Positions 1 through 33,758 of a stretch of 33,758 nucleotides of DNA are shown one piece after another. The translations under genes and the position numbers were made by a program. The notes below the pieces were generated by a model. The model did not search any database and was not told the origin of the DNA. It saw only the letters and a program-made list of their open reading frames with translations. The stretch comes from an uncultured Gammaproteobacteria bacterium. GTDB taxonomy: Bacteria > Patescibacteriota > Patescibacteriia > 2-12-FULL-60-25. Every line of letters begins with the position of its first letter. Positions within the stretch are counted from its first letter, which is position 1. The stretch is taken from the NCBI GenBank assembly GCA_964405175.1, contig CAYOMV010000003.1, positions 1-33,758 on the forward strand, in the 5' to 3' direction.

Positions 1-110
1 ACGTCGTCCTGAGGGACGCCGTCTCCGTACGGGGTTTCCTGGGAAGTAAAAAACAATCTCGGATACTATCCATAAATAAAGCTATCTGCTAAAATTAGCA
101 TGGATAAAAT

Positions 111-1175
111 ATGAAAACAAAACACTTACTCCTAGCTATTATCTTCGCGCTGTCCCCCCTTACGGCTCGCGCCGCAGATTACGATCTCAGCATACCCAAC
201 GGAGGCTTTTACGCTTACGACACATCTGTATTGGTTGGAGAAACAGTTAAACTTTATGCTTTTATCGATAATTTGGGCACTGTAGATGTTGAGGCTACGG
301 CCATCTGCAAGGTTGGAGACAGCCTGGTTAACGCCAAGCCTTTATCAGCCCGCGCCAACGGAGCCACCGAAGAAGTTTGGTTCACTTGGACTCCGCTCTC
401 ACCCGGAACTTACACAATCAGCTTAAATATCCCTTTAGACGGCGGCATTAGCGACCCAAACCCGGCAGATAATTACGCGGAGATACAATTTACCGTAGAT
501 ACGGATGCGGATGGAGACGGTATAGGTGATACCGACGATCCTGACGATGATAACGATGGAGTTCCGGACAATGAAGACGACTACCCCAATGATCCCTCGC
601 GCGATACAGATACGGACGGCGATGGTATAGATGATTCCGTTGATTCAGATGATGACAACGATGGTTTATATGACTGGGAAGACGAAGCTCAAGGATCCAG
701 CCCCACCGATTATGACACAGATGACGATGGAGTAAACGACAAAGACGATGCCTACCCCACCGACCCAAATCGTTCATCCGGAGATGTAGCTATTCCCGTA
801 GATAACACTCCCGATGGCCAAGTCTTAGGGCTTGAAGATATTGATGATAATTCGGAAAACGAAAATTCTGCCGGCACGAGTCAAAAAATTGGTGAAGACG
901 GGCGCGTTTTAGGCCTAGCTACCGATACAGACGAAATCTACGACGAATACAGCACAACCAGCATTGCTTTGGAAAGCAACGGCATTTACAACATCGGCGA
1001 AAGCAAGCCCGCCGCTGAATTAGAACTACGCCATTGGTACAGCTGGCCCAATTGGCTCTGGCTCTTAGCGCTTTTAACCGGCTTGGGTGCTTTTATCTTC
1101 TTCCTCATCTGGCGTAAACGTAAAAAAGAAAAAGACGAAGAAGAGCAAAAAACCGATAAAGACAAAAAATCCTAG
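111..1175 (+). CDS. Secreted, C-terminally anchored surface protein: CARDB-like beta-sandwich plus thrombospondin type-3-like Ca-binding Asp repeats
   Basis: 354-aa ORF. Signal peptide MKTKHLLLAIIFALSPLTARA. Repeated DxDxDGxxDxxD motifs (DTDADGDGIGDTDD, DTDTDGDGIDDSVD, DTDDDGVNDKDD). C-terminal hydrophobic helix WLWLLALLTGLGAFIFFLIW followed by RKRKKEK. Hairpin terminator directly downstream. Confidence 0.75.
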   Translation: MKTKHLLLAIIFALSPLTARAADYDLSIPNGGFYAYDTSVLVGETVKLYAFIDNLGTVDVEATAICKVGDSLVNAKPLSARANGATEEVWFTWTPLSPGTYTISLNIPLDGGISDPNPADNYAEIQFTVDTDADGDGIGDTDDPDDDNDGVPDNEDDYPNDPSRDTDTDGDGIDDSVDSDDDNDGLYDWEDEAQGSSPTDYDTDDDGVNDKDDAYPTDPNRSSGDVAIPVDNTPDGQVLGLEDIDDNSENENSAGTSQKIGEDGRVLGLATDTDEIYDEYSTTSIALESNGIYNIGESKPAAELELRHWYSWPNWLWLLALLTGLGAFIFFLIWRKRKKEKDEEEQKTDKDKKS

Positions 1176-1192
1176 ACCTGATAATTATTAGA

Positions 1193-1226
1193 TAAAAAAA
1201 CGAAACACCGGTTTCGTTTTTTTTAA
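1193..1226. terminator. Bidirectional intrinsic terminator between convergent genes
   Basis: ACGAAAC (1200-1206) / GTTTCGT (1211-1217), loop ACCG. A-run upstream and T-run downstream, so it can serve both strands. Confidence 0.7.
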
Positions 1227-1238
1227 AAAGATGGTTTA

Positions 1239-2267
1239 TTAAATCATTTTCATCAACCTCCTGAAAAATACAACTCGGTAAAGCAGTATGTTTAACGGCA
1301 TGTCCCATGTGCCTATTAAATTTTTTCTTTCCGCCCCCCAACCCAATTTAAACCTGGTAATCCCCTCCCAGCTAGGCTTATAGAGCGGTGTCGCCTTATT
1401 TTCCGGATTACATCCCCAAAAATCATACCATTTGGCGCCTTCTGCTTTTGCCTGCCTTATAGCATCCCATTGCAAAGCGTACGGTGCCATAGCCTGGCGC
1501 ACTTTTGAACTCGACGCTCCGTATAAATATGTATAACTGTTTCCGTAATTTACTTCTAAATTAGCAGCCAACATGGCGCCGTTTAATTCCGCCACTCTCA
1601 ATCTGCCCATATGAGCGGCCGCCAAAGTATAAAGAGTCTTCGCCAAATAAGGAGAATCGTGCTGAGTAAACCCATCCCTTCCCGCTGTTTCATCCATTAA
1701 TTTCAAAAAATTCTCTACGTCCTTTGGATGGTTGCTTACTCTGGTCGTTACCCCATGCTTGGCCGCGACTTTGATATTGTAACGAGTTTTTTGATGCATG
1801 GCGGCAAGCAACTCTTCCTCGGTTTTCACAAGATCAATTATAGCCGTACAGGCCGGATTTACGGCATAAGTACGATTAAACCTCGGCGGCAAATGCCTTT
1901 CCAAACTCTTTTGCTCAATCACAGGTTCCATGCGCCAAAATAGTGACTTGGGCAATAATTCGCGCCCATGCATCTCCTTAAGAAAAAAACCAAAATAGTC
2001 TCGATAGTCCCGAGCCTGAATGTTTGGATTAAACTGAGGACCGCGCGGAGCAAACCAATAACCCAATCCGAATTTCTTTGGCCTATACTCACCTTGCGCC
2101 GCCATGATCCACTTCCCCTCGTCATCAATCAAAGCAAATCTAGCAACTTCAAACCCCAACGACTTCCTAAATTCCCCCCAAACCCAAGATTGCGGAAATT
2201 GCATCCATTTTTGAGTAGACTGAAAAGCCTCCCAATCCATTCTATCTGTAATTTCTTTTATATACAT
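1239..2267 (-). CDS. FemAB-family peptidoglycan interpeptide-bridge aminoacyltransferase (FemX-like)
   Basis: 342-aa ORF. Family-typical N-terminus (WEAFQ..., FPQSWVWGEFRK) and overall length and architecture of FemAB/lipid II aminoacyl transferases, recognised by eye. Confidence 0.75.
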   Translation of the reverse strand: MYIKEITDRMDWEAFQSTQKWMQFPQSWVWGEFRKSLGFEVARFALIDDEGKWIMAAQGEYRPKKFGLGYWFAPRGPQFNPNIQARDYRDYFGFFLKEMHGRELLPKSLFWRMEPVIEQKSLERHLPPRFNRTYAVNPACTAIIDLVKTEEELLAAMHQKTRYNIKVAAKHGVTTRVSNHPKDVENFLKLMDETAGRDGFTQHDSPYLAKTLYTLAAAHMGRLRVAELNGAMLAANLEVNYGNSYTYLYGASSSKVRQAMAPYALQWDAIRQAKAEGAKWYDFWGCNPENKATPLYKPSWEGITRFKLGWGAERKNLIGTWDMPLNILLYRVVFFRRLMKMI

Positions 2268-2352
2268 GAACGTATTTTAGCATAAGTTACTCAACCCAAG
2301 TATACCCTTGTCAGCTGGGTTGGATAAGATTGACTCTGAGCTTAGCTCACTT

Positions 2353-2910
2353 TCACCTGCTTAGATATTTCAGCGCTTCTCTGACTCTGGCAGAAGCATC
2401 CGTAATATCCGGTGATATATTTTTAGCAGCCTCTTTAGCTTGCGCCGATTTATAACCCAATCCTTTCAAAGCTTCTATCAAATCCAAATCAGCCTCAGTT
2501 TCCGCTTCAACCTCAACCAACTGCCCTTTTAATTCGAGTATAATTTTTTGCGCCGTTTTATTGCCAATTCCCGGCAAAGACGCAAACCACGCGGCATCAC
2601 CGTTGCTTACTCTCCCGCGGAGTTCATTGGGAGTGGCTGATCCGCATATGGCTAAGCCCACTTTAGGCCCAATACCGTTGATACTGATTAGAATCTCAAA
2701 AACCTCCAGCTCATCACGCGTGGCAAATCCATACAAATCATGCGAGTCTTCACGAATATGTTCATGTATGTAAATCGACGGTTCATCACCCATTGTTAAT
2801 TCCGATAAAAGCCTCAAATGCGCTTTAACCTGATAACCAACTCCTCGTACGTCTAAAATAAAAAAACCTGTTGATTTTTCAATTACTTCCCCTCTTAACA
2901 TGCCTATCAT
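2353..2910 (-). CDS. ruvA: Holliday junction branch-migration complex subunit RuvA
   Basis: Starts MIGMLRGEVIEKS at ATG 2910; the ORF-track start at 2955 adds 15 non-family residues. OB-fold N-domain, HhH region (INGIGPKVGLAI, LPGIGNKTAQKIILEL), C-terminal domain III. Confidence 0.9.
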   Translation of the reverse strand: MIGMLRGEVIEKSTGFFILDVRGVGYQVKAHLRLLSELTMGDEPSIYIHEHIREDSHDLYGFATRDELEVFEILISINGIGPKVGLAICGSATPNELRGRVSNGDAAWFASLPGIGNKTAQKIILELKGQLVEVEAETEADLDLIEALKGLGYKSAQAKEAAKNISPDITDASARVREALKYLSR

Positions 2911-2954
2911 ATTACCTAACTTTAAACTGACTACTCTAAACTGACAAGTCCGCA

Positions 2955-2997
2955 TACTATGCTACATGCTACATGTTACATGCTACAAGCTACATGC
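2955..2997. repeat. Heptamer tandem array, unit TACATGC (about 6 copies, variants TACATGT, TACAAGC)
   Basis: Direct reading: tactatgc tacatgc tacatgt tacatgc tacaagc tacatgc. Lies between the kinase terminator and the ruvA start. Confidence 0.9.
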
Positions 2998-3002
2998 CAT
3001 AT

Positions 3003-3031
3003 ATTTTAAAACCTCCCACTTTCGCAGGAGG
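3003..3031 (-). terminator. Intrinsic terminator after the Ser/Thr kinase gene
   Basis: On the minus strand, CCTCC / GGAGG stem (plus coordinates 3012-3016 and 3027-3031) followed by TTTTAAAAT. Confidence 0.5.
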
Positions 3032-3038
3032 TATAGTC

Positions 3039-4559
3039 TCATGGCCCATCCAATCCCGGGATATAGTCAATTCCCGGTTGTAGTGGAGTGACCACCGTAT
3101 TTCGAGGAGCGGCTCTTGACGGCTTGCGCGGCTTGGGAGGTTCCTCGGGAGTTTTGAGTTCAGCGCTTACACCCGCCTCAACCATTTCCTCTTCCTTAGC
3201 AGGATTTACCGTCGCAACTGACTTTGCCGCCAAAGTCGCCGTCGGCAAGGTTGCGGATGCCTTTGGAAGAGTGCTTACCTTTTCGCTTTTCGATGAATTC
3301 GCGGGAAGTCTCGAGCTTGAGGAAACGGATACGGTAGATGCCGCGGAAGCATTTTGCTTTTGCCATGTTTGGTAGCCAAGATAAAGCACACCGCCCATAA
3401 CGGCAATAGCTAGCGCAATCAGCGAAGACTTCATCGCGGTACCGCTTCTTGAAGAAGGCGCGAGCACAGCTGTGGTTTCAAGGCTAATCTTGGATTGAAC
3501 CCCCGCCGGAGTGGGTGTCGCGGCCATGGTTTGGTCTTCCGGATCAACGTTGAATCCGCGCCCAAACACCACCTTCGGCTCCGGATATTCACTCCTGGAA
3601 ACATGGTCGAGCTCAAGCTGCATCGCGTTCAATTCGCTAAGCACGTCAAGCATATCCTGCGGCCTGTCTTCTTGCTTAAACCGCAAGCAATGCAGTATAA
3701 GCTTCTCGAGCCTCGGCTCAACCTTGTCGCAGAAATCACGGATAGGCAAAGGCACGGCCGTGCCGTTGGCCACCTTGGCCAACACGCTCCGCATGTCTCC
3801 GTTCTCAAAGTTGAAAGCCGTTCTCCCGGTGTACATCTCGTACAAGATACAGCCAAACGCCCAAATATCCGACTGCACGCTTGGGAATCCAAGCGCCGCC
3901 TCCGGAGCCAAGTAAGCGGGCGTTCCCCTTAGCATACCTTCCTGTGTGAGCTTGTAATCACCGGAATTTCGTTCGTCATCATGAAACTTGGAAATACCCA
4001 AGTCCATCAGCTGAACAATCGCCTGAGTTCCGCGGCCTGCCACCAGTATGTTGGATGGCTTTACGTCGCGATGTATCACCCCGGCTCCATGAACAGCCGC
4101 TAAACCAGAACCAGCGCGAAGCGCGTAATGCAAAAGCTCGGGATACGGGATCAAAGTGCCCCGAAGCTTTTCGGACGTGGAAGCCTTTGCCAGCTCTTCT
4201 TGCAAGATCACTTCCAATGTCCTGCCTCCGGAAATAAACGGAAACACGAAATACGGATATAGAGCGGGGCCGTCTTGCAAAATGCCGGCTTGGATCAACG
4301 GAAGTACATCCGTGCCCCGCACTTTTTTATGGACTTCCTTCACCCTCTCGAATCTCTTCTTCTCAGCCGGATCATCCGCTCGCCACAACAATTTGATCGC
4401 TACCAAGCGCTCATCCTTTAGCGACTTGGCTTTGTAAACGATAGCCTCGCCGCCTCCGTCTTGCTCCTTGATGATTTCAAACAGTTCTTTGCCGTCATGT
4501 CCCACCAAAGTCCCCGGGGGGAAGATTTTCTTTTCCGTGTAGCCTCCGCCCAAACTCAT
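3039..4559 (-). CDS. Membrane-anchored Hanks-type Ser/Thr protein kinase with Ser/Pro/Ala-rich extracytoplasmic tail
   Basis: VAIK lysine, HRDVKPSNIL catalytic loop, DLG (DFG variant), GTPAYLAPE. One TM helix LIALAIAVMGGVLYLGY. ATG 4559 is preceded by GAGGAG with a 7-nt spacer; the ORF-track TTG at 4589 is less likely. Confidence 0.85.
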   Translation of the reverse strand: MSLGGGYTEKKIFPPGTLVGHDGKELFEIIKEQDGGGEAIVYKAKSLKDERLVAIKLLWRADDPAEKKRFERVKEVHKKVRGTDVLPLIQAGILQDGPALYPYFVFPFISGGRTLEVILQEELAKASTSEKLRGTLIPYPELLHYALRAGSGLAAVHGAGVIHRDVKPSNILVAGRGTQAIVQLMDLGISKFHDDERNSGDYKLTQEGMLRGTPAYLAPEAALGFPSVQSDIWAFGCILYEMYTGRTAFNFENGDMRSVLAKVANGTAVPLPIRDFCDKVEPRLEKLILHCLRFKQEDRPQDMLDVLSELNAMQLELDHVSRSEYPEPKVVFGRGFNVDPEDQTMAATPTPAGVQSKISLETTAVLAPSSRSGTAMKSSLIALAIAVMGGVLYLGYQTWQKQNASAASTVSVSSSSRLPANSSKSEKVSTLPKASATLPTATLAAKSVATVNPAKEEEMVEAGVSAELKTPEEPPKPRKPSRAAPRNTVVTPLQPGIDYIPGLDGP

Positions 4560-4678
4560 GTTTGCGCTCCTCTTGTCTAAAGTGCCCAACTCCGTTTTTT
4601 TTTACGAAGCTCTAAAGAACGTAATAAACCAACCTAACGTATTTTACTAAAAATGTCAAGATATAACCTTAAATTAGC

Positions 4679-4702
4679 AAAAAAAACGAAGTAAATTCGT
4701 TC
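4679..4702 (-). terminator. Intrinsic terminator after ileS
   Basis: AACGAA (4685-4690) / TTCGTT (4696-4701). On the minus strand it is followed by a T8 run (plus A-run 4679-4686). Confidence 0.6.
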
Positions 4703-4726
4703 TTTTTATGCTTGCTTAAAAAATTG

Positions 4727-7660
4727 CTATTTTAGAATCGCGATTGAAATGTTTTCGCCCTCAAATTCCAATTCAGCTTCAGCCCCGGCATCTAAATTCT
4801 GAGAGATATTAATTTCCGAGGCCTTTGTATCAAAAGCCAATTCTTCTTTCATGCTTTCCAATTTACCTCGTAACTCTTCACTCTCCGACGCGATCTGAAT
4901 CTTCACCATGTCTTCAGGTGTAAAATCGTGCTTCTTCCTTAACTGCATAATATGCCTTTGTAATTCACGTGCCAATCCTTTCTGCTTAAGTTCTGGTGTG
5001 AGTTGGGTATCTATTTCCGCCTCCCATCCATCCGCAGACTGAATCTCACCTTTTTCCAAATTAACTTTTTCTACGTTTAATTCATCCATAATCAGTTTAT
5101 GCAGATCAGTTTTTTCAGCCACACGGGCAAAAAGATTTTCATTTCCAATAACAACTTTTACCGAGCTCAAAGCCTGCCTAACCGGAAGCTTGACGCTTAC
5201 TCTTTGTTCCAAACCCGTATTTACAACATCCCTCACCCATTGCATATCGCTTAACAAGCCCGCGTCAATATATTCTTTTTGCGCCTTGGGCCATTTATCC
5301 AAATGCACCGACATTTTTTCACCTTCCAAATCTTGATACAGTTTTTCCGCAAAAAACGGCGCGAAAGGGGCCAATAACCTCGATAAAATCAACAGCACTT
5401 CTTTAAGAGTCCTAAGCGCGTCCATGGCATCATCCGGGTCGGTTGTCTGTTTCATACGGTCGCGCGATCTCCTAAGCCACCAAGTTGATAAATCATCAAC
5501 AAAAAGCCTTATGGGCCTAAGCGCGTCCGCGATCTTGTAATCATCCATGTTAACCGTTATATGATCGGCCAATTCTTCGAGGCGCGAAAAAATCCATCTG
5601 TCCAAAACGTGCAGACTTCGAGGATTTTCAATTTTTACGTCCTTATCTTTAGCATAGGTAAGATAAAACTGCCTCACATTCCATAATATTCCAAAAATCG
5701 ATCTTTGAATTTGCTTGCATTCTTCATCTTTAAAATTTAACGCTTCGGCCTGCATAATTGGCGACATGAGCATATACATCCTAAGCGAATCAGCTCCGAT
5801 TGTGGTCATCAATTCATATGGATCTGTGTAATTTTTCTTTGACTTGCTCATCTTTTTACCGTCTTCAGCCAGCATCATTCCGGTTACCACGATATTTTTG
5901 GCGGCCGGCTTGTTCATTAAAGCCACGGCCAAAACATGCATGGTATAAAACCAACCGCGGGTTTGATCCTGCGCCTCGCCGATAAAATCCGCCGGAAAAC
6001 GCGACTCAAACTTTTCCGCGTCTTCAAATGGATAATGCACCGACGCGTACGGCATGCTCCCCGATTCAAACCAACAATCAAAAACAAACTCCGTGCGTTT
6101 CATCGTCCCCCCGCACGAACACTTTAATTCAACCTTATCGATTCCCGGGCGATGCATATCAAAACCTTCAGGCAAACTGCCGCCTACCGCTTCTTTAAGC
6201 TCGGCGATTGAACCGACAACCTTTCTTTCATTGCAAGAATTACACAACCAAACCGGCAAAGGAGCTCCCCAGTATCGAGTACGCGAGATATTCCAATCCG
6301 GCGCGCCTTCCAAGCCCTTGCCAAACCTACCCTCCTTGATATGCTCCGGCACCCAATGCACTTTCTGATTGGCGTCTATCAATTTTGATTTTAATTTTTG
6401 CACATCCACAAACCACGCGTCCTGCGCCCTGTACATCAAAGCCGTACCGCATCTCCAGCATTCTGGTATTGAGTGAGTGATAGATTTATTAAAAACCAAT
6501 ATATCTCTTTTTTGTAAATCAGCAATTACAAGCGGATCCGCCTCTTTTATCGGCAAATTGGCAAACTCCCCTAATTCCGGCACCATTTTACCCGTCTCAT
6601 CCACGGTTAACAGCACGGGCAAACCATGCACTTTAGACGCTTCAAAATCCTCCTCGCCAAAAGCCGGCGCAGTATGCACCAAGCCCGTTCCGTCATCCGC
6701 ACTTACATAAGGCATGTCAACAACACGATAACCTTTTTTGCCTTCCGGTATTTCCAAAAAACTAAACAAAGGTTCATACTCAACCCCAATCAAATCCGCG
6801 CCTTTCAACTTTTCTTCAATCTTCAAACTTTCCTTGTAATCCTCCAACACTTCCCTCATTCTCTCTTCGGCAACAATCCAAATCTCATTCTTCTCCGGAA
6901 TTAAAACTTTCACATACATCAAATCCGGATGCACCGCGATCGCCGTATTGGCTGGCAATGTCCAAGGCGTTGTGGTCCAGGCAAGCAGATAAACATTTTC
7001 CTCACCCTTAACTTTAAACTTGATCGTAATGGACGGGTCTTCCTCGTCTCGATATGAATGCCCCATTGTAATTTCATGATTCGATAAAGGAGTCGCGCAT
7101 CTGGGGCAATACATTGAAACTCTAAAATCTTTATAAACCAAACCCTTTTTATACAACTCGGAAAAGACCCACCAAACCGACTCGATAAACGAATCATCCA
7201 TGGTTTTATACGAATGCTCCATGTCCACCCATCGCCCTATCCTGCTGATATATTTTCTCCATTCTTTATCATAAGTCAAAACGCTTGCCCTGCATGCCGA
7301 ATTAAACTTATCAATACCGTAATCCAAAATATCCTGGCGGGATTTCAATCCCAAATCCTTTTCGATCAAATTTTCAACCGGCAAACCATGGCAATCCCAA
7401 CCCCAAATTCTATCAACTCTATAGCCTTTCATTGTCCAATATCTGGGTATGGCATCTTTAATGGTGCTTTGTAAAAGATGCCCCGGATGAGGCAAGCCGG
7501 TCGCAAACGGCGGACCGTCGTAAAAAGTATAAGCCTTATTCTCTGGGCGCTCTTCAATTGAACGCTCAAAAATGTTCTTTTTATTCCAAAATTCCTGTAT
7601 CTCTTCCTCCATTTTGGGGAAGTCGGGCCTGGCCGATGGTGTTGGTTGTGGGTTTGACAT
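4727..7660 (-). CDS. ileS: Isoleucine--tRNA ligase (type 2, eukaryote-like form)
   Basis: 977 aa from ATG 7660. HIGH-class motif PHPGH, KMSKS motif KMSKSKKN, large CP1 editing insertion. The ORF-track TTG at 7699 adds 13 residues not expected for the family. Confidence 0.95.
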   Translation of the reverse strand: MSNPQPTPSARPDFPKMEEEIQEFWNKKNIFERSIEERPENKAYTFYDGPPFATGLPHPGHLLQSTIKDAIPRYWTMKGYRVDRIWGWDCHGLPVENLIEKDLGLKSRQDILDYGIDKFNSACRASVLTYDKEWRKYISRIGRWVDMEHSYKTMDDSFIESVWWVFSELYKKGLVYKDFRVSMYCPRCATPLSNHEITMGHSYRDEEDPSITIKFKVKGEENVYLLAWTTTPWTLPANTAIAVHPDLMYVKVLIPEKNEIWIVAEERMREVLEDYKESLKIEEKLKGADLIGVEYEPLFSFLEIPEGKKGYRVVDMPYVSADDGTGLVHTAPAFGEEDFEASKVHGLPVLLTVDETGKMVPELGEFANLPIKEADPLVIADLQKRDILVFNKSITHSIPECWRCGTALMYRAQDAWFVDVQKLKSKLIDANQKVHWVPEHIKEGRFGKGLEGAPDWNISRTRYWGAPLPVWLCNSCNERKVVGSIAELKEAVGGSLPEGFDMHRPGIDKVELKCSCGGTMKRTEFVFDCWFESGSMPYASVHYPFEDAEKFESRFPADFIGEAQDQTRGWFYTMHVLAVALMNKPAAKNIVVTGMMLAEDGKKMSKSKKNYTDPYELMTTIGADSLRMYMLMSPIMQAEALNFKDEECKQIQRSIFGILWNVRQFYLTYAKDKDVKIENPRSLHVLDRWIFSRLEELADHITVNMDDYKIADALRPIRLFVDDLSTWWLRRSRDRMKQTTDPDDAMDALRTLKEVLLILSRLLAPFAPFFAEKLYQDLEGEKMSVHLDKWPKAQKEYIDAGLLSDMQWVRDVVNTGLEQRVSVKLPVRQALSSVKVVIGNENLFARVAEKTDLHKLIMDELNVEKVNLEKGEIQSADGWEAEIDTQLTPELKQKGLARELQRHIMQLRKKHDFTPEDMVKIQIASESEELRGKLESMKEELAFDTKASEINISQNLDAGAEAELEFEGENISIAILK

Positions 7661-7713
7661 AACGCCTCTTATATTGGCGGAAAAAACGACTTTGGTCAAC
7701 TTAACTTACGTCA

Positions 7714-7761
7714 GCCTCTAGCTTCTAGCTACTAGAGGCTAGAGGCTAAAAGCTAAAAGCT
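7714..7761. repeat. Heptamer arrays: GCCTCTA/GCTTCTA, inverted CTAGAGG x2, then CTAAAAG x2
   Basis: Reads gcctcta gcttcta gcta ctagagg ctagagg ctaaaag ctaaaag. The first two blocks are mutually complementary (hairpin). The CTAGARG unit recurs at 17740 and, reverse-complemented, at 33658. Confidence 0.9.
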
Positions 7762-7768
7762 TTTCACC

Positions 7769-7796
7769 TTGACTTCCCCACATTTTCCTGTATAGT
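7769..7796 (+). promoter_or_regulatory. Sigma70-like promoter for the 7837-8456 gene pair
   Basis: TTGACT (7769-7774), 16-nt spacer, TATAGT (7791-7796). AAAGGAG RBS at 7823-7829 and ATG at 7837. Confidence 0.5.
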
Positions 7797-7836
7797 TAAC
7801 GATCACCAAGTTCCTTGCAAACCAAAAGGAGCAAGC

Positions 7837-8145
7837 ATGAGCTTTTACAGCCTCCCTTCCTCCGAACAAATGAAACGCATAGTTCGCGTGCAGTTTGAAG
7901 AAAGAGACGATCGCGACACTGTTTTATTTTATGGTTTAGACTCCTCCGGTGAGGAGTATCCGATTCTCTGGTTCGAAACAAATTCACCCACTCTCACCAT
8001 AAACGGCCGCGAGGTAATACTGCAGGTTATCCTGCCCATATTGGAAAAAGTTACCGAAAAAGAATTCTACGAAATCGGTACTTACGGCAGCGCTGATTGG
8101 ATCCGTAAAGACCGCCTCAACGCTTTCGATAAGGAGCAACCATGA
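7837..8145 (+). CDS. Hypothetical small protein (102 aa), first of a tandem pair
   Basis: Good RBS and promoter. Stop overlaps the next start (ATGA at 8142-8145). No recognisable domain. Confidence 0.55.
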   Translation: MSFYSLPSSEQMKRIVRVQFEERDDRDTVLFYGLDSSGEEYPILWFETNSPTLTINGREVILQVILPILEKVTEKEFYEIGTYGSADWIRKDRLNAFDKEQP

Positions 8146-8456
8146 ACAAGCTCAATATTTCCTATCTCGGCGACCTGCGAAAAGTTGTAATGATTACTCA
8201 CCTTGTAACCGGGGGAGTTTATCAAATCAAAATGTTCCGCATCGCCGATGATGGCAGTCTTAAACCTATTCGCTGGACAACTGCAGGTGACAGCGAACTA
8301 TACTCCTGCACCCTGCAAGCCGTAACCGATGCAATCATACCCTTGATGACCATCGTAACCGGCAAAAAATTCGAACGTACAGCAAGCAAACGAGGCAAAA
8401 ATATTTTCGAACGCGTCGACCTCATCGAGTCCCGAAAGCTAATCACTCACAACTAA
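8142..8456 (+). CDS. Hypothetical small protein (104 aa), possible distant paralogue of the upstream gene
   Basis: Translationally coupled to 7837..8145. Weak colinear similarity (PI.W, I.P(I/L), VT.K.F). Terminator follows. Confidence 0.55.
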   Translation: MNKLNISYLGDLRKVVMITHLVTGGVYQIKMFRIADDGSLKPIRWTTAGDSELYSCTLQAVTDAIIPLMTIVTGKKFERTASKRGKNIFERVDLIESRKLITHN

Positions 8457-8461
8457 CCTAC

Positions 8462-8484
8462 CCCACCAACTCCGGTGGGTTTTT
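8462..8484 (+). terminator. Intrinsic terminator
   Basis: CCCACC (8462-8467) / GGTGGG (8474-8479) followed by T5. Confidence 0.7.
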
Positions 8485-8502
8485 ATTATCACCGCGAAAC
8501 AC

Positions 8503-8571
8503 GTAGGGGCGAACCTTGTGTTCGCCCGTGCTGTGTATTTTGGATCGGGCAAACACAAGGCTTGCTCCTAC
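8503..8571. repeat. Composite palindrome built from two GTAGGRGC-type units
   Basis: GTAGGGGCGAACCTTGTGTTCGCCCG faces its near reverse complement CGGGCAAACACAAGGCTTGCTCCTAC. Each arm is itself a hairpin (GGGCGAAC/GTTCGCCC). Related units lie at 9138 and 20485. Confidence 0.8.
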
Positions 8572-8577
8572 ATTTTA

Positions 8578-8606
8578 TTGCTAATTACTGCCTGCTATTT
8601 TATAAT
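8578..8606 (+). promoter_or_regulatory. Promoter of rpiB, probably giving a leaderless or near-leaderless mRNA
   Basis: TTGCTA (8578-8583), 17-nt spacer, TATAAT (8601-8606). The ATG at 8615 is only 8 nt after the -10 and there is no SD. Confidence 0.55.
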
Positions 8607-8614
8607 TAAAAAAT

Positions 8615-9052
<438 letters not shown>

Positions 9053-9137
9053 ACCATGATTTTAACTCAAATTCATCGCGTTCTACGCGATTGACGCTCA
9101 AATTTCCTTGATTGCTATAGGACCATTAACCCCTAGT

Positions 9138-9241
9138 GTAGGGATAGGCCTTGTGCCTATCCGTGCTAAAAAATTCCAGGCACGGATAACCACCTCACTT
9201 CGTCATTCGACTGCAAGGGGCGCCGCAAGGATCGTCCCTAC
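9138..9241. repeat. Composite palindromic element of GTAGGG-type units
   Basis: GTAGGGATAGGCCTTGTGCCTATCCGTGC ... GGCACGGATA ... GGGGCGCCGCAAGGATCGTCCCTAC. The terminal GTAGGG/CCCTAC are inverted and the internal arms are hairpins. Confidence 0.75.
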
Positions 9242-9304
9242 GAATAAAACGTATAATCAAGCAAATTAAAAACCAAGACAATGAGTTAATCAAAACGTAA
9301 ATAT

Positions 9305-9991
9305 ATGTTCGAAATCATCCCTGCCATTCTCACCAAAAAGAAAAACGAGTTCAACACTCGGCTTAAACTTGCGTCCAAACTCGCCAATACGGTCCAAATT
9401 GATATCATGGACGGGCTTTTTGTTGATAACGAAACACCAAAAAAACTTAATGACGGCACATGGTACAAACAATATCTGCATGATTTTCATAATCCAACAT
9501 GTGATATCGAATTGCACTTAATGGTAATCAACCCCTTGGAATTTATCGACAATTGGAAAGAATTATACGGCATTAATCGTATTATCTGGCACGAAGAAGT
9601 TCCCATAAATCACGAAGAACTTATTCGCTATTTGCACGACATGGGAATAAAAGCTTGTTTAGCTATAAATCCCCAAACTGATATCAAACGCCTCTACCCA
9701 TACATAGAAAAAGAACCAAAAAAGAAAGGCGCGCAAAAGTATTTTTTGGATTCTGTAATGGTAATGGGTGTGAAACCCGGCTTCTCCGGGCAAAAATTTA
9801 TTCCCGATACGCTAAAAACCATTGCCAAGCTTCATAAAAAATATCCCCACCTGCCAATCGCTGTAGATGGCGGTGTAAATCAAAACACAGCAAAAGATAT
9901 TAAAAAAGCCGGCGCTTCTCGCCTTTGCGCCGCGGGAGCTATCTTCCTTGCCGACGACCCAAAAAAGGCATACAATAACCTTCGCAACTAA
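9305..9991 (+). CDS. rpe: Ribulose-phosphate 3-epimerase family TIM-barrel protein
   Basis: DIMDGLFV, HLMV, MVMGVKPGFSGQKFIP, IAVDGGVN motifs in family order. The first metal-ligand His is Gln here (QIDIMDG). Confidence 0.75.
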   Translation: MFEIIPAILTKKKNEFNTRLKLASKLANTVQIDIMDGLFVDNETPKKLNDGTWYKQYLHDFHNPTCDIELHLMVINPLEFIDNWKELYGINRIIWHEEVPINHEELIRYLHDMGIKACLAINPQTDIKRLYPYIEKEPKKKGAQKYFLDSVMVMGVKPGFSGQKFIPDTLKTIAKLHKKYPHLPIAVDGGVNQNTAKDIKKAGASRLCAAGAIFLADDPKKAYNNLRN

Positions 9992-10032
9992 CGTTGCACG
10001 TTTATCATGGCACAACGTTAACACGACGTGCA

Positions 10033-10060
10033 AAACGGATTCTCGTGACAAACGTAATTC
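10033..10060 (+). repeat. 28-nt motif AAACGGATTCTCGTGACAAACGTAATTC, second copy at 33703
   Basis: 24 of 28 identical to 33703-33730 (AAACGGATTCTAGTGATAAACGTGATTT). Both are in intergenic repeat clusters. Confidence 0.7.
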
Positions 10061-10089
10061 TTAATTCATAATTTTTTAATTATAAAGTT

Positions 10090-10626
10090 ATGCGTATAAT
10101 CGCTTTTCTCTCGATGATCGCTCTATTCGCGGCATCAATGCCGGCCAACGCCGCCATCCCTTCGGCCAATCCCGGCCAATTAATCAAAGGTTCGTTCGAC
10201 ACGGTTTATTACTACGGCACCGACGAAAAACGCTACGTCTTCCCAACCGAAAAAACTTACAAATCCTGGTATGGCGATGATTGGTCCGATGTAGTCACCA
10301 TTCCCGACGAAGAACTCATGTCCATCCCCTTGGGAGGCAACGTAACCTATCGCCCCGGAGTTAAACTCTTAAAAATCACCACCGACCCTCGTGTTTATGC
10401 AATCGGATCAGGAGGCACTCTTCGCTGGATTGAAACCGAAGAGTTAGCCAAAACTCTCTACGGCGAAAACTGGGCCGACAATGTAGACGATCTCCCGGAT
10501 CCTTTCTTCATCAACTACAGAATGGGTTCACACATCACCAGCGCTTCAGACTTCAACCCATCCGGCGAAAAATCAGTCGCCACTGCCATCTGGAAAGACA
10601 AAGGCTTGCCCGAACCGGCTAATTAA
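10090..10626 (+). CDS. Secreted protein, paralogue 1 of a three-member family (shared N-domain only)
   Basis: Signal peptide ending ANA. About 140-aa domain with VYYYG.D.KRYVFPTEKTY.SWY, GGNVTYRPGVK..KITTDP, DD.PDPFFINY shared with 11118 and 12607. Strong terminator follows. Confidence 0.75.
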   Translation: MRIIAFLSMIALFAASMPANAAIPSANPGQLIKGSFDTVYYYGTDEKRYVFPTEKTYKSWYGDDWSDVVTIPDEELMSIPLGGNVTYRPGVKLLKITTDPRVYAIGSGGTLRWIETEELAKTLYGENWADNVDDLPDPFFINYRMGSHITSASDFNPSGEKSVATAIWKDKGLPEPAN

Positions 10627-10645
10627 AAAGCAATGACATAAACTT

Positions 10646-10674
10646 CCACGGCTGCAATGGCCGTGGTTTTTTTT
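10646..10674 (+). terminator. Intrinsic terminator
   Basis: CCACGGC (10646-10652) / GCCGTGG (10660-10666) followed by T8. Confidence 0.8.
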
Positions 10675-10692
10675 ATCTTTAATTTTTAAAAT

Positions 10693-10716
10693 AAAAAAAA
10701 GCCGTCATCCGACAGC
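10693..10716 (-). terminator. Intrinsic terminator for the minus-strand small gene
   Basis: On the minus strand, GCTGTC/GACGGC stem (one G:U pair) followed by T8. Confidence 0.6.
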
Positions 10717-10725
10717 GCTTCAAAC

Positions 10726-10980
10726 TCATAAAGATAAATCTTTCCTCACTAAGTTTAAGTCTTGCACATCGACAATGTGTGAGTAAAGAAACTCTTGACT
10801 TGGTGAATCCGGGTCTGCATCCAATCCGCGCAAAAACACATAACCCAAATTCATGTCCACTAAACAAGTGCGGGTAATTATTCTTTTTCCATTAGCAAGA
10901 AAAATAACCGCCACTCCCGTTCCCGATGGGTTATTTCCATCAATCTGTGCAAGCTTACACCTAAAATCTACTGAGTTCAT
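10726..10980 (-). CDS. Hypothetical 84-aa protein on the opposite strand between paralogues 1 and 2
   Basis: ATG 10980 is preceded by AGAGGAG with a 5-nt spacer, and the gene has its own terminator. The beta-rich sequence is vaguely Sm/OB-like (GVAVIFLANGKRIITRT) but not assignable. Confidence 0.5.
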   Translation of the reverse strand: MNSVDFRCKLAQIDGNNPSGTGVAVIFLANGKRIITRTCLVDMNLGYVFLRGLDADPDSPSQEFLYSHIVDVQDLNLVRKDLSL

Positions 10981-11079
10981 TTTAACTCCTCTGGTCAAAG
11001 TACTAATTGTTTGTAATAAATTATCTACCATGCCTCGCGGATTTTGTCAATACAATGACGATAAAAAAGTACACCATCC

Positions 11080-11107
11080 TTGTACATTGCACGTTGTACG
11101 TTGTACA
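11080..11107. repeat. Heptamer array TTGTACA/TTGCACG/TTGTACG/TTGTACA
   Basis: Four phased 7-mers immediately upstream of the 11118 start. Confidence 0.8.
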
Positions 11108-11117
11108 ATAATGCCAT

Positions 11118-12524
11118 ATGAAATTTATAACTAACATTTTGTTAATCTTTACAATGATGCTTTTTGCGGTCCCGCAGGCATCAGCAGAAACAATCAGCTC
11201 GGGAGATCTCATCAAGGCTTCCGGAGCGGCTGTCTATTATTATGGCGCTGATGGAAAGCGCTATGTTTTCCCTACTGAAAAAACCTTTTTCAGCTGGTTC
11301 GAAAACTTTGATTCCGTAAAAACAATTTCCGACACAGATTTGGCGTCTATCGCCATAGGCGGAAACGTCACCTATCGCCCGGGAGTGCGCATGATAAAAA
11401 TTACAACCGACCCAAAAACTTACGCCGTGGCTGCCAATGGCACTTTAAGGCATGTGGCCGGTGAAGATATAGCAATCGCGCTTTATGGAGCCGATTGGAA
11501 CACAAAAATCGATGACATCCCCGATCCTTTTTTCATCAATTACACTATCGGCGACCCAATCAATGATTCCACTGATTTCAACCCGGCCCAAGCCACCGCG
11601 GGCGCAACCAGCATAAATGCCGACCAAATTATGCCGCCATCCAATGGAGGCGATGAAACCCCGGATGATCAAAATCCCCCGGAAGAACCGGGCACAATGA
11701 GCTTTTCCGTCAACGACTCCACTCCCCGCCCCGGTGATGTTATCAATTTCACGGTAGACGCCAACCAAACCGATGGAGTTAGGGAAATCCAAATCTTGAT
11801 GGATGATGAAATTGTAAATACTTGTTCGTTTACAACCATCTGCACCGGAAGCTTTCCCATCCCGGTTGTTACCGATAAAGAAACATACACCGCAAAAGCC
11901 ATAACAAAATTTATCAATCAAACAGAATTGAGCCAGCAGATGACAATACGCGTGGAAGAACAAACCATAGCAAACGGTGTATTCATCTACGCGGATCGTA
12001 CCTCGGTAAAACCCGGCCAATCTACCGGAGTAACCGTTGACGCTCCCGAAATCACCGTGCGCAGAATCGAAATCTTTGTAGACGGCTCAGGCAAATATGT
12101 TTGCGAATCCGGCACCAGAAGCTGTAAATATTCCGTGGAACCCGGAAGTGCCGTGGGCACGTCTGTCACAGTGCATGGAATTGTTACCGATGATATCGGG
12201 CGCACATATCGAAGCGAAAACTTGATAATCTCCGTAACCGAAAACGATTCCCCTATGGTAACCATTCAACCCGATAAAAACACCATATACACGGGAGAAA
12301 CCGTAAATATTACGGTTGCCGCGTCCGACCAAGACGGTATCGCTTATCTCGAAATACTTGACCAATCCCGCCAAATTATTAAACATTGTGAAGGGGCCGC
12401 ACCTTGCACTTATAACTTCGGCCCTTGGAATGAAACCGGCTCGTATACTTTTTACGGACGCTCGGCCGATCTGCTTGGTGCCGAAGATGAGCAGTCAACA
12501 ACAATAAATGTAATAAACCCATAA
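11118..12524 (+). CDS. Secreted protein, paralogue 2: shared N-domain plus three Ig-like repeats of about 90 aa, each with a Cys pair
   Basis: Signal peptide ...VPQASA. N-domain roughly half identical (by eye) to 10090 and 12607. Three repeats share the pattern PG..(I/V)(N/T).(T/V)VDA...(I/V)..IEI..D....C.....C. Confidence 0.8.
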   Translation: MKFITNILLIFTMMLFAVPQASAETISSGDLIKASGAAVYYYGADGKRYVFPTEKTFFSWFENFDSVKTISDTDLASIAIGGNVTYRPGVRMIKITTDPKTYAVAANGTLRHVAGEDIAIALYGADWNTKIDDIPDPFFINYTIGDPINDSTDFNPAQATAGATSINADQIMPPSNGGDETPDDQNPPEEPGTMSFSVNDSTPRPGDVINFTVDANQTDGVREIQILMDDEIVNTCSFTTICTGSFPIPVVTDKETYTAKAITKFINQTELSQQMTIRVEEQTIANGVFIYADRTSVKPGQSTGVTVDAPEITVRRIEIFVDGSGKYVCESGTRSCKYSVEPGSAVGTSVTVHGIVTDDIGRTYRSENLIISVTENDSPMVTIQPDKNTIYTGETVNITVAASDQDGIAYLEILDQSRQIIKHCEGAAPCTYNFGPWNETGSYTFYGRSADLLGAEDEQSTTINVINP

Positions 12525-12606
12525 TTCACTGTAACAAAAAAACACTATTTAACGTCTAAACTAATACAACTAAATAAAATTAATTAATTATTCTTAAATG
12601 TAATTT

Positions 12607-13392
12607 ATGCTGAACAAACTTATCGCCGCATTCTCATCTTTCGCAATGATTGCAAGCATGATGATGCCAATGGCCGCCAAAGCCGAGGCTTTTAACCCCG
12701 GTTCGTTAATCAAAGGCAAAAGCTATTCCGCCGTTTACTACTTCGCTGAAGATGGTAAACGTTATGTTTTTCCTAACGAAAAAACATACTTCACTTGGTA
12801 CGAAAATTTTGACAATATAGTTGTTATCGACGACCGCACCTTGGGCACCATCCCGATCGGAGGCAATGTAACATACCGCCCCGGTGTAAAAATGGTAAAA
12901 ATCACCACCGACCCAACCGTATACGCGGTCGATAAAGGCGGAGTGCTTCGCGCCATCGGCTCAGAACAAATCGCGGAAACTTTATACAACATCAATTGGA
13001 ACCAAAGAATTGATGACCTCCCGGATCCATTCTTCATCAACTACAAAATGGGTTCTCCAATTGATACTTCATCGGAATTCAAACCCGCCGATGTAACTAA
13101 CGCCACTAAAACAATTTCCGAAAACATGAACTTCAGCGATGATGCGGCCGCTATCAGCATCGGAGACACCATGACCGGCTTCGTTCCTTCCACGATAACG
13201 GTTAAAGTAGGCGCTACTGTTACCTGGACCAACCAAGACAGCAAGCCTCATACCGTGAAAGGCGAAGGATTCCAATCCGGTACGCTTGAATATAAAGACA
13301 CTTATCAAAGAACCTTCAACCAAGCCGGATCATTCGAATACCGCGACAGCTTTAACGAAGGCATGGTTGGCACAATCAATGTAGTTAATTAA
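12607..13392 (+). CDS. Secreted protein, paralogue 3: shared N-domain plus C-terminal cupredoxin-like domain lacking the Cu ligands Cys and His
   Basis: Signal peptide ...AAKA. C-terminus ITVKVGATVTWTNQDSKPHTV...GSFEYRDSFNEGMVGTINV follows the plastocyanin/amicyanin pattern, but with D in place of Cys and N in place of His. Confidence 0.8.
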   Translation: MLNKLIAAFSSFAMIASMMMPMAAKAEAFNPGSLIKGKSYSAVYYFAEDGKRYVFPNEKTYFTWYENFDNIVVIDDRTLGTIPIGGNVTYRPGVKMVKITTDPTVYAVDKGGVLRAIGSEQIAETLYNINWNQRIDDLPDPFFINYKMGSPIDTSSEFKPADVTNATKTISENMNFSDDAAAISIGDTMTGFVPSTITVKVGATVTWTNQDSKPHTVKGEGFQSGTLEYKDTYQRTFNQAGSFEYRDSFNEGMVGTINVVN

Positions 13393-13412
13393 AAAGACAA
13401 AGAAAATCGCAA

Positions 13413-13436
13413 AGACGCCCCTAAGGGCGTCTTTTG
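13413..13436 (+). terminator. Intrinsic terminator
   Basis: AGACGCCC (13413-13420) / GGGCGTCT (13425-13432) followed by TTTT. Confidence 0.8.
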
Positions 13437-13451
13437 GCTTATATAACTAAA

Positions 13452-14307
13452 ATGGAACAGCTGTTAAGATATTGTTGACTATAACTCTTAACAATGCTGT
13501 TCCATGTCTATATTAACGCACGTCCCATCAAACGCCAAGCTCCGTCAAATATTCACTAAATCAACTTTTGGTCCCAGAATATTCTGTCCAAGATGCTCAT
13601 CAAGTCACATTAAAGTCTCAGAAAACAGATATAGATGCCCCAAATGTAGAAAGCCTTTCAGCTTGACCAGTGTTTCTTGGCTTAGAAATACCAAGTTAGA
13701 TTTAAAGACAATATGGCTGCTTCTCGTTTGTTGGCAGAAGAAAATAGCTTTCAATACAACGGCTGAAATCATAGGTATTTCATCAGTCACAGTCAGAAGA
13801 TGGTACAGGAGATTTCAAGACAACATAGTCTATGAAAGCCCAATATTAAAAGGAATTATTGAAATGGACGAAGCTTTTGTGGGTCGAAGAAGGTATGGAA
13901 ATCAAAAGATTATTCTAGGCGCCTATGAACGAAATTCCAAGAAGATAGTACTTCGTCTTTCACGCAACAGAGATCAAGAAGCAACTGATAGATTTCTTTT
14001 AAGTAACGTTAGTCAGCAAAGTATGGTTTGGACTGACGGAGCCCAGTGTTATGAGGGTATTAATGAGTTCTTTGGCTATCTTCATGCTTCTTGCAATCAC
14101 TCCAAATTCTACTTCGGACCAACCAATCATATTGAATGTGTCTGGTCTGTGTTTAAAAGATACATCAGGAGAACATATCATCACTATCACAAGAAATGGT
14201 TGCCCAATTTACTGCGGGAATTCGAGGCTCGTTGGAACGCTCCTAAAATGTTCGAAAATCCGCTTAACTACCTACAAATATGCTTAATGGTTGTTCCATG
14301 TCGTTGA
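13452..14307 (+). mobile_element. IS1595-family insertion sequence (about 0.85 kb)
   Basis: Single transposase ORF. Terminal inverted repeats ATGGAACAGC (13452-) and GTTGTTCCATG (-14300). An extra inward-facing copy of the end sequence (13486-13503) pairs with the left end. Confidence 0.65.
13504..14307 (+). CDS. IS1595-family (ISXO2-like) DDE transposase
   Basis: N-terminal zinc ribbon CPRC...CPKC, HTH region, then IEMDEAFVG...ILGAYER... and TDGAQCY typical of DDE_Tnp_IS1595. Confidence 0.85.
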   Translation: MSILTHVPSNAKLRQIFTKSTFGPRIFCPRCSSSHIKVSENRYRCPKCRKPFSLTSVSWLRNTKLDLKTIWLLLVCWQKKIAFNTTAEIIGISSVTVRRWYRRFQDNIVYESPILKGIIEMDEAFVGRRRYGNQKIILGAYERNSKKIVLRLSRNRDQEATDRFLLSNVSQQSMVWTDGAQCYEGINEFFGYLHASCNHSKFYFGPTNHIECVWSVFKRYIRRTYHHYHKKWLPNLLREFEARWNAPKMFENPLNYLQICLMVVPCR

Positions 14308-14527
14308 CAAAAGCCCGTCTTTTTAGTATTGACAACTAAAGCATTATTTGCTAAGCCTTACTCATAGGAGGACCTTTATTTTTTAAAAAGTCCTTATGCG
14401 CATAGCAGAAAAAGATTTATACAAGTATACAAATGAAGTATTGGCTTGGATCTTACCCGCCGCAAATCTGGCCCTTGGGATCTACTGCATCGTCTATACC
14501 CTGCAAACCCAAAACATTTGGTAAAAA

Positions 14528-14550
14528 GACTCCTCGCGGAGTTTTTTTTT
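14528..14550 (+). terminator. Orphan hairpin and T9 terminator 36 nt upstream of the transketolase N-subunit start
   Basis: GACTCC (14528-14533) / GGAGTT (14538-14543) followed by a T-run to 14550. No credible CDS ends upstream of it. Confidence 0.55.
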
Positions 14551-14585
14551 ATTTCCTGCCAACCATGTTAAAATACTGCAAAGAT

Positions 14586-15494
14586 ATGAAAACCATTAAA
14601 CAGTTGGAAAAAATCGCCAACCAAATCCGCCAAGACATAATCAACATGCTATTATCCGCAGGCTCCGGCCACTCTGCCGGCCCGCTGGGGATGGCTGATG
14701 TTTTTACCGCGGTTTATTTGGGAGGTGTGGCAAACCTCAACCCCAAAAAGAAAAACGACCCTTCTCGCGACCGTGTCGTGCTCTCAAACGCGCACATCTG
14801 CCCTGTTCTCTACGCAGCCCTCGCTCATGCCGGCTTTATCCCTCACTCCAAGCTAAAAACACTTCGCAAATTCGGCAGCCCCCTGCAGGGCCACTCCAAC
14901 AACCATTACAACAACGGTATCGAAACCTGCGGAGGCCCGTTGGGCCAAGGCCTTTCTCAAGCCTGCGGTATGGCTCTCGCTTCCCGAATCAATACCAAAT
15001 ATCAAATACCAAATGCCAAATCTAAACAGCGTAATACGAAATACGAAATACGAAATTCGAATTATCATACCTGGTGCCTCATGAGCGACGGTGAATTTAA
15101 CGAAGGCCAAACCTGGGAAGCCGTAATGCTGGCCGGCAAATACGACCTACGCGAAGTAACCGCTATAATCGACCGCAACAATATCCAAATCGACGGCTTT
15201 ACGGAAGACGTAATGCCCCTGGAAAACTTCCGCGCCAAACTCGAAGCTAACAATTGGTTCGTTATCGAAGTAGACGGCCACAACATCAGAGAAATTTTAG
15301 ACGCCATGAAAAAAGCCAAAGCCATGGCCGCCAACCCAACCGCAATCATCTGCCACACAATACCGGGTAAAGGGGTCGACTTCATGGAGAATAAATTTGA
15401 ATGGCACGGAAAACCCCCCAACAAAGAAGAGGCCAAACAAGCCCTCCACGACATCCGAACCTTAGGCGGTAAAATTTACAGTGAACACCAATGA
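14586..15494 (+). CDS. Transketolase, N-terminal (TPP/pyrophosphate-binding) subunit
   Basis: Starts MKTIKQLEKIANQIRQDI. GSGHSAGPLG, GPLGQGLS, SDGEFNEGQTWEA, IDRNNIQIDG. The ORF-track start at 14433 lies upstream of a terminator and adds non-family residues. Carries an in-frame repeat insertion. Confidence 0.9.
   Translation: MKTIKQLEKIANQIRQDIINMLLSAGSGHSAGPLGMADVFTAVYLGGVANLNPKKKNDPSRDRVVLSNAHICPVLYAALAHAGFIPHSKLKTLRKFGSPLQGHSNNHYNNGIETCGGPLGQGLSQACGMALASRINTKYQIPNAKSKQRNTKYEIRNSNYHTWCLMSDGEFNEGQTWEAVMLAGKYDLREVTAIIDRNNIQIDGFTEDVMPLENFRAKLEANNWFVIEVDGHNIREILDAMKKAKAMAANPTAIICHTIPGKGVDFMENKFEWHGKPPNKEEAKQALHDIRTLGGKIYSEHQ
14991..15067. repeat. Eleven phased heptamers (AATACCA-type then AATACGA-type) inside the transketolase N-subunit CDS
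   Basis: aatacca aatatca aatacca aatgcca aatctaa acagcgt aatacga aatacga aatacga aattcga attatca. Translated as NTKYQIPNAKSKQRNTKYEIRNSNYH. Confidence 0.9.
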
Positions 15495-15532
15495 TAAAAA
15501 AGATTTTGGATTACTTTGATTTTATACAGTAT

Positions 15533-15574
15533 AGTGATCAGTGAACAGTGAATAGTGGATAGCGATTAGTGAAG
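15533..15574. repeat. Heptamer array AGTGAAC-type (6 copies), left flank of the four-helix-bundle gene
   Basis: agtgatc agtgaac agtgaat agtggat agcgatt agtgaag. Complementary to the array at 15955. Confidence 0.9.
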
Positions 15575-15585
15575 TTATAAAAGAT

Positions 15586-15954
15586 ATGTATATAGAAAAA
15601 TTTGAAGATTTGATAGTCTGGCAAAAAGCTAAAAAACTGAATATCATAATTCACAACTGCATGATAAAAGTAAACGATTTCGGCTATAAGAATCAAATCG
15701 AAAGAGCTCCCATATCAATAATGAACAATATCGCTGAAGGCTTCGACAAACAAACTACTAAAGAATACAAACAATTTCTACATATAGCCAAAGGATCGTG
15801 CAGCGAAGTAAAAAGCATGCTTTATCTGGGACTGGAATACAAATATTTCAATATCGAACAATTTAACGAAGCATACATGTTGACTGAAGAAATTAGTAAA
15901 ATATTATTTAAAATGATTAATTCACTACAACAAAAACTCAACAATAAACCCTAA
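15586..15954 (+). CDS. Four-helix-bundle protein (23S rRNA intervening-sequence protein family)
   Basis: 122 aa. FEDLIVWQKA, ISIMNNIAEGF, F..FL.IAKGSCSEV are the hallmarks of this family as I recall them. Confidence 0.85.
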   Translation: MYIEKFEDLIVWQKAKKLNIIIHNCMIKVNDFGYKNQIERAPISIMNNIAEGFDKQTTKEYKQFLHIAKGSCSEVKSMLYLGLEYKYFNIEQFNEAYMLTEEISKILFKMINSLQQKLNNKP

Positions 15955-15993
15955 TTCACTGTCCACTGTTCACTGTCCCCTGTCCCCTGTCCT
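15955..15993. repeat. Heptamer array TTCACTG/TCCACTG/TCCCCTG (5.5 copies), right flank of the four-helix-bundle gene
   Basis: ttcactg tccactg ttcactg tcccctg tcccctg tcct, then ATG 15994. 15955-15975 is complementary to 15539-15559 at 18 of 21 positions. Confidence 0.9.
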
Positions 15994-16971
15994 ATGAAAC
16001 TATCCCCTCTCAATCCCTACATCCTGTACAAAACCGTAGAAAAAATCCCCACTCGCGATGGCTATGGCGATGCGCTTTTGGAGCTCGGTGAAAGCAATCC
16101 CGACGTCGTAGTTCTTACGGCTGATCTTGCCGAATCCACACGAGCTCAAAAATTTGGGGAAACTTATCCTGAAAGATATATAGAATGCGGCGTGGCCGAA
16201 CAAAACATGATGGGTGTTGCAGCCGGTTTGGCATTATCCGGTAAAATCCCTTTTGTCTCATCCTACGCCGTCTTCTCCCCGGGCCGCAGTTGGGATCAGC
16301 TCCGTGTATCCGTCTGCTACAGCAAAGCAAATGTTAAAATAGCCGGCGCGCATACAGGTGTATCGGTTGGCCCGGACGGCGCCACGCATCAAGCGTTGGA
16401 AGACATGGCTATCACGCGCGTTATCCCGGATATCATAGTTTGCGCGCCCTGCGATGCGGAAGAAACACGCAAATGCACAATTGCGGCAGCCAAACACAAA
16501 GGCCCTGTCTACTTCCGCTTCGCCCGCGAAAAAACCCCTGTCATCACAACTAAAAAAACACCTTTCACGTTTGGCAAAGCTTATGTCTGCCGTGAAGGTT
16601 ATGATGTAACAATAATCGCCTGCGGCCCCCTGCTCCACGAGGCTTTATTGGCCGCCGAAGAACTCGCCAAAAATCACATCGAAGCCGAAGTCATCAACTC
16701 ACACACCATCAAGCCATTGGACGGTAAAACAATCAAAGAGTCCTTAAATAAAACAGCCTGTGCCGTCACCATAGAAGAGCATCAAGTCACAGGCGGATTG
16801 CACGGCGCTGTCGCCGAGTTTTGCGCGCAAAATATCCCGGTCCCCATCGAAGCCATCGGCATGCCCAACACCTTCGGCCAATCCGGCGAACCGGATGAGC
16901 TCATCACTTATTACGGAATGCGAGCCAAAGAAATCGTCAAAGCCGCCAAGAAAGCAATTAAAAGAAAATAG
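15994..16971 (+). CDS. Transketolase, C-terminal (pyrimidine-binding plus C-terminal domain) subunit
   Basis: 325 aa. TRDGYGDAL, ECGVAEQNM.GVAAGLA, GPDGATHQALEDMA, HTIKPLD. Confidence 0.9.
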   Translation: MKLSPLNPYILYKTVEKIPTRDGYGDALLELGESNPDVVVLTADLAESTRAQKFGETYPERYIECGVAEQNMMGVAAGLALSGKIPFVSSYAVFSPGRSWDQLRVSVCYSKANVKIAGAHTGVSVGPDGATHQALEDMAITRVIPDIIVCAPCDAEETRKCTIAAAKHKGPVYFRFAREKTPVITTKKTPFTFGKAYVCREGYDVTIIACGPLLHEALLAAEELAKNHIEAEVINSHTIKPLDGKTIKESLNKTACAVTIEEHQVTGGLHGAVAEFCAQNIPVPIEAIGMPNTFGQSGEPDELITYYGMRAKEIVKAAKKAIKRK

Positions 16972-16991
16972 CAGCCTACCGGCTGCTTTTC
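16971..16991 (+). terminator. Intrinsic terminator
   Basis: GCAGCC (16971-16976) / GGCTGC (16981-16986), loop TACC, followed by TTTT. Confidence 0.7.
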
Positions 16992-17015
16992 AAAAGCTGA
17001 TGAATTCCATATAAA

Positions 17016-17663
17016 TTAATTCAGGGCGCTGAATCCCAAACGAGCCTTAATAAGTAAATCTTCCAATTCATCACGACTTGGCATTACTTCCATTTTCCAA
17101 ACCGCATACGCTACAGTGCTCAAATACTTTTGCCGTTTCTCGGGTAGAACCAACATCATCGCATCATGCACTTGCGTCAACCTTTCCGGGTTCTGCACTA
17201 AAAGACCCCAATCGGCAGCCAATGCATGCTTGGAAACATGCTCACTTATTTCTTCAAAAGCCCTTGCCGCCTCTTCAACAAATCTTTTAGCTCGCAACCA
17301 GGCGGAAAACTGAACGATATTAAAACCGCACAAAGTCGATAGGTAGGCGCTAAAAGAATTCACTAAAATACTTTGTTTATCCTGATCAATCCGCAAAGAT
17401 TCCAAATCCGTATCCAAAGAAGTAAACAATAACCTTAACAAAAAATCATAAACTTCCTCATCCAAACTACCTTTACCTATCGCGGCCAATTCCACGTCTT
17501 GATTTACGCAATAGCACATATCTCTGCACGCGATCGGCACTTTATCTTCACTGAACGCCATTTGCGATAAGGGTCCTTTGTGGATAAAAACAATTTTCTC
17601 AACTCCCATCTGCGGAGCAATCTTTGCAACTCTCCTGGCCACAGCTGTAACAAATTCCAGCAT
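17016..17663 (-). CDS. Hypothetical cytoplasmic protein (215 aa)
   Basis: ATG 17663 with AAGGAG 8 nt upstream; the ORF-track TTG at 17681 overlaps that RBS region. Helical, with no recognisable domain. Confidence 0.6.
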   Translation of the reverse strand: MLEFVTAVARRVAKIAPQMGVEKIVFIHKGPLSQMAFSEDKVPIACRDMCYCVNQDVELAAIGKGSLDEEVYDFLLRLLFTSLDTDLESLRIDQDKQSILVNSFSAYLSTLCGFNIVQFSAWLRAKRFVEEAARAFEEISEHVSKHALAADWGLLVQNPERLTQVHDAMMLVLPEKRQKYLSTVAYAVWKMEVMPSRDELEDLLIKARLGFSALN

Positions 17664-17698
17664 CCCTGTTTCTCCTTTCAATATCCGTTTAATTATAA

Positions 17699-17727
17699 AT
17701 TAAACAAAAAAAATAAGCGCTTGTCAA
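17699..17727 (-). promoter_or_regulatory. Sigma70-like promoter for 17016..17663
   Basis: Minus strand: TTGACA (plus coordinates 17722-17727), 17-nt spacer, TTTAAT (17699-17704). Confidence 0.45.
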
Positions 17728-17739
17728 TATGCCCACAAT

Positions 17740-17770
17740 CTAGAAGCTAGAGGCTAGAAGCTAGAGGCTA
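17740..17770. repeat. Heptamer array CTAGAAG/CTAGAGG x4.4
   Basis: ctagaag ctagagg ctagaag ctagagg cta. Confidence 0.9.
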
Positions 17771-17771
17771 T

Positions 17772-18338
17772 TTATAAGTTATTCATTATCTTCACCATCA
17801 ACTCTCTCTCCGCCTGTTGGTTAGCCTCATGATCAAGCCTGCCAAGAGAAACGTCCACTGTTATCAAAACACTTTTATTTTTCGCCAAAGTATACAAAGC
17901 CCCCCCTCCCACAAAATCCATTTTTGTTTGATAACTGGCATCGCCCAAATCATCAACCTCAGCCACGCCATCTAAAAAATCTTTCTGCGCGTTATACAAT
18001 TCTTCCGCGTTCATGTCGCTCATCATATCTTTAGATTGCTGCACCGTAATCTGTGCCATCGTAACGGCATCTTCACTGGGTACGTCATAAACGCAAAGCT
18101 TTTGCCCTGTCGCGTTTCTGGGGCTGGTATCATTTTCAATAATCGTGGAATCAACTCCAAACAAGGCATCAATCTCCGATTTATCAATTAAATCGCAAGG
18201 ATTTAAGTTTTTCGCATCCGGTTGTGCTATTGACCCCGAATTATTGTTATTTGTTCGTTCTTCGGTATTCTGCTCCTCGCATCCCGCGCCAAATAAGGCT
18301 AAAATTAGCAAAATTGGTAAAATATGTGTCAATTTCAT
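17772..18338 (-). CDS. Putative lipoprotein or secreted protein (188 aa)
   Basis: MKLTHILPILLILALFGAGCEEQ (signal peptide with Cys). A perfect TATAAT (plus coordinates 18348-18353) lies 9 nt upstream of the ATG with no SD. Confidence 0.65.
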   Translation of the reverse strand: MKLTHILPILLILALFGAGCEEQNTEERTNNNNSGSIAQPDAKNLNPCDLIDKSEIDALFGVDSTIIENDTSPRNATGQKLCVYDVPSEDAVTMAQITVQQSKDMMSDMNAEELYNAQKDFLDGVAEVDDLGDASYQTKMDFVGGGALYTLAKNKSVLITVDVSLGRLDHEANQQAERELMVKIMNNL

Positions 18339-18360
18339 AACAAAACCATTATAACAAGGA

Positions 18361-18389
18361 TTGACAATAACCGCTATTTATGATAATAA
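18361..18389 (+). promoter_or_regulatory. Extended -10 promoter driving the non-coding unit
   Basis: TTGACA (18361-18366), 17-nt spacer ending in TGA, then TAATAA (18384-18389). Confidence 0.45.
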
Positions 18390-18396
18390 GCCATGT

Positions 18397-18808
18397 CCTG
18401 GAGGCCTTGCCCGGCCCCCGGGACACTCTCAAAATATAAAGTCCCTTCACAAATCTTCGAGACTATAAATTTGAGAGAACAAGCATGCCTTAAGCAAAGG
18501 GCAAATACCGAAAGCAAGGCGCGCTTTCGTAAACATAAGACTGTTATCGCATAGCGAAGCAGTCTGTCGCATGAGGCGAGGAGAGAATTTAAACCGCACT
18601 CGGTTAACGAGGCGGACAAGGAGGAAGCCGCAGCAGGAGTGCGCGGCACTGTCGGGTCGAATGACCTGGCAAGGTCGGGTCGAATGACCTGACAAAAGAG
18701 GAGATCTTAAAAACTTAAGCATGCTTAGCCCATGACGTAGGGACACTGTCCCGCCCATGGGACAGGTAAAATCGCTAACCGCCGCGACATTTGTCAAAGC
18801 GGTTTTTT
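18397..18808 (+). ncRNA. Candidate structured non-coding RNA or very long leader, family unassigned
   Basis: No credible ORF. Bounded by a promoter and a hairpin-T6 terminator. Many local helices and one long-range 13-bp helix. Contains a tandem duplicated 18-nt hairpin. Details are in the findings. Confidence 0.5.
18777..18808 (+). terminator. Intrinsic terminator ending the non-coding unit
   Basis: AACCGC (18777-18782) / GCGGTT (18799-18804) with inner GACA/TGTC, followed by T6. Confidence 0.6.
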
Positions 18809-18816
18809 CTTTGAAC

Positions 18817-18851
18817 CTCTTTGCACTTTGTACTTTATACTTTATACTGAT
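18817..18851. repeat. Heptamer array CACTTTG/TACTTTA (5 copies) that also supplies promoter-like hexamers
   Basis: ctctttg cactttg tacttta tacttta tactgat. Contains TTGCAC (18821-18826), a 16-nt spacer and TATACT (18843-18848), 9 nt before ATG 18858. Confidence 0.85.
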
Positions 18852-18857
18852 TGTAAT

Positions 18858-19829
18858 ATGAAGTTCGACATAGTCTGCATCGGCGAATGTCTGCGCGACA
18901 TTTTTTACATAATCGACGAAGCCTCTGTTAGCTGTACCATTAACAAAGAACGCTGTCTGCTTTGTTTGGAATACGCGGAAAAAATTCCCGTCAAAGACGT
19001 TATCAAAGTCAAAGCCGCCGGAAACTCAGCCAATGCGGCCGTCAGCGCCTCTCGACTTGGTTTAACCGGTGCCTTGGTTAGCTGGGCCGGCCCTGATTTT
19101 GCCGGCGATCAAATCGAAGAAGCCCTGGGAGAAGAAAATATAGATATTTCGTTGCTAAGCCGACGCAAAGGCCAGCAAACCAGCGAAGCAACACTGCTAA
19201 GCTATCAAGGCGAACGCACGCAATTGCTCTTCTTTAAACCCCGCGATTACAAACTGCCCAAACTGCCCGCAACCGATTGGATCTATTACAGCGCAATGGG
19301 CAAAAAATTCGATTCTTTTGATAAAGAACTTATTACGTACCTGCAAAAAAATAACCATAAATTCGCTTTCCAGCCCGGCACCACTCATGTTCACAAGGGT
19401 TTAAAATATCTTAAACCTCTAATTAAACTTTGCGACATATACATACTCAACAAAGAAGAAGCTCAATATATTTTAGACGGCAGAGAACGTCCCATAAAAA
19501 ATTTACTCGAAGATTTCCATAAACTCGGCGCCAAAACCATCGTCATCACCAATGGCAAAGACGGCGCTTATGCTTTTGACGGCAAAACTTTTTGGCACAT
19601 GCCCATCTTCAAAGGCGACGCCAAAGAACGCACCGGCGCTGGCGATGCCTTCGCGGCCGGCTTTACAGTCGCAAAGATGCAGGGCAAAGACATTCCCGAA
19701 GCATTGCGTTGGGGTACGGCCAATTCCTGGAGTGTGGTCCGTGAAGTCGGCCCTCAAAAAGGCTTGCTGACAAAGACGAAGATGCAAACCATCCTCAAAC
19801 GCTTCAAAACCAAAGCTAAAAAAATCTAA
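18858..19829 (+). CDS. PfkB-family carbohydrate or nucleoside kinase (ribokinase-like)
   Basis: Starts MKFDIVCIGECLRD. GNSANAA, and the C-terminal TGAGDAFAAGF anion-hole motif. Confidence 0.85.
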   Translation: MKFDIVCIGECLRDIFYIIDEASVSCTINKERCLLCLEYAEKIPVKDVIKVKAAGNSANAAVSASRLGLTGALVSWAGPDFAGDQIEEALGEENIDISLLSRRKGQQTSEATLLSYQGERTQLLFFKPRDYKLPKLPATDWIYYSAMGKKFDSFDKELITYLQKNNHKFAFQPGTTHVHKGLKYLKPLIKLCDIYILNKEEAQYILDGRERPIKNLLEDFHKLGAKTIVITNGKDGAYAFDGKTFWHMPIFKGDAKERTGAGDAFAAGFTVAKMQGKDIPEALRWGTANSWSVVREVGPQKGLLTKTKMQTILKRFKTKAKKI

Positions 19830-19944
19830 CACAGTACAAAACCATCAAATAGAAAAGAGTTAAAAGTTCAATCCGTTCGACGTTTGACGCAATTCGTATT
19901 TTTTGTTTAAATCCTCTCATCGTACCTTAAAGGAGGTTTTTTTA

Positions 19945-20280
19945 ATGTCCGAAGCCGGCAACAGGGCTGTTTACTACAACCCTAATGACTTCAACGATAA
20001 TGACCAAGAAGATACGTACAAAGATCGCAAAGCAAGTGAAATCGATGTCCGCAACTTAACCCAACAAGAATTACAAGAACTCACAGACACCGAACTCCGC
20101 CGTTGCCTAAACGGAGCCGAAGCCAGATCCAAAATGCCGGGTTTACGCGGCTCAGGCGGCGCCAAAGACTATCGCAAACTACTCGCCGAATTCAAACGTC
20201 GTCATCCCGGCCGCAAACCACCGCGTTGGCGTTCTATCGCGCCACCCCCGCGCAACCCTCCCAAAAACTCAAACGACTGA
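19945..20280 (+). CDS. Hypothetical highly charged protein (111 aa) with basic Pro-rich tail
   Basis: ATG 19945 is preceded by AAGGAGG. Terminator follows at 20279-20298. Confidence 0.5.
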   Translation: MSEAGNRAVYYNPNDFNDNDQEDTYKDRKASEIDVRNLTQQELQELTDTELRRCLNGAEARSKMPGLRGSGGAKDYRKLLAEFKRRHPGRKPPRWRSIAPPPRNPPKNSND

Positions 20281-20298
20281 CCCATCCGGGTCTTTTTT
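20279..20298 (+). terminator. Intrinsic terminator
   Basis: GACCC (20279-20283) / GGGTC (20288-20292) followed by T6. Confidence 0.7.
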
Positions 20299-20421
20299 GT
20301 TAACCACCTGACAAAATTATTTGGCTAAAACACTAAACAAATTACTCATAAAACGTCATCCTGAACTTGATTCAGGATCTAAAAAATAGCTTATTTTAGC
20401 CAAATTACTTGCTAAGCACCC

Positions 20422-20450
20422 TTGACAAATTGCCAATTTCATGCTATGCT
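20422..20450 (+). promoter_or_regulatory. Sigma70-like promoter at the start of the lipoprotein block
   Basis: TTGACA (20422-20427), 17-nt spacer, TATGCT (20445-20450). Implies a hairpin-rich leader of about 280 nt before ATG 20738. Confidence 0.45.
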
Positions 20451-20484
20451 ATCCGGTTCAAAACCAAAAAACTCTAATTCCTGT

Positions 20485-20509
20485 GTAGAGGCGAACCTAG
20501 TGTTCGCCC
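20485..20509. repeat. GTAGAGGCGAACCTAGTGTTCGCCC palindromic unit
   Basis: 19 of 20 identical to GGCGAACCTTGTGTTCGCCC at 8507-8526. Followed by the hairpins CCCCCTTTCAGAAAGGGGG and CCCGACGAATGTCGGGG. Confidence 0.8.
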
Positions 20510-20577
20510 GCGGCGACCCACTCCAGCCCCCTTTCAGAAAGGGGGTGTCCCGACGAATGTCGGGGCGTACGAATACT

Positions 20578-20695
20578 CTCGGCTTCCCTTCCTACCGTAC
20601 GAATTACGAATCTTGAACGAATTACGAATCAATTTCAAAGCCATTCGTAATTCGCGCTTATTCGTAATTCGTAAAGTGAGAAGGGAATAATCCCA
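20578..20695. repeat. Composite palindromic element, copy 1 (118 nt)
   Basis: Outer stem TTCCCTTC/GAAGGGAA. Inner arms are TACGAAT heptamer repeats facing ATTCGTA repeats. Ends 43 nt before ATG 20738. Confidence 0.85.
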
Positions 20696-20737
20696 CGCAC
20701 CTCAACCCCGCCCCAAAAGGGGCAAAGGAGATTGAAA

Positions 20738-21445
20738 ATGAATCGTTCAACCATGTTTGTATCTTGTTTCTTGGTAGTATTTGTATATATTTTATGTGGC
20801 TGCTCCGCAAAGCAACCCCATGAGGCTCATACGGTGATCCGAGTGAGCGCAGAACCGAGATCGGAATATCCTTTATTTGAAGAGGACCCACCTACCTGGG
20901 TAACGCACTGCATTTTGAAAAGCGAATTGAAACCACCGAGTTTCAATTTGCTGAGCTACCCTCAAATGAACCTGGAGACGCAGATAGAACAAGAAACACG
21001 GCTTCAATTCCGTGTCCCAGAATACCAAGAGAATGGCATTCGTATCGATCCCGAGCTTTGGCAAGAAATGTATGTTGGCCGTATCATAGGCAACTTCTAC
21101 ATTTCAAATATCAATAAAAAGGCCAAAGCTGCAATGCAATTAATGAGCAATCAACAGAATCTTAGGTGGTATGAAATAGCGCCGAGGTCATATAAAAGCT
21201 CCTTTATTGGATTGCTTTCCGCTCGCACTGCGCATGGAGAGATACACGGAGTCTTTAGCGACTTAAATGCGCACGAAGAATGCCGAGAAAACTTCCGTTA
21301 CTTATTCGATTTGGATGAGCTAGACTATAAAGGCAAGCTCTTCAGAAACAACGCCGGAATGACCGGCTTGTTGAGCTTTCAGCCCGAATATGTCGAACTT
21401 ATCCTACCTGGAAGCGGACCGATCTGCGTCCAGGTTAATTCCTAA
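20738..21445 (+). CDS. Putative lipoprotein (235 aa), no known domain
   Basis: AAAGGAG RBS 7 nt upstream. MNRSTMFVSCFLVVFVYILCGCS has a lipobox-like LCGC. The 5' end is shared with 22234. Confidence 0.6.
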   Translation: MNRSTMFVSCFLVVFVYILCGCSAKQPHEAHTVIRVSAEPRSEYPLFEEDPPTWVTHCILKSELKPPSFNLLSYPQMNLETQIEQETRLQFRVPEYQENGIRIDPELWQEMYVGRIIGNFYISNINKKAKAAMQLMSNQQNLRWYEIAPRSYKSSFIGLLSARTAHGEIHGVFSDLNAHEECRENFRYLFDLDELDYKGKLFRNNAGMTGLLSFQPEYVELILPGSGPICVQVNS

Positions 21446-21479
21446 CCCACCTCCCCAGCCGACTCGCAACTCCGCGACC

Positions 21480-21578
21480 CTCGGCTTCCCTTCCCACCAT
21501 ACGAATTACGAATCTTGAACGAATTACGAATCGTTTCAAAGCCATTCGTAATTCGTAAAGTGAGAAGGGAATAACCCA
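21480..21578. repeat. Composite palindromic element, copy 2 (99 nt)
   Basis: Colinear with copy 1 apart from a 17-nt deletion in the 3' arm and a few substitutions. Ends 35 nt before the 21613 start. Confidence 0.85.
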
Positions 21579-21612
21579 AACTCTTTCGACAACCAAAGAA
21601 AGGATTAAATAA

Positions 21613-21882
21613 TTGAAAAAACAAGACTGGAAGAACCTGGCAATCTTCCTGTTTCTCGTACTGCTCACCAGCCCGCTGATTTATTACACAGCGTGCTGGA
21701 TGTTCAGCTTCGATGAAGAGACGCCTAAAGCGAAAAGCATCGGACCCATCATGGGCATCCGTAAAGGCGAAACTCTTCTCATCGGCGCCTCTCGCACCTG
21801 CCCGGTCATCCCGACCAGCTTGTGCGAAGGCAAGTCTCTCATCGTCACAACCCCGCCCACTGACGAGCCCACTCGGCTCTGA
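21613..21882 (+). CDS. Hypothetical small membrane-anchored protein (89 aa, TTG start)
   Basis: One TM helix NLAIFLFLVLLTSPLIYY. AAGGA lies 9 nt upstream. The start is uncertain. Confidence 0.4.
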   Translation: MKKQDWKNLAIFLFLVLLTSPLIYYTACWMFSFDEETPKAKSIGPIMGIRKGETLLIGASRTCPVIPTSLCEGKSLIVTTPPTDEPTRL

Positions 21883-21893
21883 AAGGAGTGATG

Positions 21894-22214
21894 ATGAAAC
21901 ACATCATCTACACAGTGTTGACGATAATCGGAATCATGGTCTTCGCGACTGCCCTCGCTAGCCTCACCGGCTGCGGCGGTTCCAGCCAAGCACTCAACTT
22001 GGCCAAGCAGAATCGCCAAGATATCAAGTACGAGCAACGAGATCGCGAGATCGCCGATGAACAGCTCCAAAAAGCTATCAACCATCGGCATACGGAGATT
22101 TCGAATCTCCAGCACGAGCTCAAAAAGCTCCGTGCCGTCGTGGAAATCATCTGTTCCAAAAACCCGGAACAGTGCAAAGAGCAGATGCCTAAAGAACTAG
22201 ACCATTGGCGCTAA
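21894..22214 (+). CDS. Putative coiled-coil lipoprotein (106 aa)
   Basis: AGGAG 5 nt upstream of ATG 21894. Canonical lipobox LTGC. Heptad-like charged helix. Confidence 0.55.
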   Translation: MKHIIYTVLTIIGIMVFATALASLTGCGGSSQALNLAKQNRQDIKYEQRDREIADEQLQKAINHRHTEISNLQHELKKLRAVVEIICSKNPEQCKEQMPKELDHWR

Positions 22215-22233
22215 ACGCCGGAAAGGATACAAA

Positions 22234-23856
22234 ATGAACCGCAACATGCAAATGTTTGTATCTTGTATCTTGGTAATGTTTGGTCAATTTTTGTTCGGTT
22301 GTGGCGGAACAGACCACACCACGGTCGAATTCTACGAATCGCCCGAGATGTGCGTGCCTGGAATTTTCGCGGCTTGTTGGTGCGAATCCGGAGCAACCGG
22401 CCACCAGATCTGCCGCGAAGACGGCATGGCCTACGGCCACTGTGAGTGCCCCGACGAGCCCACCTACGACGCCGGCACTTCGCCCGAAACTTCCACACAG
22501 GAAGACGCGGGTACCGAGCCGGATGCGGAGACTGGTGCGGAAGCTGATGCGGAAGCTGATGCTAAGGCAGATACCCAAGCTGACGCCGCAGATGATGCCC
22601 AGGCGGATGCCGAAACGGATGCCGAGGCGGATGCCGGATCACACGATAAACTCGTGATCTACGGTGACGGACATCCACAGTCTTCTATCGTAATCGCAGG
22701 AAGCGAGGTCTGGAGGCCTTTTTCCAGATACAAGGCGTGCGCAAATTTCGAAAATGTTCGCATCAAGATCATTTCTCCACAATGTCTTGATGCTAACAAT
22801 GAATCCGCTATCCATGCCACCGGCGAAGTAGGTGTAGCGGTCGGCGGTGCACTGCAAGGCACCAGCGGATTCACTGGAGGCATTGATTTCCTAGACGTAT
22901 ATCTCGGCAACGGTTTCATAGTACCGGCCGGTGGTTGCGTCAAATTCGAAATTTGGGCAAAGATGAAAGATGTGCAACCGCATGGCGTTTGCACGCACTC
23001 ACATTGTCCGCGTTCCGGGCAAGCGCTCAAAATACGCGTTGGTCACAGTGCACAAGACTATTGGACTGACGCGGGGATAACGCCAGAATGGTATGGAAAA
23101 TTGTTCATTCATGCCTTTGGTGAAGTAAGCGGCGAACAAATTTACGCCGCAAAAGGCGCTTCGGAGCCAAACTTCATGGTCGTCCGCAAGAGCAAGCCGG
23201 TTGTGACACCGATGCAGCTCGCGAGCACCACCCTCGCAGCCGGTGAGCAAGAAATCGCACGCTGGCAAGTTGGTGCGGACAACGCAGGTGGAATCGCTTT
23301 CAAACAAGCGATGTTCACCATCAACAAAACCACGGGTGTGAGCCTAGGCAACTTCCGCCTCTACCGCGGAGCCACCATGCTCAACCTAGGTGAATTCAAC
23401 ATCAGAAATGCTGTTACGGCCGTAGACCTCAAAAGCGGTGTCGCAACCGACACGCAAACGACGGTCGCCGTTTCGCTCGTTGGCGAAGAACAAGTTGCGG
23501 GAGCCGGCAACGTCTACAGCCTGCGCGCTGTTCCAGCAGTGGTCGGCACTGGCAACTATATCAAGACCAAATTCTACACAAACATGCCCGAAAAGGCTGC
23601 ACCAGTTACCGGCTACCTGCTCAACAACGACGAATACACGCCATACGTCGCATCCTCCTACATATTCAACGTTGGGGATTATAGCGGCTGTGGCACCGGA
23701 AGCGATTGCTGGCACGCAATCGGTTCATTTGTGTGGTCTGATCTCTCCGAGATTCCGCACAACATCCAAACCCAGCCCTCCGGAGGTTCGCGTGACTGGT
23801 CGACTGACCAGCACATCGAAAACCTCACCGAAGCCCTCTGGACCCTCTCCAACTAG
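22234..23856 (+). CDS. Large putative lipoprotein: Cys-rich EGF-like module, acidic (DAxA)n linker, two beta-rich domains
   Basis: AAAGGA RBS. MNRNMQMFVSCILVMFGQFLFGCGG. CVPGIFAACWCESGATGHQICREDGMAYGHCEC. Acidic linker of about 38 aa. About 400 aa with no recognised domain. Terminator at 23886. Confidence 0.7.
   Translation: MNRNMQMFVSCILVMFGQFLFGCGGTDHTTVEFYESPEMCVPGIFAACWCESGATGHQICREDGMAYGHCECPDEPTYDAGTSPETSTQEDAGTEPDAETGAEADAEADAKADTQADAADDAQADAETDAEADAGSHDKLVIYGDGHPQSSIVIAGSEVWRPFSRYKACANFENVRIKIISPQCLDANNESAIHATGEVGVAVGGALQGTSGFTGGIDFLDVYLGNGFIVPAGGCVKFEIWAKMKDVQPHGVCTHSHCPRSGQALKIRVGHSAQDYWTDAGITPEWYGKLFIHAFGEVSGEQIYAAKGASEPNFMVVRKSKPVVTPMQLASTTLAAGEQEIARWQVGADNAGGIAFKQAMFTINKTTGVSLGNFRLYRGATMLNLGEFNIRNAVTAVDLKSGVATDTQTTVAVSLVGEEQVAGAGNVYSLRAVPAVVGTGNYIKTKFYTNMPEKAAPVTGYLLNNDEYTPYVASSYIFNVGDYSGCGTGSDCWHAIGSFVWSDLSEIPHNIQTQPSGGSRDWSTDQHIENLTEALWTLSN
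22522..22635 (+). repeat. 12-nt periodic coding repeat, (GAT GCN GAR RCN)n, encoding the DAxA linker
   Basis: gatgcggag actggtgcggaa gctgatgcggaa gctgatgctaag ... gatgccgaggcg gatgcc. Confidence 0.75.
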
Positions 23857-23885
23857 CACCTTCCCTTCGCCTCACCCTGAAGCAC

Positions 23886-23916
23886 CCCCGACCATTCCTT
23901 GACTCGGGGTTTTTTC
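23886..23916 (+). terminator. Intrinsic terminator
   Basis: CCCCGA (23886-23891) / TCGGGG (23904-23909) followed by T7. Confidence 0.7.
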
Positions 23917-24070
23917 TTTTTGAGTATGAAAAAAAACTTGTGTTTTTATAAAGCATCATTCCCCCGCCTCGATATTCATCGAGGCACCCCCTTTCACCCA
24001 TCTACGTCTAAAACTTCGCTGGGCAGGTAAAGGGGGCTTGCTAACTTCAAGACATAAGTCCTTAAAGCTA

Positions 24071-24138
24071 GAAGTCCGTAGGACGTAGTGGGGTAATCGG
24101 CTCGCCCCTCGAAGTCCGTAGGACGTAGTGGGGTAATC
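24071..24138. repeat. 28-nt direct repeat x2 (GAAGTCCGTAGGACGTAGTGGGGTAATC) with 12-nt spacer
   Basis: Perfect copies at 24071-24098 and 24111-24138. Each contains the hairpin GTCC-GTA-GGAC. Confidence 0.9.
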
Positions 24139-24153
24139 ATTAATCGGTAATTG

Positions 24154-24181
24154 ATATTTGGTATTTGGTATTTAATGTATT
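24154..24181. repeat. Heptamer array ATATTTG/GTATTTG (4 copies), reverse complement of the ACCAAAT units in the transketolase N-subunit gene
   Basis: atatttg gtatttg gtattta atgtatt. Abuts the stop codon of the DUF2207 gene. Confidence 0.85.
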
Positions 24182-25923
24182 TACCAGCTTCCACCGCCTC
24201 CGCCTCCGAATCCGCCTCCCGAAAAACCTCCGCCAGACGAAAACCCGCTTCCTCCACTCCCGGCTTGCGAGGGCGCGGAATAAACACTTGCCGCCGAAGC
24301 CGTATTCATGTCCGAAATCGAGCTGGCCAAAAGCACCGGAGTCCAGCTGGCCACGTTGCCCTCGGCCCATTCCGGCGGTTCGATATGTAAATCCTTAAAC
24401 TGCTCGGCCCAGGCTTTTTCCACTCCAAGCGCAATCGCGGCCGGCAAAAATTCCATAAACTGTTGTGGTGTTCTGGAAGGCGCGTTATGAAATTTTAATC
24501 TCTCTTCTTCCGTAACACTTAAAAACCATTTAAACCCTTTAACCTGAGCCACCAAAGATGTCCCGGCCCTCGTTCTTCTGGGCATAAACCAGCCGAAAAC
24601 CGCGATTATTATAAACGTCGCGATACCGGCCGCGATACCCACCGGCGCGTATATGCCAATAAGCGCCACCACAAAACCCGCGATAACCGCTCCAATAATA
24701 TACAGCGTCCTAACCAGATACGGGCTAGCGTCAAAAATCGAAAGTGCTTTTAATTTTTTCTCAGCCTCTTTATTCGAGGCCTGCACATCATTGTAAAAAG
24801 CGTCTTTTTTCAGCTCTTCAAAATCTGTCTTTTCTCTGGATCCGTTTTTAAATAAACCGTTCCACAATTTTTTCTCCCATTTGGGCGCGGATGCCGGAGG
24901 CGTCTTCTTTTTTATAAACGTATAAGTCTGCTTTTCACCAAACAGCTTTTTCTCTGTCCCGTATTCTATATGCAGATAGCCCTTGCGAGCCATCTCGATT
25001 ATTGTTGCCGTTATGCCTCTTTGCGGTATAGCGCCATTGCCCAAAGCTCCGGATAAAACTATTGGCTCCATCTTGGCTGGAATTTCATACTGGGGAATAA
25101 CCGTCTCCGGTTCCGGATCTTTGCCTCTTGTCCACCATAAATAAAGCATTACTACTAATGCAATGATAGGCAAAACCATTACCCAATTATCACGCAAAGC
25201 CTCAAAAAACAATTCAGAGCGAGTCGGTTCTTTTATTATTCCGGGCGGGAATCCAAAAACCACACTCATACCCTCTGCCGAATCCAATTCTCTTGTCGAC
25301 TGTACGAATATCCCGCCATCTTTAGCTTCCATCTCACAAGATTCTTCCACCGACCCGGCAATACCCGTATAACAAACAAAACCCAAATCTTCAGTCTGCT
25401 CTCCCATGGGGCTGGTTAACTTAAAAGACGCTGATTCGATGTGTACAGGCCATTGATTCCCGGTTACATTCCAGTAAAGCTCCGTATGGCCGTCGAAAAA
25501 ATTAATTGCTTTTGTGGTTTCATATTCAATCACATATGTATGCTCGCCCGTAATTTCCACATCCGCCCTGCCGATTTTTAAAATCATCAAATCACCCTGC
25601 TTGCTTTTCGTGTATTCTTCGTCCTTTCCATCCCGCGAAATTTCTTTAATCCGCAAATTAAGATTATATTTCATACCGTCGCGCAAATAAGAAACCGGTA
25701 TGCTCCTGTAAATCCCGTGCTTGTTTAAATTGCCAAAATCATATGTAATTTCTTCGCGAATAACCAATTTTCTATTTTCTGCCAAAGTGGCCGTAACATC
25801 AAAAGAACTTATTTTTTGGCTGTTAACCGTAATCGGCCCGCTTGTTACCATATCTTGGGCAAAAACGGTTGTGAAAGGAAATAAATTTAATGTGAGAATC
25901 AAAATAGCTAATAAATATTTCAT
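24181..25923 (-). CDS. DUF2207-family membrane protein with Gly-rich C-terminal tail
   Basis: Starts MKYLLAILILTLNLF (ATG 25923). N-terminal extracytoplasmic beta domain, TM helices in the middle and distal region, tail SGGGFSGGGFGGGGGGSW typical of the family. Confidence 0.8.
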   Translation of the reverse strand: MKYLLAILILTLNLFPFTTVFAQDMVTSGPITVNSQKISSFDVTATLAENRKLVIREEITYDFGNLNKHGIYRSIPVSYLRDGMKYNLNLRIKEISRDGKDEEYTKSKQGDLMILKIGRADVEITGEHTYVIEYETTKAINFFDGHTELYWNVTGNQWPVHIESASFKLTSPMGEQTEDLGFVCYTGIAGSVEESCEMEAKDGGIFVQSTRELDSAEGMSVVFGFPPGIIKEPTRSELFFEALRDNWVMVLPIIALVVMLYLWWTRGKDPEPETVIPQYEIPAKMEPIVLSGALGNGAIPQRGITATIIEMARKGYLHIEYGTEKKLFGEKQTYTFIKKKTPPASAPKWEKKLWNGLFKNGSREKTDFEELKKDAFYNDVQASNKEAEKKLKALSIFDASPYLVRTLYIIGAVIAGFVVALIGIYAPVGIAAGIATFIIIAVFGWFMPRRTRAGTSLVAQVKGFKWFLSVTEEERLKFHNAPSRTPQQFMEFLPAAIALGVEKAWAEQFKDLHIEPPEWAEGNVASWTPVLLASSISDMNTASAASVYSAPSQAGSGGSGFSSGGGFSGGGFGGGGGGSW

Positions 25924-26022
25924 ATGGCAATACATTAGCACAAAACCCGCAAACTGATTAAGTAATGTCAAGAAGATACGTTCTATTTACAGCAGAACAG
26001 ACAAAGTGCTATAAAAGCTCTT

Positions 26023-26556
26023 GTGATTTGGCTTGCTAAATTCATTAAATCTCCGAATACAATCGGATCAATAGCTCCCAGCTCCGGCCGACTGGGCCGT
26101 CTTATGATAAAAAACCTCAAACCGGATGCCAAAACCTTAGAACTCGGCGCGGGCACCGGAGCAATAACCGCTCACATATTATCCCGATTAAACAACCCGA
26201 ATCAGCTTACGGCAGTGGAATCCGATAAACAGCTGGCAACTATCTGCCAAAGCAAGCATAAGTCTATCAACGTACTCAACCAAGATATCCTGGAAATTCT
26301 CAATTCAAATCAAAGTTTTGACGCCATCATCTCCGGCATTCCTTTCGCGGCCATGGATTCTAATCAGCGCCAAAAACTTTTTCATCTCATTTTTGAAAGA
26401 CTCACGCCCGGCGGCACTTTCATAATGTTCCAATACTCAACCCTCACGCGCAAAGAATTGCAAAACATCTTTAGCAATCTAAAAACTGATTTCACCTTTT
26501 GGAACCTGCCCCCGGCTTTTGTTTTCACTTGCCGCAAACAAGAAGCTACAGCTTAG
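26023..26556 (+). CDS. Class I SAM-dependent methyltransferase (COG3963-like, small)
   Basis: GSIAPSS near the N-terminus. Motif I LELGAGTGAIT. 177 aa. GTG start as given by the ORF track. Confidence 0.7.
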   Translation: MIWLAKFIKSPNTIGSIAPSSGRLGRLMIKNLKPDAKTLELGAGTGAITAHILSRLNNPNQLTAVESDKQLATICQSKHKSINVLNQDILEILNSNQSFDAIISGIPFAAMDSNQRQKLFHLIFERLTPGGTFIMFQYSTLTRKELQNIFSNLKTDFTFWNLPPAFVFTCRKQEATA

Positions 26557-26611
26557 ATAAAACGAGCTTAATATCGGCCGCGTGCCGCCGGAGGCTTCCG
26601 ATTTTTTGGAG

Positions 26612-26640
26612 TTCAATGTTCGGTATTCCTATGATATAAT
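26612..26640 (+). promoter_or_regulatory. Extended -10 promoter giving a leaderless mRNA for the second PfkB kinase
   Basis: TTCAAT, 17-nt spacer, TG-n-TATAAT (26635-26640). The A of ATG 26647 lies 7 nt after the -10. Confidence 0.5.
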
Positions 26641-26646
26641 CAAACC

Positions 26647-27651
26647 ATGTTCGGTTTTGGAGGGATAGACGTTTTAACCATAGGCGCCGGCACGCGCGAC
26701 GTCTTTATTAAAAGCAAACATTTCGAAAAAAAATCCGACCCATTGGCTCCGGCCGGTTTTGACGCTTGCTTCCCCATGGGTGCTAAAATCGCATTAGACG
26801 ATATTTACCTGGAAACCGGCGGAGGCGCCACAAACGCGGCGGTCACATTTAATAGCTTGAGCTTTAAAACCGCTTGCCTTTGCCGAGTTGGCGCCGACAA
26901 CAACGGCGAAGCCATCAAATCCGCGCTAAAATCCCGCGGGATTGTCACCAAATACATCCAAACCGACGAAAAACGCCAAACCAGTTACGCGGTTATTCTT
27001 TTGGCAGGATCCGGCCAACGCTCTATTTTAGTATACCGAGGCGCTTCTAATTATATCGATACAACCCAACCTCTTTGGCAAAAAACCAACCCCAACTGGA
27101 TATACCTAACATCTCTTGGAGGCAAATTAAAAACTCTAAATAATATTTTTAAGTTTGCCAAAAATAAAAACATAAAAATAGCTTGGAACCCCGGCAACTC
27201 GGAAATCAAAACGGGCCTAAGTAAACTCAAAAAACATATCCAAGCTACTGATTTATTATTTTTAAACCGTGAAGAATCCGCTCTTTTAACAGGCAAACCC
27301 CCGCGCCATCTTGATGAGATTGTAAAAACATTGGGAAAGCTGGTACGGGGCGCTTTGGTTATTACGGACGGTCCAAATGGCGCCTACGCGTATGATATAA
27401 AAAGTAAAAAATTTCTGTACGCCAAAGCAATCCCCGGAAAGCGCGTTAACACAACCGGCGCGGGCGACGCTTTTGGCAGCGGCTTTACCGCCTCGTTCAT
27501 CAAAAACCAAGATATTAAGCAAGCTCTCTGCGTCGGATCTTGGAACAGTATTGGCGTAATAACCACGATGGGCGCGAAAAAAGGAATTTTAGATGAATTC
27601 CCTTCGGACAGAAAAATGAAAAAATGCAACATTCGCGAATATAAACTATGA
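26647..27651 (+). CDS. PfkB-family carbohydrate or nucleoside kinase, second copy
   Basis: GGGATNAAV, NTTGAGDAFGSGF. 334 aa. Confidence 0.85.
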   Translation: MFGFGGIDVLTIGAGTRDVFIKSKHFEKKSDPLAPAGFDACFPMGAKIALDDIYLETGGGATNAAVTFNSLSFKTACLCRVGADNNGEAIKSALKSRGIVTKYIQTDEKRQTSYAVILLAGSGQRSILVYRGASNYIDTTQPLWQKTNPNWIYLTSLGGKLKTLNNIFKFAKNKNIKIAWNPGNSEIKTGLSKLKKHIQATDLLFLNREESALLTGKPPRHLDEIVKTLGKLVRGALVITDGPNGAYAYDIKSKKFLYAKAIPGKRVNTTGAGDAFGSGFTASFIKNQDIKQALCVGSWNSIGVITTMGAKKGILDEFPSDRKMKKCNIREYKL

Positions 27652-28652
27652 ACCTCCTTTACAAAGCCAAACAACTTTTTTCAGAAAACCAAATAATGGT
27701 TGTGCTTTTTGGCATAATAGCCGGGCTCATATTCCCCAAAATTTTCGAACCCCTCGCGCCTTACACAACGCAAATGCTGATTCTGATCTTTTTTTGCTCC
27801 AGCTTAAGGCTCGAACTCAAAGAGATCATTGCCTATGCCAAAGATTGGAAGATGCTGGCTTTGGCCAATGGCTTCATGCTTGTTTTCTTGCCTGTTTTAA
27901 TGTGGCTACCACTGGTTCTATTTGCTCCGGATTGGGCAATGGCTTTTTTGATCTTGGGTGCCATGCCCACCGGCATGACAATCGCTCTAATAGCCGACTT
28001 GTTCGGAGGCAAAACCACGCTTGCTCTTGTTATCACCGCCACAACCTCTCTCTTGGCTCCGCTCACAATCCCTTTTGTGTTCTGGATTACGATTGGCCAA
28101 GTCGTGCCCGTCCCGGTTGTTTCACTCTTTACAAATTTATTTATCACAATAGTCTTGCCTTTTATTGTCGCCACATACGTCAAACAAAAAGCTCCAAAAT
28201 TTGTAATCAAACACGACTTTTGGTGGCGTGAAATTTCCATCATCACCTTTGGCATTTTAATCGCCACCATCGTTGCCGACACGGTAGGCTCCGAGGGCCG
28301 AATCACTTTGGATTACCGTGATGCCGGCTTGGTTACAGTAATGCTCATCTACATGTCGGCTTTAATCGCAATTTCTTATTTTATGAGCTGGTGGCGCACC
28401 AATGCCGAAAAAGCAACAATCGCACTTTGCATAGTTTACCTAAACAACACTCTATCACTCTATATAGCTAACAAATTTTTCCCGGATCCAAAACTCATGA
28501 CCCAGCTTGTCATTTTACTGCTTGTCATTAACGTACTTTTACCCCCCTTCCGCTGGATAGCCGCCCGCGCCGTTGAACTGGATGCCAAAACTCAAAACCA
28601 ACGCAACAAAAAAAGGCGTACTAAGAACCAACGTCGAACGTCAAAAGTCTAA
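27648..28652 (+). CDS. Polytopic membrane transporter, bile acid:sodium symporter (BASS)-like fold
   Basis: About 9-10 predicted TM helices. LGAMPTGMT-type segment. ATGA overlap with the kinase stop. Basic C-terminal tail. Family assignment is tentative. Confidence 0.6.
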   Translation: MNLLYKAKQLFSENQIMVVLFGIIAGLIFPKIFEPLAPYTTQMLILIFFCSSLRLELKEIIAYAKDWKMLALANGFMLVFLPVLMWLPLVLFAPDWAMAFLILGAMPTGMTIALIADLFGGKTTLALVITATTSLLAPLTIPFVFWITIGQVVPVPVVSLFTNLFITIVLPFIVATYVKQKAPKFVIKHDFWWREISIITFGILIATIVADTVGSEGRITLDYRDAGLVTVMLIYMSALIAISYFMSWWRTNAEKATIALCIVYLNNTLSLYIANKFFPDPKLMTQLVILLLVINVLLPPFRWIAARAVELDAKTQNQRNKKRRTKNQRRTSKV

Positions 28653-28663
28653 CGTCAACGCCG
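28629..28663. repeat. Heptamer array AACGTCN (5 copies) spanning the transporter stop codon
   Basis: caacgtc gaacgtc aaaagtc taacgtc aacgccg. Confidence 0.8.
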
Positions 28664-28673
28664 CATAACTGCT

Positions 28674-28736
28674 AGATACCAGCCGCCAGATGCAAGATAC
28701 TAAATAATAGATAATAGATAATAAATAATAAATGTT
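28674..28736. repeat. Heptamer array AGATACC to AGATAAT to AAATAAT (9 copies)
   Basis: agatacc agccgcc agatgca agatact aaataat agataat agataat aaataat aaatgtt, then ATG 28739. Confidence 0.85.
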
Positions 28737-28738
28737 AT

Positions 28739-29719
28739 ATGAAAATTTTTGTAACCCGAAAAATCCATGAATCCGGCATCAACCTGCTAAAAAAAGCCGG
28801 CCACAAAGTAACCGTTTACTCAAAAGACGAAATCATCCCCCGCTCCAAACTCTTAAAAAACGTAAAAGGCTGTGACGCTGTTTTATCGCTCTTAACCGAC
28901 AAGATAAACGATGAATTCTTCCAAGCCGCCGGCCCCAACCTCAAAATCGTCGCCAACTTTGCCGTGGGCTTTGATAATATCGACCTCGAATCCGCCAAAA
29001 AGCATGGAGTCGTCGCCACAAACACGCCCAGCAACAAAGTAAACGAATCAGTTGCCGAACATACTTTTGCGCTTATGCTGGCACTGGCTCGCCGGATAAC
29101 CGAAGCCGACCATTTTGCCAAGCGCGGCCAATACAAAGGCTGGTCTCCCACTTTGTTAACCGGCACTGATATTCACGGCAAAACCATGGGCCTTATCGGC
29201 GCCGGCCGGATTGGCTCCATGGCCGCGCGCCGAGGCGTGAAAGGTTTTGGAATGAAACTTTTATACAGCGACATGCGCCGTAATCCGATAATCGAAAAAG
29301 AATTGGGAGCCAAAAAAGTAAGCCAAACCGAACTCCTTAAAAAGGCGGACTTTATTTCTCTGCATGTGCCGCTACTGCCCTCTACCACCCATCTCATCTC
29401 TGATGCGGAATTCAAACTCATGAAGCCGACCGCTTTCATTGTTAACACCGCGCGCGGCCCCGTAATCCACGAAAAGGCTCTATTGCGAGCGCTCAAAGCC
29501 AATCGCATAGCCGGCGCCGCGCTTGATGTATTTGAATGCGAACCCGCCATAGATTGCGATTTGCGCGACAACATGGAACTCAAATCATTTCCCAATGTGA
29601 TCCTTACCCCTCATATCGCGAGCGCCACTATCGAAGCCCGCCGCGACATGAGCGAAATAGCCGCCAAAAACATAATTGCTGTATTAAAAGGCAAAAAACC
29701 GCTTAACCCTGCTAAATAA
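28739..29719 (+). CDS. D-isomer-specific 2-hydroxyacid dehydrogenase (glyoxylate/hydroxypyruvate reductase-like)
   Basis: GLIGAGRIGSMAARR NAD-binding fold. Catalytic-region motifs NTARG, DVFE.EP, TPHIAS. Colinear with archaeal GyaR as I recall it. Confidence 0.9.
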   Translation: MKIFVTRKIHESGINLLKKAGHKVTVYSKDEIIPRSKLLKNVKGCDAVLSLLTDKINDEFFQAAGPNLKIVANFAVGFDNIDLESAKKHGVVATNTPSNKVNESVAEHTFALMLALARRITEADHFAKRGQYKGWSPTLLTGTDIHGKTMGLIGAGRIGSMAARRGVKGFGMKLLYSDMRRNPIIEKELGAKKVSQTELLKKADFISLHVPLLPSTTHLISDAEFKLMKPTAFIVNTARGPVIHEKALLRALKANRIAGAALDVFECEPAIDCDLRDNMELKSFPNVILTPHIASATIEARRDMSEIAAKNIIAVLKGKKPLNPAK

Positions 29720-29796
29720 TCTACCCCCTAAGCTTGACAAAAAACGCAGAAAGTGTTTAGATGCATAATCGCACCTTACATAAGAAGGAGATGCGC

Positions 29797-30639
29797 ATGC
29801 AGTTTTTTGTTAGTGACCTGCATTACGGCCTGGACCCTTTGGGAGATCAAGCCGTACGGAAACTCGCGCGATATATCATTGAAAACTCAACGGATAGAGA
29901 TATCCTTTGTATTTGCGGCGACATCGGTTCCGACGCAAAAACCCTGGAACAAGCTTTGCGTTTGTTCGATGGTTTCCCCGGCGTAAAATGCGGCGTACTG
30001 GGTAATCATGATGTTTGGATCTTCGAGAATTTGGAACTAAATTCATGGGACGCTCTGGCTCTTGGTAATAACCAGCTAAAAGCCAACGGATTCCATCCAC
30101 TGGAAGATGAGCCCATAAGCGTCAACGGTACGACATTTGTAGGCACTATTGGATGGTATGATTACTCATTCCAAGATCCCAAGCTAAACGTGCCCACAAG
30201 CTTTTATCAGCAAAAACGCTGTCCCAAATCGGGAACAATTACCTGGAACGATGCCAAGTACGCCGTTTGGGGCATGTCAGACCAACAAGTTACCGATTAT
30301 TTTGCCGAAAAACTGCGGTCGCATTTGGCCTCCTGCCCCAAAGAGCAAGAAATCATTGTGGCCATGCACCACTTGCCCACCCGCAAGCTCCTGTTCCACC
30401 CGCGTTGGTTGGTTCCAAAATCCTATCGCTTCACCAACGCTTTTCTCGGCAGTGATGTTTTCTCCAATCTCCTTGGAGATCACAAAAACATAAGCCATGT
30501 TTTTTGCGGACACGCTCACATGCCTCGTAGGGCAAAAATCAACGGCCATACTTACGCCTGCATTGGAGGCGACTACCAAAACAAACAAGTCGTAACACTT
30601 GATTCCGGCCGACTACGCCGTGTAGACTTTACACCATAG
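29797..30639 (+). CDS. Calcineurin-like metallophosphoesterase
   Basis: ATG 29797 lies 6 nt after AGGAG. SDLHYG, CGDIGSD, GNHDVW, MHHLP, GHAHM motifs in canonical order. Confidence 0.8.
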   Translation: MQFFVSDLHYGLDPLGDQAVRKLARYIIENSTDRDILCICGDIGSDAKTLEQALRLFDGFPGVKCGVLGNHDVWIFENLELNSWDALALGNNQLKANGFHPLEDEPISVNGTTFVGTIGWYDYSFQDPKLNVPTSFYQQKRCPKSGTITWNDAKYAVWGMSDQQVTDYFAEKLRSHLASCPKEQEIIVAMHHLPTRKLLFHPRWLVPKSYRFTNAFLGSDVFSNLLGDHKNISHVFCGHAHMPRRAKINGHTYACIGGDYQNKQVVTLDSGRLRRVDFTP

Positions 30640-30690
30640 CAATCTTATTTGATTGCTTTTTTTATTATAATGCGTTTTAATTTACTAGAT

Positions 30691-30960
30691 ATGAAAAAAA
30701 GTTCATTACAATCATCCGCGCGTTCAGCTATTAAACGAGAGCTGACAAACAATACTTCTATGGCGGAAATCAAATCTTTCGCCAATGATATTTTGGCAAT
30801 TTGTGCCAAATATCCAGATAACATACCAATAACGGCTATTAAGGAATTAACAGAAAAACATCCATCTCTTTCTTCCGAAATTAACGATCTTCTTAAAAAA
30901 GAAACCACTGAAGCCGAAGAATCGGCTATGCGAGAAATGCGTAAAATAATAACCAGCTAA
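30691..30960 (+). CDS. Hypothetical 89-aa helical protein immediately upstream of the Fic gene
   Basis: ATG 30691. 6-nt gap to the Fic start. A competing antisense ORF (30645..30908) is judged less likely. Confidence 0.45.
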   Translation: MKKSSLQSSARSAIKRELTNNTSMAEIKSFANDILAICAKYPDNIPITAIKELTEKHPSLSSEINDLLKKETTEAEESAMREMRKIITS

Positions 30961-30966
30961 ACAAAT

Positions 30967-32277
30967 ATGGAACCAAGAATGGAACAACCGCAAGAAATAC
31001 CCGTAACTTTCGACCTGGGCGGGCATGAAAATCAAGAATCGCCGGAATCCGAAAAAGAACGTGCGGCTTTTAATGATATCATTGATATTGAATTGCTTTC
31101 AGACGATACATTTATTGATATTTTAGCGCATAGTGATGCCAAAAAATCATTGGAATCACTTCCCGCATTGGCCGATTCATATGGCTTCGATTTGGCGGAT
31201 GTGTCCTCGCGCGATTTAATGCTCTTGTCCACTCTATACTGCGAACTAAAACGCGCTGATAATGAAAAAAGCATACAAGAAATTCAAAACGCGATAGAAC
31301 AAGAACTCAAAGAAAGCCTGGCCCGCCAAGCTCTTAGCTTAATAGAAAACATCTCATCCGAAATAGAGCAAAGCCTGGAAAACGAAGACAAACTCAAACA
31401 ACTCCTAAGGCAAGTTATGGATATCTTGGGAAAATTATCAAAACATATACCGCAAGAAACCGATCCCGAACTTTGGCAAGAAATGTACGATGGATATAAA
31501 CGGCTTATAGATATTAAACTGACCGACGCTAAAACCAGCCGTGTTTTCAGTGAGATCTTTCAAGAATACACAGATCTGATAGACAACGAATTTGCCCTAA
31601 AGGCAATGAACTATGCCGTTGCCAATAAGCTGGGTTATGATTTGGAATCGATAATGCAATTAACATACGGCCGGCCCAAATCTGAATTGGAAGAAATCAA
31701 AAAACAAAACCGCGCGAATGTGGTGGAAAAATTGCAAGAATTATCCAATCAAAACGAAATCACGGTCGACGACATTATCAATTTACATCGTACCAACAAC
31801 CTGGGTGTTACTCCCCAAGCACTGTCTCGCCTAAGAGAAGGTGAAGAATTGGAGTGGTTCGGCAAAAGAGTGGGCACACTACCCGAAGACGTAGCGCAAG
31901 AAATGGAAGCTTGGCAAACACGGGTAAACGAAATTTTACAAACGGCTGAAAAAGAAGATTGGTCTGATATCCGATTTCAAATTTCCGTGGCGCAACTGCA
32001 TAATCAAATATTGGATATCCACCCTTTTTTGGATAGAAACGGCAGCACCAGCCTGATTTTTATGGAACTGATGATGATGCGGCGCGGCTACAAACCTTCT
32101 AAAAACAGAGAAACCGATTACTATAAACATGTGCGAACAATACTCAAAAACAATCCGGTCGCGATCGGAATAGTAGCTTATGAAATGGGCTTGATCTCTT
32201 ACGTTCCGGGTTATTTCAAAGGCGAAACAGCTCAAAATAAACAAGCCAAATATAAAGAAAAATACGGACTGGTTTAA
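30967..32277 (+). CDS. Fic-domain protein with long helical N-terminal extension and degenerate active-site motif
   Basis: HPFLDRNGSTSL at residues 352-363 (nt 32020-32055), against the canonical HPFx(D/E)GNGRxxR. The preceding LHR...G..R...V pattern is typical of the Fic core. Confidence 0.75.
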   Translation: MEPRMEQPQEIPVTFDLGGHENQESPESEKERAAFNDIIDIELLSDDTFIDILAHSDAKKSLESLPALADSYGFDLADVSSRDLMLLSTLYCELKRADNEKSIQEIQNAIEQELKESLARQALSLIENISSEIEQSLENEDKLKQLLRQVMDILGKLSKHIPQETDPELWQEMYDGYKRLIDIKLTDAKTSRVFSEIFQEYTDLIDNEFALKAMNYAVANKLGYDLESIMQLTYGRPKSELEEIKKQNRANVVEKLQELSNQNEITVDDIINLHRTNNLGVTPQALSRLREGEELEWFGKRVGTLPEDVAQEMEAWQTRVNEILQTAEKEDWSDIRFQISVAQLHNQILDIHPFLDRNGSTSLIFMELMMMRRGYKPSKNRETDYYKHVRTILKNNPVAIGIVAYEMGLISYVPGYFKGETAQNKQAKYKEKYGLV

Positions 32278-32312
32278 TAAGCTGTCATAAAGTCAATTTA
32301 AAATAATATAAA

Positions 32313-32340
32313 AAAACCCGTCTTGATAAGATGGGTTCTT
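32313..32340. terminator. Hairpin terminator between convergent genes (better T-run on the minus strand)
   Basis: AACCCGTC (32315-32322) / GATGGGTT (32330-32337). A7 run on the plus side. Confidence 0.6.
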
Positions 32341-33055
32341 AGTCTTTGTCGATTGCCGATTTATCAAAAGTAATCTTAATTTCCGGATAGCTTTCTCTTT
32401 GGGATGAATCGTGCTTATAAGGTGAAAACGAAGGCGGGTCGCTTTTTGGTATACGCACCGTAACCTCAGAGTCCGGACGACCCGGTGGAATTGCCAAGAT
32501 ACCCGTTTGGCCATGAGACTCACCTTCAAAGCGCAACCCTGAAGCTTCACCTATAGCCGATCTTCTTATGTAACGCTCTAATCTACCCCTTGCTTCAGGA
32601 TCGTCGACACACGAAAGAGTAGGCCTCCCCGCCTCATCATCTTCGCAGGATTCTTGCGCGGCGATTACCGGCGTAGGAGTTTGCTCCCTCTGTTCCTCAC
32701 CTACTGCTTGCTTCAGATTATGAACAATTTTTCCTGCTTCAACTTGAGCCAATTCTTGAAGCAAAACAAAACCCTTTTCCAAAGCAGTGCTCTTTGTCTT
32801 TTCCCCGTCTTTTTGCGACTGATACATAATCCAGGCTTCGTGTATTTGTATAGATTTCCAGCCATGTATCTCTTGAGATGCATTTTTCAAGATTTGCGGC
32901 TGAACCGGCATGCAGGCTTCCAGCAGTCTTAAAAAGACTATCTTGTCTTCAGGCAACAATACATCAACCGTATCATTGCCGATATCGCTATCCAAATATA
33001 AATCAATCGCGAAAAGCCAATCGCTTTTTAAGCGTTCAAATTCGGCGTTTTTCAA
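32339..33055 (-). CDS. Hypothetical protein (238 aa)
   Basis: TTG 33055 is preceded by AGAGGAGG with a 6-nt spacer. The ORF-track TTG at 33103 coincides with a TTGACA -35 box. Confidence 0.55.
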   Translation of the reverse strand: MKNAEFERLKSDWLFAIDLYLDSDIGNDTVDVLLPEDKIVFLRLLEACMPVQPQILKNASQEIHGWKSIQIHEAWIMYQSQKDGEKTKSTALEKGFVLLQELAQVEAGKIVHNLKQAVGEEQREQTPTPVIAAQESCEDDEAGRPTLSCVDDPEARGRLERYIRRSAIGEASGLRFEGESHGQTGILAIPPGRPDSEVTVRIPKSDPPSFSPYKHDSSQRESYPEIKITFDKSAIDKD

Positions 33056-33074
33056 TGTGCGCCTCCTCTTTCGC

Positions 33075-33103
33075 AATCTAACTAAAAAAACGGTCTTTGT
33101 CAA
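33075..33103 (-). promoter_or_regulatory. Sigma70-like promoter for 32339..33055
   Basis: Minus strand: TTGACA (plus coordinates 33098-33103), 17-nt spacer, TAGATT (33075-33080). Confidence 0.45.
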
Positions 33104-33110
33104 CCGTTTT
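33084..33110. terminator. A/T-flanked hairpin terminating the upstream small-gene pair
   Basis: AAAAACGGT / ACCGTTTTT around the loop CTTTGTCA. Confidence 0.5.
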
Positions 33111-33131
33111 TGCTTGGTTTTTGCGTGTAAT

Positions 33132-33380
33132 TCAATACCTCAAAGACATCGCGTCAAAATCCTTTAAATAATCAATTTCTTCTTCCAATACTTTCTGAAA
33201 TTCTTTAGTGTCTCTATTCTTATAGGCGGATTTTTTGCGTAAAAAAAATTTATGCAAGATGGGCAGCGCCGTAAGAATCTTCTCCAGATCTTCAGGCTTA
33301 GGATCCGGCATCTGCATCATTTCCGAGACAAAATCCGGGTCGGGCATATTTATCGCTTGATATACCAATTCAGTCCTCAT
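33132..33380 (-). CDS. Hypothetical 82-aa protein
   Basis: ORF with a plausible acidic helical composition. Its start overlaps the stop region of a preceding 55-aa ORF. Confidence 0.45.
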   Translation of the reverse strand: MRTELVYQAINMPDPDFVSEMMQMPDPKPEDLEKILTALPILHKFFLRKKSAYKNRDTKEFQKVLEEEIDYLKDFDAMSLRY

Positions 33381-33381
33381 A

Positions 33382-33549
33382 CTAATCTTCCAAAGCCGTT
33401 TCCGACAATCTTAAAGCCGCCAAACCCGCCCACTTTGCTTCTTTGCTTTTCAATTCTTTTTTCAGTTTCTTTTCTTGCTTTTCCACCAAAACCCGAAACG
33501 GAGCCTTTTCGCTCTCAGGAGAAACAAATTTTTCAAGTTTTTCATTCAT
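33382..33549 (-). CDS. Possible 55-aa coiled-coil ORF (below the ORF-track cutoff)
   Basis: Hand translation: MNEKLEKFVSPESEKAPFRVLVEKQEKKLKKELKSKEAKWAGLAALRLSETALED. The stop TAG is 1 nt from the next ATG. Weak RBS. Confidence 0.3.
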   Translation of the reverse strand: MNEKLEKFVSPESEKAPFRVLVEKQEKKLKKELKSKEAKWAGLAALRLSETALED

Positions 33550-33593
33550 ATTCTCATTATTTCTTCAGCCCCCCATCCCTCTAACCGTTAGCT

Positions 33594-33642
33594 GATCATT
33601 ATTTATTATTTGTTATTTCTGATTTGTTATTTATTATTTAAT
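33594..33642. repeat. Heptamer array ATTTATT/ATTTGTT/ATTTCTG (7 copies)
   Basis: gatcatt atttatt atttgtt atttctg atttgtt atttatt atttaat. Reverse complement resembles the AATAAAT-type units at 28702-28736. Confidence 0.85.
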
Positions 33643-33657
33643 ATCTGAAAGTTTTTT

Positions 33658-33680
33658 AGCCTCTAGCCTCTAGCTTCTAG
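33658..33680. repeat. Heptamer array AGCCTCT/AGCTTCT (3.3 copies), reverse complement of CTAGAGG/CTAGAAG
   Basis: agcctct agcctct agcttct ag. Confidence 0.9.
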
Positions 33681-33702
33681 ACATTCAAAGCTGACTTGTG
33701 AC

Positions 33703-33730
33703 AAACGGATTCTAGTGATAAACGTGATTT
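33703..33730 (+). repeat. Second copy of the 28-nt AAACGGATTCT.GTGA.AAACGT.ATT motif
   Basis: 24 of 28 identical to 10033-10060. Confidence 0.7.
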
Positions 33731-33758
33731 CGTTATTCGTAGTTAGAAATTATCGTAG

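What the first reader, a model, noticed from the sequence alone, without database searches (positions are those of the whole stretch)
2955..33680. Tandem arrays with a fixed 7-nt period but many different unit sequences at operon boundaries
I read at least 14 separate arrays, all with an exact heptamer period. Their starts are 2955, 7714, 8772, 11080, 14991, 15533, 15955, 17740, 18817, 24154, 28629, 28674, 33594 and 33658. The TACGAAT arms of the palindromic elements at 20578 and 21480 add to this.

Unit sequences differ between arrays, for example TACATGC, CTAGARG, GAGATAC, TTGTACG, AATACCA, AGTGAAC, TACTTTA, AACGTCN, AGATAAT and ATTTATT. The 7-nt phase is kept even across degenerate units.

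Some unit families recur at distant loci and in both orientations:
- CTAGARG at 7732, 17740 and rc at 33658.
- ACCAAAT at 14991 and rc at 24154.
- TACGAGA / TACGAAA / TACGAAT at 8772, 15033, 20598 and 21500.

So this is neither one mobile element copied around nor simple local slippage of one motif. Heptameric short tandemly repeated repetitive (STRR) sequences are known from heterocystous cyanobacteria. I do not know of an equivalent description for a genome with this gene content.

Several arrays sit exactly between a terminator and the next start, and at least one (18817) supplies -35/-10-like hexamers. A role in transcription initiation, RNA processing or insulation is therefore conceivable.
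Basis: partly seen in the sequence, partly recalled or inferred. Interest (0 to 1): 0.7.

Follow-up and report, generated by a model that had tools for sequence, protein, structure and literature searches.

The report
Heptamer tandem repeats in Patescibacteria
A small-genome candidate-phyla (Patescibacteria) bacterium is peppered with short 7-base tandem repeats of the kind long known from cyanobacteria; they look like fast-evolving dispensable DNA rather than gene switches, but some form the hairpin arms of a small gene cassette that I also found in five bacterial phyla, which hints at where such repeats come from.

Summary
Period 7 is a strong outlier: 14 arrays against 0.25 expected in shuffles, and 0-3 at every other period. 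An independent assembly is identical across the one array it covers.

The window belongs to an Uhrbacteria-like Patescibacteria clade. Ten syntenic genomes carry 2.4-8 heptamer arrays per 10 kb. Four further relatives with the same gene order carry none, so the arrays are dispensable.

At orthologous sites the unit sequence, and sometimes the period, differs between genomes, while units within one array stay uniform. That is concerted evolution.

The arrays fill 11% of intergenic DNA.

About a sixth to a quarter of arrays form inverted pairs that fold into long hairpins. One pair brackets a four-helix-bundle gene (PF05635, "23S rRNA IVS protein") between tktN and tktC. I found the same layout around PF05635 genes in cyanobacteria, Bacteroidota, a spirochaete and Azospirillum.

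Verdict: these are STRR-type heptameric repeats in a new phylum, not conserved regulatory sites. The cassette link is a new lead on their origin.

The parts
2919..2945 (.). 14-nt (2 x 7) direct repeat ACTCTAAACTGACT x1.9. It overlaps the putative ruvA promoter. The true ruvA start is probably 2910.
2959..2997 (.). Heptamer array ATGCTAC x5.6. It lies between the kinase-gene terminator hairpin (3004-3030) and the -35 box of ruvA.
   Evidence: identical in the independent assembly L001
7713..7761 (.). Inverted pair of heptamer arrays, (AGCCTCT)n and (CTAGAGG)n, forming a 16-bp hairpin, followed by (GCTAAAA)2.4. It lies between the divergent -35 boxes of ileS and gene 7837.
   Evidence: DNA fold z = -5.7. 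The same unit occupies the same place in L004 and L008; L003 has 9-mers there; L002 and L007 have no arrays.
8771..8804 (+). Perfect heptamer array CGAGATA x4.9 inside rpiB, read in frame as RDTRYEIRDTR. This is the loop just before the CGSGVG active-site strand.
10055..10073 (.). Heptamer array TAATTCA x2.7 upstream of gene 10090.
11080..11106 (.). Heptamer array TTGTACG x3.9 abutting the -10 box of gene 11118 (a Big_7 domain protein).
   Evidence: every relative has a different array at this spot
14991..15061 (+). Two adjoining heptamer arrays, (AATACCA)4-5 and (AATACGA)4, inside the transketolase N-subunit gene. They are read in frame as a roughly 19-residue loop insertion.
15531..15573 (+). 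Left arm of the cassette: heptamer array AGTGAAC x6.
   Evidence: (I7: 21 nt, 90% complementary to 15954-15974)
15586..15954 (+). Four-helix-bundle protein gene (TIGR02436 / PF05635, the '23S rRNA IVS protein' family, Avd-like). It is inserted between tktN and tktC.
15955..15992 (+). Right arm of the cassette: heptamer array TTCACTG / TCCCCTG x5, the reverse complement of the left arm.
17740..17770 (.). Heptamer array CTAGAAG / CTAGAGG x4.4, 13 nt upstream of the TTGACA -35 box of gene 17016 (minus strand).
18817..18848 (.). Heptamer array ACTTTAT x3.4-4.5. It overlaps a promoter-like TTTGCA-17-TATACT upstream of the PfkB kinase gene.
20578..20690 (.). Palindromic element, copy 1. The outer stem is TTCCCTTC...GAAGGGAA; the inner arms are (TACGAAT)n / (ATTCGTA)n.
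   Evidence: z = -7.8. The same element family, with different heptamer arms, occurs in L012.
21480..21575 (.). Palindromic element, copy 2. It lacks a 17-nt stretch of heptamer-repeat arm (ATTCGTAATTCGCGCTT) that copy 1 has. The two copies flank ORF 20732..21445.
   Evidence: z = -8.2
22256..22272 (.). Short heptamer array TTGTATC x2.4 at the predicted start of ORF 22234.
24146..24173 (.). Heptamer array GGTATTT x4, the reverse complement of the AATACCA unit in tktN. It lies in a convergent intergenic region.
28629..28660 (.). Degenerate heptamer array CAACGTC x4.8 overlapping the stop codon of gene 27648.
28674..28733 (.). Degenerate heptamer array AGATAAT x8, directly upstream of the gene that starts at 28739.
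33598..33644 (.). Heptamer array ATTATTT x6.7.
33657..33680 (.). Heptamer array TAGCCTC x3.4, the reverse complement of CTAGAGG.

Best explanation
**What it is.** The window comes from an Uhrbacteria-like Patescibacteria (CPR) bacterium. Its genome, like those of about nine close relatives, carries many short tandem arrays of 7-nt units. The median is 4 copies and the maximum seen is 18. These are the CPR counterpart of cyanobacterial STRRs and of the heptameric simple-sequence repeats reported in many bacteria.

**How it works.**
1. Each array is kept internally uniform by repeated loss and gain of whole units, that is, slipped-strand mispairing. This step is inferred from concerted evolution.
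2. Arrays persist only where sequence constraint is low. This is shown. They occupy spacers between a terminator and the next -35 box, DNA upstream of or within weak -35 regions, and two permissive surface loops of RpiB and transketolase-N, where they are read in frame.
3. Roughly a sixth to a quarter of arrays occur as inverted pairs that fold into long hairpins. This is shown. I infer that template switching keeps the two arms complementary.
4. One pair (15531-15573 and 15955-15992) is the stem of a small cassette that carries a four-helix-bundle gene (PF05635) between tktN and tktC. The same layout recurs around PF05635 genes in other phyla. This is shown.
5. By analogy with 23S rRNA intervening sequences, the stem is probably an RNase III site that releases the cassette from the operon transcript. 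This step is inferred.

The arrays are not sequence-specific regulatory elements and are dispensable for the operon structure.
For: - **Period-7 excess.** In the window, 14 arrays against 0.25 expected. Nine close syntenic genomes hold 90 period-7 arrays against 13, 6 and 22 at periods 6, 8 and 9; a tenth, L018, adds 5 more period-7 arrays.
- **Dispensability.** Four syntenic relatives (L015, L016, L017, L019) have none, including L019 at 44% GC.
- **Turnover.** At orthologous spacers the arrays differ in unit and even in period: 7-mers against 9-mers in L003 and 6-mers in L004. Orthologous slots still share units more often (24.6%) than non-orthologous ones (4.3%), so arrays descend and drift rather than being re-created.
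- **Concerted evolution.** The rpiB loop holds 5 units in five genomes, with the whole array changed together: CGAGATA, CGAAATW, CAAAATT, and CGACGWG/GGACGAG. L015 has a short, repeat-free loop. tktN shows the same behaviour.
- **Constraint-limited location.** Arrays cover 11.2% of intergenic against 0.66% of coding bases. With independent gene calls, 24 of 36 arrays in L012-L014 lie in the 10-19% of DNA that is intergenic. The array-coded rpiB segment aligns with a loop of solved RpiB structures.
- **Hairpins.** 13 of 80 arrays have a reverse-complement partner within 600 nt, against 1-2 for reversed or complemented controls. Fold z-scores are -5.7 to -9.
- **Cassette.** The 4HB gene is bracketed by inverted arrays in the window and L013, with the same family of gene and arms but 6/5 against 3/18 copies. 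A different 4HB gene with different arms occupies the site in L002-L004. The site is empty in L008, L012 and L014-L017; in L018 no gene is called in the 81-nt spacer, which holds a heptamer array.
- **Cassette in other phyla.** 12 of 16 4HB genes have flanking inverted repeats scoring at least 12, against 3 of 89 control genes (P = 6e-6).
[quoted passage not shown] Heptamer repeats inside ORFs are described in PMC4679880.
Against: - No direct measurement of slippage or of copy-number polymorphism was possible; no reads or near-identical strains were available apart from one identical assembly.
- Generic slippage does not explain why the period is 7.
- The same period in the arms of 4HB cassettes in unrelated phyla suggests a period-specific mechanism tied to the cassette rather than to this clade's replication machinery.
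- Some spacers keep a hairpin in four to five of the six genomes compared although the sequence changes completely, for example after rpe. This could mean selection for structure.
- Three arrays end 11-13 nt upstream of a -35 box, a regularity that a purely neutral model does not predict.
- All data come from about 20-kb syntenic loci, not whole genomes.
Confidence: 0.6

Rival explanations
1. **Mobile-element origin.** Most arrays are arms or relics of a family of hairpin cassettes. The full version carries a PF05635 four-helix-bundle gene, or another small gene such as PDDEXK_3. Solo inverted array pairs are empty derivatives, comparable to MITEs or REPINs, and single arrays are decayed halves. 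The 7-nt period would then belong to the cassette mechanism and not to the host. This overlaps in part with the best explanation.
For: - 4HB genes are bracketed by inverted heptamer arrays in five phyla.
- A PDDEXK_3 gene in L020 sits in a similar stem.
- A second hairpin element family has a conserved outer stem (TTCCCTTC...GAAGGGAA) and variable heptamer inner arms. In both the window and L012, two copies flank a small ORF.
- Arm-type units turn up as solo arrays elsewhere. L013 12467-12521 carries both arm families side by side, including a 17-nt match. L004 21682 carries window-type arm units.
- The tktN|tktC site is occupied in a patchy way by two different cassettes.
- The closest homologues of the window's 4HB protein outside the clade are from Bacteroidota (about 60% identity), closer than the L004-type 4HB (50%), which suggests horizontal transfer.
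- Hairpin inserts occur in frame in rpiB in L004, L007 and L008, and the same hairpin occurs intergenically in the window at 20358-20378.
- Plasmid-borne 4HB genes are concentrated in Nostocales, the classic STRR hosts.
Against: - Arrays have no defined ends, no target-site duplications and no recombinase.
- There is no excess of unit sharing within a genome over sharing between genomes.
- Most window arrays (about 12 of 20) have no inverted partner and do not fold.
- There is one 4HB gene for about 20 arrays.
- Five of the ten array-bearing genomes have no 4HB gene in the sampled locus.
Confidence: 0.25
2. **Cis-regulatory or structural function**. The arrays act as promoter UP or -35 elements, as insulators between transcription units, or as terminators or RNA-processing hairpins, and are kept for that role.
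For: - Arrays sit between terminators and promoters, 11-13 nt upstream of three -35 boxes.
- Promoter-consensus matches lie inside the arrays at 11081 and 18820.
- The same spacers hold an array or hairpin in most array-bearing genomes.
- Strong hairpins occur after rpe in four of six genomes.
Against: - Four syntenic relatives have no arrays at all.
- Spacers are sometimes reduced to 1 nt or to overlapping genes.
- Units and periods differ at the same site.
- The hairpins lack U-tracts, while canonical terminators exist nearby.
- Arrays also lie inside coding sequences.
- Promoter-like matches in the window are no more frequent than in shuffles.
Confidence: 0.1
3. **Contingency loci.** Gain or loss of one unit switches genes on or off, by frameshift in rpiB or tktN or by altered promoter geometry, as with the heptanucleotide repeats upstream of Haemophilus hmw1A.
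For: - A perfect 4.9-copy array lies in rpiB, and a single-unit change would shift the frame.
- Concerted evolution implies ongoing changes in unit number.
- Heptanucleotide phase variation is known in Haemophilus (PMC8262952 and PMC12721329, titles and abstracts).
Against: - The affected genes are housekeeping pentose-phosphate enzymes, not surface or host-interaction genes.
- Arrays are short and mostly degenerate, with 70-90% matches.
- The rpiB array has the same 5 units in five genomes.
- Within a periodic array, a one-unit change does not alter promoter spacing.
Confidence: 0.04
4. Assembly or chimera artefact of metagenome assembly.
For: The window is a metagenome-derived sequence. Short repeats can in principle confuse assemblers.
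Against: - The arrays are 15-71 nt long, shorter than reads.
- An independent Logan assembly is 100% identical over 5144 nt.
- The same habit appears in ten MAGs from NCBI, ENA and JGI projects, and in-frame arrays are conserved in position.
Confidence: 0.01

Closest known systems
STRR (short tandemly repeated repetitive) sequences of heterocystous cyanobacteria (Calothrix, Anabaena, Nostoc)
   Same: Tandem heptanucleotide units, mostly intergenic, many dispersed copies, several unit sequences per genome, no established function.
   Different: The host is a Patescibacteria bacterium with a genome of about 1.3 Mb. None of the canonical units (CCCCAGT, TTGGTCA, CAACAGT) occurs as a dimer in the window, and one 14-mer of one of them occurs across ten genomes. 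Arrays are shorter. Sister genomes mix periods 6, 7 and 9.
Over-represented heptameric simple-sequence repeats in bacterial genomes (2007 survey as cited in PMC4692102; Xanthomonas GGGAATC and Nostoc GGGGAYT repeats)
   Same: Period-7 excess confined to intergenic DNA. Length and sequence vary between related species at the same intergenic sites. Some arrays are arranged as inverted repeats. [quoted passage not shown]
   Different: Those cases are dominated by one G-rich unit able to form G-quadruplexes. Here there are dozens of units, mostly A/T-rich with TAC, ACG or CTAG cores, and no G4 potential.
TAACTGA direct repeats of Beggiatoaceae, cyanobacteria and Bacteroidetes (PMC4679880)
   Same: Heptamer direct repeats of 2-6 copies, mostly intergenic and close to start codons, occasionally inside ORFs. 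The phylogenetic distribution is patchy with no known transfer mechanism.
   Different: That system has a single unit sequence; TAACTGA dimers are absent here. The in-ORF cases there lie at protein termini, whereas here they lie in internal loops of essential enzymes.
23S rRNA intervening sequences (IVS) carrying an S23p / PF05635 ORF (Leptospira, Coxiella and others; from established knowledge)
   Same: An ORF of the same protein family sits in the loop of a long stem formed by the inverted ends of the insert. The insert lies inside a transcribed unit. In rRNA, RNase III removes the stem without religation.
   Different: Here the insert lies between two protein-coding genes of an operon, not in rRNA. 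The stem arms are tandem heptamer arrays. Cleavage has not been shown.
REP / REPIN elements and their RAYT genes (PMC3116915)
   Same: Short repeats are dispersed through intergenic DNA and often form hairpin pairs. A small gene is characteristically flanked by the repeats in inverted orientation.
   Different: REPs have a fixed sequence of about 20-35 nt per family, and RAYT is a recognisable transposase. Here the arms are variable tandem arrays, and the 4HB protein has no known catalytic activity.
Rickettsia palindromic elements inserted in frame in protein genes (from established knowledge)
   Same: Selfish repeats are tolerated inside essential protein-coding genes at permissive surface positions and are read through as extra peptide.
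   Different: RPEs are palindromic elements of 100-150 bp with a conserved sequence. Here the inserts are 35-70 nt of tandem heptamers whose unit changes between genomes.

Membership tests
STRR / heptameric simple-sequence repeats | Head-to-tail repeats with a 7-nt unit, in phase, without indels | tested here: met
   TRF reports 0% indels in most arrays. The phased print-out agrees.
STRR / heptameric simple-sequence repeats | Period 7 over-represented relative to neighbouring periods and to chance | tested here: met
   14 arrays against 0.245 expected. 90 period-7 arrays against 13, 6 and 22 at periods 6, 8 and 9 in nine genomes. Tested only on loci of 20-34 kb, not on whole genomes.
STRR / heptameric simple-sequence repeats | Predominantly intergenic and dispersed | tested here: met
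   11.2% of intergenic against 0.66% of coding bases. 24 of 36 arrays are intergenic with independent gene calls.
Classical cyanobacterial STRR1-3 | Unit sequences CCCCAGT, TTGGTCA or CAACAGT | tested here: not met
   No dimer of these units in the window, and a single 14-mer across ten genomes.
Classical cyanobacterial STRR1-3 | Host is a heterocystous cyanobacterium | tested here: not met
   The nearest homologues are named Patescibacteria or Candidatus Uhrbacteria. The gene content is CPR-like.
TAACTGA repeat system | Unit TAACTGA, directly upstream of start codons | tested here: not met
   No TAACTGA dimer in any of ten genomes.
G-quadruplex heptamer repeats (GGGNATC, GGGGAYT) | G3-4 run in every unit | tested here: not met
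   No such dimers. Only one G-rich array was seen, in L008 (GGGTGAG).
Phase-variable contingency loci | Copy-number polymorphism within populations that switches expression of the adjacent gene | not testable with these tools
   No reads or near-identical strains were available. The one independent assembly has the same copy number at the one array it covers.
Phase-variable contingency loci | Long, perfect arrays in or next to surface or host-interaction genes | tested here: not met
   Median 4.1 copies, mostly 70-90% matches. The in-gene arrays lie in rpiB and tktN.
Intrinsic terminators | GC-rich stem followed by a U-tract | tested here: not met
   The array hairpins have no T-run. Canonical terminators occur separately in the same spacers.
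IVS-type cassette (PF05635 ORF within a stem) | ORF of the PF05635 / TIGR02436 family | tested here: met
   TIGR02436 at 95 bits against a cut-off of 24. PF05635 is recorded for the homologues.
IVS-type cassette (PF05635 ORF within a stem) | Insert bounded by inverted repeats able to form a long stem | tested here: met
   21 nt at 90% complementarity, 400 nt apart. Also seen in L002-L004, L013 and in 11 of 13 independent contexts first scored (12 of 16 genes). Six further plasmid contexts add two clear inverted pairs.
IVS-type cassette (PF05635 ORF within a stem) | Located in a 23S rRNA gene and excised by RNase III | tested here: not met
   The insert lies between tktN and tktC. Cleavage is not testable here.
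REP / RAYT or MITE-type mobile repeats | Conserved element sequence with defined ends, target-site duplication, and an associated transposase | tested here: inconclusive
   The two palindromic elements at 20578 and 21480 are true repeated elements with a relative in L012. The arrays themselves have no fixed ends. No RAYT-type gene is in the window; the only transposase is an IS1595.

The most novel reading that the evidence does not exclude
Heptamer tandem arrays, including the classical cyanobacterial STRRs whose origin has been unexplained since 1990, may be the arms and scattered relics of a widespread hairpin cassette. This cassette carries PF05635 four-helix-bundle ('23S rRNA IVS protein', Avd-like) genes, and sometimes PDDEXK_3 genes, into operons and rRNA genes.

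On this reading the 4HB protein relates to the arrays roughly as RAYT relates to REP sequences: it binds, maintains or helps spread them. The 7-nt period would then be set by that mechanism rather than by the host replication machinery.

What the evidence shows is the association: inverted heptamer arrays around 4HB genes in Patescibacteria, Cyanobacteriota, Bacteroidota, Spirochaetota and Pseudomonadota. It does not show causation.
Probability: 0.2. Interest if true: 0.8.

Novelty: new member of a known kind. Interest (0 to 1): 0.5.

Why it matters
**The arrays themselves.** They extend a known but unexplained class of bacterial repeats to the candidate phyla radiation. In these roughly 1.3-Mb genomes, non-coding DNA is scarce, yet 11% of it is array sequence. 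Arrays are even read in frame inside two pentose-phosphate enzymes.

**A comparative system.** Array-rich and array-free genomes in this clade share the same gene order. Comparing their replication, repair and accessory genes could reveal what causes the 7-nt habit.

**The 4HB link.** PF05635 four-helix-bundle genes in five phyla sit inside stems made of inverted heptamer arrays. This gives the first concrete, testable handle on where STRR-type repeats come from. It also bears on what the very common 'four helix bundle protein' genes of cyanobacteria, Bacteroidota and CPR do.

**For annotators.**
- Array-coded peptide inserts in rpiB and tktN are real features, not frameshift errors.
- Several ORF starts in this window are over-extended into arrays.

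Tried and rejected
- **Genome-specific copy-and-paste.** The rpiB and tktN arrays share a unit within a genome, which suggested homogenisation between loci. A pooled test over 89 arrays showed no excess of within-genome sharing (4.8%) over between-genome sharing (4.3%), so I dropped it as a general rule.
- **Shared core motif or 4-nt palindromes in units.** CTAG, ACGT and TAC are enriched. The palindrome excess is weak (51% against 36-39%) and inflated by orthology. Single-linkage clustering merges 63 of 89 units into one continuum, so there are no clean families apart from CTAGAGG.
- **GC content as the cause.** Array-free L019 has 44% GC, like the window.
- **Known RNA families.** Rfam found no credible match anywhere in the window: the single hit, at the palindromic element (21491-21566), scored 29 bits against a 74-bit gathering threshold.
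- **tRNA or tmRNA association.** None were found.
- **Promoter and terminator consensus scans.** Counts are near shuffle expectation, so they are not evidence of function.
- **DGR link for the 4HB (Avd-like) gene.** Family searches of the window's main ORFs found no reverse transcriptase.
- **Phage origin of the 4HB gene.** There was no match in 50,697 phage records.
- **Literature.** I found no description of heptamer repeats in Patescibacteria or CPR, and none linking PF05635 genes to heptamer arrays. The searchable library is incomplete.

Full report

Yes. Printing the sequence in 7-nt phase shows the units directly.

A simple exact-repeat test finds 11 runs at period 7 and 0-1 at periods 5, 6 and 8-13. 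Counting TRF arrays of at least 2.5 copies gives 14 at period 7. In 200 shuffles that keep local dinucleotide content the mean is 0.245 and the maximum 3. No other period stands out except three in-frame 12-mers in a repetitive protein.

A contig assembled independently from run SRR7048223 is 100% identical to window 1045-6188, including the 2959 array.

The claimed recurrence of unit families holds. CTAGARG occurs at three loci. AATACCA has its reverse complement at 24146. TACGA-type units occur at several loci. In total 13 non-local unit pairs differ by at most one base, against 5.2 expected (P about 0.0005).

**2. What organism, and is the habit shared?**

The window (45% GC) encodes RuvA, a Ser/Thr kinase, IleRS, RpiB, Rpe, a split transketolase, PfkB kinases, an IS1595 transposase and many unknowns. 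The closest IleRS and transketolase-C homologues come from MAGs named Patescibacteria group bacterium or Candidatus Uhrbacteria, several on contigs of 1.3-1.4 Mb.

I collected 14 syntenic loci of about 21-23 kb, ordered by transketolase-C identity to the window:

| Group | Transketolase-C identity | Period-7 arrays |
|---|---|---|
| Nine genomes | 75-92% | 6-17 each (2.6-8.1 per 10 kb) |
| L018 | 72% | 5 |
| L015, L016, L017, L019 | 70-74% | 0 |

The four array-free genomes have the same gene order, and L019 has 44% GC.

Over the nine close genomes, period 7 accounts for 90 arrays, against 13, 6 and 22 for periods 6, 8 and 9. L003 is unusual in having more 9-mers (12) than 7-mers (9). The habit is therefore clade-limited within Patescibacteria, dominated by period 7 but not exclusive to it, and dispensable.

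**3. Where the arrays sit**

In the window, arrays occupy 11.2% of intergenic bases and 0.66% of coding bases. With the collection's own gene calls, 24 of 36 arrays in L012-L014 lie in the 10-19% of DNA that is intergenic.

Reading the spacers shows recognisable sigma-70-type promoters. Arrays typically fill the DNA between a terminator hairpin and the next -35 box. The 2959 array ends 11 nt before the TTGTCA of ruvA. The ileS and 17016 arrays end 13 nt before their -35 boxes. The ileS array lies exactly between two divergent -35 boxes. Elsewhere arrays replace the -35 region of promoters that carry an extended -10, as upstream of gene 11118.

- 8771-8804 is a perfect (CGAGATA)4.9 inside rpiB, read as RDTRYEIRDTR.
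- 14991-15061 is a double array inside the transketolase N-subunit gene, adding about 19 residues.

The rpiB segment aligns with a loop of solved RpiB structures and is only 3-4 residues longer than theirs.

**4. Evolution at orthologous sites**

The same spacers carry arrays in most array-bearing genomes, but with different units and sometimes different periods.

Between ruvA and the kinase gene the spacers hold:
- window: ATGCTAC
- L004 and L007: an inverted GTATCT / AGATAC pair
- L003: 9-mers
- L008: G-rich GGGTGAG

Upstream of ileS the spacers hold:
- window and L004: a CCTCTAG / CTAGAGG hairpin
- L008: a CTAGAAG array
- L003: inverted 9-mers
- L007: a GC hairpin without repeats
- L002: nothing

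Orthologous slots share units far more often (24.6% within one mismatch) than non-orthologous ones (4.3%). Sharing within a genome (4.8%) is no higher than between genomes. Arrays are therefore inherited and drift, rather than being copied around within a genome.

The clearest case is the rpiB loop. Five genomes each have five units, but the whole array differs between them:

| Genome | rpiB loop unit |
|---|---|
| Window | CGAGATA |
| L012 | CGAAATW |
| L013 | CAAAATT |
| L002, L003 | CGACGWG / GGACGAG |

L014 has 9-mers at this loop. L004, L007 and L008 have a short hairpin insert. Array-free L015 has a short plain loop.

This is concerted evolution: units within an array stay alike while the array diverges between species. 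It implies continuing gain and loss of units, filtered by the need to keep the reading frame. The tktN loop behaves the same way in all array-bearing genomes except L008, and also in L018.

**5. Hairpins**

Thirteen of 80 arrays have a reverse-complement partner within 600 nt at one mismatch or fewer per two units, against 1-2 for reversed or complemented controls. With slightly looser matching the fraction is about a quarter.

The spacer after rpe folds into a 24-32 bp stem built from arrays in L003, L004, L007 and L008 (z = -6.5 to -9). The fold is weaker in L002 and in the window. The ileS hairpin and the two palindromic elements fold strongly (z = -5.7 to -8.2). The direct arrays at 24146, 28629-28733 and 33598-33680 do not fold.

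The hairpins lack U-tracts, and ordinary terminators occur beside them. They are not intrinsic terminators.

**6. The cassette between tktN and tktC**

The arrays at 15531 and 15957 are reverse complements of each other (21 nt, 90%). They bracket a 122-residue four-helix-bundle protein gene (TIGR02436 / PF05635, the '23S rRNA intervening sequence protein' family, related to the DGR accessory protein Avd; PMC10053308).

The junction in each genome is as follows:

| Genome | tktN / tktC junction |
|---|---|
| L008 | 1 nt |
| L012, L014, L015, L017, L019 | No insert |
| L016 | A DUF4349 gene instead |
| L018 | No gene called in an 81-nt spacer that holds a heptamer array |
| L007 | A perfect 22-bp palindrome |
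| Window | (AGTGAAC)6 - gene - (GTTCACT-type)5 |
| L013 | Same gene type (72% identity), arms (CAGTGAC)3 and (GTCACTA)18 |
| L002-L004 | A different 4HB gene (50% identity), arms of AGTCCT / AGTACCT hexamers and 13-mers |

The flanking tktC is about 91% identical throughout, so occupancy of the site is patchy and involves two cassette types.

**7. The cassette layout is general**

Inverted tandem arrays, nearly all of period 7, bracket the gene in these cases:

| Organism | Arm units | Context |
|---|---|---|
| Moraniibacteria MAG | GAGAGTTA | Between two glycosyltransferase-operon genes |
| Flavobacteriales MAG | Not listed | Between sufS and sufE |
| Spirochaete MAG | AAAGTTG / CCCTTTC | - |
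| Nostoc ATCC 53789 | GGGAAAA / CCCTTTT | Plasmid |
| Anabaena 90 | GGTGACA / CTGTCAC | Between cas6 and cas4 |
| Calothrix NIES-22 | AGGGTGT / CTACACC | Plasmid |
| Nostoc edaphicum | AGGGAAC / CTGTTCC | Plasmid |
| Riemerella | GGTTCAA / AAACCTT | Plasmid |
| Azospirillum | AGAGGAC / CCGTCCT | Plasmid |
| Picosynechococcus | Not listed | Between cas10 and cmr3 |
| Stanieria | Not listed | Plasmid |

Arrays are one-sided or short in N. punctiforme, Scytonema, Aulosira and PCC 7120, and absent in one Calothrix plasmid.

Scored objectively, 12 of 16 4HB genes have flank inverted repeats of score 12 or more, against 3 of 89 other genes. The medians are 16 and 7, and Mann-Whitney P = 6e-6. Two of the three high-scoring controls are themselves small inserted genes:
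- a PDDEXK_3 gene with array arms;
- an ORF flanked by two copies of the hairpin element family also present at window 20578 and 21480.

The upstream arm is purine-rich in nearly every case. Plasmid-borne 4HB genes are concentrated in Nostocales, the classical STRR hosts (16 of 24 records). I found no paper that describes this association.

**8. Interpretation**

The best-supported account is that these are STRR-type heptameric simple-sequence repeats. They are non-essential DNA with fast turnover, kept uniform by slippage. They accumulate wherever constraint is low. They often pair into hairpins, some of which are the stems of small gene cassettes.

Shown here:
- the period excess;
- the clade limitation;
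- dispensability;
- constraint-limited location;
- concerted evolution;
- the hairpin pairing;
- the cassette layout.

Inferred:
- slippage as the homogenising process;
- template switching to keep arms complementary;
- RNase III cleavage of the stem, by analogy with rRNA intervening sequences.

A structural role for some hairpins cannot be excluded. Generic slippage does not explain the period of 7. The recurrence of period 7 in cassette arms across phyla keeps open the more novel reading that the arrays originate from, or are maintained by, the 4HB cassette system. I give that reading about 0.2 probability.

**9. Comparison with known systems and novelty**

Excess of heptamer SSRs is documented for many bacteria: Xanthomonas, Nostoc, Beggiatoaceae, other cyanobacteria and Bacteroidetes (PMC4692102, PMC4679880). 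Those reports include inverted arrangements, variation between related species at the same sites, and occasional occurrence inside ORFs. None of the named units occurs here.

The window is therefore a new member of a known kind, in a new phylum. Its less usual features are in-frame arrays in essential enzymes and mixed periods among sister genomes. The 4HB-cassette association is, as far as I could find, undescribed, and it is the part worth following up.

Noticed in passing
window 18339-18827 (+ strand); also L003 155-785, L008 225-744, L012 about 11680-12150, L013 about 13120-13500: A conserved non-coding region of about 430 nt lies between gene 17772 and the PfkB kinase gene. It has its own TTGACA promoter and a terminator (caaagcggtttttt). 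Blocks such as GAGGCTATAAACTTGAGAGAAC, GGCGCGCTTTCGTAAA and ATCGCATGAGGCGAGGAGAGA are strongly conserved, and 14 of the 60 predicted pairs have at least one sequence with a compensatory change. There is no Rfam match at E <= 0.1, and it lacks RNase P and tmRNA sequence signatures by eye. It is a candidate large ncRNA of this clade. ORF 18447..18797 on the minus strand is probably spurious. It also contains a 23-nt x2 repeat at 18651-18695.
   Followed up: partly
window 9053-9304; L004 7181-7455; L008 8256-8398: The 252-nt rpiB-rpe spacer is conserved between genomes and contains hairpins (gggataggccttgtgcctatcc; gtgctaaaaaattccaggcac). It has no Rfam match. It may be a leader or a small RNA.
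   Followed up: no
L020 3230-3800; also L020 2431-2942: In a Moraniibacteria MAG, a PDDEXK_3 (GxxExxY-type) gene and a 4HB gene are each inserted into a glycosyltransferase operon. Each is bracketed by array-like inverted repeats (CAGAACCACTGA / TCAGTGGTTCTG with ACTGATT-type repeats). Hairpin cassettes may therefore carry more than one kind of small gene.
   Followed up: partly
window 20578-20690 and 21480-21575; L012 18120-18210 and 18560-18640: A hairpin element family has a conserved outer stem (GGCTTCCCTTC...GAAGGGAATAATCCC) and inner arms made of heptamers that differ between genomes (TACGAAT in the window, TCTAAGT in L012). In both genomes two direct copies flank a small ORF with no family match (window 20732..21445; L012 18223..18513).
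   Followed up: partly
window 7662-7699 (ileS), 8578-8617 (rpiB), 2908-2947 (ruvA), 11080-11120: Several genes appear to be leaderless. A good -10 box lies only 7-9 nt upstream of the ATG and there is no Shine-Dalgarno sequence, for example ileS with TTGACC-N-TATAAG-tgcatt-ATG, conserved in all relatives. The listed ORF starts of ileS (TTG at 7699, which is in fact the -35 box), ruvA (2955) and tktN (14433) are over-extended.
   Followed up: partly
window 13504-14307: An IS1595-family transposase gene is inserted between the cupredoxin-like gene and tktN in the window only. Every relative lacks it.
   Followed up: partly
L004, L007 and L008 rpiB loop; window 20358-20378: A short hairpin, ATCCTGAA-N5-TTCAGGAT, is present in frame in rpiB of three relatives, encoding DPETSSGL. 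The same hairpin occurs in an intergenic spacer of the window. It looks like a tiny mobile or recurrent palindrome that can sit in coding sequence.
   Followed up: partly
L027 (Anabaena sp. 90 pANA02) and L033 (Picosynechococcus PCC 7003 plasmid): 4HB cassettes with heptamer-array arms are inserted inside CRISPR-Cas operons: between cas6 and cas4, and between cas10 and cmr3.
   Followed up: no
window 24057-24140: A direct repeat of about 41 nt (GAAGTCCGTAGGACGTAGTGGGGTAATC...) occurs twice in the convergent spacer just upstream of the 24146 heptamer array.
   Followed up: no
L003 rpiB 8765-8799, tktN 3257-3289 and the homologue of gene 111 at 20999-21030; L004 2705-2737 and 20868-20886: The same 14-nt higher-order unit (GGACGAGCGACGWG) lies on the coding strand of three different genes in one genome and gives the peptide GTSDVGRAT in each. 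A heptamer array encodes the same cyclic 7-residue peptide in all three frames. Only units without a stop triplet can therefore survive in genes.
   Followed up: partly

What the first reader, a model, noticed from the sequence alone, without database searches (positions are those of the whole stretch)
15495..15993. IVS-family four-helix-bundle gene bracketed by inverted heptamer arrays, inserted between the two transketolase subunit genes
Split transketolase N and C subunit genes are normally adjacent. Here they are separated by 499 bp. That gap carries a 122-aa four-helix-bundle protein of the family first noticed inside 23S rRNA intervening sequences.

The gene is flanked by heptamer arrays that are reverse complements of each other. 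15539-15559 (cagtgaacagtgaatagtgga) matches the rc of 15955-15975 at 18 of 21 positions. In a tktN-tktC transcript the whole cassette would therefore be the loop of a long stem.

That is the architecture of rRNA intervening sequences, which RNase III excises. It suggests a portable gene-in-a-hairpin cassette able to sit inside an operon and be cut out, or to uncouple the two cistrons, at the RNA level.
Basis: partly seen in the sequence, partly recalled or inferred. Interest (0 to 1): 0.65.

Follow-up and report, generated by a model that had tools for sequence, protein, structure and literature searches.

The report
Portable gene-in-a-hairpin cassette inside an operon
The 499-bp gap between the two transketolase genes holds a small mobile cassette, a four-helix-bundle gene flanked by mirror-image 7-base repeat arrays; it has the same build as the intervening sequences of 23S rRNA, and relatives sit in protein-coding operons of several bacterial phyla, a link I found described in no paper I searched.

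Summary
Bases 15495-15993 hold a 122-aa PF05635/TIGR02436 gene. It is flanked by a 5' heptamer array (15524-15573) and a 3' array of the reverse-complement unit (15955-15992).

The arrangement is a rule for this gene family, not a local accident. In 56 of 78 related genes (72%) the two flanks are inverted copies, against 1.9% of 701 other ORFs in the same loci.

A genuine 23S rRNA intervening sequence (Azospirillum lipoferum) has the same inverted heptamer arrays. In the published Coxiella IVS, RNase III cuts at the first heptamer repeat.

The cassette is gained, lost and swapped as a unit, arrays included:
- At the tktN/tktC junction there is one empty relative, four orthologous copies, one swap and one independent insertion.
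- In one Nostoc operon, two different cassettes sit in two different 3-nt stop/start spacers. The empty spacers carry no arrays.

The protein is under purifying selection (dN/dS about 0.09).

RNA-level excision is not shown. Folding pairs the arms, but a G·U test gives no strand-specific signal, so cleavage by RNase III rests on analogy.

Verdict: a new variant of a known kind, an rRNA-IVS-type cassette living in mRNA operons.

The parts
14433..15494 (+). Transketolase N-terminal subunit gene (tktN). The true start is probably near 14565-14586, after the terminator-like hairpin at 14523-14548.
   Evidence: PF00456 at E=9.6e-54. Homologues align from query residue ~52. Hairpin reported.
15495..15993 (+). 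The whole cassette: it fills the entire intercistronic spacer between the tktN stop and the tktC start.
   Evidence: The closest relative L001 has a 45-nt spacer with no cassette. L003, L161/L162 and L163 carry the orthologous cassette. L002 carries a different one.
15524..15573 (+). 5' arm: about 7 tandem heptamers with unit xxAGTGA. It is purine-rich on the sense strand.
   Evidence: Purine fraction is 0.70.
15576..15581 (+). -10-like hexamer TATAAA, 4 nt before the ATG. It may be the cassette's own promoter (leaderless mRNA). Speculative.
   Evidence: Read. Not found by the two-hexamer scan.
15586..15954 (+). 122-aa four-helix-bundle protein, PF05635/TIGR02436 ('23S rRNA IVS protein', S23p, Avd-like).
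   Evidence: The AF2 model has pLDDT 95.8 and four helices. Foldseek finds 2GSC at TM 0.85 and rmsd 1.1 A, then 2RLD, then Avd 4DWL at TM 0.76. dN/dS is about 0.09.
15955..15992 (+). 3' arm: about 5.4 tandem heptamers (TTCACTG, TCCACTG, TCCCCTG), the reverse complement of the 5' unit. It starts right after the stop codon and ends 1 nt before the tktC ATG.
15994..16971 (+). Transketolase C-terminal subunit gene (tktC).
   Evidence: PF02779 at E=8.1e-45 and PF02780 at E=8.2e-32.

Best explanation
The gap is one complete copy of an IVS-type gene cassette. It consists of a functional PF05635 (Avd-like, probably pentameric and RNA-binding) gene bracketed by two short tandem arrays of the same heptamer in opposite orientation.

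Shown:
- The inverted-array flanks are a family-wide property of these genes.
- The same build occurs in a genuine 23S rRNA IVS.
- The arrays belong to the cassette, not to the target site.
- The cassette is gained, lost and exchanged as a unit at stop/start junctions of co-directional genes.
- The protein is kept by purifying selection.
- The arrays change copy number in 7-nt steps.

Predicted: in a tktN-tktC transcript the arms pair into an imperfect helix. It has about 35 pairs in the core arms and 45-49 with wider flanks, including an 18-bp uninterrupted run. The ORF lies in the loop.

Inferred by analogy: as in the rRNA IVSs of Coxiella and Leptospira, RNase III cuts this helix. That would release the cassette mRNA and separate the tktN and tktC messages, so the insert is non-polar and tolerated inside an essential operon.

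Inferred from the Avd-RNA structure: the protein binds its own cognate stem.

How the cassette moves at the DNA level is unknown.
For: Family rule:
- 56 of 78 related genes have upstream and downstream flanks that are inverted copies (SW score above the 99th percentile of shuffles). Only 8% score that high in direct orientation.
- Only 13 of 701 other ORFs in the same loci do so. Fisher odds ratio 135, p=2e-54.
- The result holds after clustering: 19 of 26 clusters at 70% identity are positive.
- Flank periodicity is enriched only at periods 7-9.

rRNA counterpart:
- The Azospirillum lipoferum 23S gene carries the family's ORF flanked by inverted GACAGAG/GACGGAT arrays.
- The Coxiella IVS has 2-3 tandem GACAGAT repeats, a 28-bp stem, and an RNase III cut at the start of the first repeat (PMC4990558).

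Portability:
- L001 is empty. L003, L161 and L163 are orthologous copies.
- L002 carries a 50%-identical protein with different arrays.
- L063 is an independent insertion at the same junction.
- The Nostoc operon L164/L167 has cassettes only 38% identical in different 3-nt spacers. The empty spacers lack arrays.

Function of the parts:
- dN/dS is about 0.09 with synonymous sites saturated, yet the arrays keep the xxAGTGA unit.
- Array similarity tracks protein similarity (Mantel r=0.51, p<=0.0005).

RNA side:
- MFE and centroid folds pair the arms.
- Duplex z-scores are -3 to -8 in 11 cassettes.
- No + strand terminator lies in the gap.
- The upstream neighbour is co-directional in 65 of 69 loci, against an 83% background (p=0.006).
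- The 5' arm is purine-rich in 52 of 56 loci.
- The Avd pentamer binds an RNA stem-loop.
Against: - There is no strand-specific RNA signature. Wobble-compatible mismatches number 33 against 41, and sense against antisense duplex energies are 47 against 31 (p=0.40).
- No transcript data exist and no rnc gene could be examined; the window is the whole contig.
- A -10-like hexamer 4 nt before the ATG allows an independent, possibly leaderless, transcript.
- The 3' arm abuts the tktC start codon, so an uncleaved stem would be expected to hinder tktC translation.
- The sampled loci are mostly one subfamily (45-60% identical to the query), so the 72% figure is not a random sample of PF05635.
- The purine polarity and the Mantel result are confounded by shared descent.
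Confidence: 0.6

Rival explanations
1. This is purely a DNA-level element. The arrays are terminal inverted repeats, or multi-site protein-binding ends, used for transposition, homing or hairpin/cruciform-mediated recombination. Any RNA stem is incidental and is not processed.
For: - Complementarity is symmetric with no G·U bias.
- In L167 the inverted repeat reaches the very ends of the insert (ATCAG...CTGAT).
- Insertions are precise, and other cassettes with the same build carry nuclease genes: PDDEXK_3, GIY-YIG and DUF559.
- Array sequence co-varies with the protein.
- Gene-less array hairpins exist as repeated elements at window 7713-7761 and 20584-20687/21486-21571.
Against: - The cassette holds no transposase or recombinase.
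- No target-site duplication is visible.
- The homologous rRNA elements are experimentally cut by RNase III in the stem.
- Polarity relative to the gene is consistent.
- The protein's best-understood homologue binds RNA.
- This view is not exclusive of the RNA model: the cassette must move as DNA somehow.
Confidence: 0.22
2. The protein is a sequence-specific binder of the heptamer units, as DNA or single-stranded RNA. The arrays are its operators. The cassette is an autoregulated module that also modulates translation or transcription of the downstream gene. The genome's many other heptamer arrays are further targets.
For: - The array unit is conserved within the clade despite saturated synonymous sites.
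- Protein and array co-vary.
- Most other arrays in the window lie 1-20 nt before start codons, as reported for TAACTGA repeats in Beggiatoaceae.
- IVP-bearing loci have more non-flanking arrays: 0.24 against 0.077 per kb, p=0.0008.
Against: - The other arrays in the window have different units from the cassette's.
- Operators alone do not explain the inverted arrangement.
- The association is confounded by phylogeny, with only 8 IVP-bearing loci.
Confidence: 0.12
3. Coincidence: two of the genome's ordinary intergenic heptamer arrays happen to flank an ordinary small gene and happen to be reverse complements.
For: The window has 17 heptamer arrays, many just upstream of start codons.
Against: - The other arrays have different units.
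- 72% of related genes show inverted flanks, against 1.9% of controls.
- Empty sites lack arrays.
Confidence: 0.02

Closest known systems
ORF-containing intervening sequences of 23S rRNA (Coxiella burnetii, Leptospira, Brucella; here also Azospirillum lipoferum 4B AZO_p2)
   Same: - Same protein family (PF05635/S23p) in the loop.
- Complementary termini form a long stem.
- Tandem heptamers make up the arm: Coxiella GACAGAT x2-3 with strain-variable copy number (PMC4990558); Azospirillum has inverted GACAGAG/GACGGAT arrays.
- Transcribed as part of a host transcript.
   Different: - This copy lies between two protein-coding genes, not in an rRNA helix.
- RNase III cleavage is not shown here.
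- The ORF is under purifying selection, whereas the Coxiella ORF is reported as decaying and probably untranslated.
Avd, accessory protein of diversity-generating retroelements (PDB 4DWL, 8UB7)
   Same: - Same fold (TM 0.76 to 4DWL) and same Pfam family.
- Avd binds an RNA stem-loop with all five protomers, and the DGR RNA has a duplex between sequences on either side of the template.
   Different: - The scanned ORFs of the window contain no reverse transcriptase, and no TR/VR repeat pair turned up in the window's repeat scans, though none was specifically searched for.
- Sequence identity to Avd is about 9%.
- The duplex here flanks the protein's own gene.
Genome-wide heptamer arrays: cyanobacterial STRRs, GGGAATC in Xanthomonas, GGGGA(C/T)T in Nostoc, TAACTGA in Beggiatoaceae
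   Same: - Tandem 7-mers in intergenic spacers, often next to start or stop codons, with variable copy number.
- Convergent pairs able to form stem-loops were noted in Xanthomonas (PMC4692102; PMC4679880).
- The window has 17 such arrays.
   Different: Those papers give no function and no link to PF05635 genes (no mention of S23 in either). Here a matched inverted pair encloses a specific gene family and moves with it.
RNase III intercistronic processing hairpins (phage T7 early region; own knowledge)
   Same: A double-stranded stem between cistrons of a polycistronic RNA would separate the messages.
   Different: The T7 sites are short hairpins with no gene in the loop and are not mobile cassettes. 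Cleavage here is hypothetical.
MITEs / REP-BIME elements
   Same: Small, with inverted ends and intergenic location. Gene-less copies exist (window 7713-7761; L014).
   Different: The ends are tandem arrays with variable unit sequence. No target-site duplication is visible, no cognate transposase is known, and the element carries a conserved non-transposase gene.

Membership tests
PF05635 / TIGR02436 four-helix-bundle protein (S23p, '23S rRNA IVS protein') | Profile match above the curated cutoff | tested here: met
   PF05635 scores 105.8 bits against a cutoff of 33.8. TIGR02436 scores 95.3 bits against a cutoff of 24.
PF05635 / TIGR02436 four-helix-bundle protein (S23p, '23S rRNA IVS protein') | Up-down four-helix bundle like 2GSC and 2RLD | tested here: met
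   The AF2 model has pLDDT 95.8 and four helices. Foldseek finds 2GSC at TM 0.85 and rmsd 1.1 A, then 2RLD. phmmer to 2GSC gives E=7.5e-9.
PF05635 / TIGR02436 four-helix-bundle protein (S23p, '23S rRNA IVS protein') | Homopentameric ring | not tested
   Only a monomer was modelled.
rRNA intervening sequence (IVS) | Inserted in a helix of a 16S or 23S rRNA gene | tested here: not met
   The insert lies between tktN and tktC. The window has no Rfam rRNA hit.
rRNA intervening sequence (IVS) | Complementary termini form a long stem with the rest as the loop | tested here: met
   (dG -39.3, z = -5.7).
rRNA intervening sequence (IVS) | Tandem heptameric repeats in the arm(s) | tested here: met
   Window. 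Azospirillum IVS. Coxiella IVS.
rRNA intervening sequence (IVS) | Excised by RNase III without religation | not testable with these tools
   Needs transcript mapping or an enzyme assay. The G·U asymmetry test gave no signal.
DGR accessory protein Avd | Encoded next to a DGR reverse transcriptase with TR/VR repeats | tested here: not met
   No RT domain appears in any ORF of the window that was scanned.
Heptamer simple-sequence arrays (STRR/LSSR type) | Many tandem 7-mer arrays in intergenic DNA of one genome | tested here: met
   17 period-7 arrays, against 0-1 for periods 5, 6, 8 and 9.
TIR transposon / MITE | Target-site duplication and a cognate transposase | tested here: inconclusive
   No duplication is visible at filled against empty sites. 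The cassette holds no transposase. An IS1595 transposase gene lies 1.2 kb upstream, with no evidence of a link.

The most novel reading that the evidence does not exclude
PF05635 cassettes could be a pan-bacterial class of autonomous 'messenger IVSs': selfish genes that ride inside host transcripts within a self-made RNase III stem.

In this reading:
- The Avd-like protein recognises its cognate heptamer-array stem and drives copying of the cassette into new stop/start junctions. It might do so through an RNA intermediate with a reverse transcriptase supplied in trans, echoing the flanking duplex of DGR RNA.
- The long-unexplained genome-wide heptamer arrays of cyanobacteria (STRRs), Xanthomonas, Beggiatoaceae, Bacteroidota and Patescibacteria would be footprints, gene-less derivatives or targets of these cassettes.
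Probability: 0.12. Interest if true: 0.9.

Novelty: new variant of a known kind. Interest (0 to 1): 0.7.

Why it matters
Intervening sequences have been treated as an oddity of rRNA genes, and their S23p/Avd-like ORF has no known role. Separately, tandem heptamer arrays (STRRs and the like) have been catalogued for decades without a function.

The evidence here joins the two. The rRNA IVS appears to be one landing site of a much more widespread cassette. That cassette also lives between cistrons of ordinary operons: transketolase, suf, type I-D cas, and a Nostoc plasmid operon. It occurs in Patescibacteria, Cyanobacteriota and Pseudomonadota; a Bacteroidota example came from a record filed as a Riemerella plasmid.

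If the stem is processed, this is a way for a selfish gene to sit inside an essential operon without polarity. It would also be a natural, portable RNA-processing module.

There are practical consequences too:
- Gene callers run neighbouring ORFs into the arrays.
- The family can appear 'associated' with CRISPR adaptation genes simply because it invades those operons.

Tried and rejected
1. Pre-existing hairpin as insertion target. Rejected for the cases that could be checked: the empty Nostoc spacers TAGgttATG and TAAtttATG and the empty L001 spacer have no arrays.
2. Chance or generic arrays. Rejected.
3. DGR. None of the window's scanned ORFs has an RT domain.
4. Strand-specific RNA selection through G·U wobble. 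No signal. This neither supports nor excludes an RNA stem.
5. Rfam. Nothing in the window at gathering thresholds, and nothing in 15400-16100 at E<=1. No tRNA genes.
6. PADLOC. Only a non-significant hit.
7. Exact-protein look-up of the window's ORF. Not on record.
8. Same exact protein in different genomic contexts, which would have defined the ends. P0020 and P0060 each occupy a single context. They did reveal copy-number variation in 7-nt steps.
9. Viral contigs. Only one weak relative, so the family is not phage-borne.
10. A universal sequence motif in the arms. AAAGT/AGT dominates one large group but is absent in others, such as GGGAAAA, TTCGGTT and GACAGAG.
11. Other occupants of the tktN/tktC gap (DUF2339, DUF4349, small unknown ORFs, one PDDEXK_3). 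They lack inverted flanks.
12. Literature searches. No paper in the library links PF05635 genes outside rRNA with inverted arrays.

Full report
**What is there**

tktN (PF00456) ends at 15494 and tktC (PF02779 plus PF02780) starts at 15994. The 499-bp gap holds ORF 15586-15954.

The ORF is a secure member of PF05635/TIGR02436.
- An AlphaFold model has pLDDT 95.8 and four helices.
- It superposes on the pentameric S23p structures 2GSC (TM 0.85, rmsd 1.1 A) and 2RLD.
- It superposes more distantly on the DGR protein Avd.

About seven heptamers of unit xxAGTGA lie upstream (15524-15573). About five heptamers of the reverse-complement unit lie downstream (15955-15992). The downstream array starts right after the stop codon and ends 1 nt before the tktC ATG.

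**Host**

The tkt genes place the window in Patescibacteria, near Candidatus Uhrbacteria; tktC is 90% identical to a contig of an Uhrbacteria MAG. The window is the whole contig.

The genome is full of heptamer arrays: 17 period-7 arrays, against 0-1 for periods 5, 6, 8 and 9. The arrays as such are therefore not special. The matched inverted pair is.

**Is the inverted pair a property of the gene family?**

I collected 80 metagenome loci with relatives of the protein. A profile search also found eight family members, the window's copy included, in the window and the tkt loci. For the 78 genes with enough flank:
- The upstream 80 nt aligned to the reverse complement of the downstream 80 nt scores a median of 30.5.
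- The direct comparison and shuffles both score a median of 14.
- 72% exceed the 99th percentile of shuffles. Only 8% do so in direct orientation.
- Among 701 other ORFs of at least 100 aa in the same loci, the figure is 1.9%. Fisher odds ratio 135, p=2e-54.
- The result survives clustering: 19 of 26 clusters at 70% identity are positive.
- Tandem periodicity in the flanks is enriched at periods 7, 8 and 9 only.

The unit sequence differs between lineages. Examples are AAAGTTCAT, AAAGTCG, CAGTGAA, AGTCCTAGTACTT, TAGCGTA, TTCGGTT and GGGAAAA. The two arms of any one cassette nevertheless match each other.

The few control genes with inverted flanks are other small, mostly nuclease-fold genes: PDDEXK_3, DUF559 and GIY-YIG.

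**Comparison with real rRNA IVSs**

A tblastn search of plasmids found the family in Nostoc, Anabaena, Calothrix, Riemerella and Azospirillum.

The Azospirillum lipoferum 4B copy lies inside a 23S rRNA gene.
- The Rfam LSU match scores 2150 bits.
- The insert falls between model positions 1068 and 1360.
- It is flanked by inverted GACAGAG/GACGGAT heptamer arrays.

The published Coxiella IVS (PMC4990558) has:
- a 28-bp terminal stem;
- two or three tandem GACAGAT repeats before the S23p ATG, with strain-variable copy number;

The window's cassette thus has the same parts in the same order as an experimentally processed IVS, but sits in an mRNA operon.

**Portability**

At the tktN/tktC junction:
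- L001, one of the closest relatives, is empty. Its 45-nt spacer has no arrays.
- L003, L161/L162 and L163 carry orthologous cassettes. Their proteins are 71-81% identical and their arrays are of the xxAGTGA type.
- L002 carries a protein only 50% identical, with different arrays.
- A Doudnabacteria genome (L063) has an independent insertion with a protein 32% identical.

In two Nostoc strains the same operon has flanking proteins 92-97% identical. It carries two cassettes whose proteins are only 38% identical, in two different spacers. The corresponding empty spacers are TAGgttATG and TAAtttATG.

The arrays therefore arrive with the gene, and the landing site is the stop/start junction. Other hosts of such insertions are a type I-D cas operon (between cas6 and cas4) and a suf operon (between sufD and sufS).

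**Selection and dynamics**

Within the window's clade, synonymous sites are saturated (pS 0.66-0.82) while pN is 0.11-0.20. Where it can be computed, dN/dS is about 0.09. The protein is functional.

The arrays keep their unit over the same divergence. Across 56 cassettes, arm 5-mer similarity tracks protein identity (Mantel r=0.51, p<=0.0005).

Arrays flanking an identical protein differ between samples by whole 7-nt units in both arms.

**RNA or DNA?**

For RNA:
- The MFE and centroid folds put the ORF in the loop of the arm-arm helix.
- Duplex z-scores are -3 to -8 in eleven cassettes, the rRNA one included.
- No + strand terminator lies in the gap.
- The upstream neighbour is co-directional in 65 of 69 loci, against an 83% background (p=0.006). 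The downstream neighbour is not enriched.
- The 5' arm is purine-rich on the sense strand in 52 of 56 loci. This figure is inflated by shared descent.
- The homologue Avd binds an RNA stem-loop.

Against, or neutral:
- There is no excess of G·U-compatible mismatches (33 against 41).
- Sense-strand stems have no energy advantage over antisense stems (p=0.40).
- A -10-like TATAAA 4 nt before the ATG, in a genome with few Shine-Dalgarno motifs, leaves room for an independent leaderless transcript.

**Most likely mechanism**

The cassette is co-transcribed with tktN and tktC. Its arms pair, and RNase III cuts the helix as it does in rRNA IVSs. That yields a separate cassette mRNA and uncoupled tktN and tktC messages, which would make the insertion non-polar. 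The protein probably binds its own stem.

- Shown: architecture, family rule, portability, purifying selection, array dynamics.
- Predicted: the stem.
- Inferred: co-transcription, cleavage, protein binding.
- Unknown: DNA-level mobility.

**Known or new?**

Three things are known:
- S23p ORFs in rRNA IVSs, with heptamers noted in Coxiella.
- Avd homology.
- Heptamer arrays as an unexplained genomic feature, including convergent pairs in Xanthomonas.

Seven full-text searches returned no paper that links the family outside rRNA with inverted arrays or describes operon-embedded cassettes of this kind. I classify it as a new variant of a known kind.

**Limits**

- The sampled relatives are biased toward one subfamily.
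- Taxonomy of the metagenome loci is unknown.
- ORF-based controls have imprecise starts.
- No transcript or enzyme data exist.

Noticed in passing
window, whole (e.g. 2959-2994, 10055-10073, 11080-11106, 17740-17770, 18819-18848, 24134-24173, 28697-28733, 33598-33680): There are 17 period-7 tandem arrays, against 0-1 for periods 5, 6, 8 and 9, and their units differ. Most lie 1-20 nt upstream of a start codon, as reported for TAACTGA repeats in Beggiatoaceae.
   Followed up: partly
window 14991-15061 (inside tktN) and 8771-8804 (inside rpiB): Heptamer arrays are embedded in frame in coding sequence. In tktN they sit in a loop whose length varies between relatives. In rpiB they encode RDTRYEIRDTRS.
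   Followed up: partly
window 7713-7761; L014 3850-3990: These are gene-less hairpins made of two inverted heptamer arrays (AGCCTCT/AGAGGCT in the window). They may be ORF-less counterparts of the cassette. The window's unit recurs at 17740-17770 and 33657-33680.
   Followed up: partly
window 20584-20687 and 21486-21571: A roughly 100-nt imperfect palindrome built from ACGAATT arrays occurs as two direct copies flanking an unknown 237-aa ORF (20732-21445, no Pfam hit).
   Followed up: partly
window 13504-14307: An IS1595-family (ISXO2-like) transposase gene lies about 130 nt upstream of the longest tktN ORF. A terminator-like hairpin at 14523-14548 lies inside that ORF, so the real tktN start is probably at 14565 or 14586.
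   Followed up: no
window, upstream of most start codons: Only 1 of 21 checked starts has a Shine-Dalgarno-like motif. Several have a TATAAT-like hexamer 5-10 nt before the ATG, which suggests leaderless mRNAs.
   Followed up: no
L049 8126-8536, L031 8037-8426 (PDDEXK_3); L030 4095-4445, L031 2459-2824 (DUF559); L063 4988-5338 (GIY-YIG): Other small nuclease-fold genes in Patescibacteria also have inverted flanks. The PDDEXK_3 genes have inverted 8-9-nt arrays. The DUF559 genes have a palindromic hairpin on each side.
   Followed up: partly
L007, L018 (DUF4349); L045, L048, L049, L055, L078 (DUF2339); L049 3634-3993 (PDDEXK_3): In other Patescibacteria the tktN/tktC gap holds co-directional membrane-protein genes or small unknown ORFs. 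19 of 70 loci have gaps above 300 nt.
   Followed up: partly
L165 (Anabaena sp. 90 pANA02) 1201-1569: A family member sits between cas6 and cas4 of a type I-D CRISPR-Cas operon. This may explain why '23S rRNA IVP' shows up among CRISPR-adaptation-associated domains in a large clustering study (PMC10910872).
   Followed up: no
L180-L189 (P0060 loci): The protein is identical across samples, but both flanking arrays differ by whole 7-nt units: 10, 11 or 12 upstream units, and one CTAGGGA unit more or less downstream.
   Followed up: yes
L163 700-760: Downstream of its CACTGA-type array, this orthologous cassette carries a second array (CTAGGACTAAG-type). It resembles the arms of the different cassette in L002 and may be a trace of successive occupancy.
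   Followed up: no
tkt loci L001-L080 plus the window: Loci that carry a family member have more additional, non-flanking 7-9-nt arrays: 0.24 against 0.077 per kb (Mann-Whitney p=0.0008). There are only 8 such loci and the comparison is confounded by phylogeny.
   Followed up: partly

Follow-up and report, generated by a model that had tools for sequence, protein, structure and literature searches.

A predicted structured non-coding RNA gene upstream of pfkB in a sub-lineage of Candidatus Uhrbacteria

The window, i.e. the whole stretch of DNA that was analysed, comprises 33,758 nt (GenBank GCA_964405175.1, contig CAYOMV010000003.1, positions 1 to 33,758, forward strand). Its source is an uncultured Gammaproteobacteria bacterium with the GTDB lineage Bacteria; Patescibacteriota; Patescibacteriia; 2-12-FULL-60-25. 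In the window a predicted RNA gene is located between a small lipoprotein gene and pfkB, which encodes a PfkB sugar kinase; the gene order is tkt - small lipoprotein - RNA - pfkB. An earlier note, made from the sequence, had marked at this place a transcription unit of about 410 nt, free of ORFs and rich in helices, possibly a novel large non-coding RNA. This was borne out: searches for Rfam families, tmRNAs and tRNAs gave no match, and relatives retain the promoter, the terminator and the majority of the helices, with compensatory changes. The features are, with positions in the window:

18361-18387, + strand: promoter-like element, TTGACA (18361-66), 12 nt, then TATGATAAT (18379-87; GATAAT at 18382-87), with identical spacing in 13 of 13 homologues
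18393-18808, + strand: predicted non-coding RNA of about 415 nt (folding, homologues with matching ends, no conserved ORF, no Rfam match); putative 5' end 6-8 nt 3' of the -10 element, 3' end inside the T-run
18395-18424, + strand: H1, 12-bp G+C-rich 5' hairpin, GTCCTGGAGGCC / GGCCCCCGGGAC; local fold -22.6 kcal/mol, z = -4.3
18426-18477, + strand: H2, outer stem CTCTCAAA/TTTGAGAG, inner stem AGTCCC/GAGACT (18440-45/18459-64)
18446-18458, + strand: conserved 13-nt apical loop of H2, TTCACAAATCTTC
18481-18494, + strand: long-range helix, 5' strand, AAGCATGCCTTAAG, pairing with 18714-18726
18509-18529, + strand: H3, CGAAAGC-AAGGCGC-GCTTTCG, invariant in sequence; 97% of alignment cells paired, variation G-U only
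18538-18565, + strand: H4, two-part hairpin, AGACTG/CAGTCT with inner TCGC/GCGA, from local fold and relatives
18567-18586, + strand: H5 (TCGC-ATGAG-GCGA), then purine linker m1 (GGAGAGA); invariant in 10 of 10 full-length members
18594-18615, + strand: H6, CCGC-A-CTCG / CGAG-GCGG, pentaloop GTTAA, one bulged A; local fold -13.4 kcal/mol, z = -4.4
18618-18626, + strand: m2, AAGGAGGAA, Shine-Dalgarno (SD)-like single-stranded linker; RRGGAGGAA in 9 of 10 full-length members
18627-18691, + strand: variable peripheral hairpins H7 (18627-47), H8 (18651-68) and H9 (18674-91)
18698-18706, + strand: m3, GAGGAGATC, purine linker 5' of the 3' strand of the long-range helix; GAGGAGA invariant in 10 of 10 full-length members
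18714-18726, + strand: long-range helix, 3' strand, CTTAAGCATGCTT; covariation at helix positions 5-8
18729-18761, + strand: H10, CCCATG...CATGGG around GGGAC-ACT-GTCCC; local fold -16.8 kcal/mol, absent in short variants
18777-18808, + strand: intrinsic-terminator-like hairpin, AACCGC...GCGGTT with inner GAC/GTC, then T6; local fold -10.7 kcal/mol, in 13 of 13 homologues
18820-18848, + strand: separate pfkB promoter-like site, TTTGCA-17-TATACT, 9 nt 5' of the ATG (18858), found by consensus scan; context, outside the RNA

The predicted RNA consists of a 5' hairpin, a compound hairpin with the 13-nt apical loop, a multi-helix domain within the long-range helix, a 3' hairpin and the terminator. 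Ten distinct full-length homologues (381-439 nt) and three shorter variants (about 306-310 nt) were found, all at the equivalent locus and all in metagenome-assembled genomes of Candidatus Uhrbacteria/Patescibacteria. The RNA was present at every locus with a PfkB at least 64% identical to that of the window, and at the locus itself it was absent from four sister loci whose PfkB is 58-63% identical. The short variants L085 and L087 lack H3, H5, H6 and H10 and retain the promoter, H1, the loop hairpin, the long-range helix and the terminator. A search of the genome contigs with the conserved blocks as a pattern returned only the known loci and L105, which is identical to L085; a metagenome pattern scan gave three true and two chance matches. 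Phage records held no match to the RNA, and two pattern scans of viral contigs gave four matches, none of which was homologous by nhmmer. Judged by these searches, the RNA represents a previously undescribed family which is confined to one sub-lineage of Candidatus Uhrbacteria (Patescibacteria/CPR).

Does the segment code for protein? The earlier note had seen no credible ORF in the gap, and the relatives agree. Two antisense ORFs (116 and 91 aa) and a 53-aa sense ORF had no in-frame conservation among homologues. Their matches in relatives, the closest included, were scattered pieces in differing reading frames, and the longest open stretch shifted strand and frame from homologue to homologue. 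When the sequences were read directly, no conserved start codon was found at SD spacing 3' of any GGAG linker. Possibly the segment is no functional RNA at all, being protein-coding or a selfish or decaying insert which folds by chance. The presence of the two antisense ORFs, the duplication of hairpin modules and the narrow phyletic range would fit such an insert. Yet the ORFs drift out of frame, the element is single-copy in each genome and always at the one locus, and promoter, terminator, loops and helices are kept with compensatory changes although PfkB diverges to 64% identity. We consider this explanation hardly credible.

The earlier note had delimited the unit by TTGACA-N14-TGA-TAATAA (18361-18389) and by AACCGC/GCGGTT followed by T6 (18777-18808); these letters are indeed there. 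Both signals were missed by the consensus scan, the promoter because the spacer from TTGACA to GATAAT is 15 nt, the terminator because of its 16-nt loop, which holds the inner 3-bp stem. In the terminator hairpin a compensatory change from G-C to A-U was observed (CCGCC/GGCGG to CCACC/GGUGG). It is the conservation of both elements in every homologue which argues that they are real and from which promoter function is inferred.

A terminator at the end of an RNA which lies upstream of pfkB, on the same strand, in 13 of 13 loci raises the question whether it is a cis-acting leader, attenuator or riboswitch which acts on pfkB via this terminator. The earlier note had suggested an attenuator-type leader for the kinase. 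A riboswitch or attenuator shares, as 5' UTR, one transcript with the regulated gene; by sequence, this does not appear to be the case here. In all relatives a TATAGT, TATACT or TATAAT hexamer is located 6-10 nt upstream of the pfkB ATG, which implies that pfkB has a transcript of its own with almost no leader. From the T-run to the pfkB ATG the distance ranges between about 45 and 330 nt; this spacer is unrelated in sequence between loci and carries other inserts. pfkB orthologues at 58-63% identity do without the RNA, with an intergenic gap of 77-95 bp in three complete loci. An alternative pairing is likewise not conserved: the sole anti-terminator candidate, the 3' strand of H6 (GGCGG) against CCGCC, complements the terminator in some members only and is non-complementary in L067, L068 and L080. 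Rfam searches gave no riboswitch match. The variable spacer, the pfkB -10 hexamer at all loci and the lack of a conserved anti-terminator pairing thus speak against the attenuator proposal, and a leader function is very unlikely. Because pfkB has its own -10 box and the distance from terminator to pfkB varies, the predicted product of 18393-18808 (+) is, as read from sequence, a structured, non-coding RNA of about 415 nt from an independent gene and not a pfkB 5' leader.

The + strand (18390-18810) folds with a predicted MFE of -167.9 kcal/mol (z = -8.8), a value which 0 of 100 shuffles reached; for the - strand z was -4.9. RNAalifold with eight sequences yielded 84 pairs, 27 with compensatory changes, and in a sequence-only alignment of ten members 80.6% of cells were paired with 20 pairs changed on both sides; such covariation counts are inflated by shared ancestry because the family comprises 13 distinct sequences of one clade, and the ten-member pairing counts are understated at H1, the H2 outer stem and the long-range helix because MAFFT misplaces these by one column in many rows. 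None of 500 shuffles of the ten-member alignment reached the observed values, and slid controls had 29-50% of cells paired and 4-12 pairs changed on both sides. The earlier note had made its proposal dependent on conservation and covariation of the helices in relatives. Several of them are conserved with compensatory changes, and this covariation supports the predicted fold of a non-coding RNA.

The individual helices differ in how they vary. H1, which was not among the helices listed in the earlier note, is found in 13 of 13 variants with compensatory changes at five pairs (eight sequences). The outer stem of H2 had been proposed and holds, its sequence conserved with one A-U to U-A swap; L088 has GUUCUCC/GGAGAAC instead. 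The inner stem covaries from U-A to C-G in 7 of 10 sequences, and the 3' internal-loop strand ATAAAY is conserved. Strong covariation was seen in the long-range helix, counted on hand-anchored strands and not on MAFFT columns. At helix positions 5-8 three to four different Watson-Crick/standard pair types occur, paired in 12-13 of 13 sequences (variants are GCAUGC/GCAUGC, GCUGUGU/ACACAGC, GCUAGUC/GACUAGC and GCGGGAG/CUCCCGC). The helix spans 202-263 nt in full-length members and 118-158 nt in short variants. H3, CGAAAGC/GCTTTCG of the earlier note, was confirmed by the local fold; as it is invariant, relatives neither support nor refute it. H4, proposed as GACTG/CAGTC with inner TCGC/GCGA, covaries: its stems differ in sequence in every subgroup and complementarity is kept. 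In H5 of L088 (UCAC-AUGAG-GUGA) a compensatory change from G-C to A-U is found.

Other pairings had to be revised. In place of a helix AACCG (18592-96) / CGGTT (18601-05) the conserved, covarying pairing is H6, with both sides changed in four of eight pairs and 92.5% of cells paired in the ten-member alignment. The outer stem of H10 is 100% paired in ten sequences with C-G/G-U and U-A/U-G alternation. The GGGACA and GTCCC boxes, which had been read as a switch of mutually exclusive pairings, are ordinary strands of three separate hairpins, two of them unconserved (AGCCTC and GTTGGGAGAG in relatives); conservation lends the switch no support. A perfect tandem hairpin duplication had been noted as well. 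It is exact in the window, where H8 and H9 are copies of the 18-nt GTCGGGTCGAATGACCTG (18651-68, 18674-91); it is, however, specific to this genome, and relatives have other hairpins in the H7-H9 region, GNRA-capped in L067, L068 and L080. With the duplicated hairpin as a probe 63 matches were obtained, all due to chance except possibly one intergenic hairpin in Doudnabacteria. A pseudoknot between the 13-nt loop (ACAAAU) and the terminator loop (AUUUGU) would pair in the window and is broken in L065, L066 and L070; it was rejected. Possibly m1 (GAGAGA) displaces the 3' strand of the H2 outer stem.

The comparison with Rfam which had been proposed was carried out. At gathering scores neither the window nor any of 12 homologous or related loci matched a family of Rfam 15. 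At E<=10 four homologues gave matches of 12-20 bits only, unrelated and differing between homologues; in L087 alone the loop hairpin matched PreQ1 at 12.5 bits, which was taken as chance. ARAGORN reported no tRNA or tmRNA genes. The large orphan non-coding RNAs (OLE, ROOL, GOLLD, raiA, HEARO and others) had no covariance-model match. Further, models of RNase P RNA (RF00010/RF00011) had no match at gathering score in the window and the 12 loci and none at E<=10 in the four homologues, with matches listed down to 12 bits. In RNase P RNA, P4 is conserved in sequence and is formed from CR-I (GAGGAAAGUCC) and CR-V (ACAGAA..GGCUUA), and P1 from the two ends. Here the sequence of the long-range helix varies freely, no invariant block matches CR-I or CR-V, and the ends do not pair with each other: a local hairpin forms at the 5' end, and the terminator makes up the 3' end. 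This agrees with the earlier remark that the size would suit RNase P RNA or tmRNA while the diagnostic motifs are missing. The paired-end, tRNA-like domain with its CCA-proximal T-arm and the tag frame of tmRNA are absent as well (ARAGORN, Rfam, unpaired ends). SRP RNA, which is marked by its domain IV motif, and 6S RNA had no Rfam match. In its architecture the new RNA has a branched domain between a 5' and a 3' hairpin, followed by the terminator; the rod with a central bubble of 6S RNA is lacking. With 6S RNA it would share an independent transcription and presumably abundance, and it could titrate a core gene-expression machine.

Nevertheless, Rfam models may have missed a housekeeping RNA which has diverged strongly; RNase P RNA is the main candidate, beside 6S, SRP and tmRNA. 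Size, single copy number, a strong promoter and a multi-helix domain with a long-range helix are as in type A RNase P RNA, and GGAGGAA superficially resembles CR-I. The RNA stems from a phylum with documented diverged forms: some RNase P RNAs of CPR fall short of the Rfam thresholds, and a 5-bit cut-off was used in that study (PMC8172020). Against this, the permissive searches in four homologues (matches to 12 bits) returned no RNase P, tmRNA, SRP or 6S RNA, nor did ARAGORN a tmRNA. The lone long-range helix is free in sequence where P4 is conserved, a local variable hairpin follows directly 3' of GGAGGAA, and ACAGAA..GGCUUA is not conserved in the family. P1 has no counterpart, inner hairpins are dispensable in short variants, and the gene is missing at the locus in sister lineages. 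A disguised housekeeping RNA is therefore highly improbable.

Which parts stay constant while hairpins are swapped, duplicated and lost? These are the exposed loop UUCACAAAUCUUC, the GUUAA-loop hairpin with its bulged base, and three single-stranded purine linkers with A(N)GGA/GGAGG motifs (GAGGAGAGA, AAGGAGGAA and GAGGAGAUC). Together the linkers hold four A(N)GGA sites. m2 is predicted to be unpaired (0.71-0.94 in six of seven members scored for the AAGGAGG form; 0.35 in L067) and m1 is often paired in predicted folds. m2 occurs twice in L097 and as a degenerate copy in L071, where m1 is degenerate, too. AGGAG is found 9.6 times per kb in the RNA vs 0.76 per kb in the window, a 13-fold enrichment. 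An SD core precedes 2 of 29 ORF starts, equal to the random rate, which indicates that the SD-like sites of the RNA are not ordinary ribosome-binding sites. The number of GGAG linkers varies from one to four between members and the flanking hairpins are replaced, the pattern expected for repeated binding sites on a scaffold.

We propose that the RNA may act in trans as a binding platform. Its linkers would sequester a partner which recognises GGA/GGAGG, at best guess a CsrA-type translational regulator or the CCUCC tail of 16S rRNA, and the RNA would be a sponge of the CsrB/RsmZ or 6S type, not a ribozyme or riboswitch. This mechanism is pure inference. Like CsrB, CsrC, RsmY and RsmZ it appears to be a stand-alone gene of a few hundred nt with own promoter and intrinsic terminator (here predicted), with repeated A(N)GGA/GGAGG in linkers between hairpins and with a scaffold which turns over fast around retained motifs. 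CsrB has a length of about 370 nt, and known Csr/Rsm RNAs carry 7-22 sites. The new RNA has 3-4 conserved sites, mostly in linkers and not in hairpin loops, which counts against a sponge, as do the single intact GGA/GGAG site of L071 and the invariant H3 and H5 and conserved junction purines, which fit a compact tertiary fold equally well. Csr/Rsm RNAs are without its extra invariant hairpins, long-range helix and 13-nt conserved loop, and similarity in sequence or by covariance model is absent. A tblastn search with two CsrA proteins found no match in the fetched loci, a small part of each genome; for ultra-small groundwater prokaryotes in general, csrA is reported to be one of the highly expressed genes (PMC9938205). 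Taken together, an independent structured-RNA gene of a new family whose product is a trans-acting binding platform or sponge is our best explanation, with a probability somewhat above even.

The H2 apical loop suggests another function. No other single-stranded element is conserved as well: 12 of 13 sequences, short variants included, have it unchanged or almost unchanged, and for 9 of 10 full-length members it is predicted to be 95-100% unpaired (L065: 0.47). Possibly this C/U/A-rich loop of 13 nt is an mRNA seed, the RNA a base-pairing (antisense) sRNA and the remainder scaffold. sRNA genes often sit beside genes of the pathway under their control, and the neighbours here are tkt/rpiB/rpe/pfkB/fba. 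Yet sites complementary to the loop were not enriched in the 33.7-kb window (14 found vs 16.8 expected), no conserved complementarity to the 5' ends of pfkB or the lipoprotein gene was detected, and 415 nt with many conserved helices far exceed the needs of a seed carrier. We regard an antisense sRNA as rather unlikely.

The invariant H3, H5 and purine junctions may instead be tertiary-contact or active-site elements of a large, compactly folded RNA, a ribozyme or RNP core like OLE, ROOL, GOLLD or raiA. A multi-helix junction lies within the long-range helix; the peripheral helices vary, the junction strands and some of the hairpins do not, and GNRA tetraloops cap peripheral hairpins of L067, L068, L080 and L097. 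OLE, ROOL, GOLLD and raiA also are orphan RNAs of several hundred nt, with conserved junctions and numerous covarying helices, and were discovered via the same G+C-rich, ORF-free, strongly folding intergenic signature. They differ in architecture, and the new RNA is much narrower in distribution, one Uhrbacteria sub-lineage; it is without the flanking partner protein genes of OLE and the prophage and tRNA-gene surroundings of ROOL and GOLLD. The reduced set of helices in the short variants L085 and L087 argues against a compact fold, since the 'core' must be dispensable there. By eye, neither tetraloop-receptor nor pseudoknot covariation was apparent. An RNA of this kind is unlikely.

The binding-platform explanation can be worded more narrowly, as a lineage-specific regulatory RNP RNA of Patescibacteria which displays canonical SD sequences (AAGGAGGAA and others). 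In an organism whose own mRNAs are almost all SD-less or leaderless such a display would point to docking on the 16S anti-SD tail, i.e. binding or sequestering ribosomes, or to titration of a CsrA-type regulator. We hold this version tentatively, at a low probability.

Patescibacteria/CPR make up a large share of bacterial diversity and have genomes of about 1 Mb; to our knowledge almost nothing is known about RNA-based regulation in these organisms. So narrow a distribution (13 distinct sequences, one sub-lineage), together with hosts which are uncultivated, limits the practical value of the finding. A structured RNA of 400 nt, with predicted independent transcription, which is retained in a reduced genome is likely to be important to the lineage, and it offers RNA biologists a new family for modelling and experiment. 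In a genome which apparently initiates translation mostly without SD, perfect SD-like motifs pose a testable question: what reads them? If the display of SD sequences or the titration of CsrA were true, the Candidate Phyla Radiation would thereby have its first described regulatory RNA.

The analysis demonstrated that the window RNA is an independent, structured, non-coding RNA gene whose family is absent from Rfam and restricted to one Uhrbacteria sub-lineage. The window itself derives from a Patescibacteria (CPR) chromosome, with Pfam domains of FemAB, RuvA, a Ser/Thr kinase, IleRS, RpiB, Rpe, an IS1595 transposase, a split transketolase and a PfkB kinase. The nearest PfkB relatives were in MAGs whose label was Candidatus Uhrbacteria or Patescibacteria group; the label 'uncultured Gammaproteobacteria' is wrong on several MAGs that carry close PfkB relatives. 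The RNA and its neighbours are laid out as follows.

Features of the window RNA and its neighbours
17772-18338, minus strand: small divergent lipoprotein-like gene, 5' neighbour
18395-18424, plus: H1, 5' hairpin
18426-18477, plus: H2, outer and inner stems, apical loop TTCACAAATCTTC
18481-18494 with 18714-18726, plus: long-range helix, encloses H3-H9
18509-18529, plus: H3, inside the long-range helix
18538-18565, plus: H4, inside the long-range helix
18567-18579, plus: H5, inside the long-range helix
18594-18615, plus: H6, inside the long-range helix
18627-18691, plus: H7-H9, variable hairpins inside the long-range helix
18729-18761, plus: H10, 3' of the long-range helix
18777-18808, plus: terminator, 3' end
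18858-19829, plus: pfkB, 3' neighbour

Other elements nearby were recorded. The N- and C-terminal transketolase genes (14433-16971) are separated in the window genome by a 23S-rRNA-intervening-sequence-protein gene (PF05635, 15586-15954); in relatives the halves are adjacent or overlapping. An IS1595-family (ISXO2-like) transposase gene lies at 13504-14307. Two copies, 95-97% identical, of a palindromic element about 120 nt long (20575-20693 and 21477-21577) flank an ORF at 20732-21445; the element has arms of 28 nt, contains ATTCGTA repeats and may be a MITE-like or terminator-like repeat.

Re-reading of the sequence located the motifs of the earlier note where it had placed them. The plus strand of 18390-18810 folded at -167.9 kcal/mol versus -122.5 ± 5.2 for shuffles (z = -8.8), the minus strand at z = -4.9, and local folds recovered the individual hairpins. 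G+C is 51.5% in 18401-18800 versus about 40-46% in the flanks. The view that no credible ORF is present held: translations of 116, 91 and 53 aa are unconserved, and tblastn against the homologous RNAs, nearest relatives included, returned only fragments in different frames.

PfkB relatives in GTDB genomes led to six loci with a clearly homologous element directly upstream of pfkB. Pattern scans, run on genomes and on metagenomes, recovered the other loci again and brought in L080. L083, L097/L098 and three diverged variants of shorter length (L088, L085/L086, which equals L105, and L087) came from PfkB homologues looked up in public assemblies. The family thus has 10 distinct members of full length (381-439 nt) and 3 short members (about 306-310 nt). 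Each lies in the identical context: tktN, tktC, a small gene on the minus strand, the RNA and pfkB, with fba often next. The RNA was found at every examined locus with a PfkB at least 64% identical to that of the window, with the exception of L069, whose contig reaches no further than 380 nt upstream of pfkB, too short for a call. The RNA is missing from four loci with a PfkB 58-63% identical; in three of these the flanking genes are just 77-95 bp apart, and in the fourth, L112, the 334 nt available are unrelated. The RNA is single-copy, and was found at no other site in genome pattern scans and not in viral contigs. An otherwise unrelated short intergenic hairpin in a Candidatus Doudnabacteria locus (L029, 3210-3330, minus strand) has the exact 20-mer GTCGGGTCGAATGACCTGAC, and also GCGAAGCAGTCT, in common with the window RNA; the overlap may be coincidence or reflect a small hairpin module common to CPR genomes.

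Comparative support for the fold and autonomy of the RNA, drawn from sequence, is good. RNAalifold on eight sequences predicted 84 pairs, 27 with compensatory changes. When the window helices were mapped onto an alignment of 10 members, made with MAFFT from sequence only, 80.6% of cells were paired and 20 of 80 pairs changed on both sides, counts that are inflated by shared ancestry and by a structure taken from one member, but that err on the low side for the long-range helix, H1 and the outer stem of H2, which MAFFT shifts by a column. None of 500 shuffles matched these values, and sliding the partners by 1-3 columns gave 29-50% paired and 4-12 both-side-change pairs. With the strands of the long-range helix hand-anchored in 13 sequences, positions 5-8 showed 3-4 standard pair types each and were paired in 12-13 of 13 (e.g. 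GCAUGC/GCAUGC, GCUGUGU/ACACAGC, GCUAGUC/GACUAGC, GCGGGAG/CUCCCGC). In H6, 4 of 8 pairs carry compensatory changes, and the bulged base and GUUAA loop are conserved; this helix stands in place of the AACCG/CGGTT helix proposed earlier, which is not conserved. H3 and H5 are invariant among full-length members, and in H5 the short variant L088 has UCAC-AUGAG-GUGA where others have UCGC-AUGAG-GCGA. The GGGACA/GTCCC boxes, read in the earlier note as a possible switch, form ordinary strands in H1, in the inner stem of H2 and in H10, and lack conservation as boxes. The 18-nt tandem duplication is real, yet private to the window genome: in its place are related hairpins with NNAU loops in L065 and L066, and GNRA-capped ones in L067, L068 and L080. 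In L065 an extra hairpin of the H8/H9 type, CGGGTCGTATGACCCG, is inserted after H5 (about 2620-2640); within one subgroup, this module seems to be multiplying inside the RNA.

Could the element be an attenuator-type leader for the kinase, as had also been suggested? All homologues open with TTGACA-N12-TATGATAAT or close variants and end in AACCRCC...GGYGGTT followed by 4-8 T. The 45-330 nt from the T-run to the pfkB ATG are unrelated between loci and full of lineage-specific heptamer repeats or other inserts. A TATAGT, TATACT or TATAAT hexamer lies 6-10 nt before the pfkB ATG in all loci, pointing to an mRNA of its own, almost without leader, for pfkB; hexamers are placed likewise at the divergent lipoprotein gene and many other window genes. 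No conserved anti-terminator pairing was found among the homologues. Together these features speak against a leader. In L083 (about 2790-2950) a second G+C-rich, structured-looking insert (…GGGAAGAGAGGG…GAGTTAACACCGGTTCAC…) without Rfam match separates terminator and pfkB; it recurs upstream of pfkB in L069 (1-300), whose contig stops short of the expected RNA position. Period-7 tandem repeats are unusually many in the window, with at least 17 arrays of 2-10 copies each.

Examples of period-7 arrays
2959-2997, 8771-8804, 11080-11106, 14991-15061, 15531-15573, 15957-15992
17740-17770, 18825-18848, 24146-24173, 28697-28733, 33598-33644

Most of those listed are intergenic and lie shortly before gene starts (8771-8804 and 14991-15061 are inside ORFs), and relatives have other heptamers at equivalent places, e.g. 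GTTCGTA, TTGCTAT or AGTTGTC before pfkB. They might be promoter-proximal elements.

The Rfam search called for earlier placed the RNA in no known family: Rfam 15 cmscan at gathering scores gave no match in the whole window, nor in the 80 kb of 12 related loci. At E ≤ 10 the window region and three homologues gave only unrelated 12-20-bit matches, different in each homologue. ARAGORN reported neither tRNA nor tmRNA, and phage records showed no similarity. Because diverged CPR RNase P RNAs are reported to fall below Rfam thresholds (PMC8172020), RNase P RNA was checked explicitly and rejected, with residual doubt. Four homologues gave no sub-threshold RNase P match; the sole long-range helix lacks sequence conservation; the invariant columns contain no CR-I or CR-V blocks; the 5' and 3' ends are unpaired with each other; inner helices are dispensable; and the gene is missing from the pfkB locus in sister lineages.

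Conservation extends beyond the helices. The 13-nt H2 loop reads UUCACAAAUCUUC in most members and CUCACAAAUCUUA in the short variants, and in the H2 internal loop the ATAAAC strand is conserved. So are three purine linkers. The first, GCGAGGAGAGA, follows H5; the second, RRGGAGGAA, follows H6 and is doubled in L097; the third, GAGGAGAUC, precedes the 3' strand of the long-range helix. Predicted base-pair probabilities left the 13-nt loop unpaired at 0.95-1.0 in most members and AAGGAGGAA at 0.71-0.94 in 6 of 7 members scored. The density of AGGAG in the RNA is 13 times that in the window, and no start codon follows its SD-like motifs at the right spacing. Among 29 window ORFs an SD core (GGAG, GAGG or AGGA) precedes only two starts, the random rate; thus the SD-like motifs of the RNA stand outside any general SD economy. 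A -10-like hexamer (TAnnnT) ends 5-12 nt before the start in 10 of 29 ORFs versus 11.5% of random positions, and SD-less starts with start-proximal hexamers suggest widespread leaderless mRNAs.

The main alternative for function is that the 13-nt loop is a seed for pairing with targets; complementary sites were not in excess in the window, whose 33 kb are too small to judge by. We favor a binding platform acting in trans: the short accessible motifs stay the same on a scaffold whose hairpins get duplicated, swapped and lost. In the short versions, all that remains is the 5' hairpins, the long-range helix, a single stretch rich in GGAG and the terminator. Constant motifs, changing hairpins and such reduced versions fit a fixed-core ribozyme less well than an RNA that sequesters or acts as a scaffold. 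Candidate partners would be the CCUCC tail of 16S rRNA or a protein of the CsrA type, whose recognition motif is A(N)GGA; csrA has been reported as highly expressed in ultra-small groundwater prokaryotes (PMC9938205). A platform or sponge is our best guess, held with modest confidence. The feature is real, and is a new RNA family within the class of orphan structured bacterial ncRNAs.
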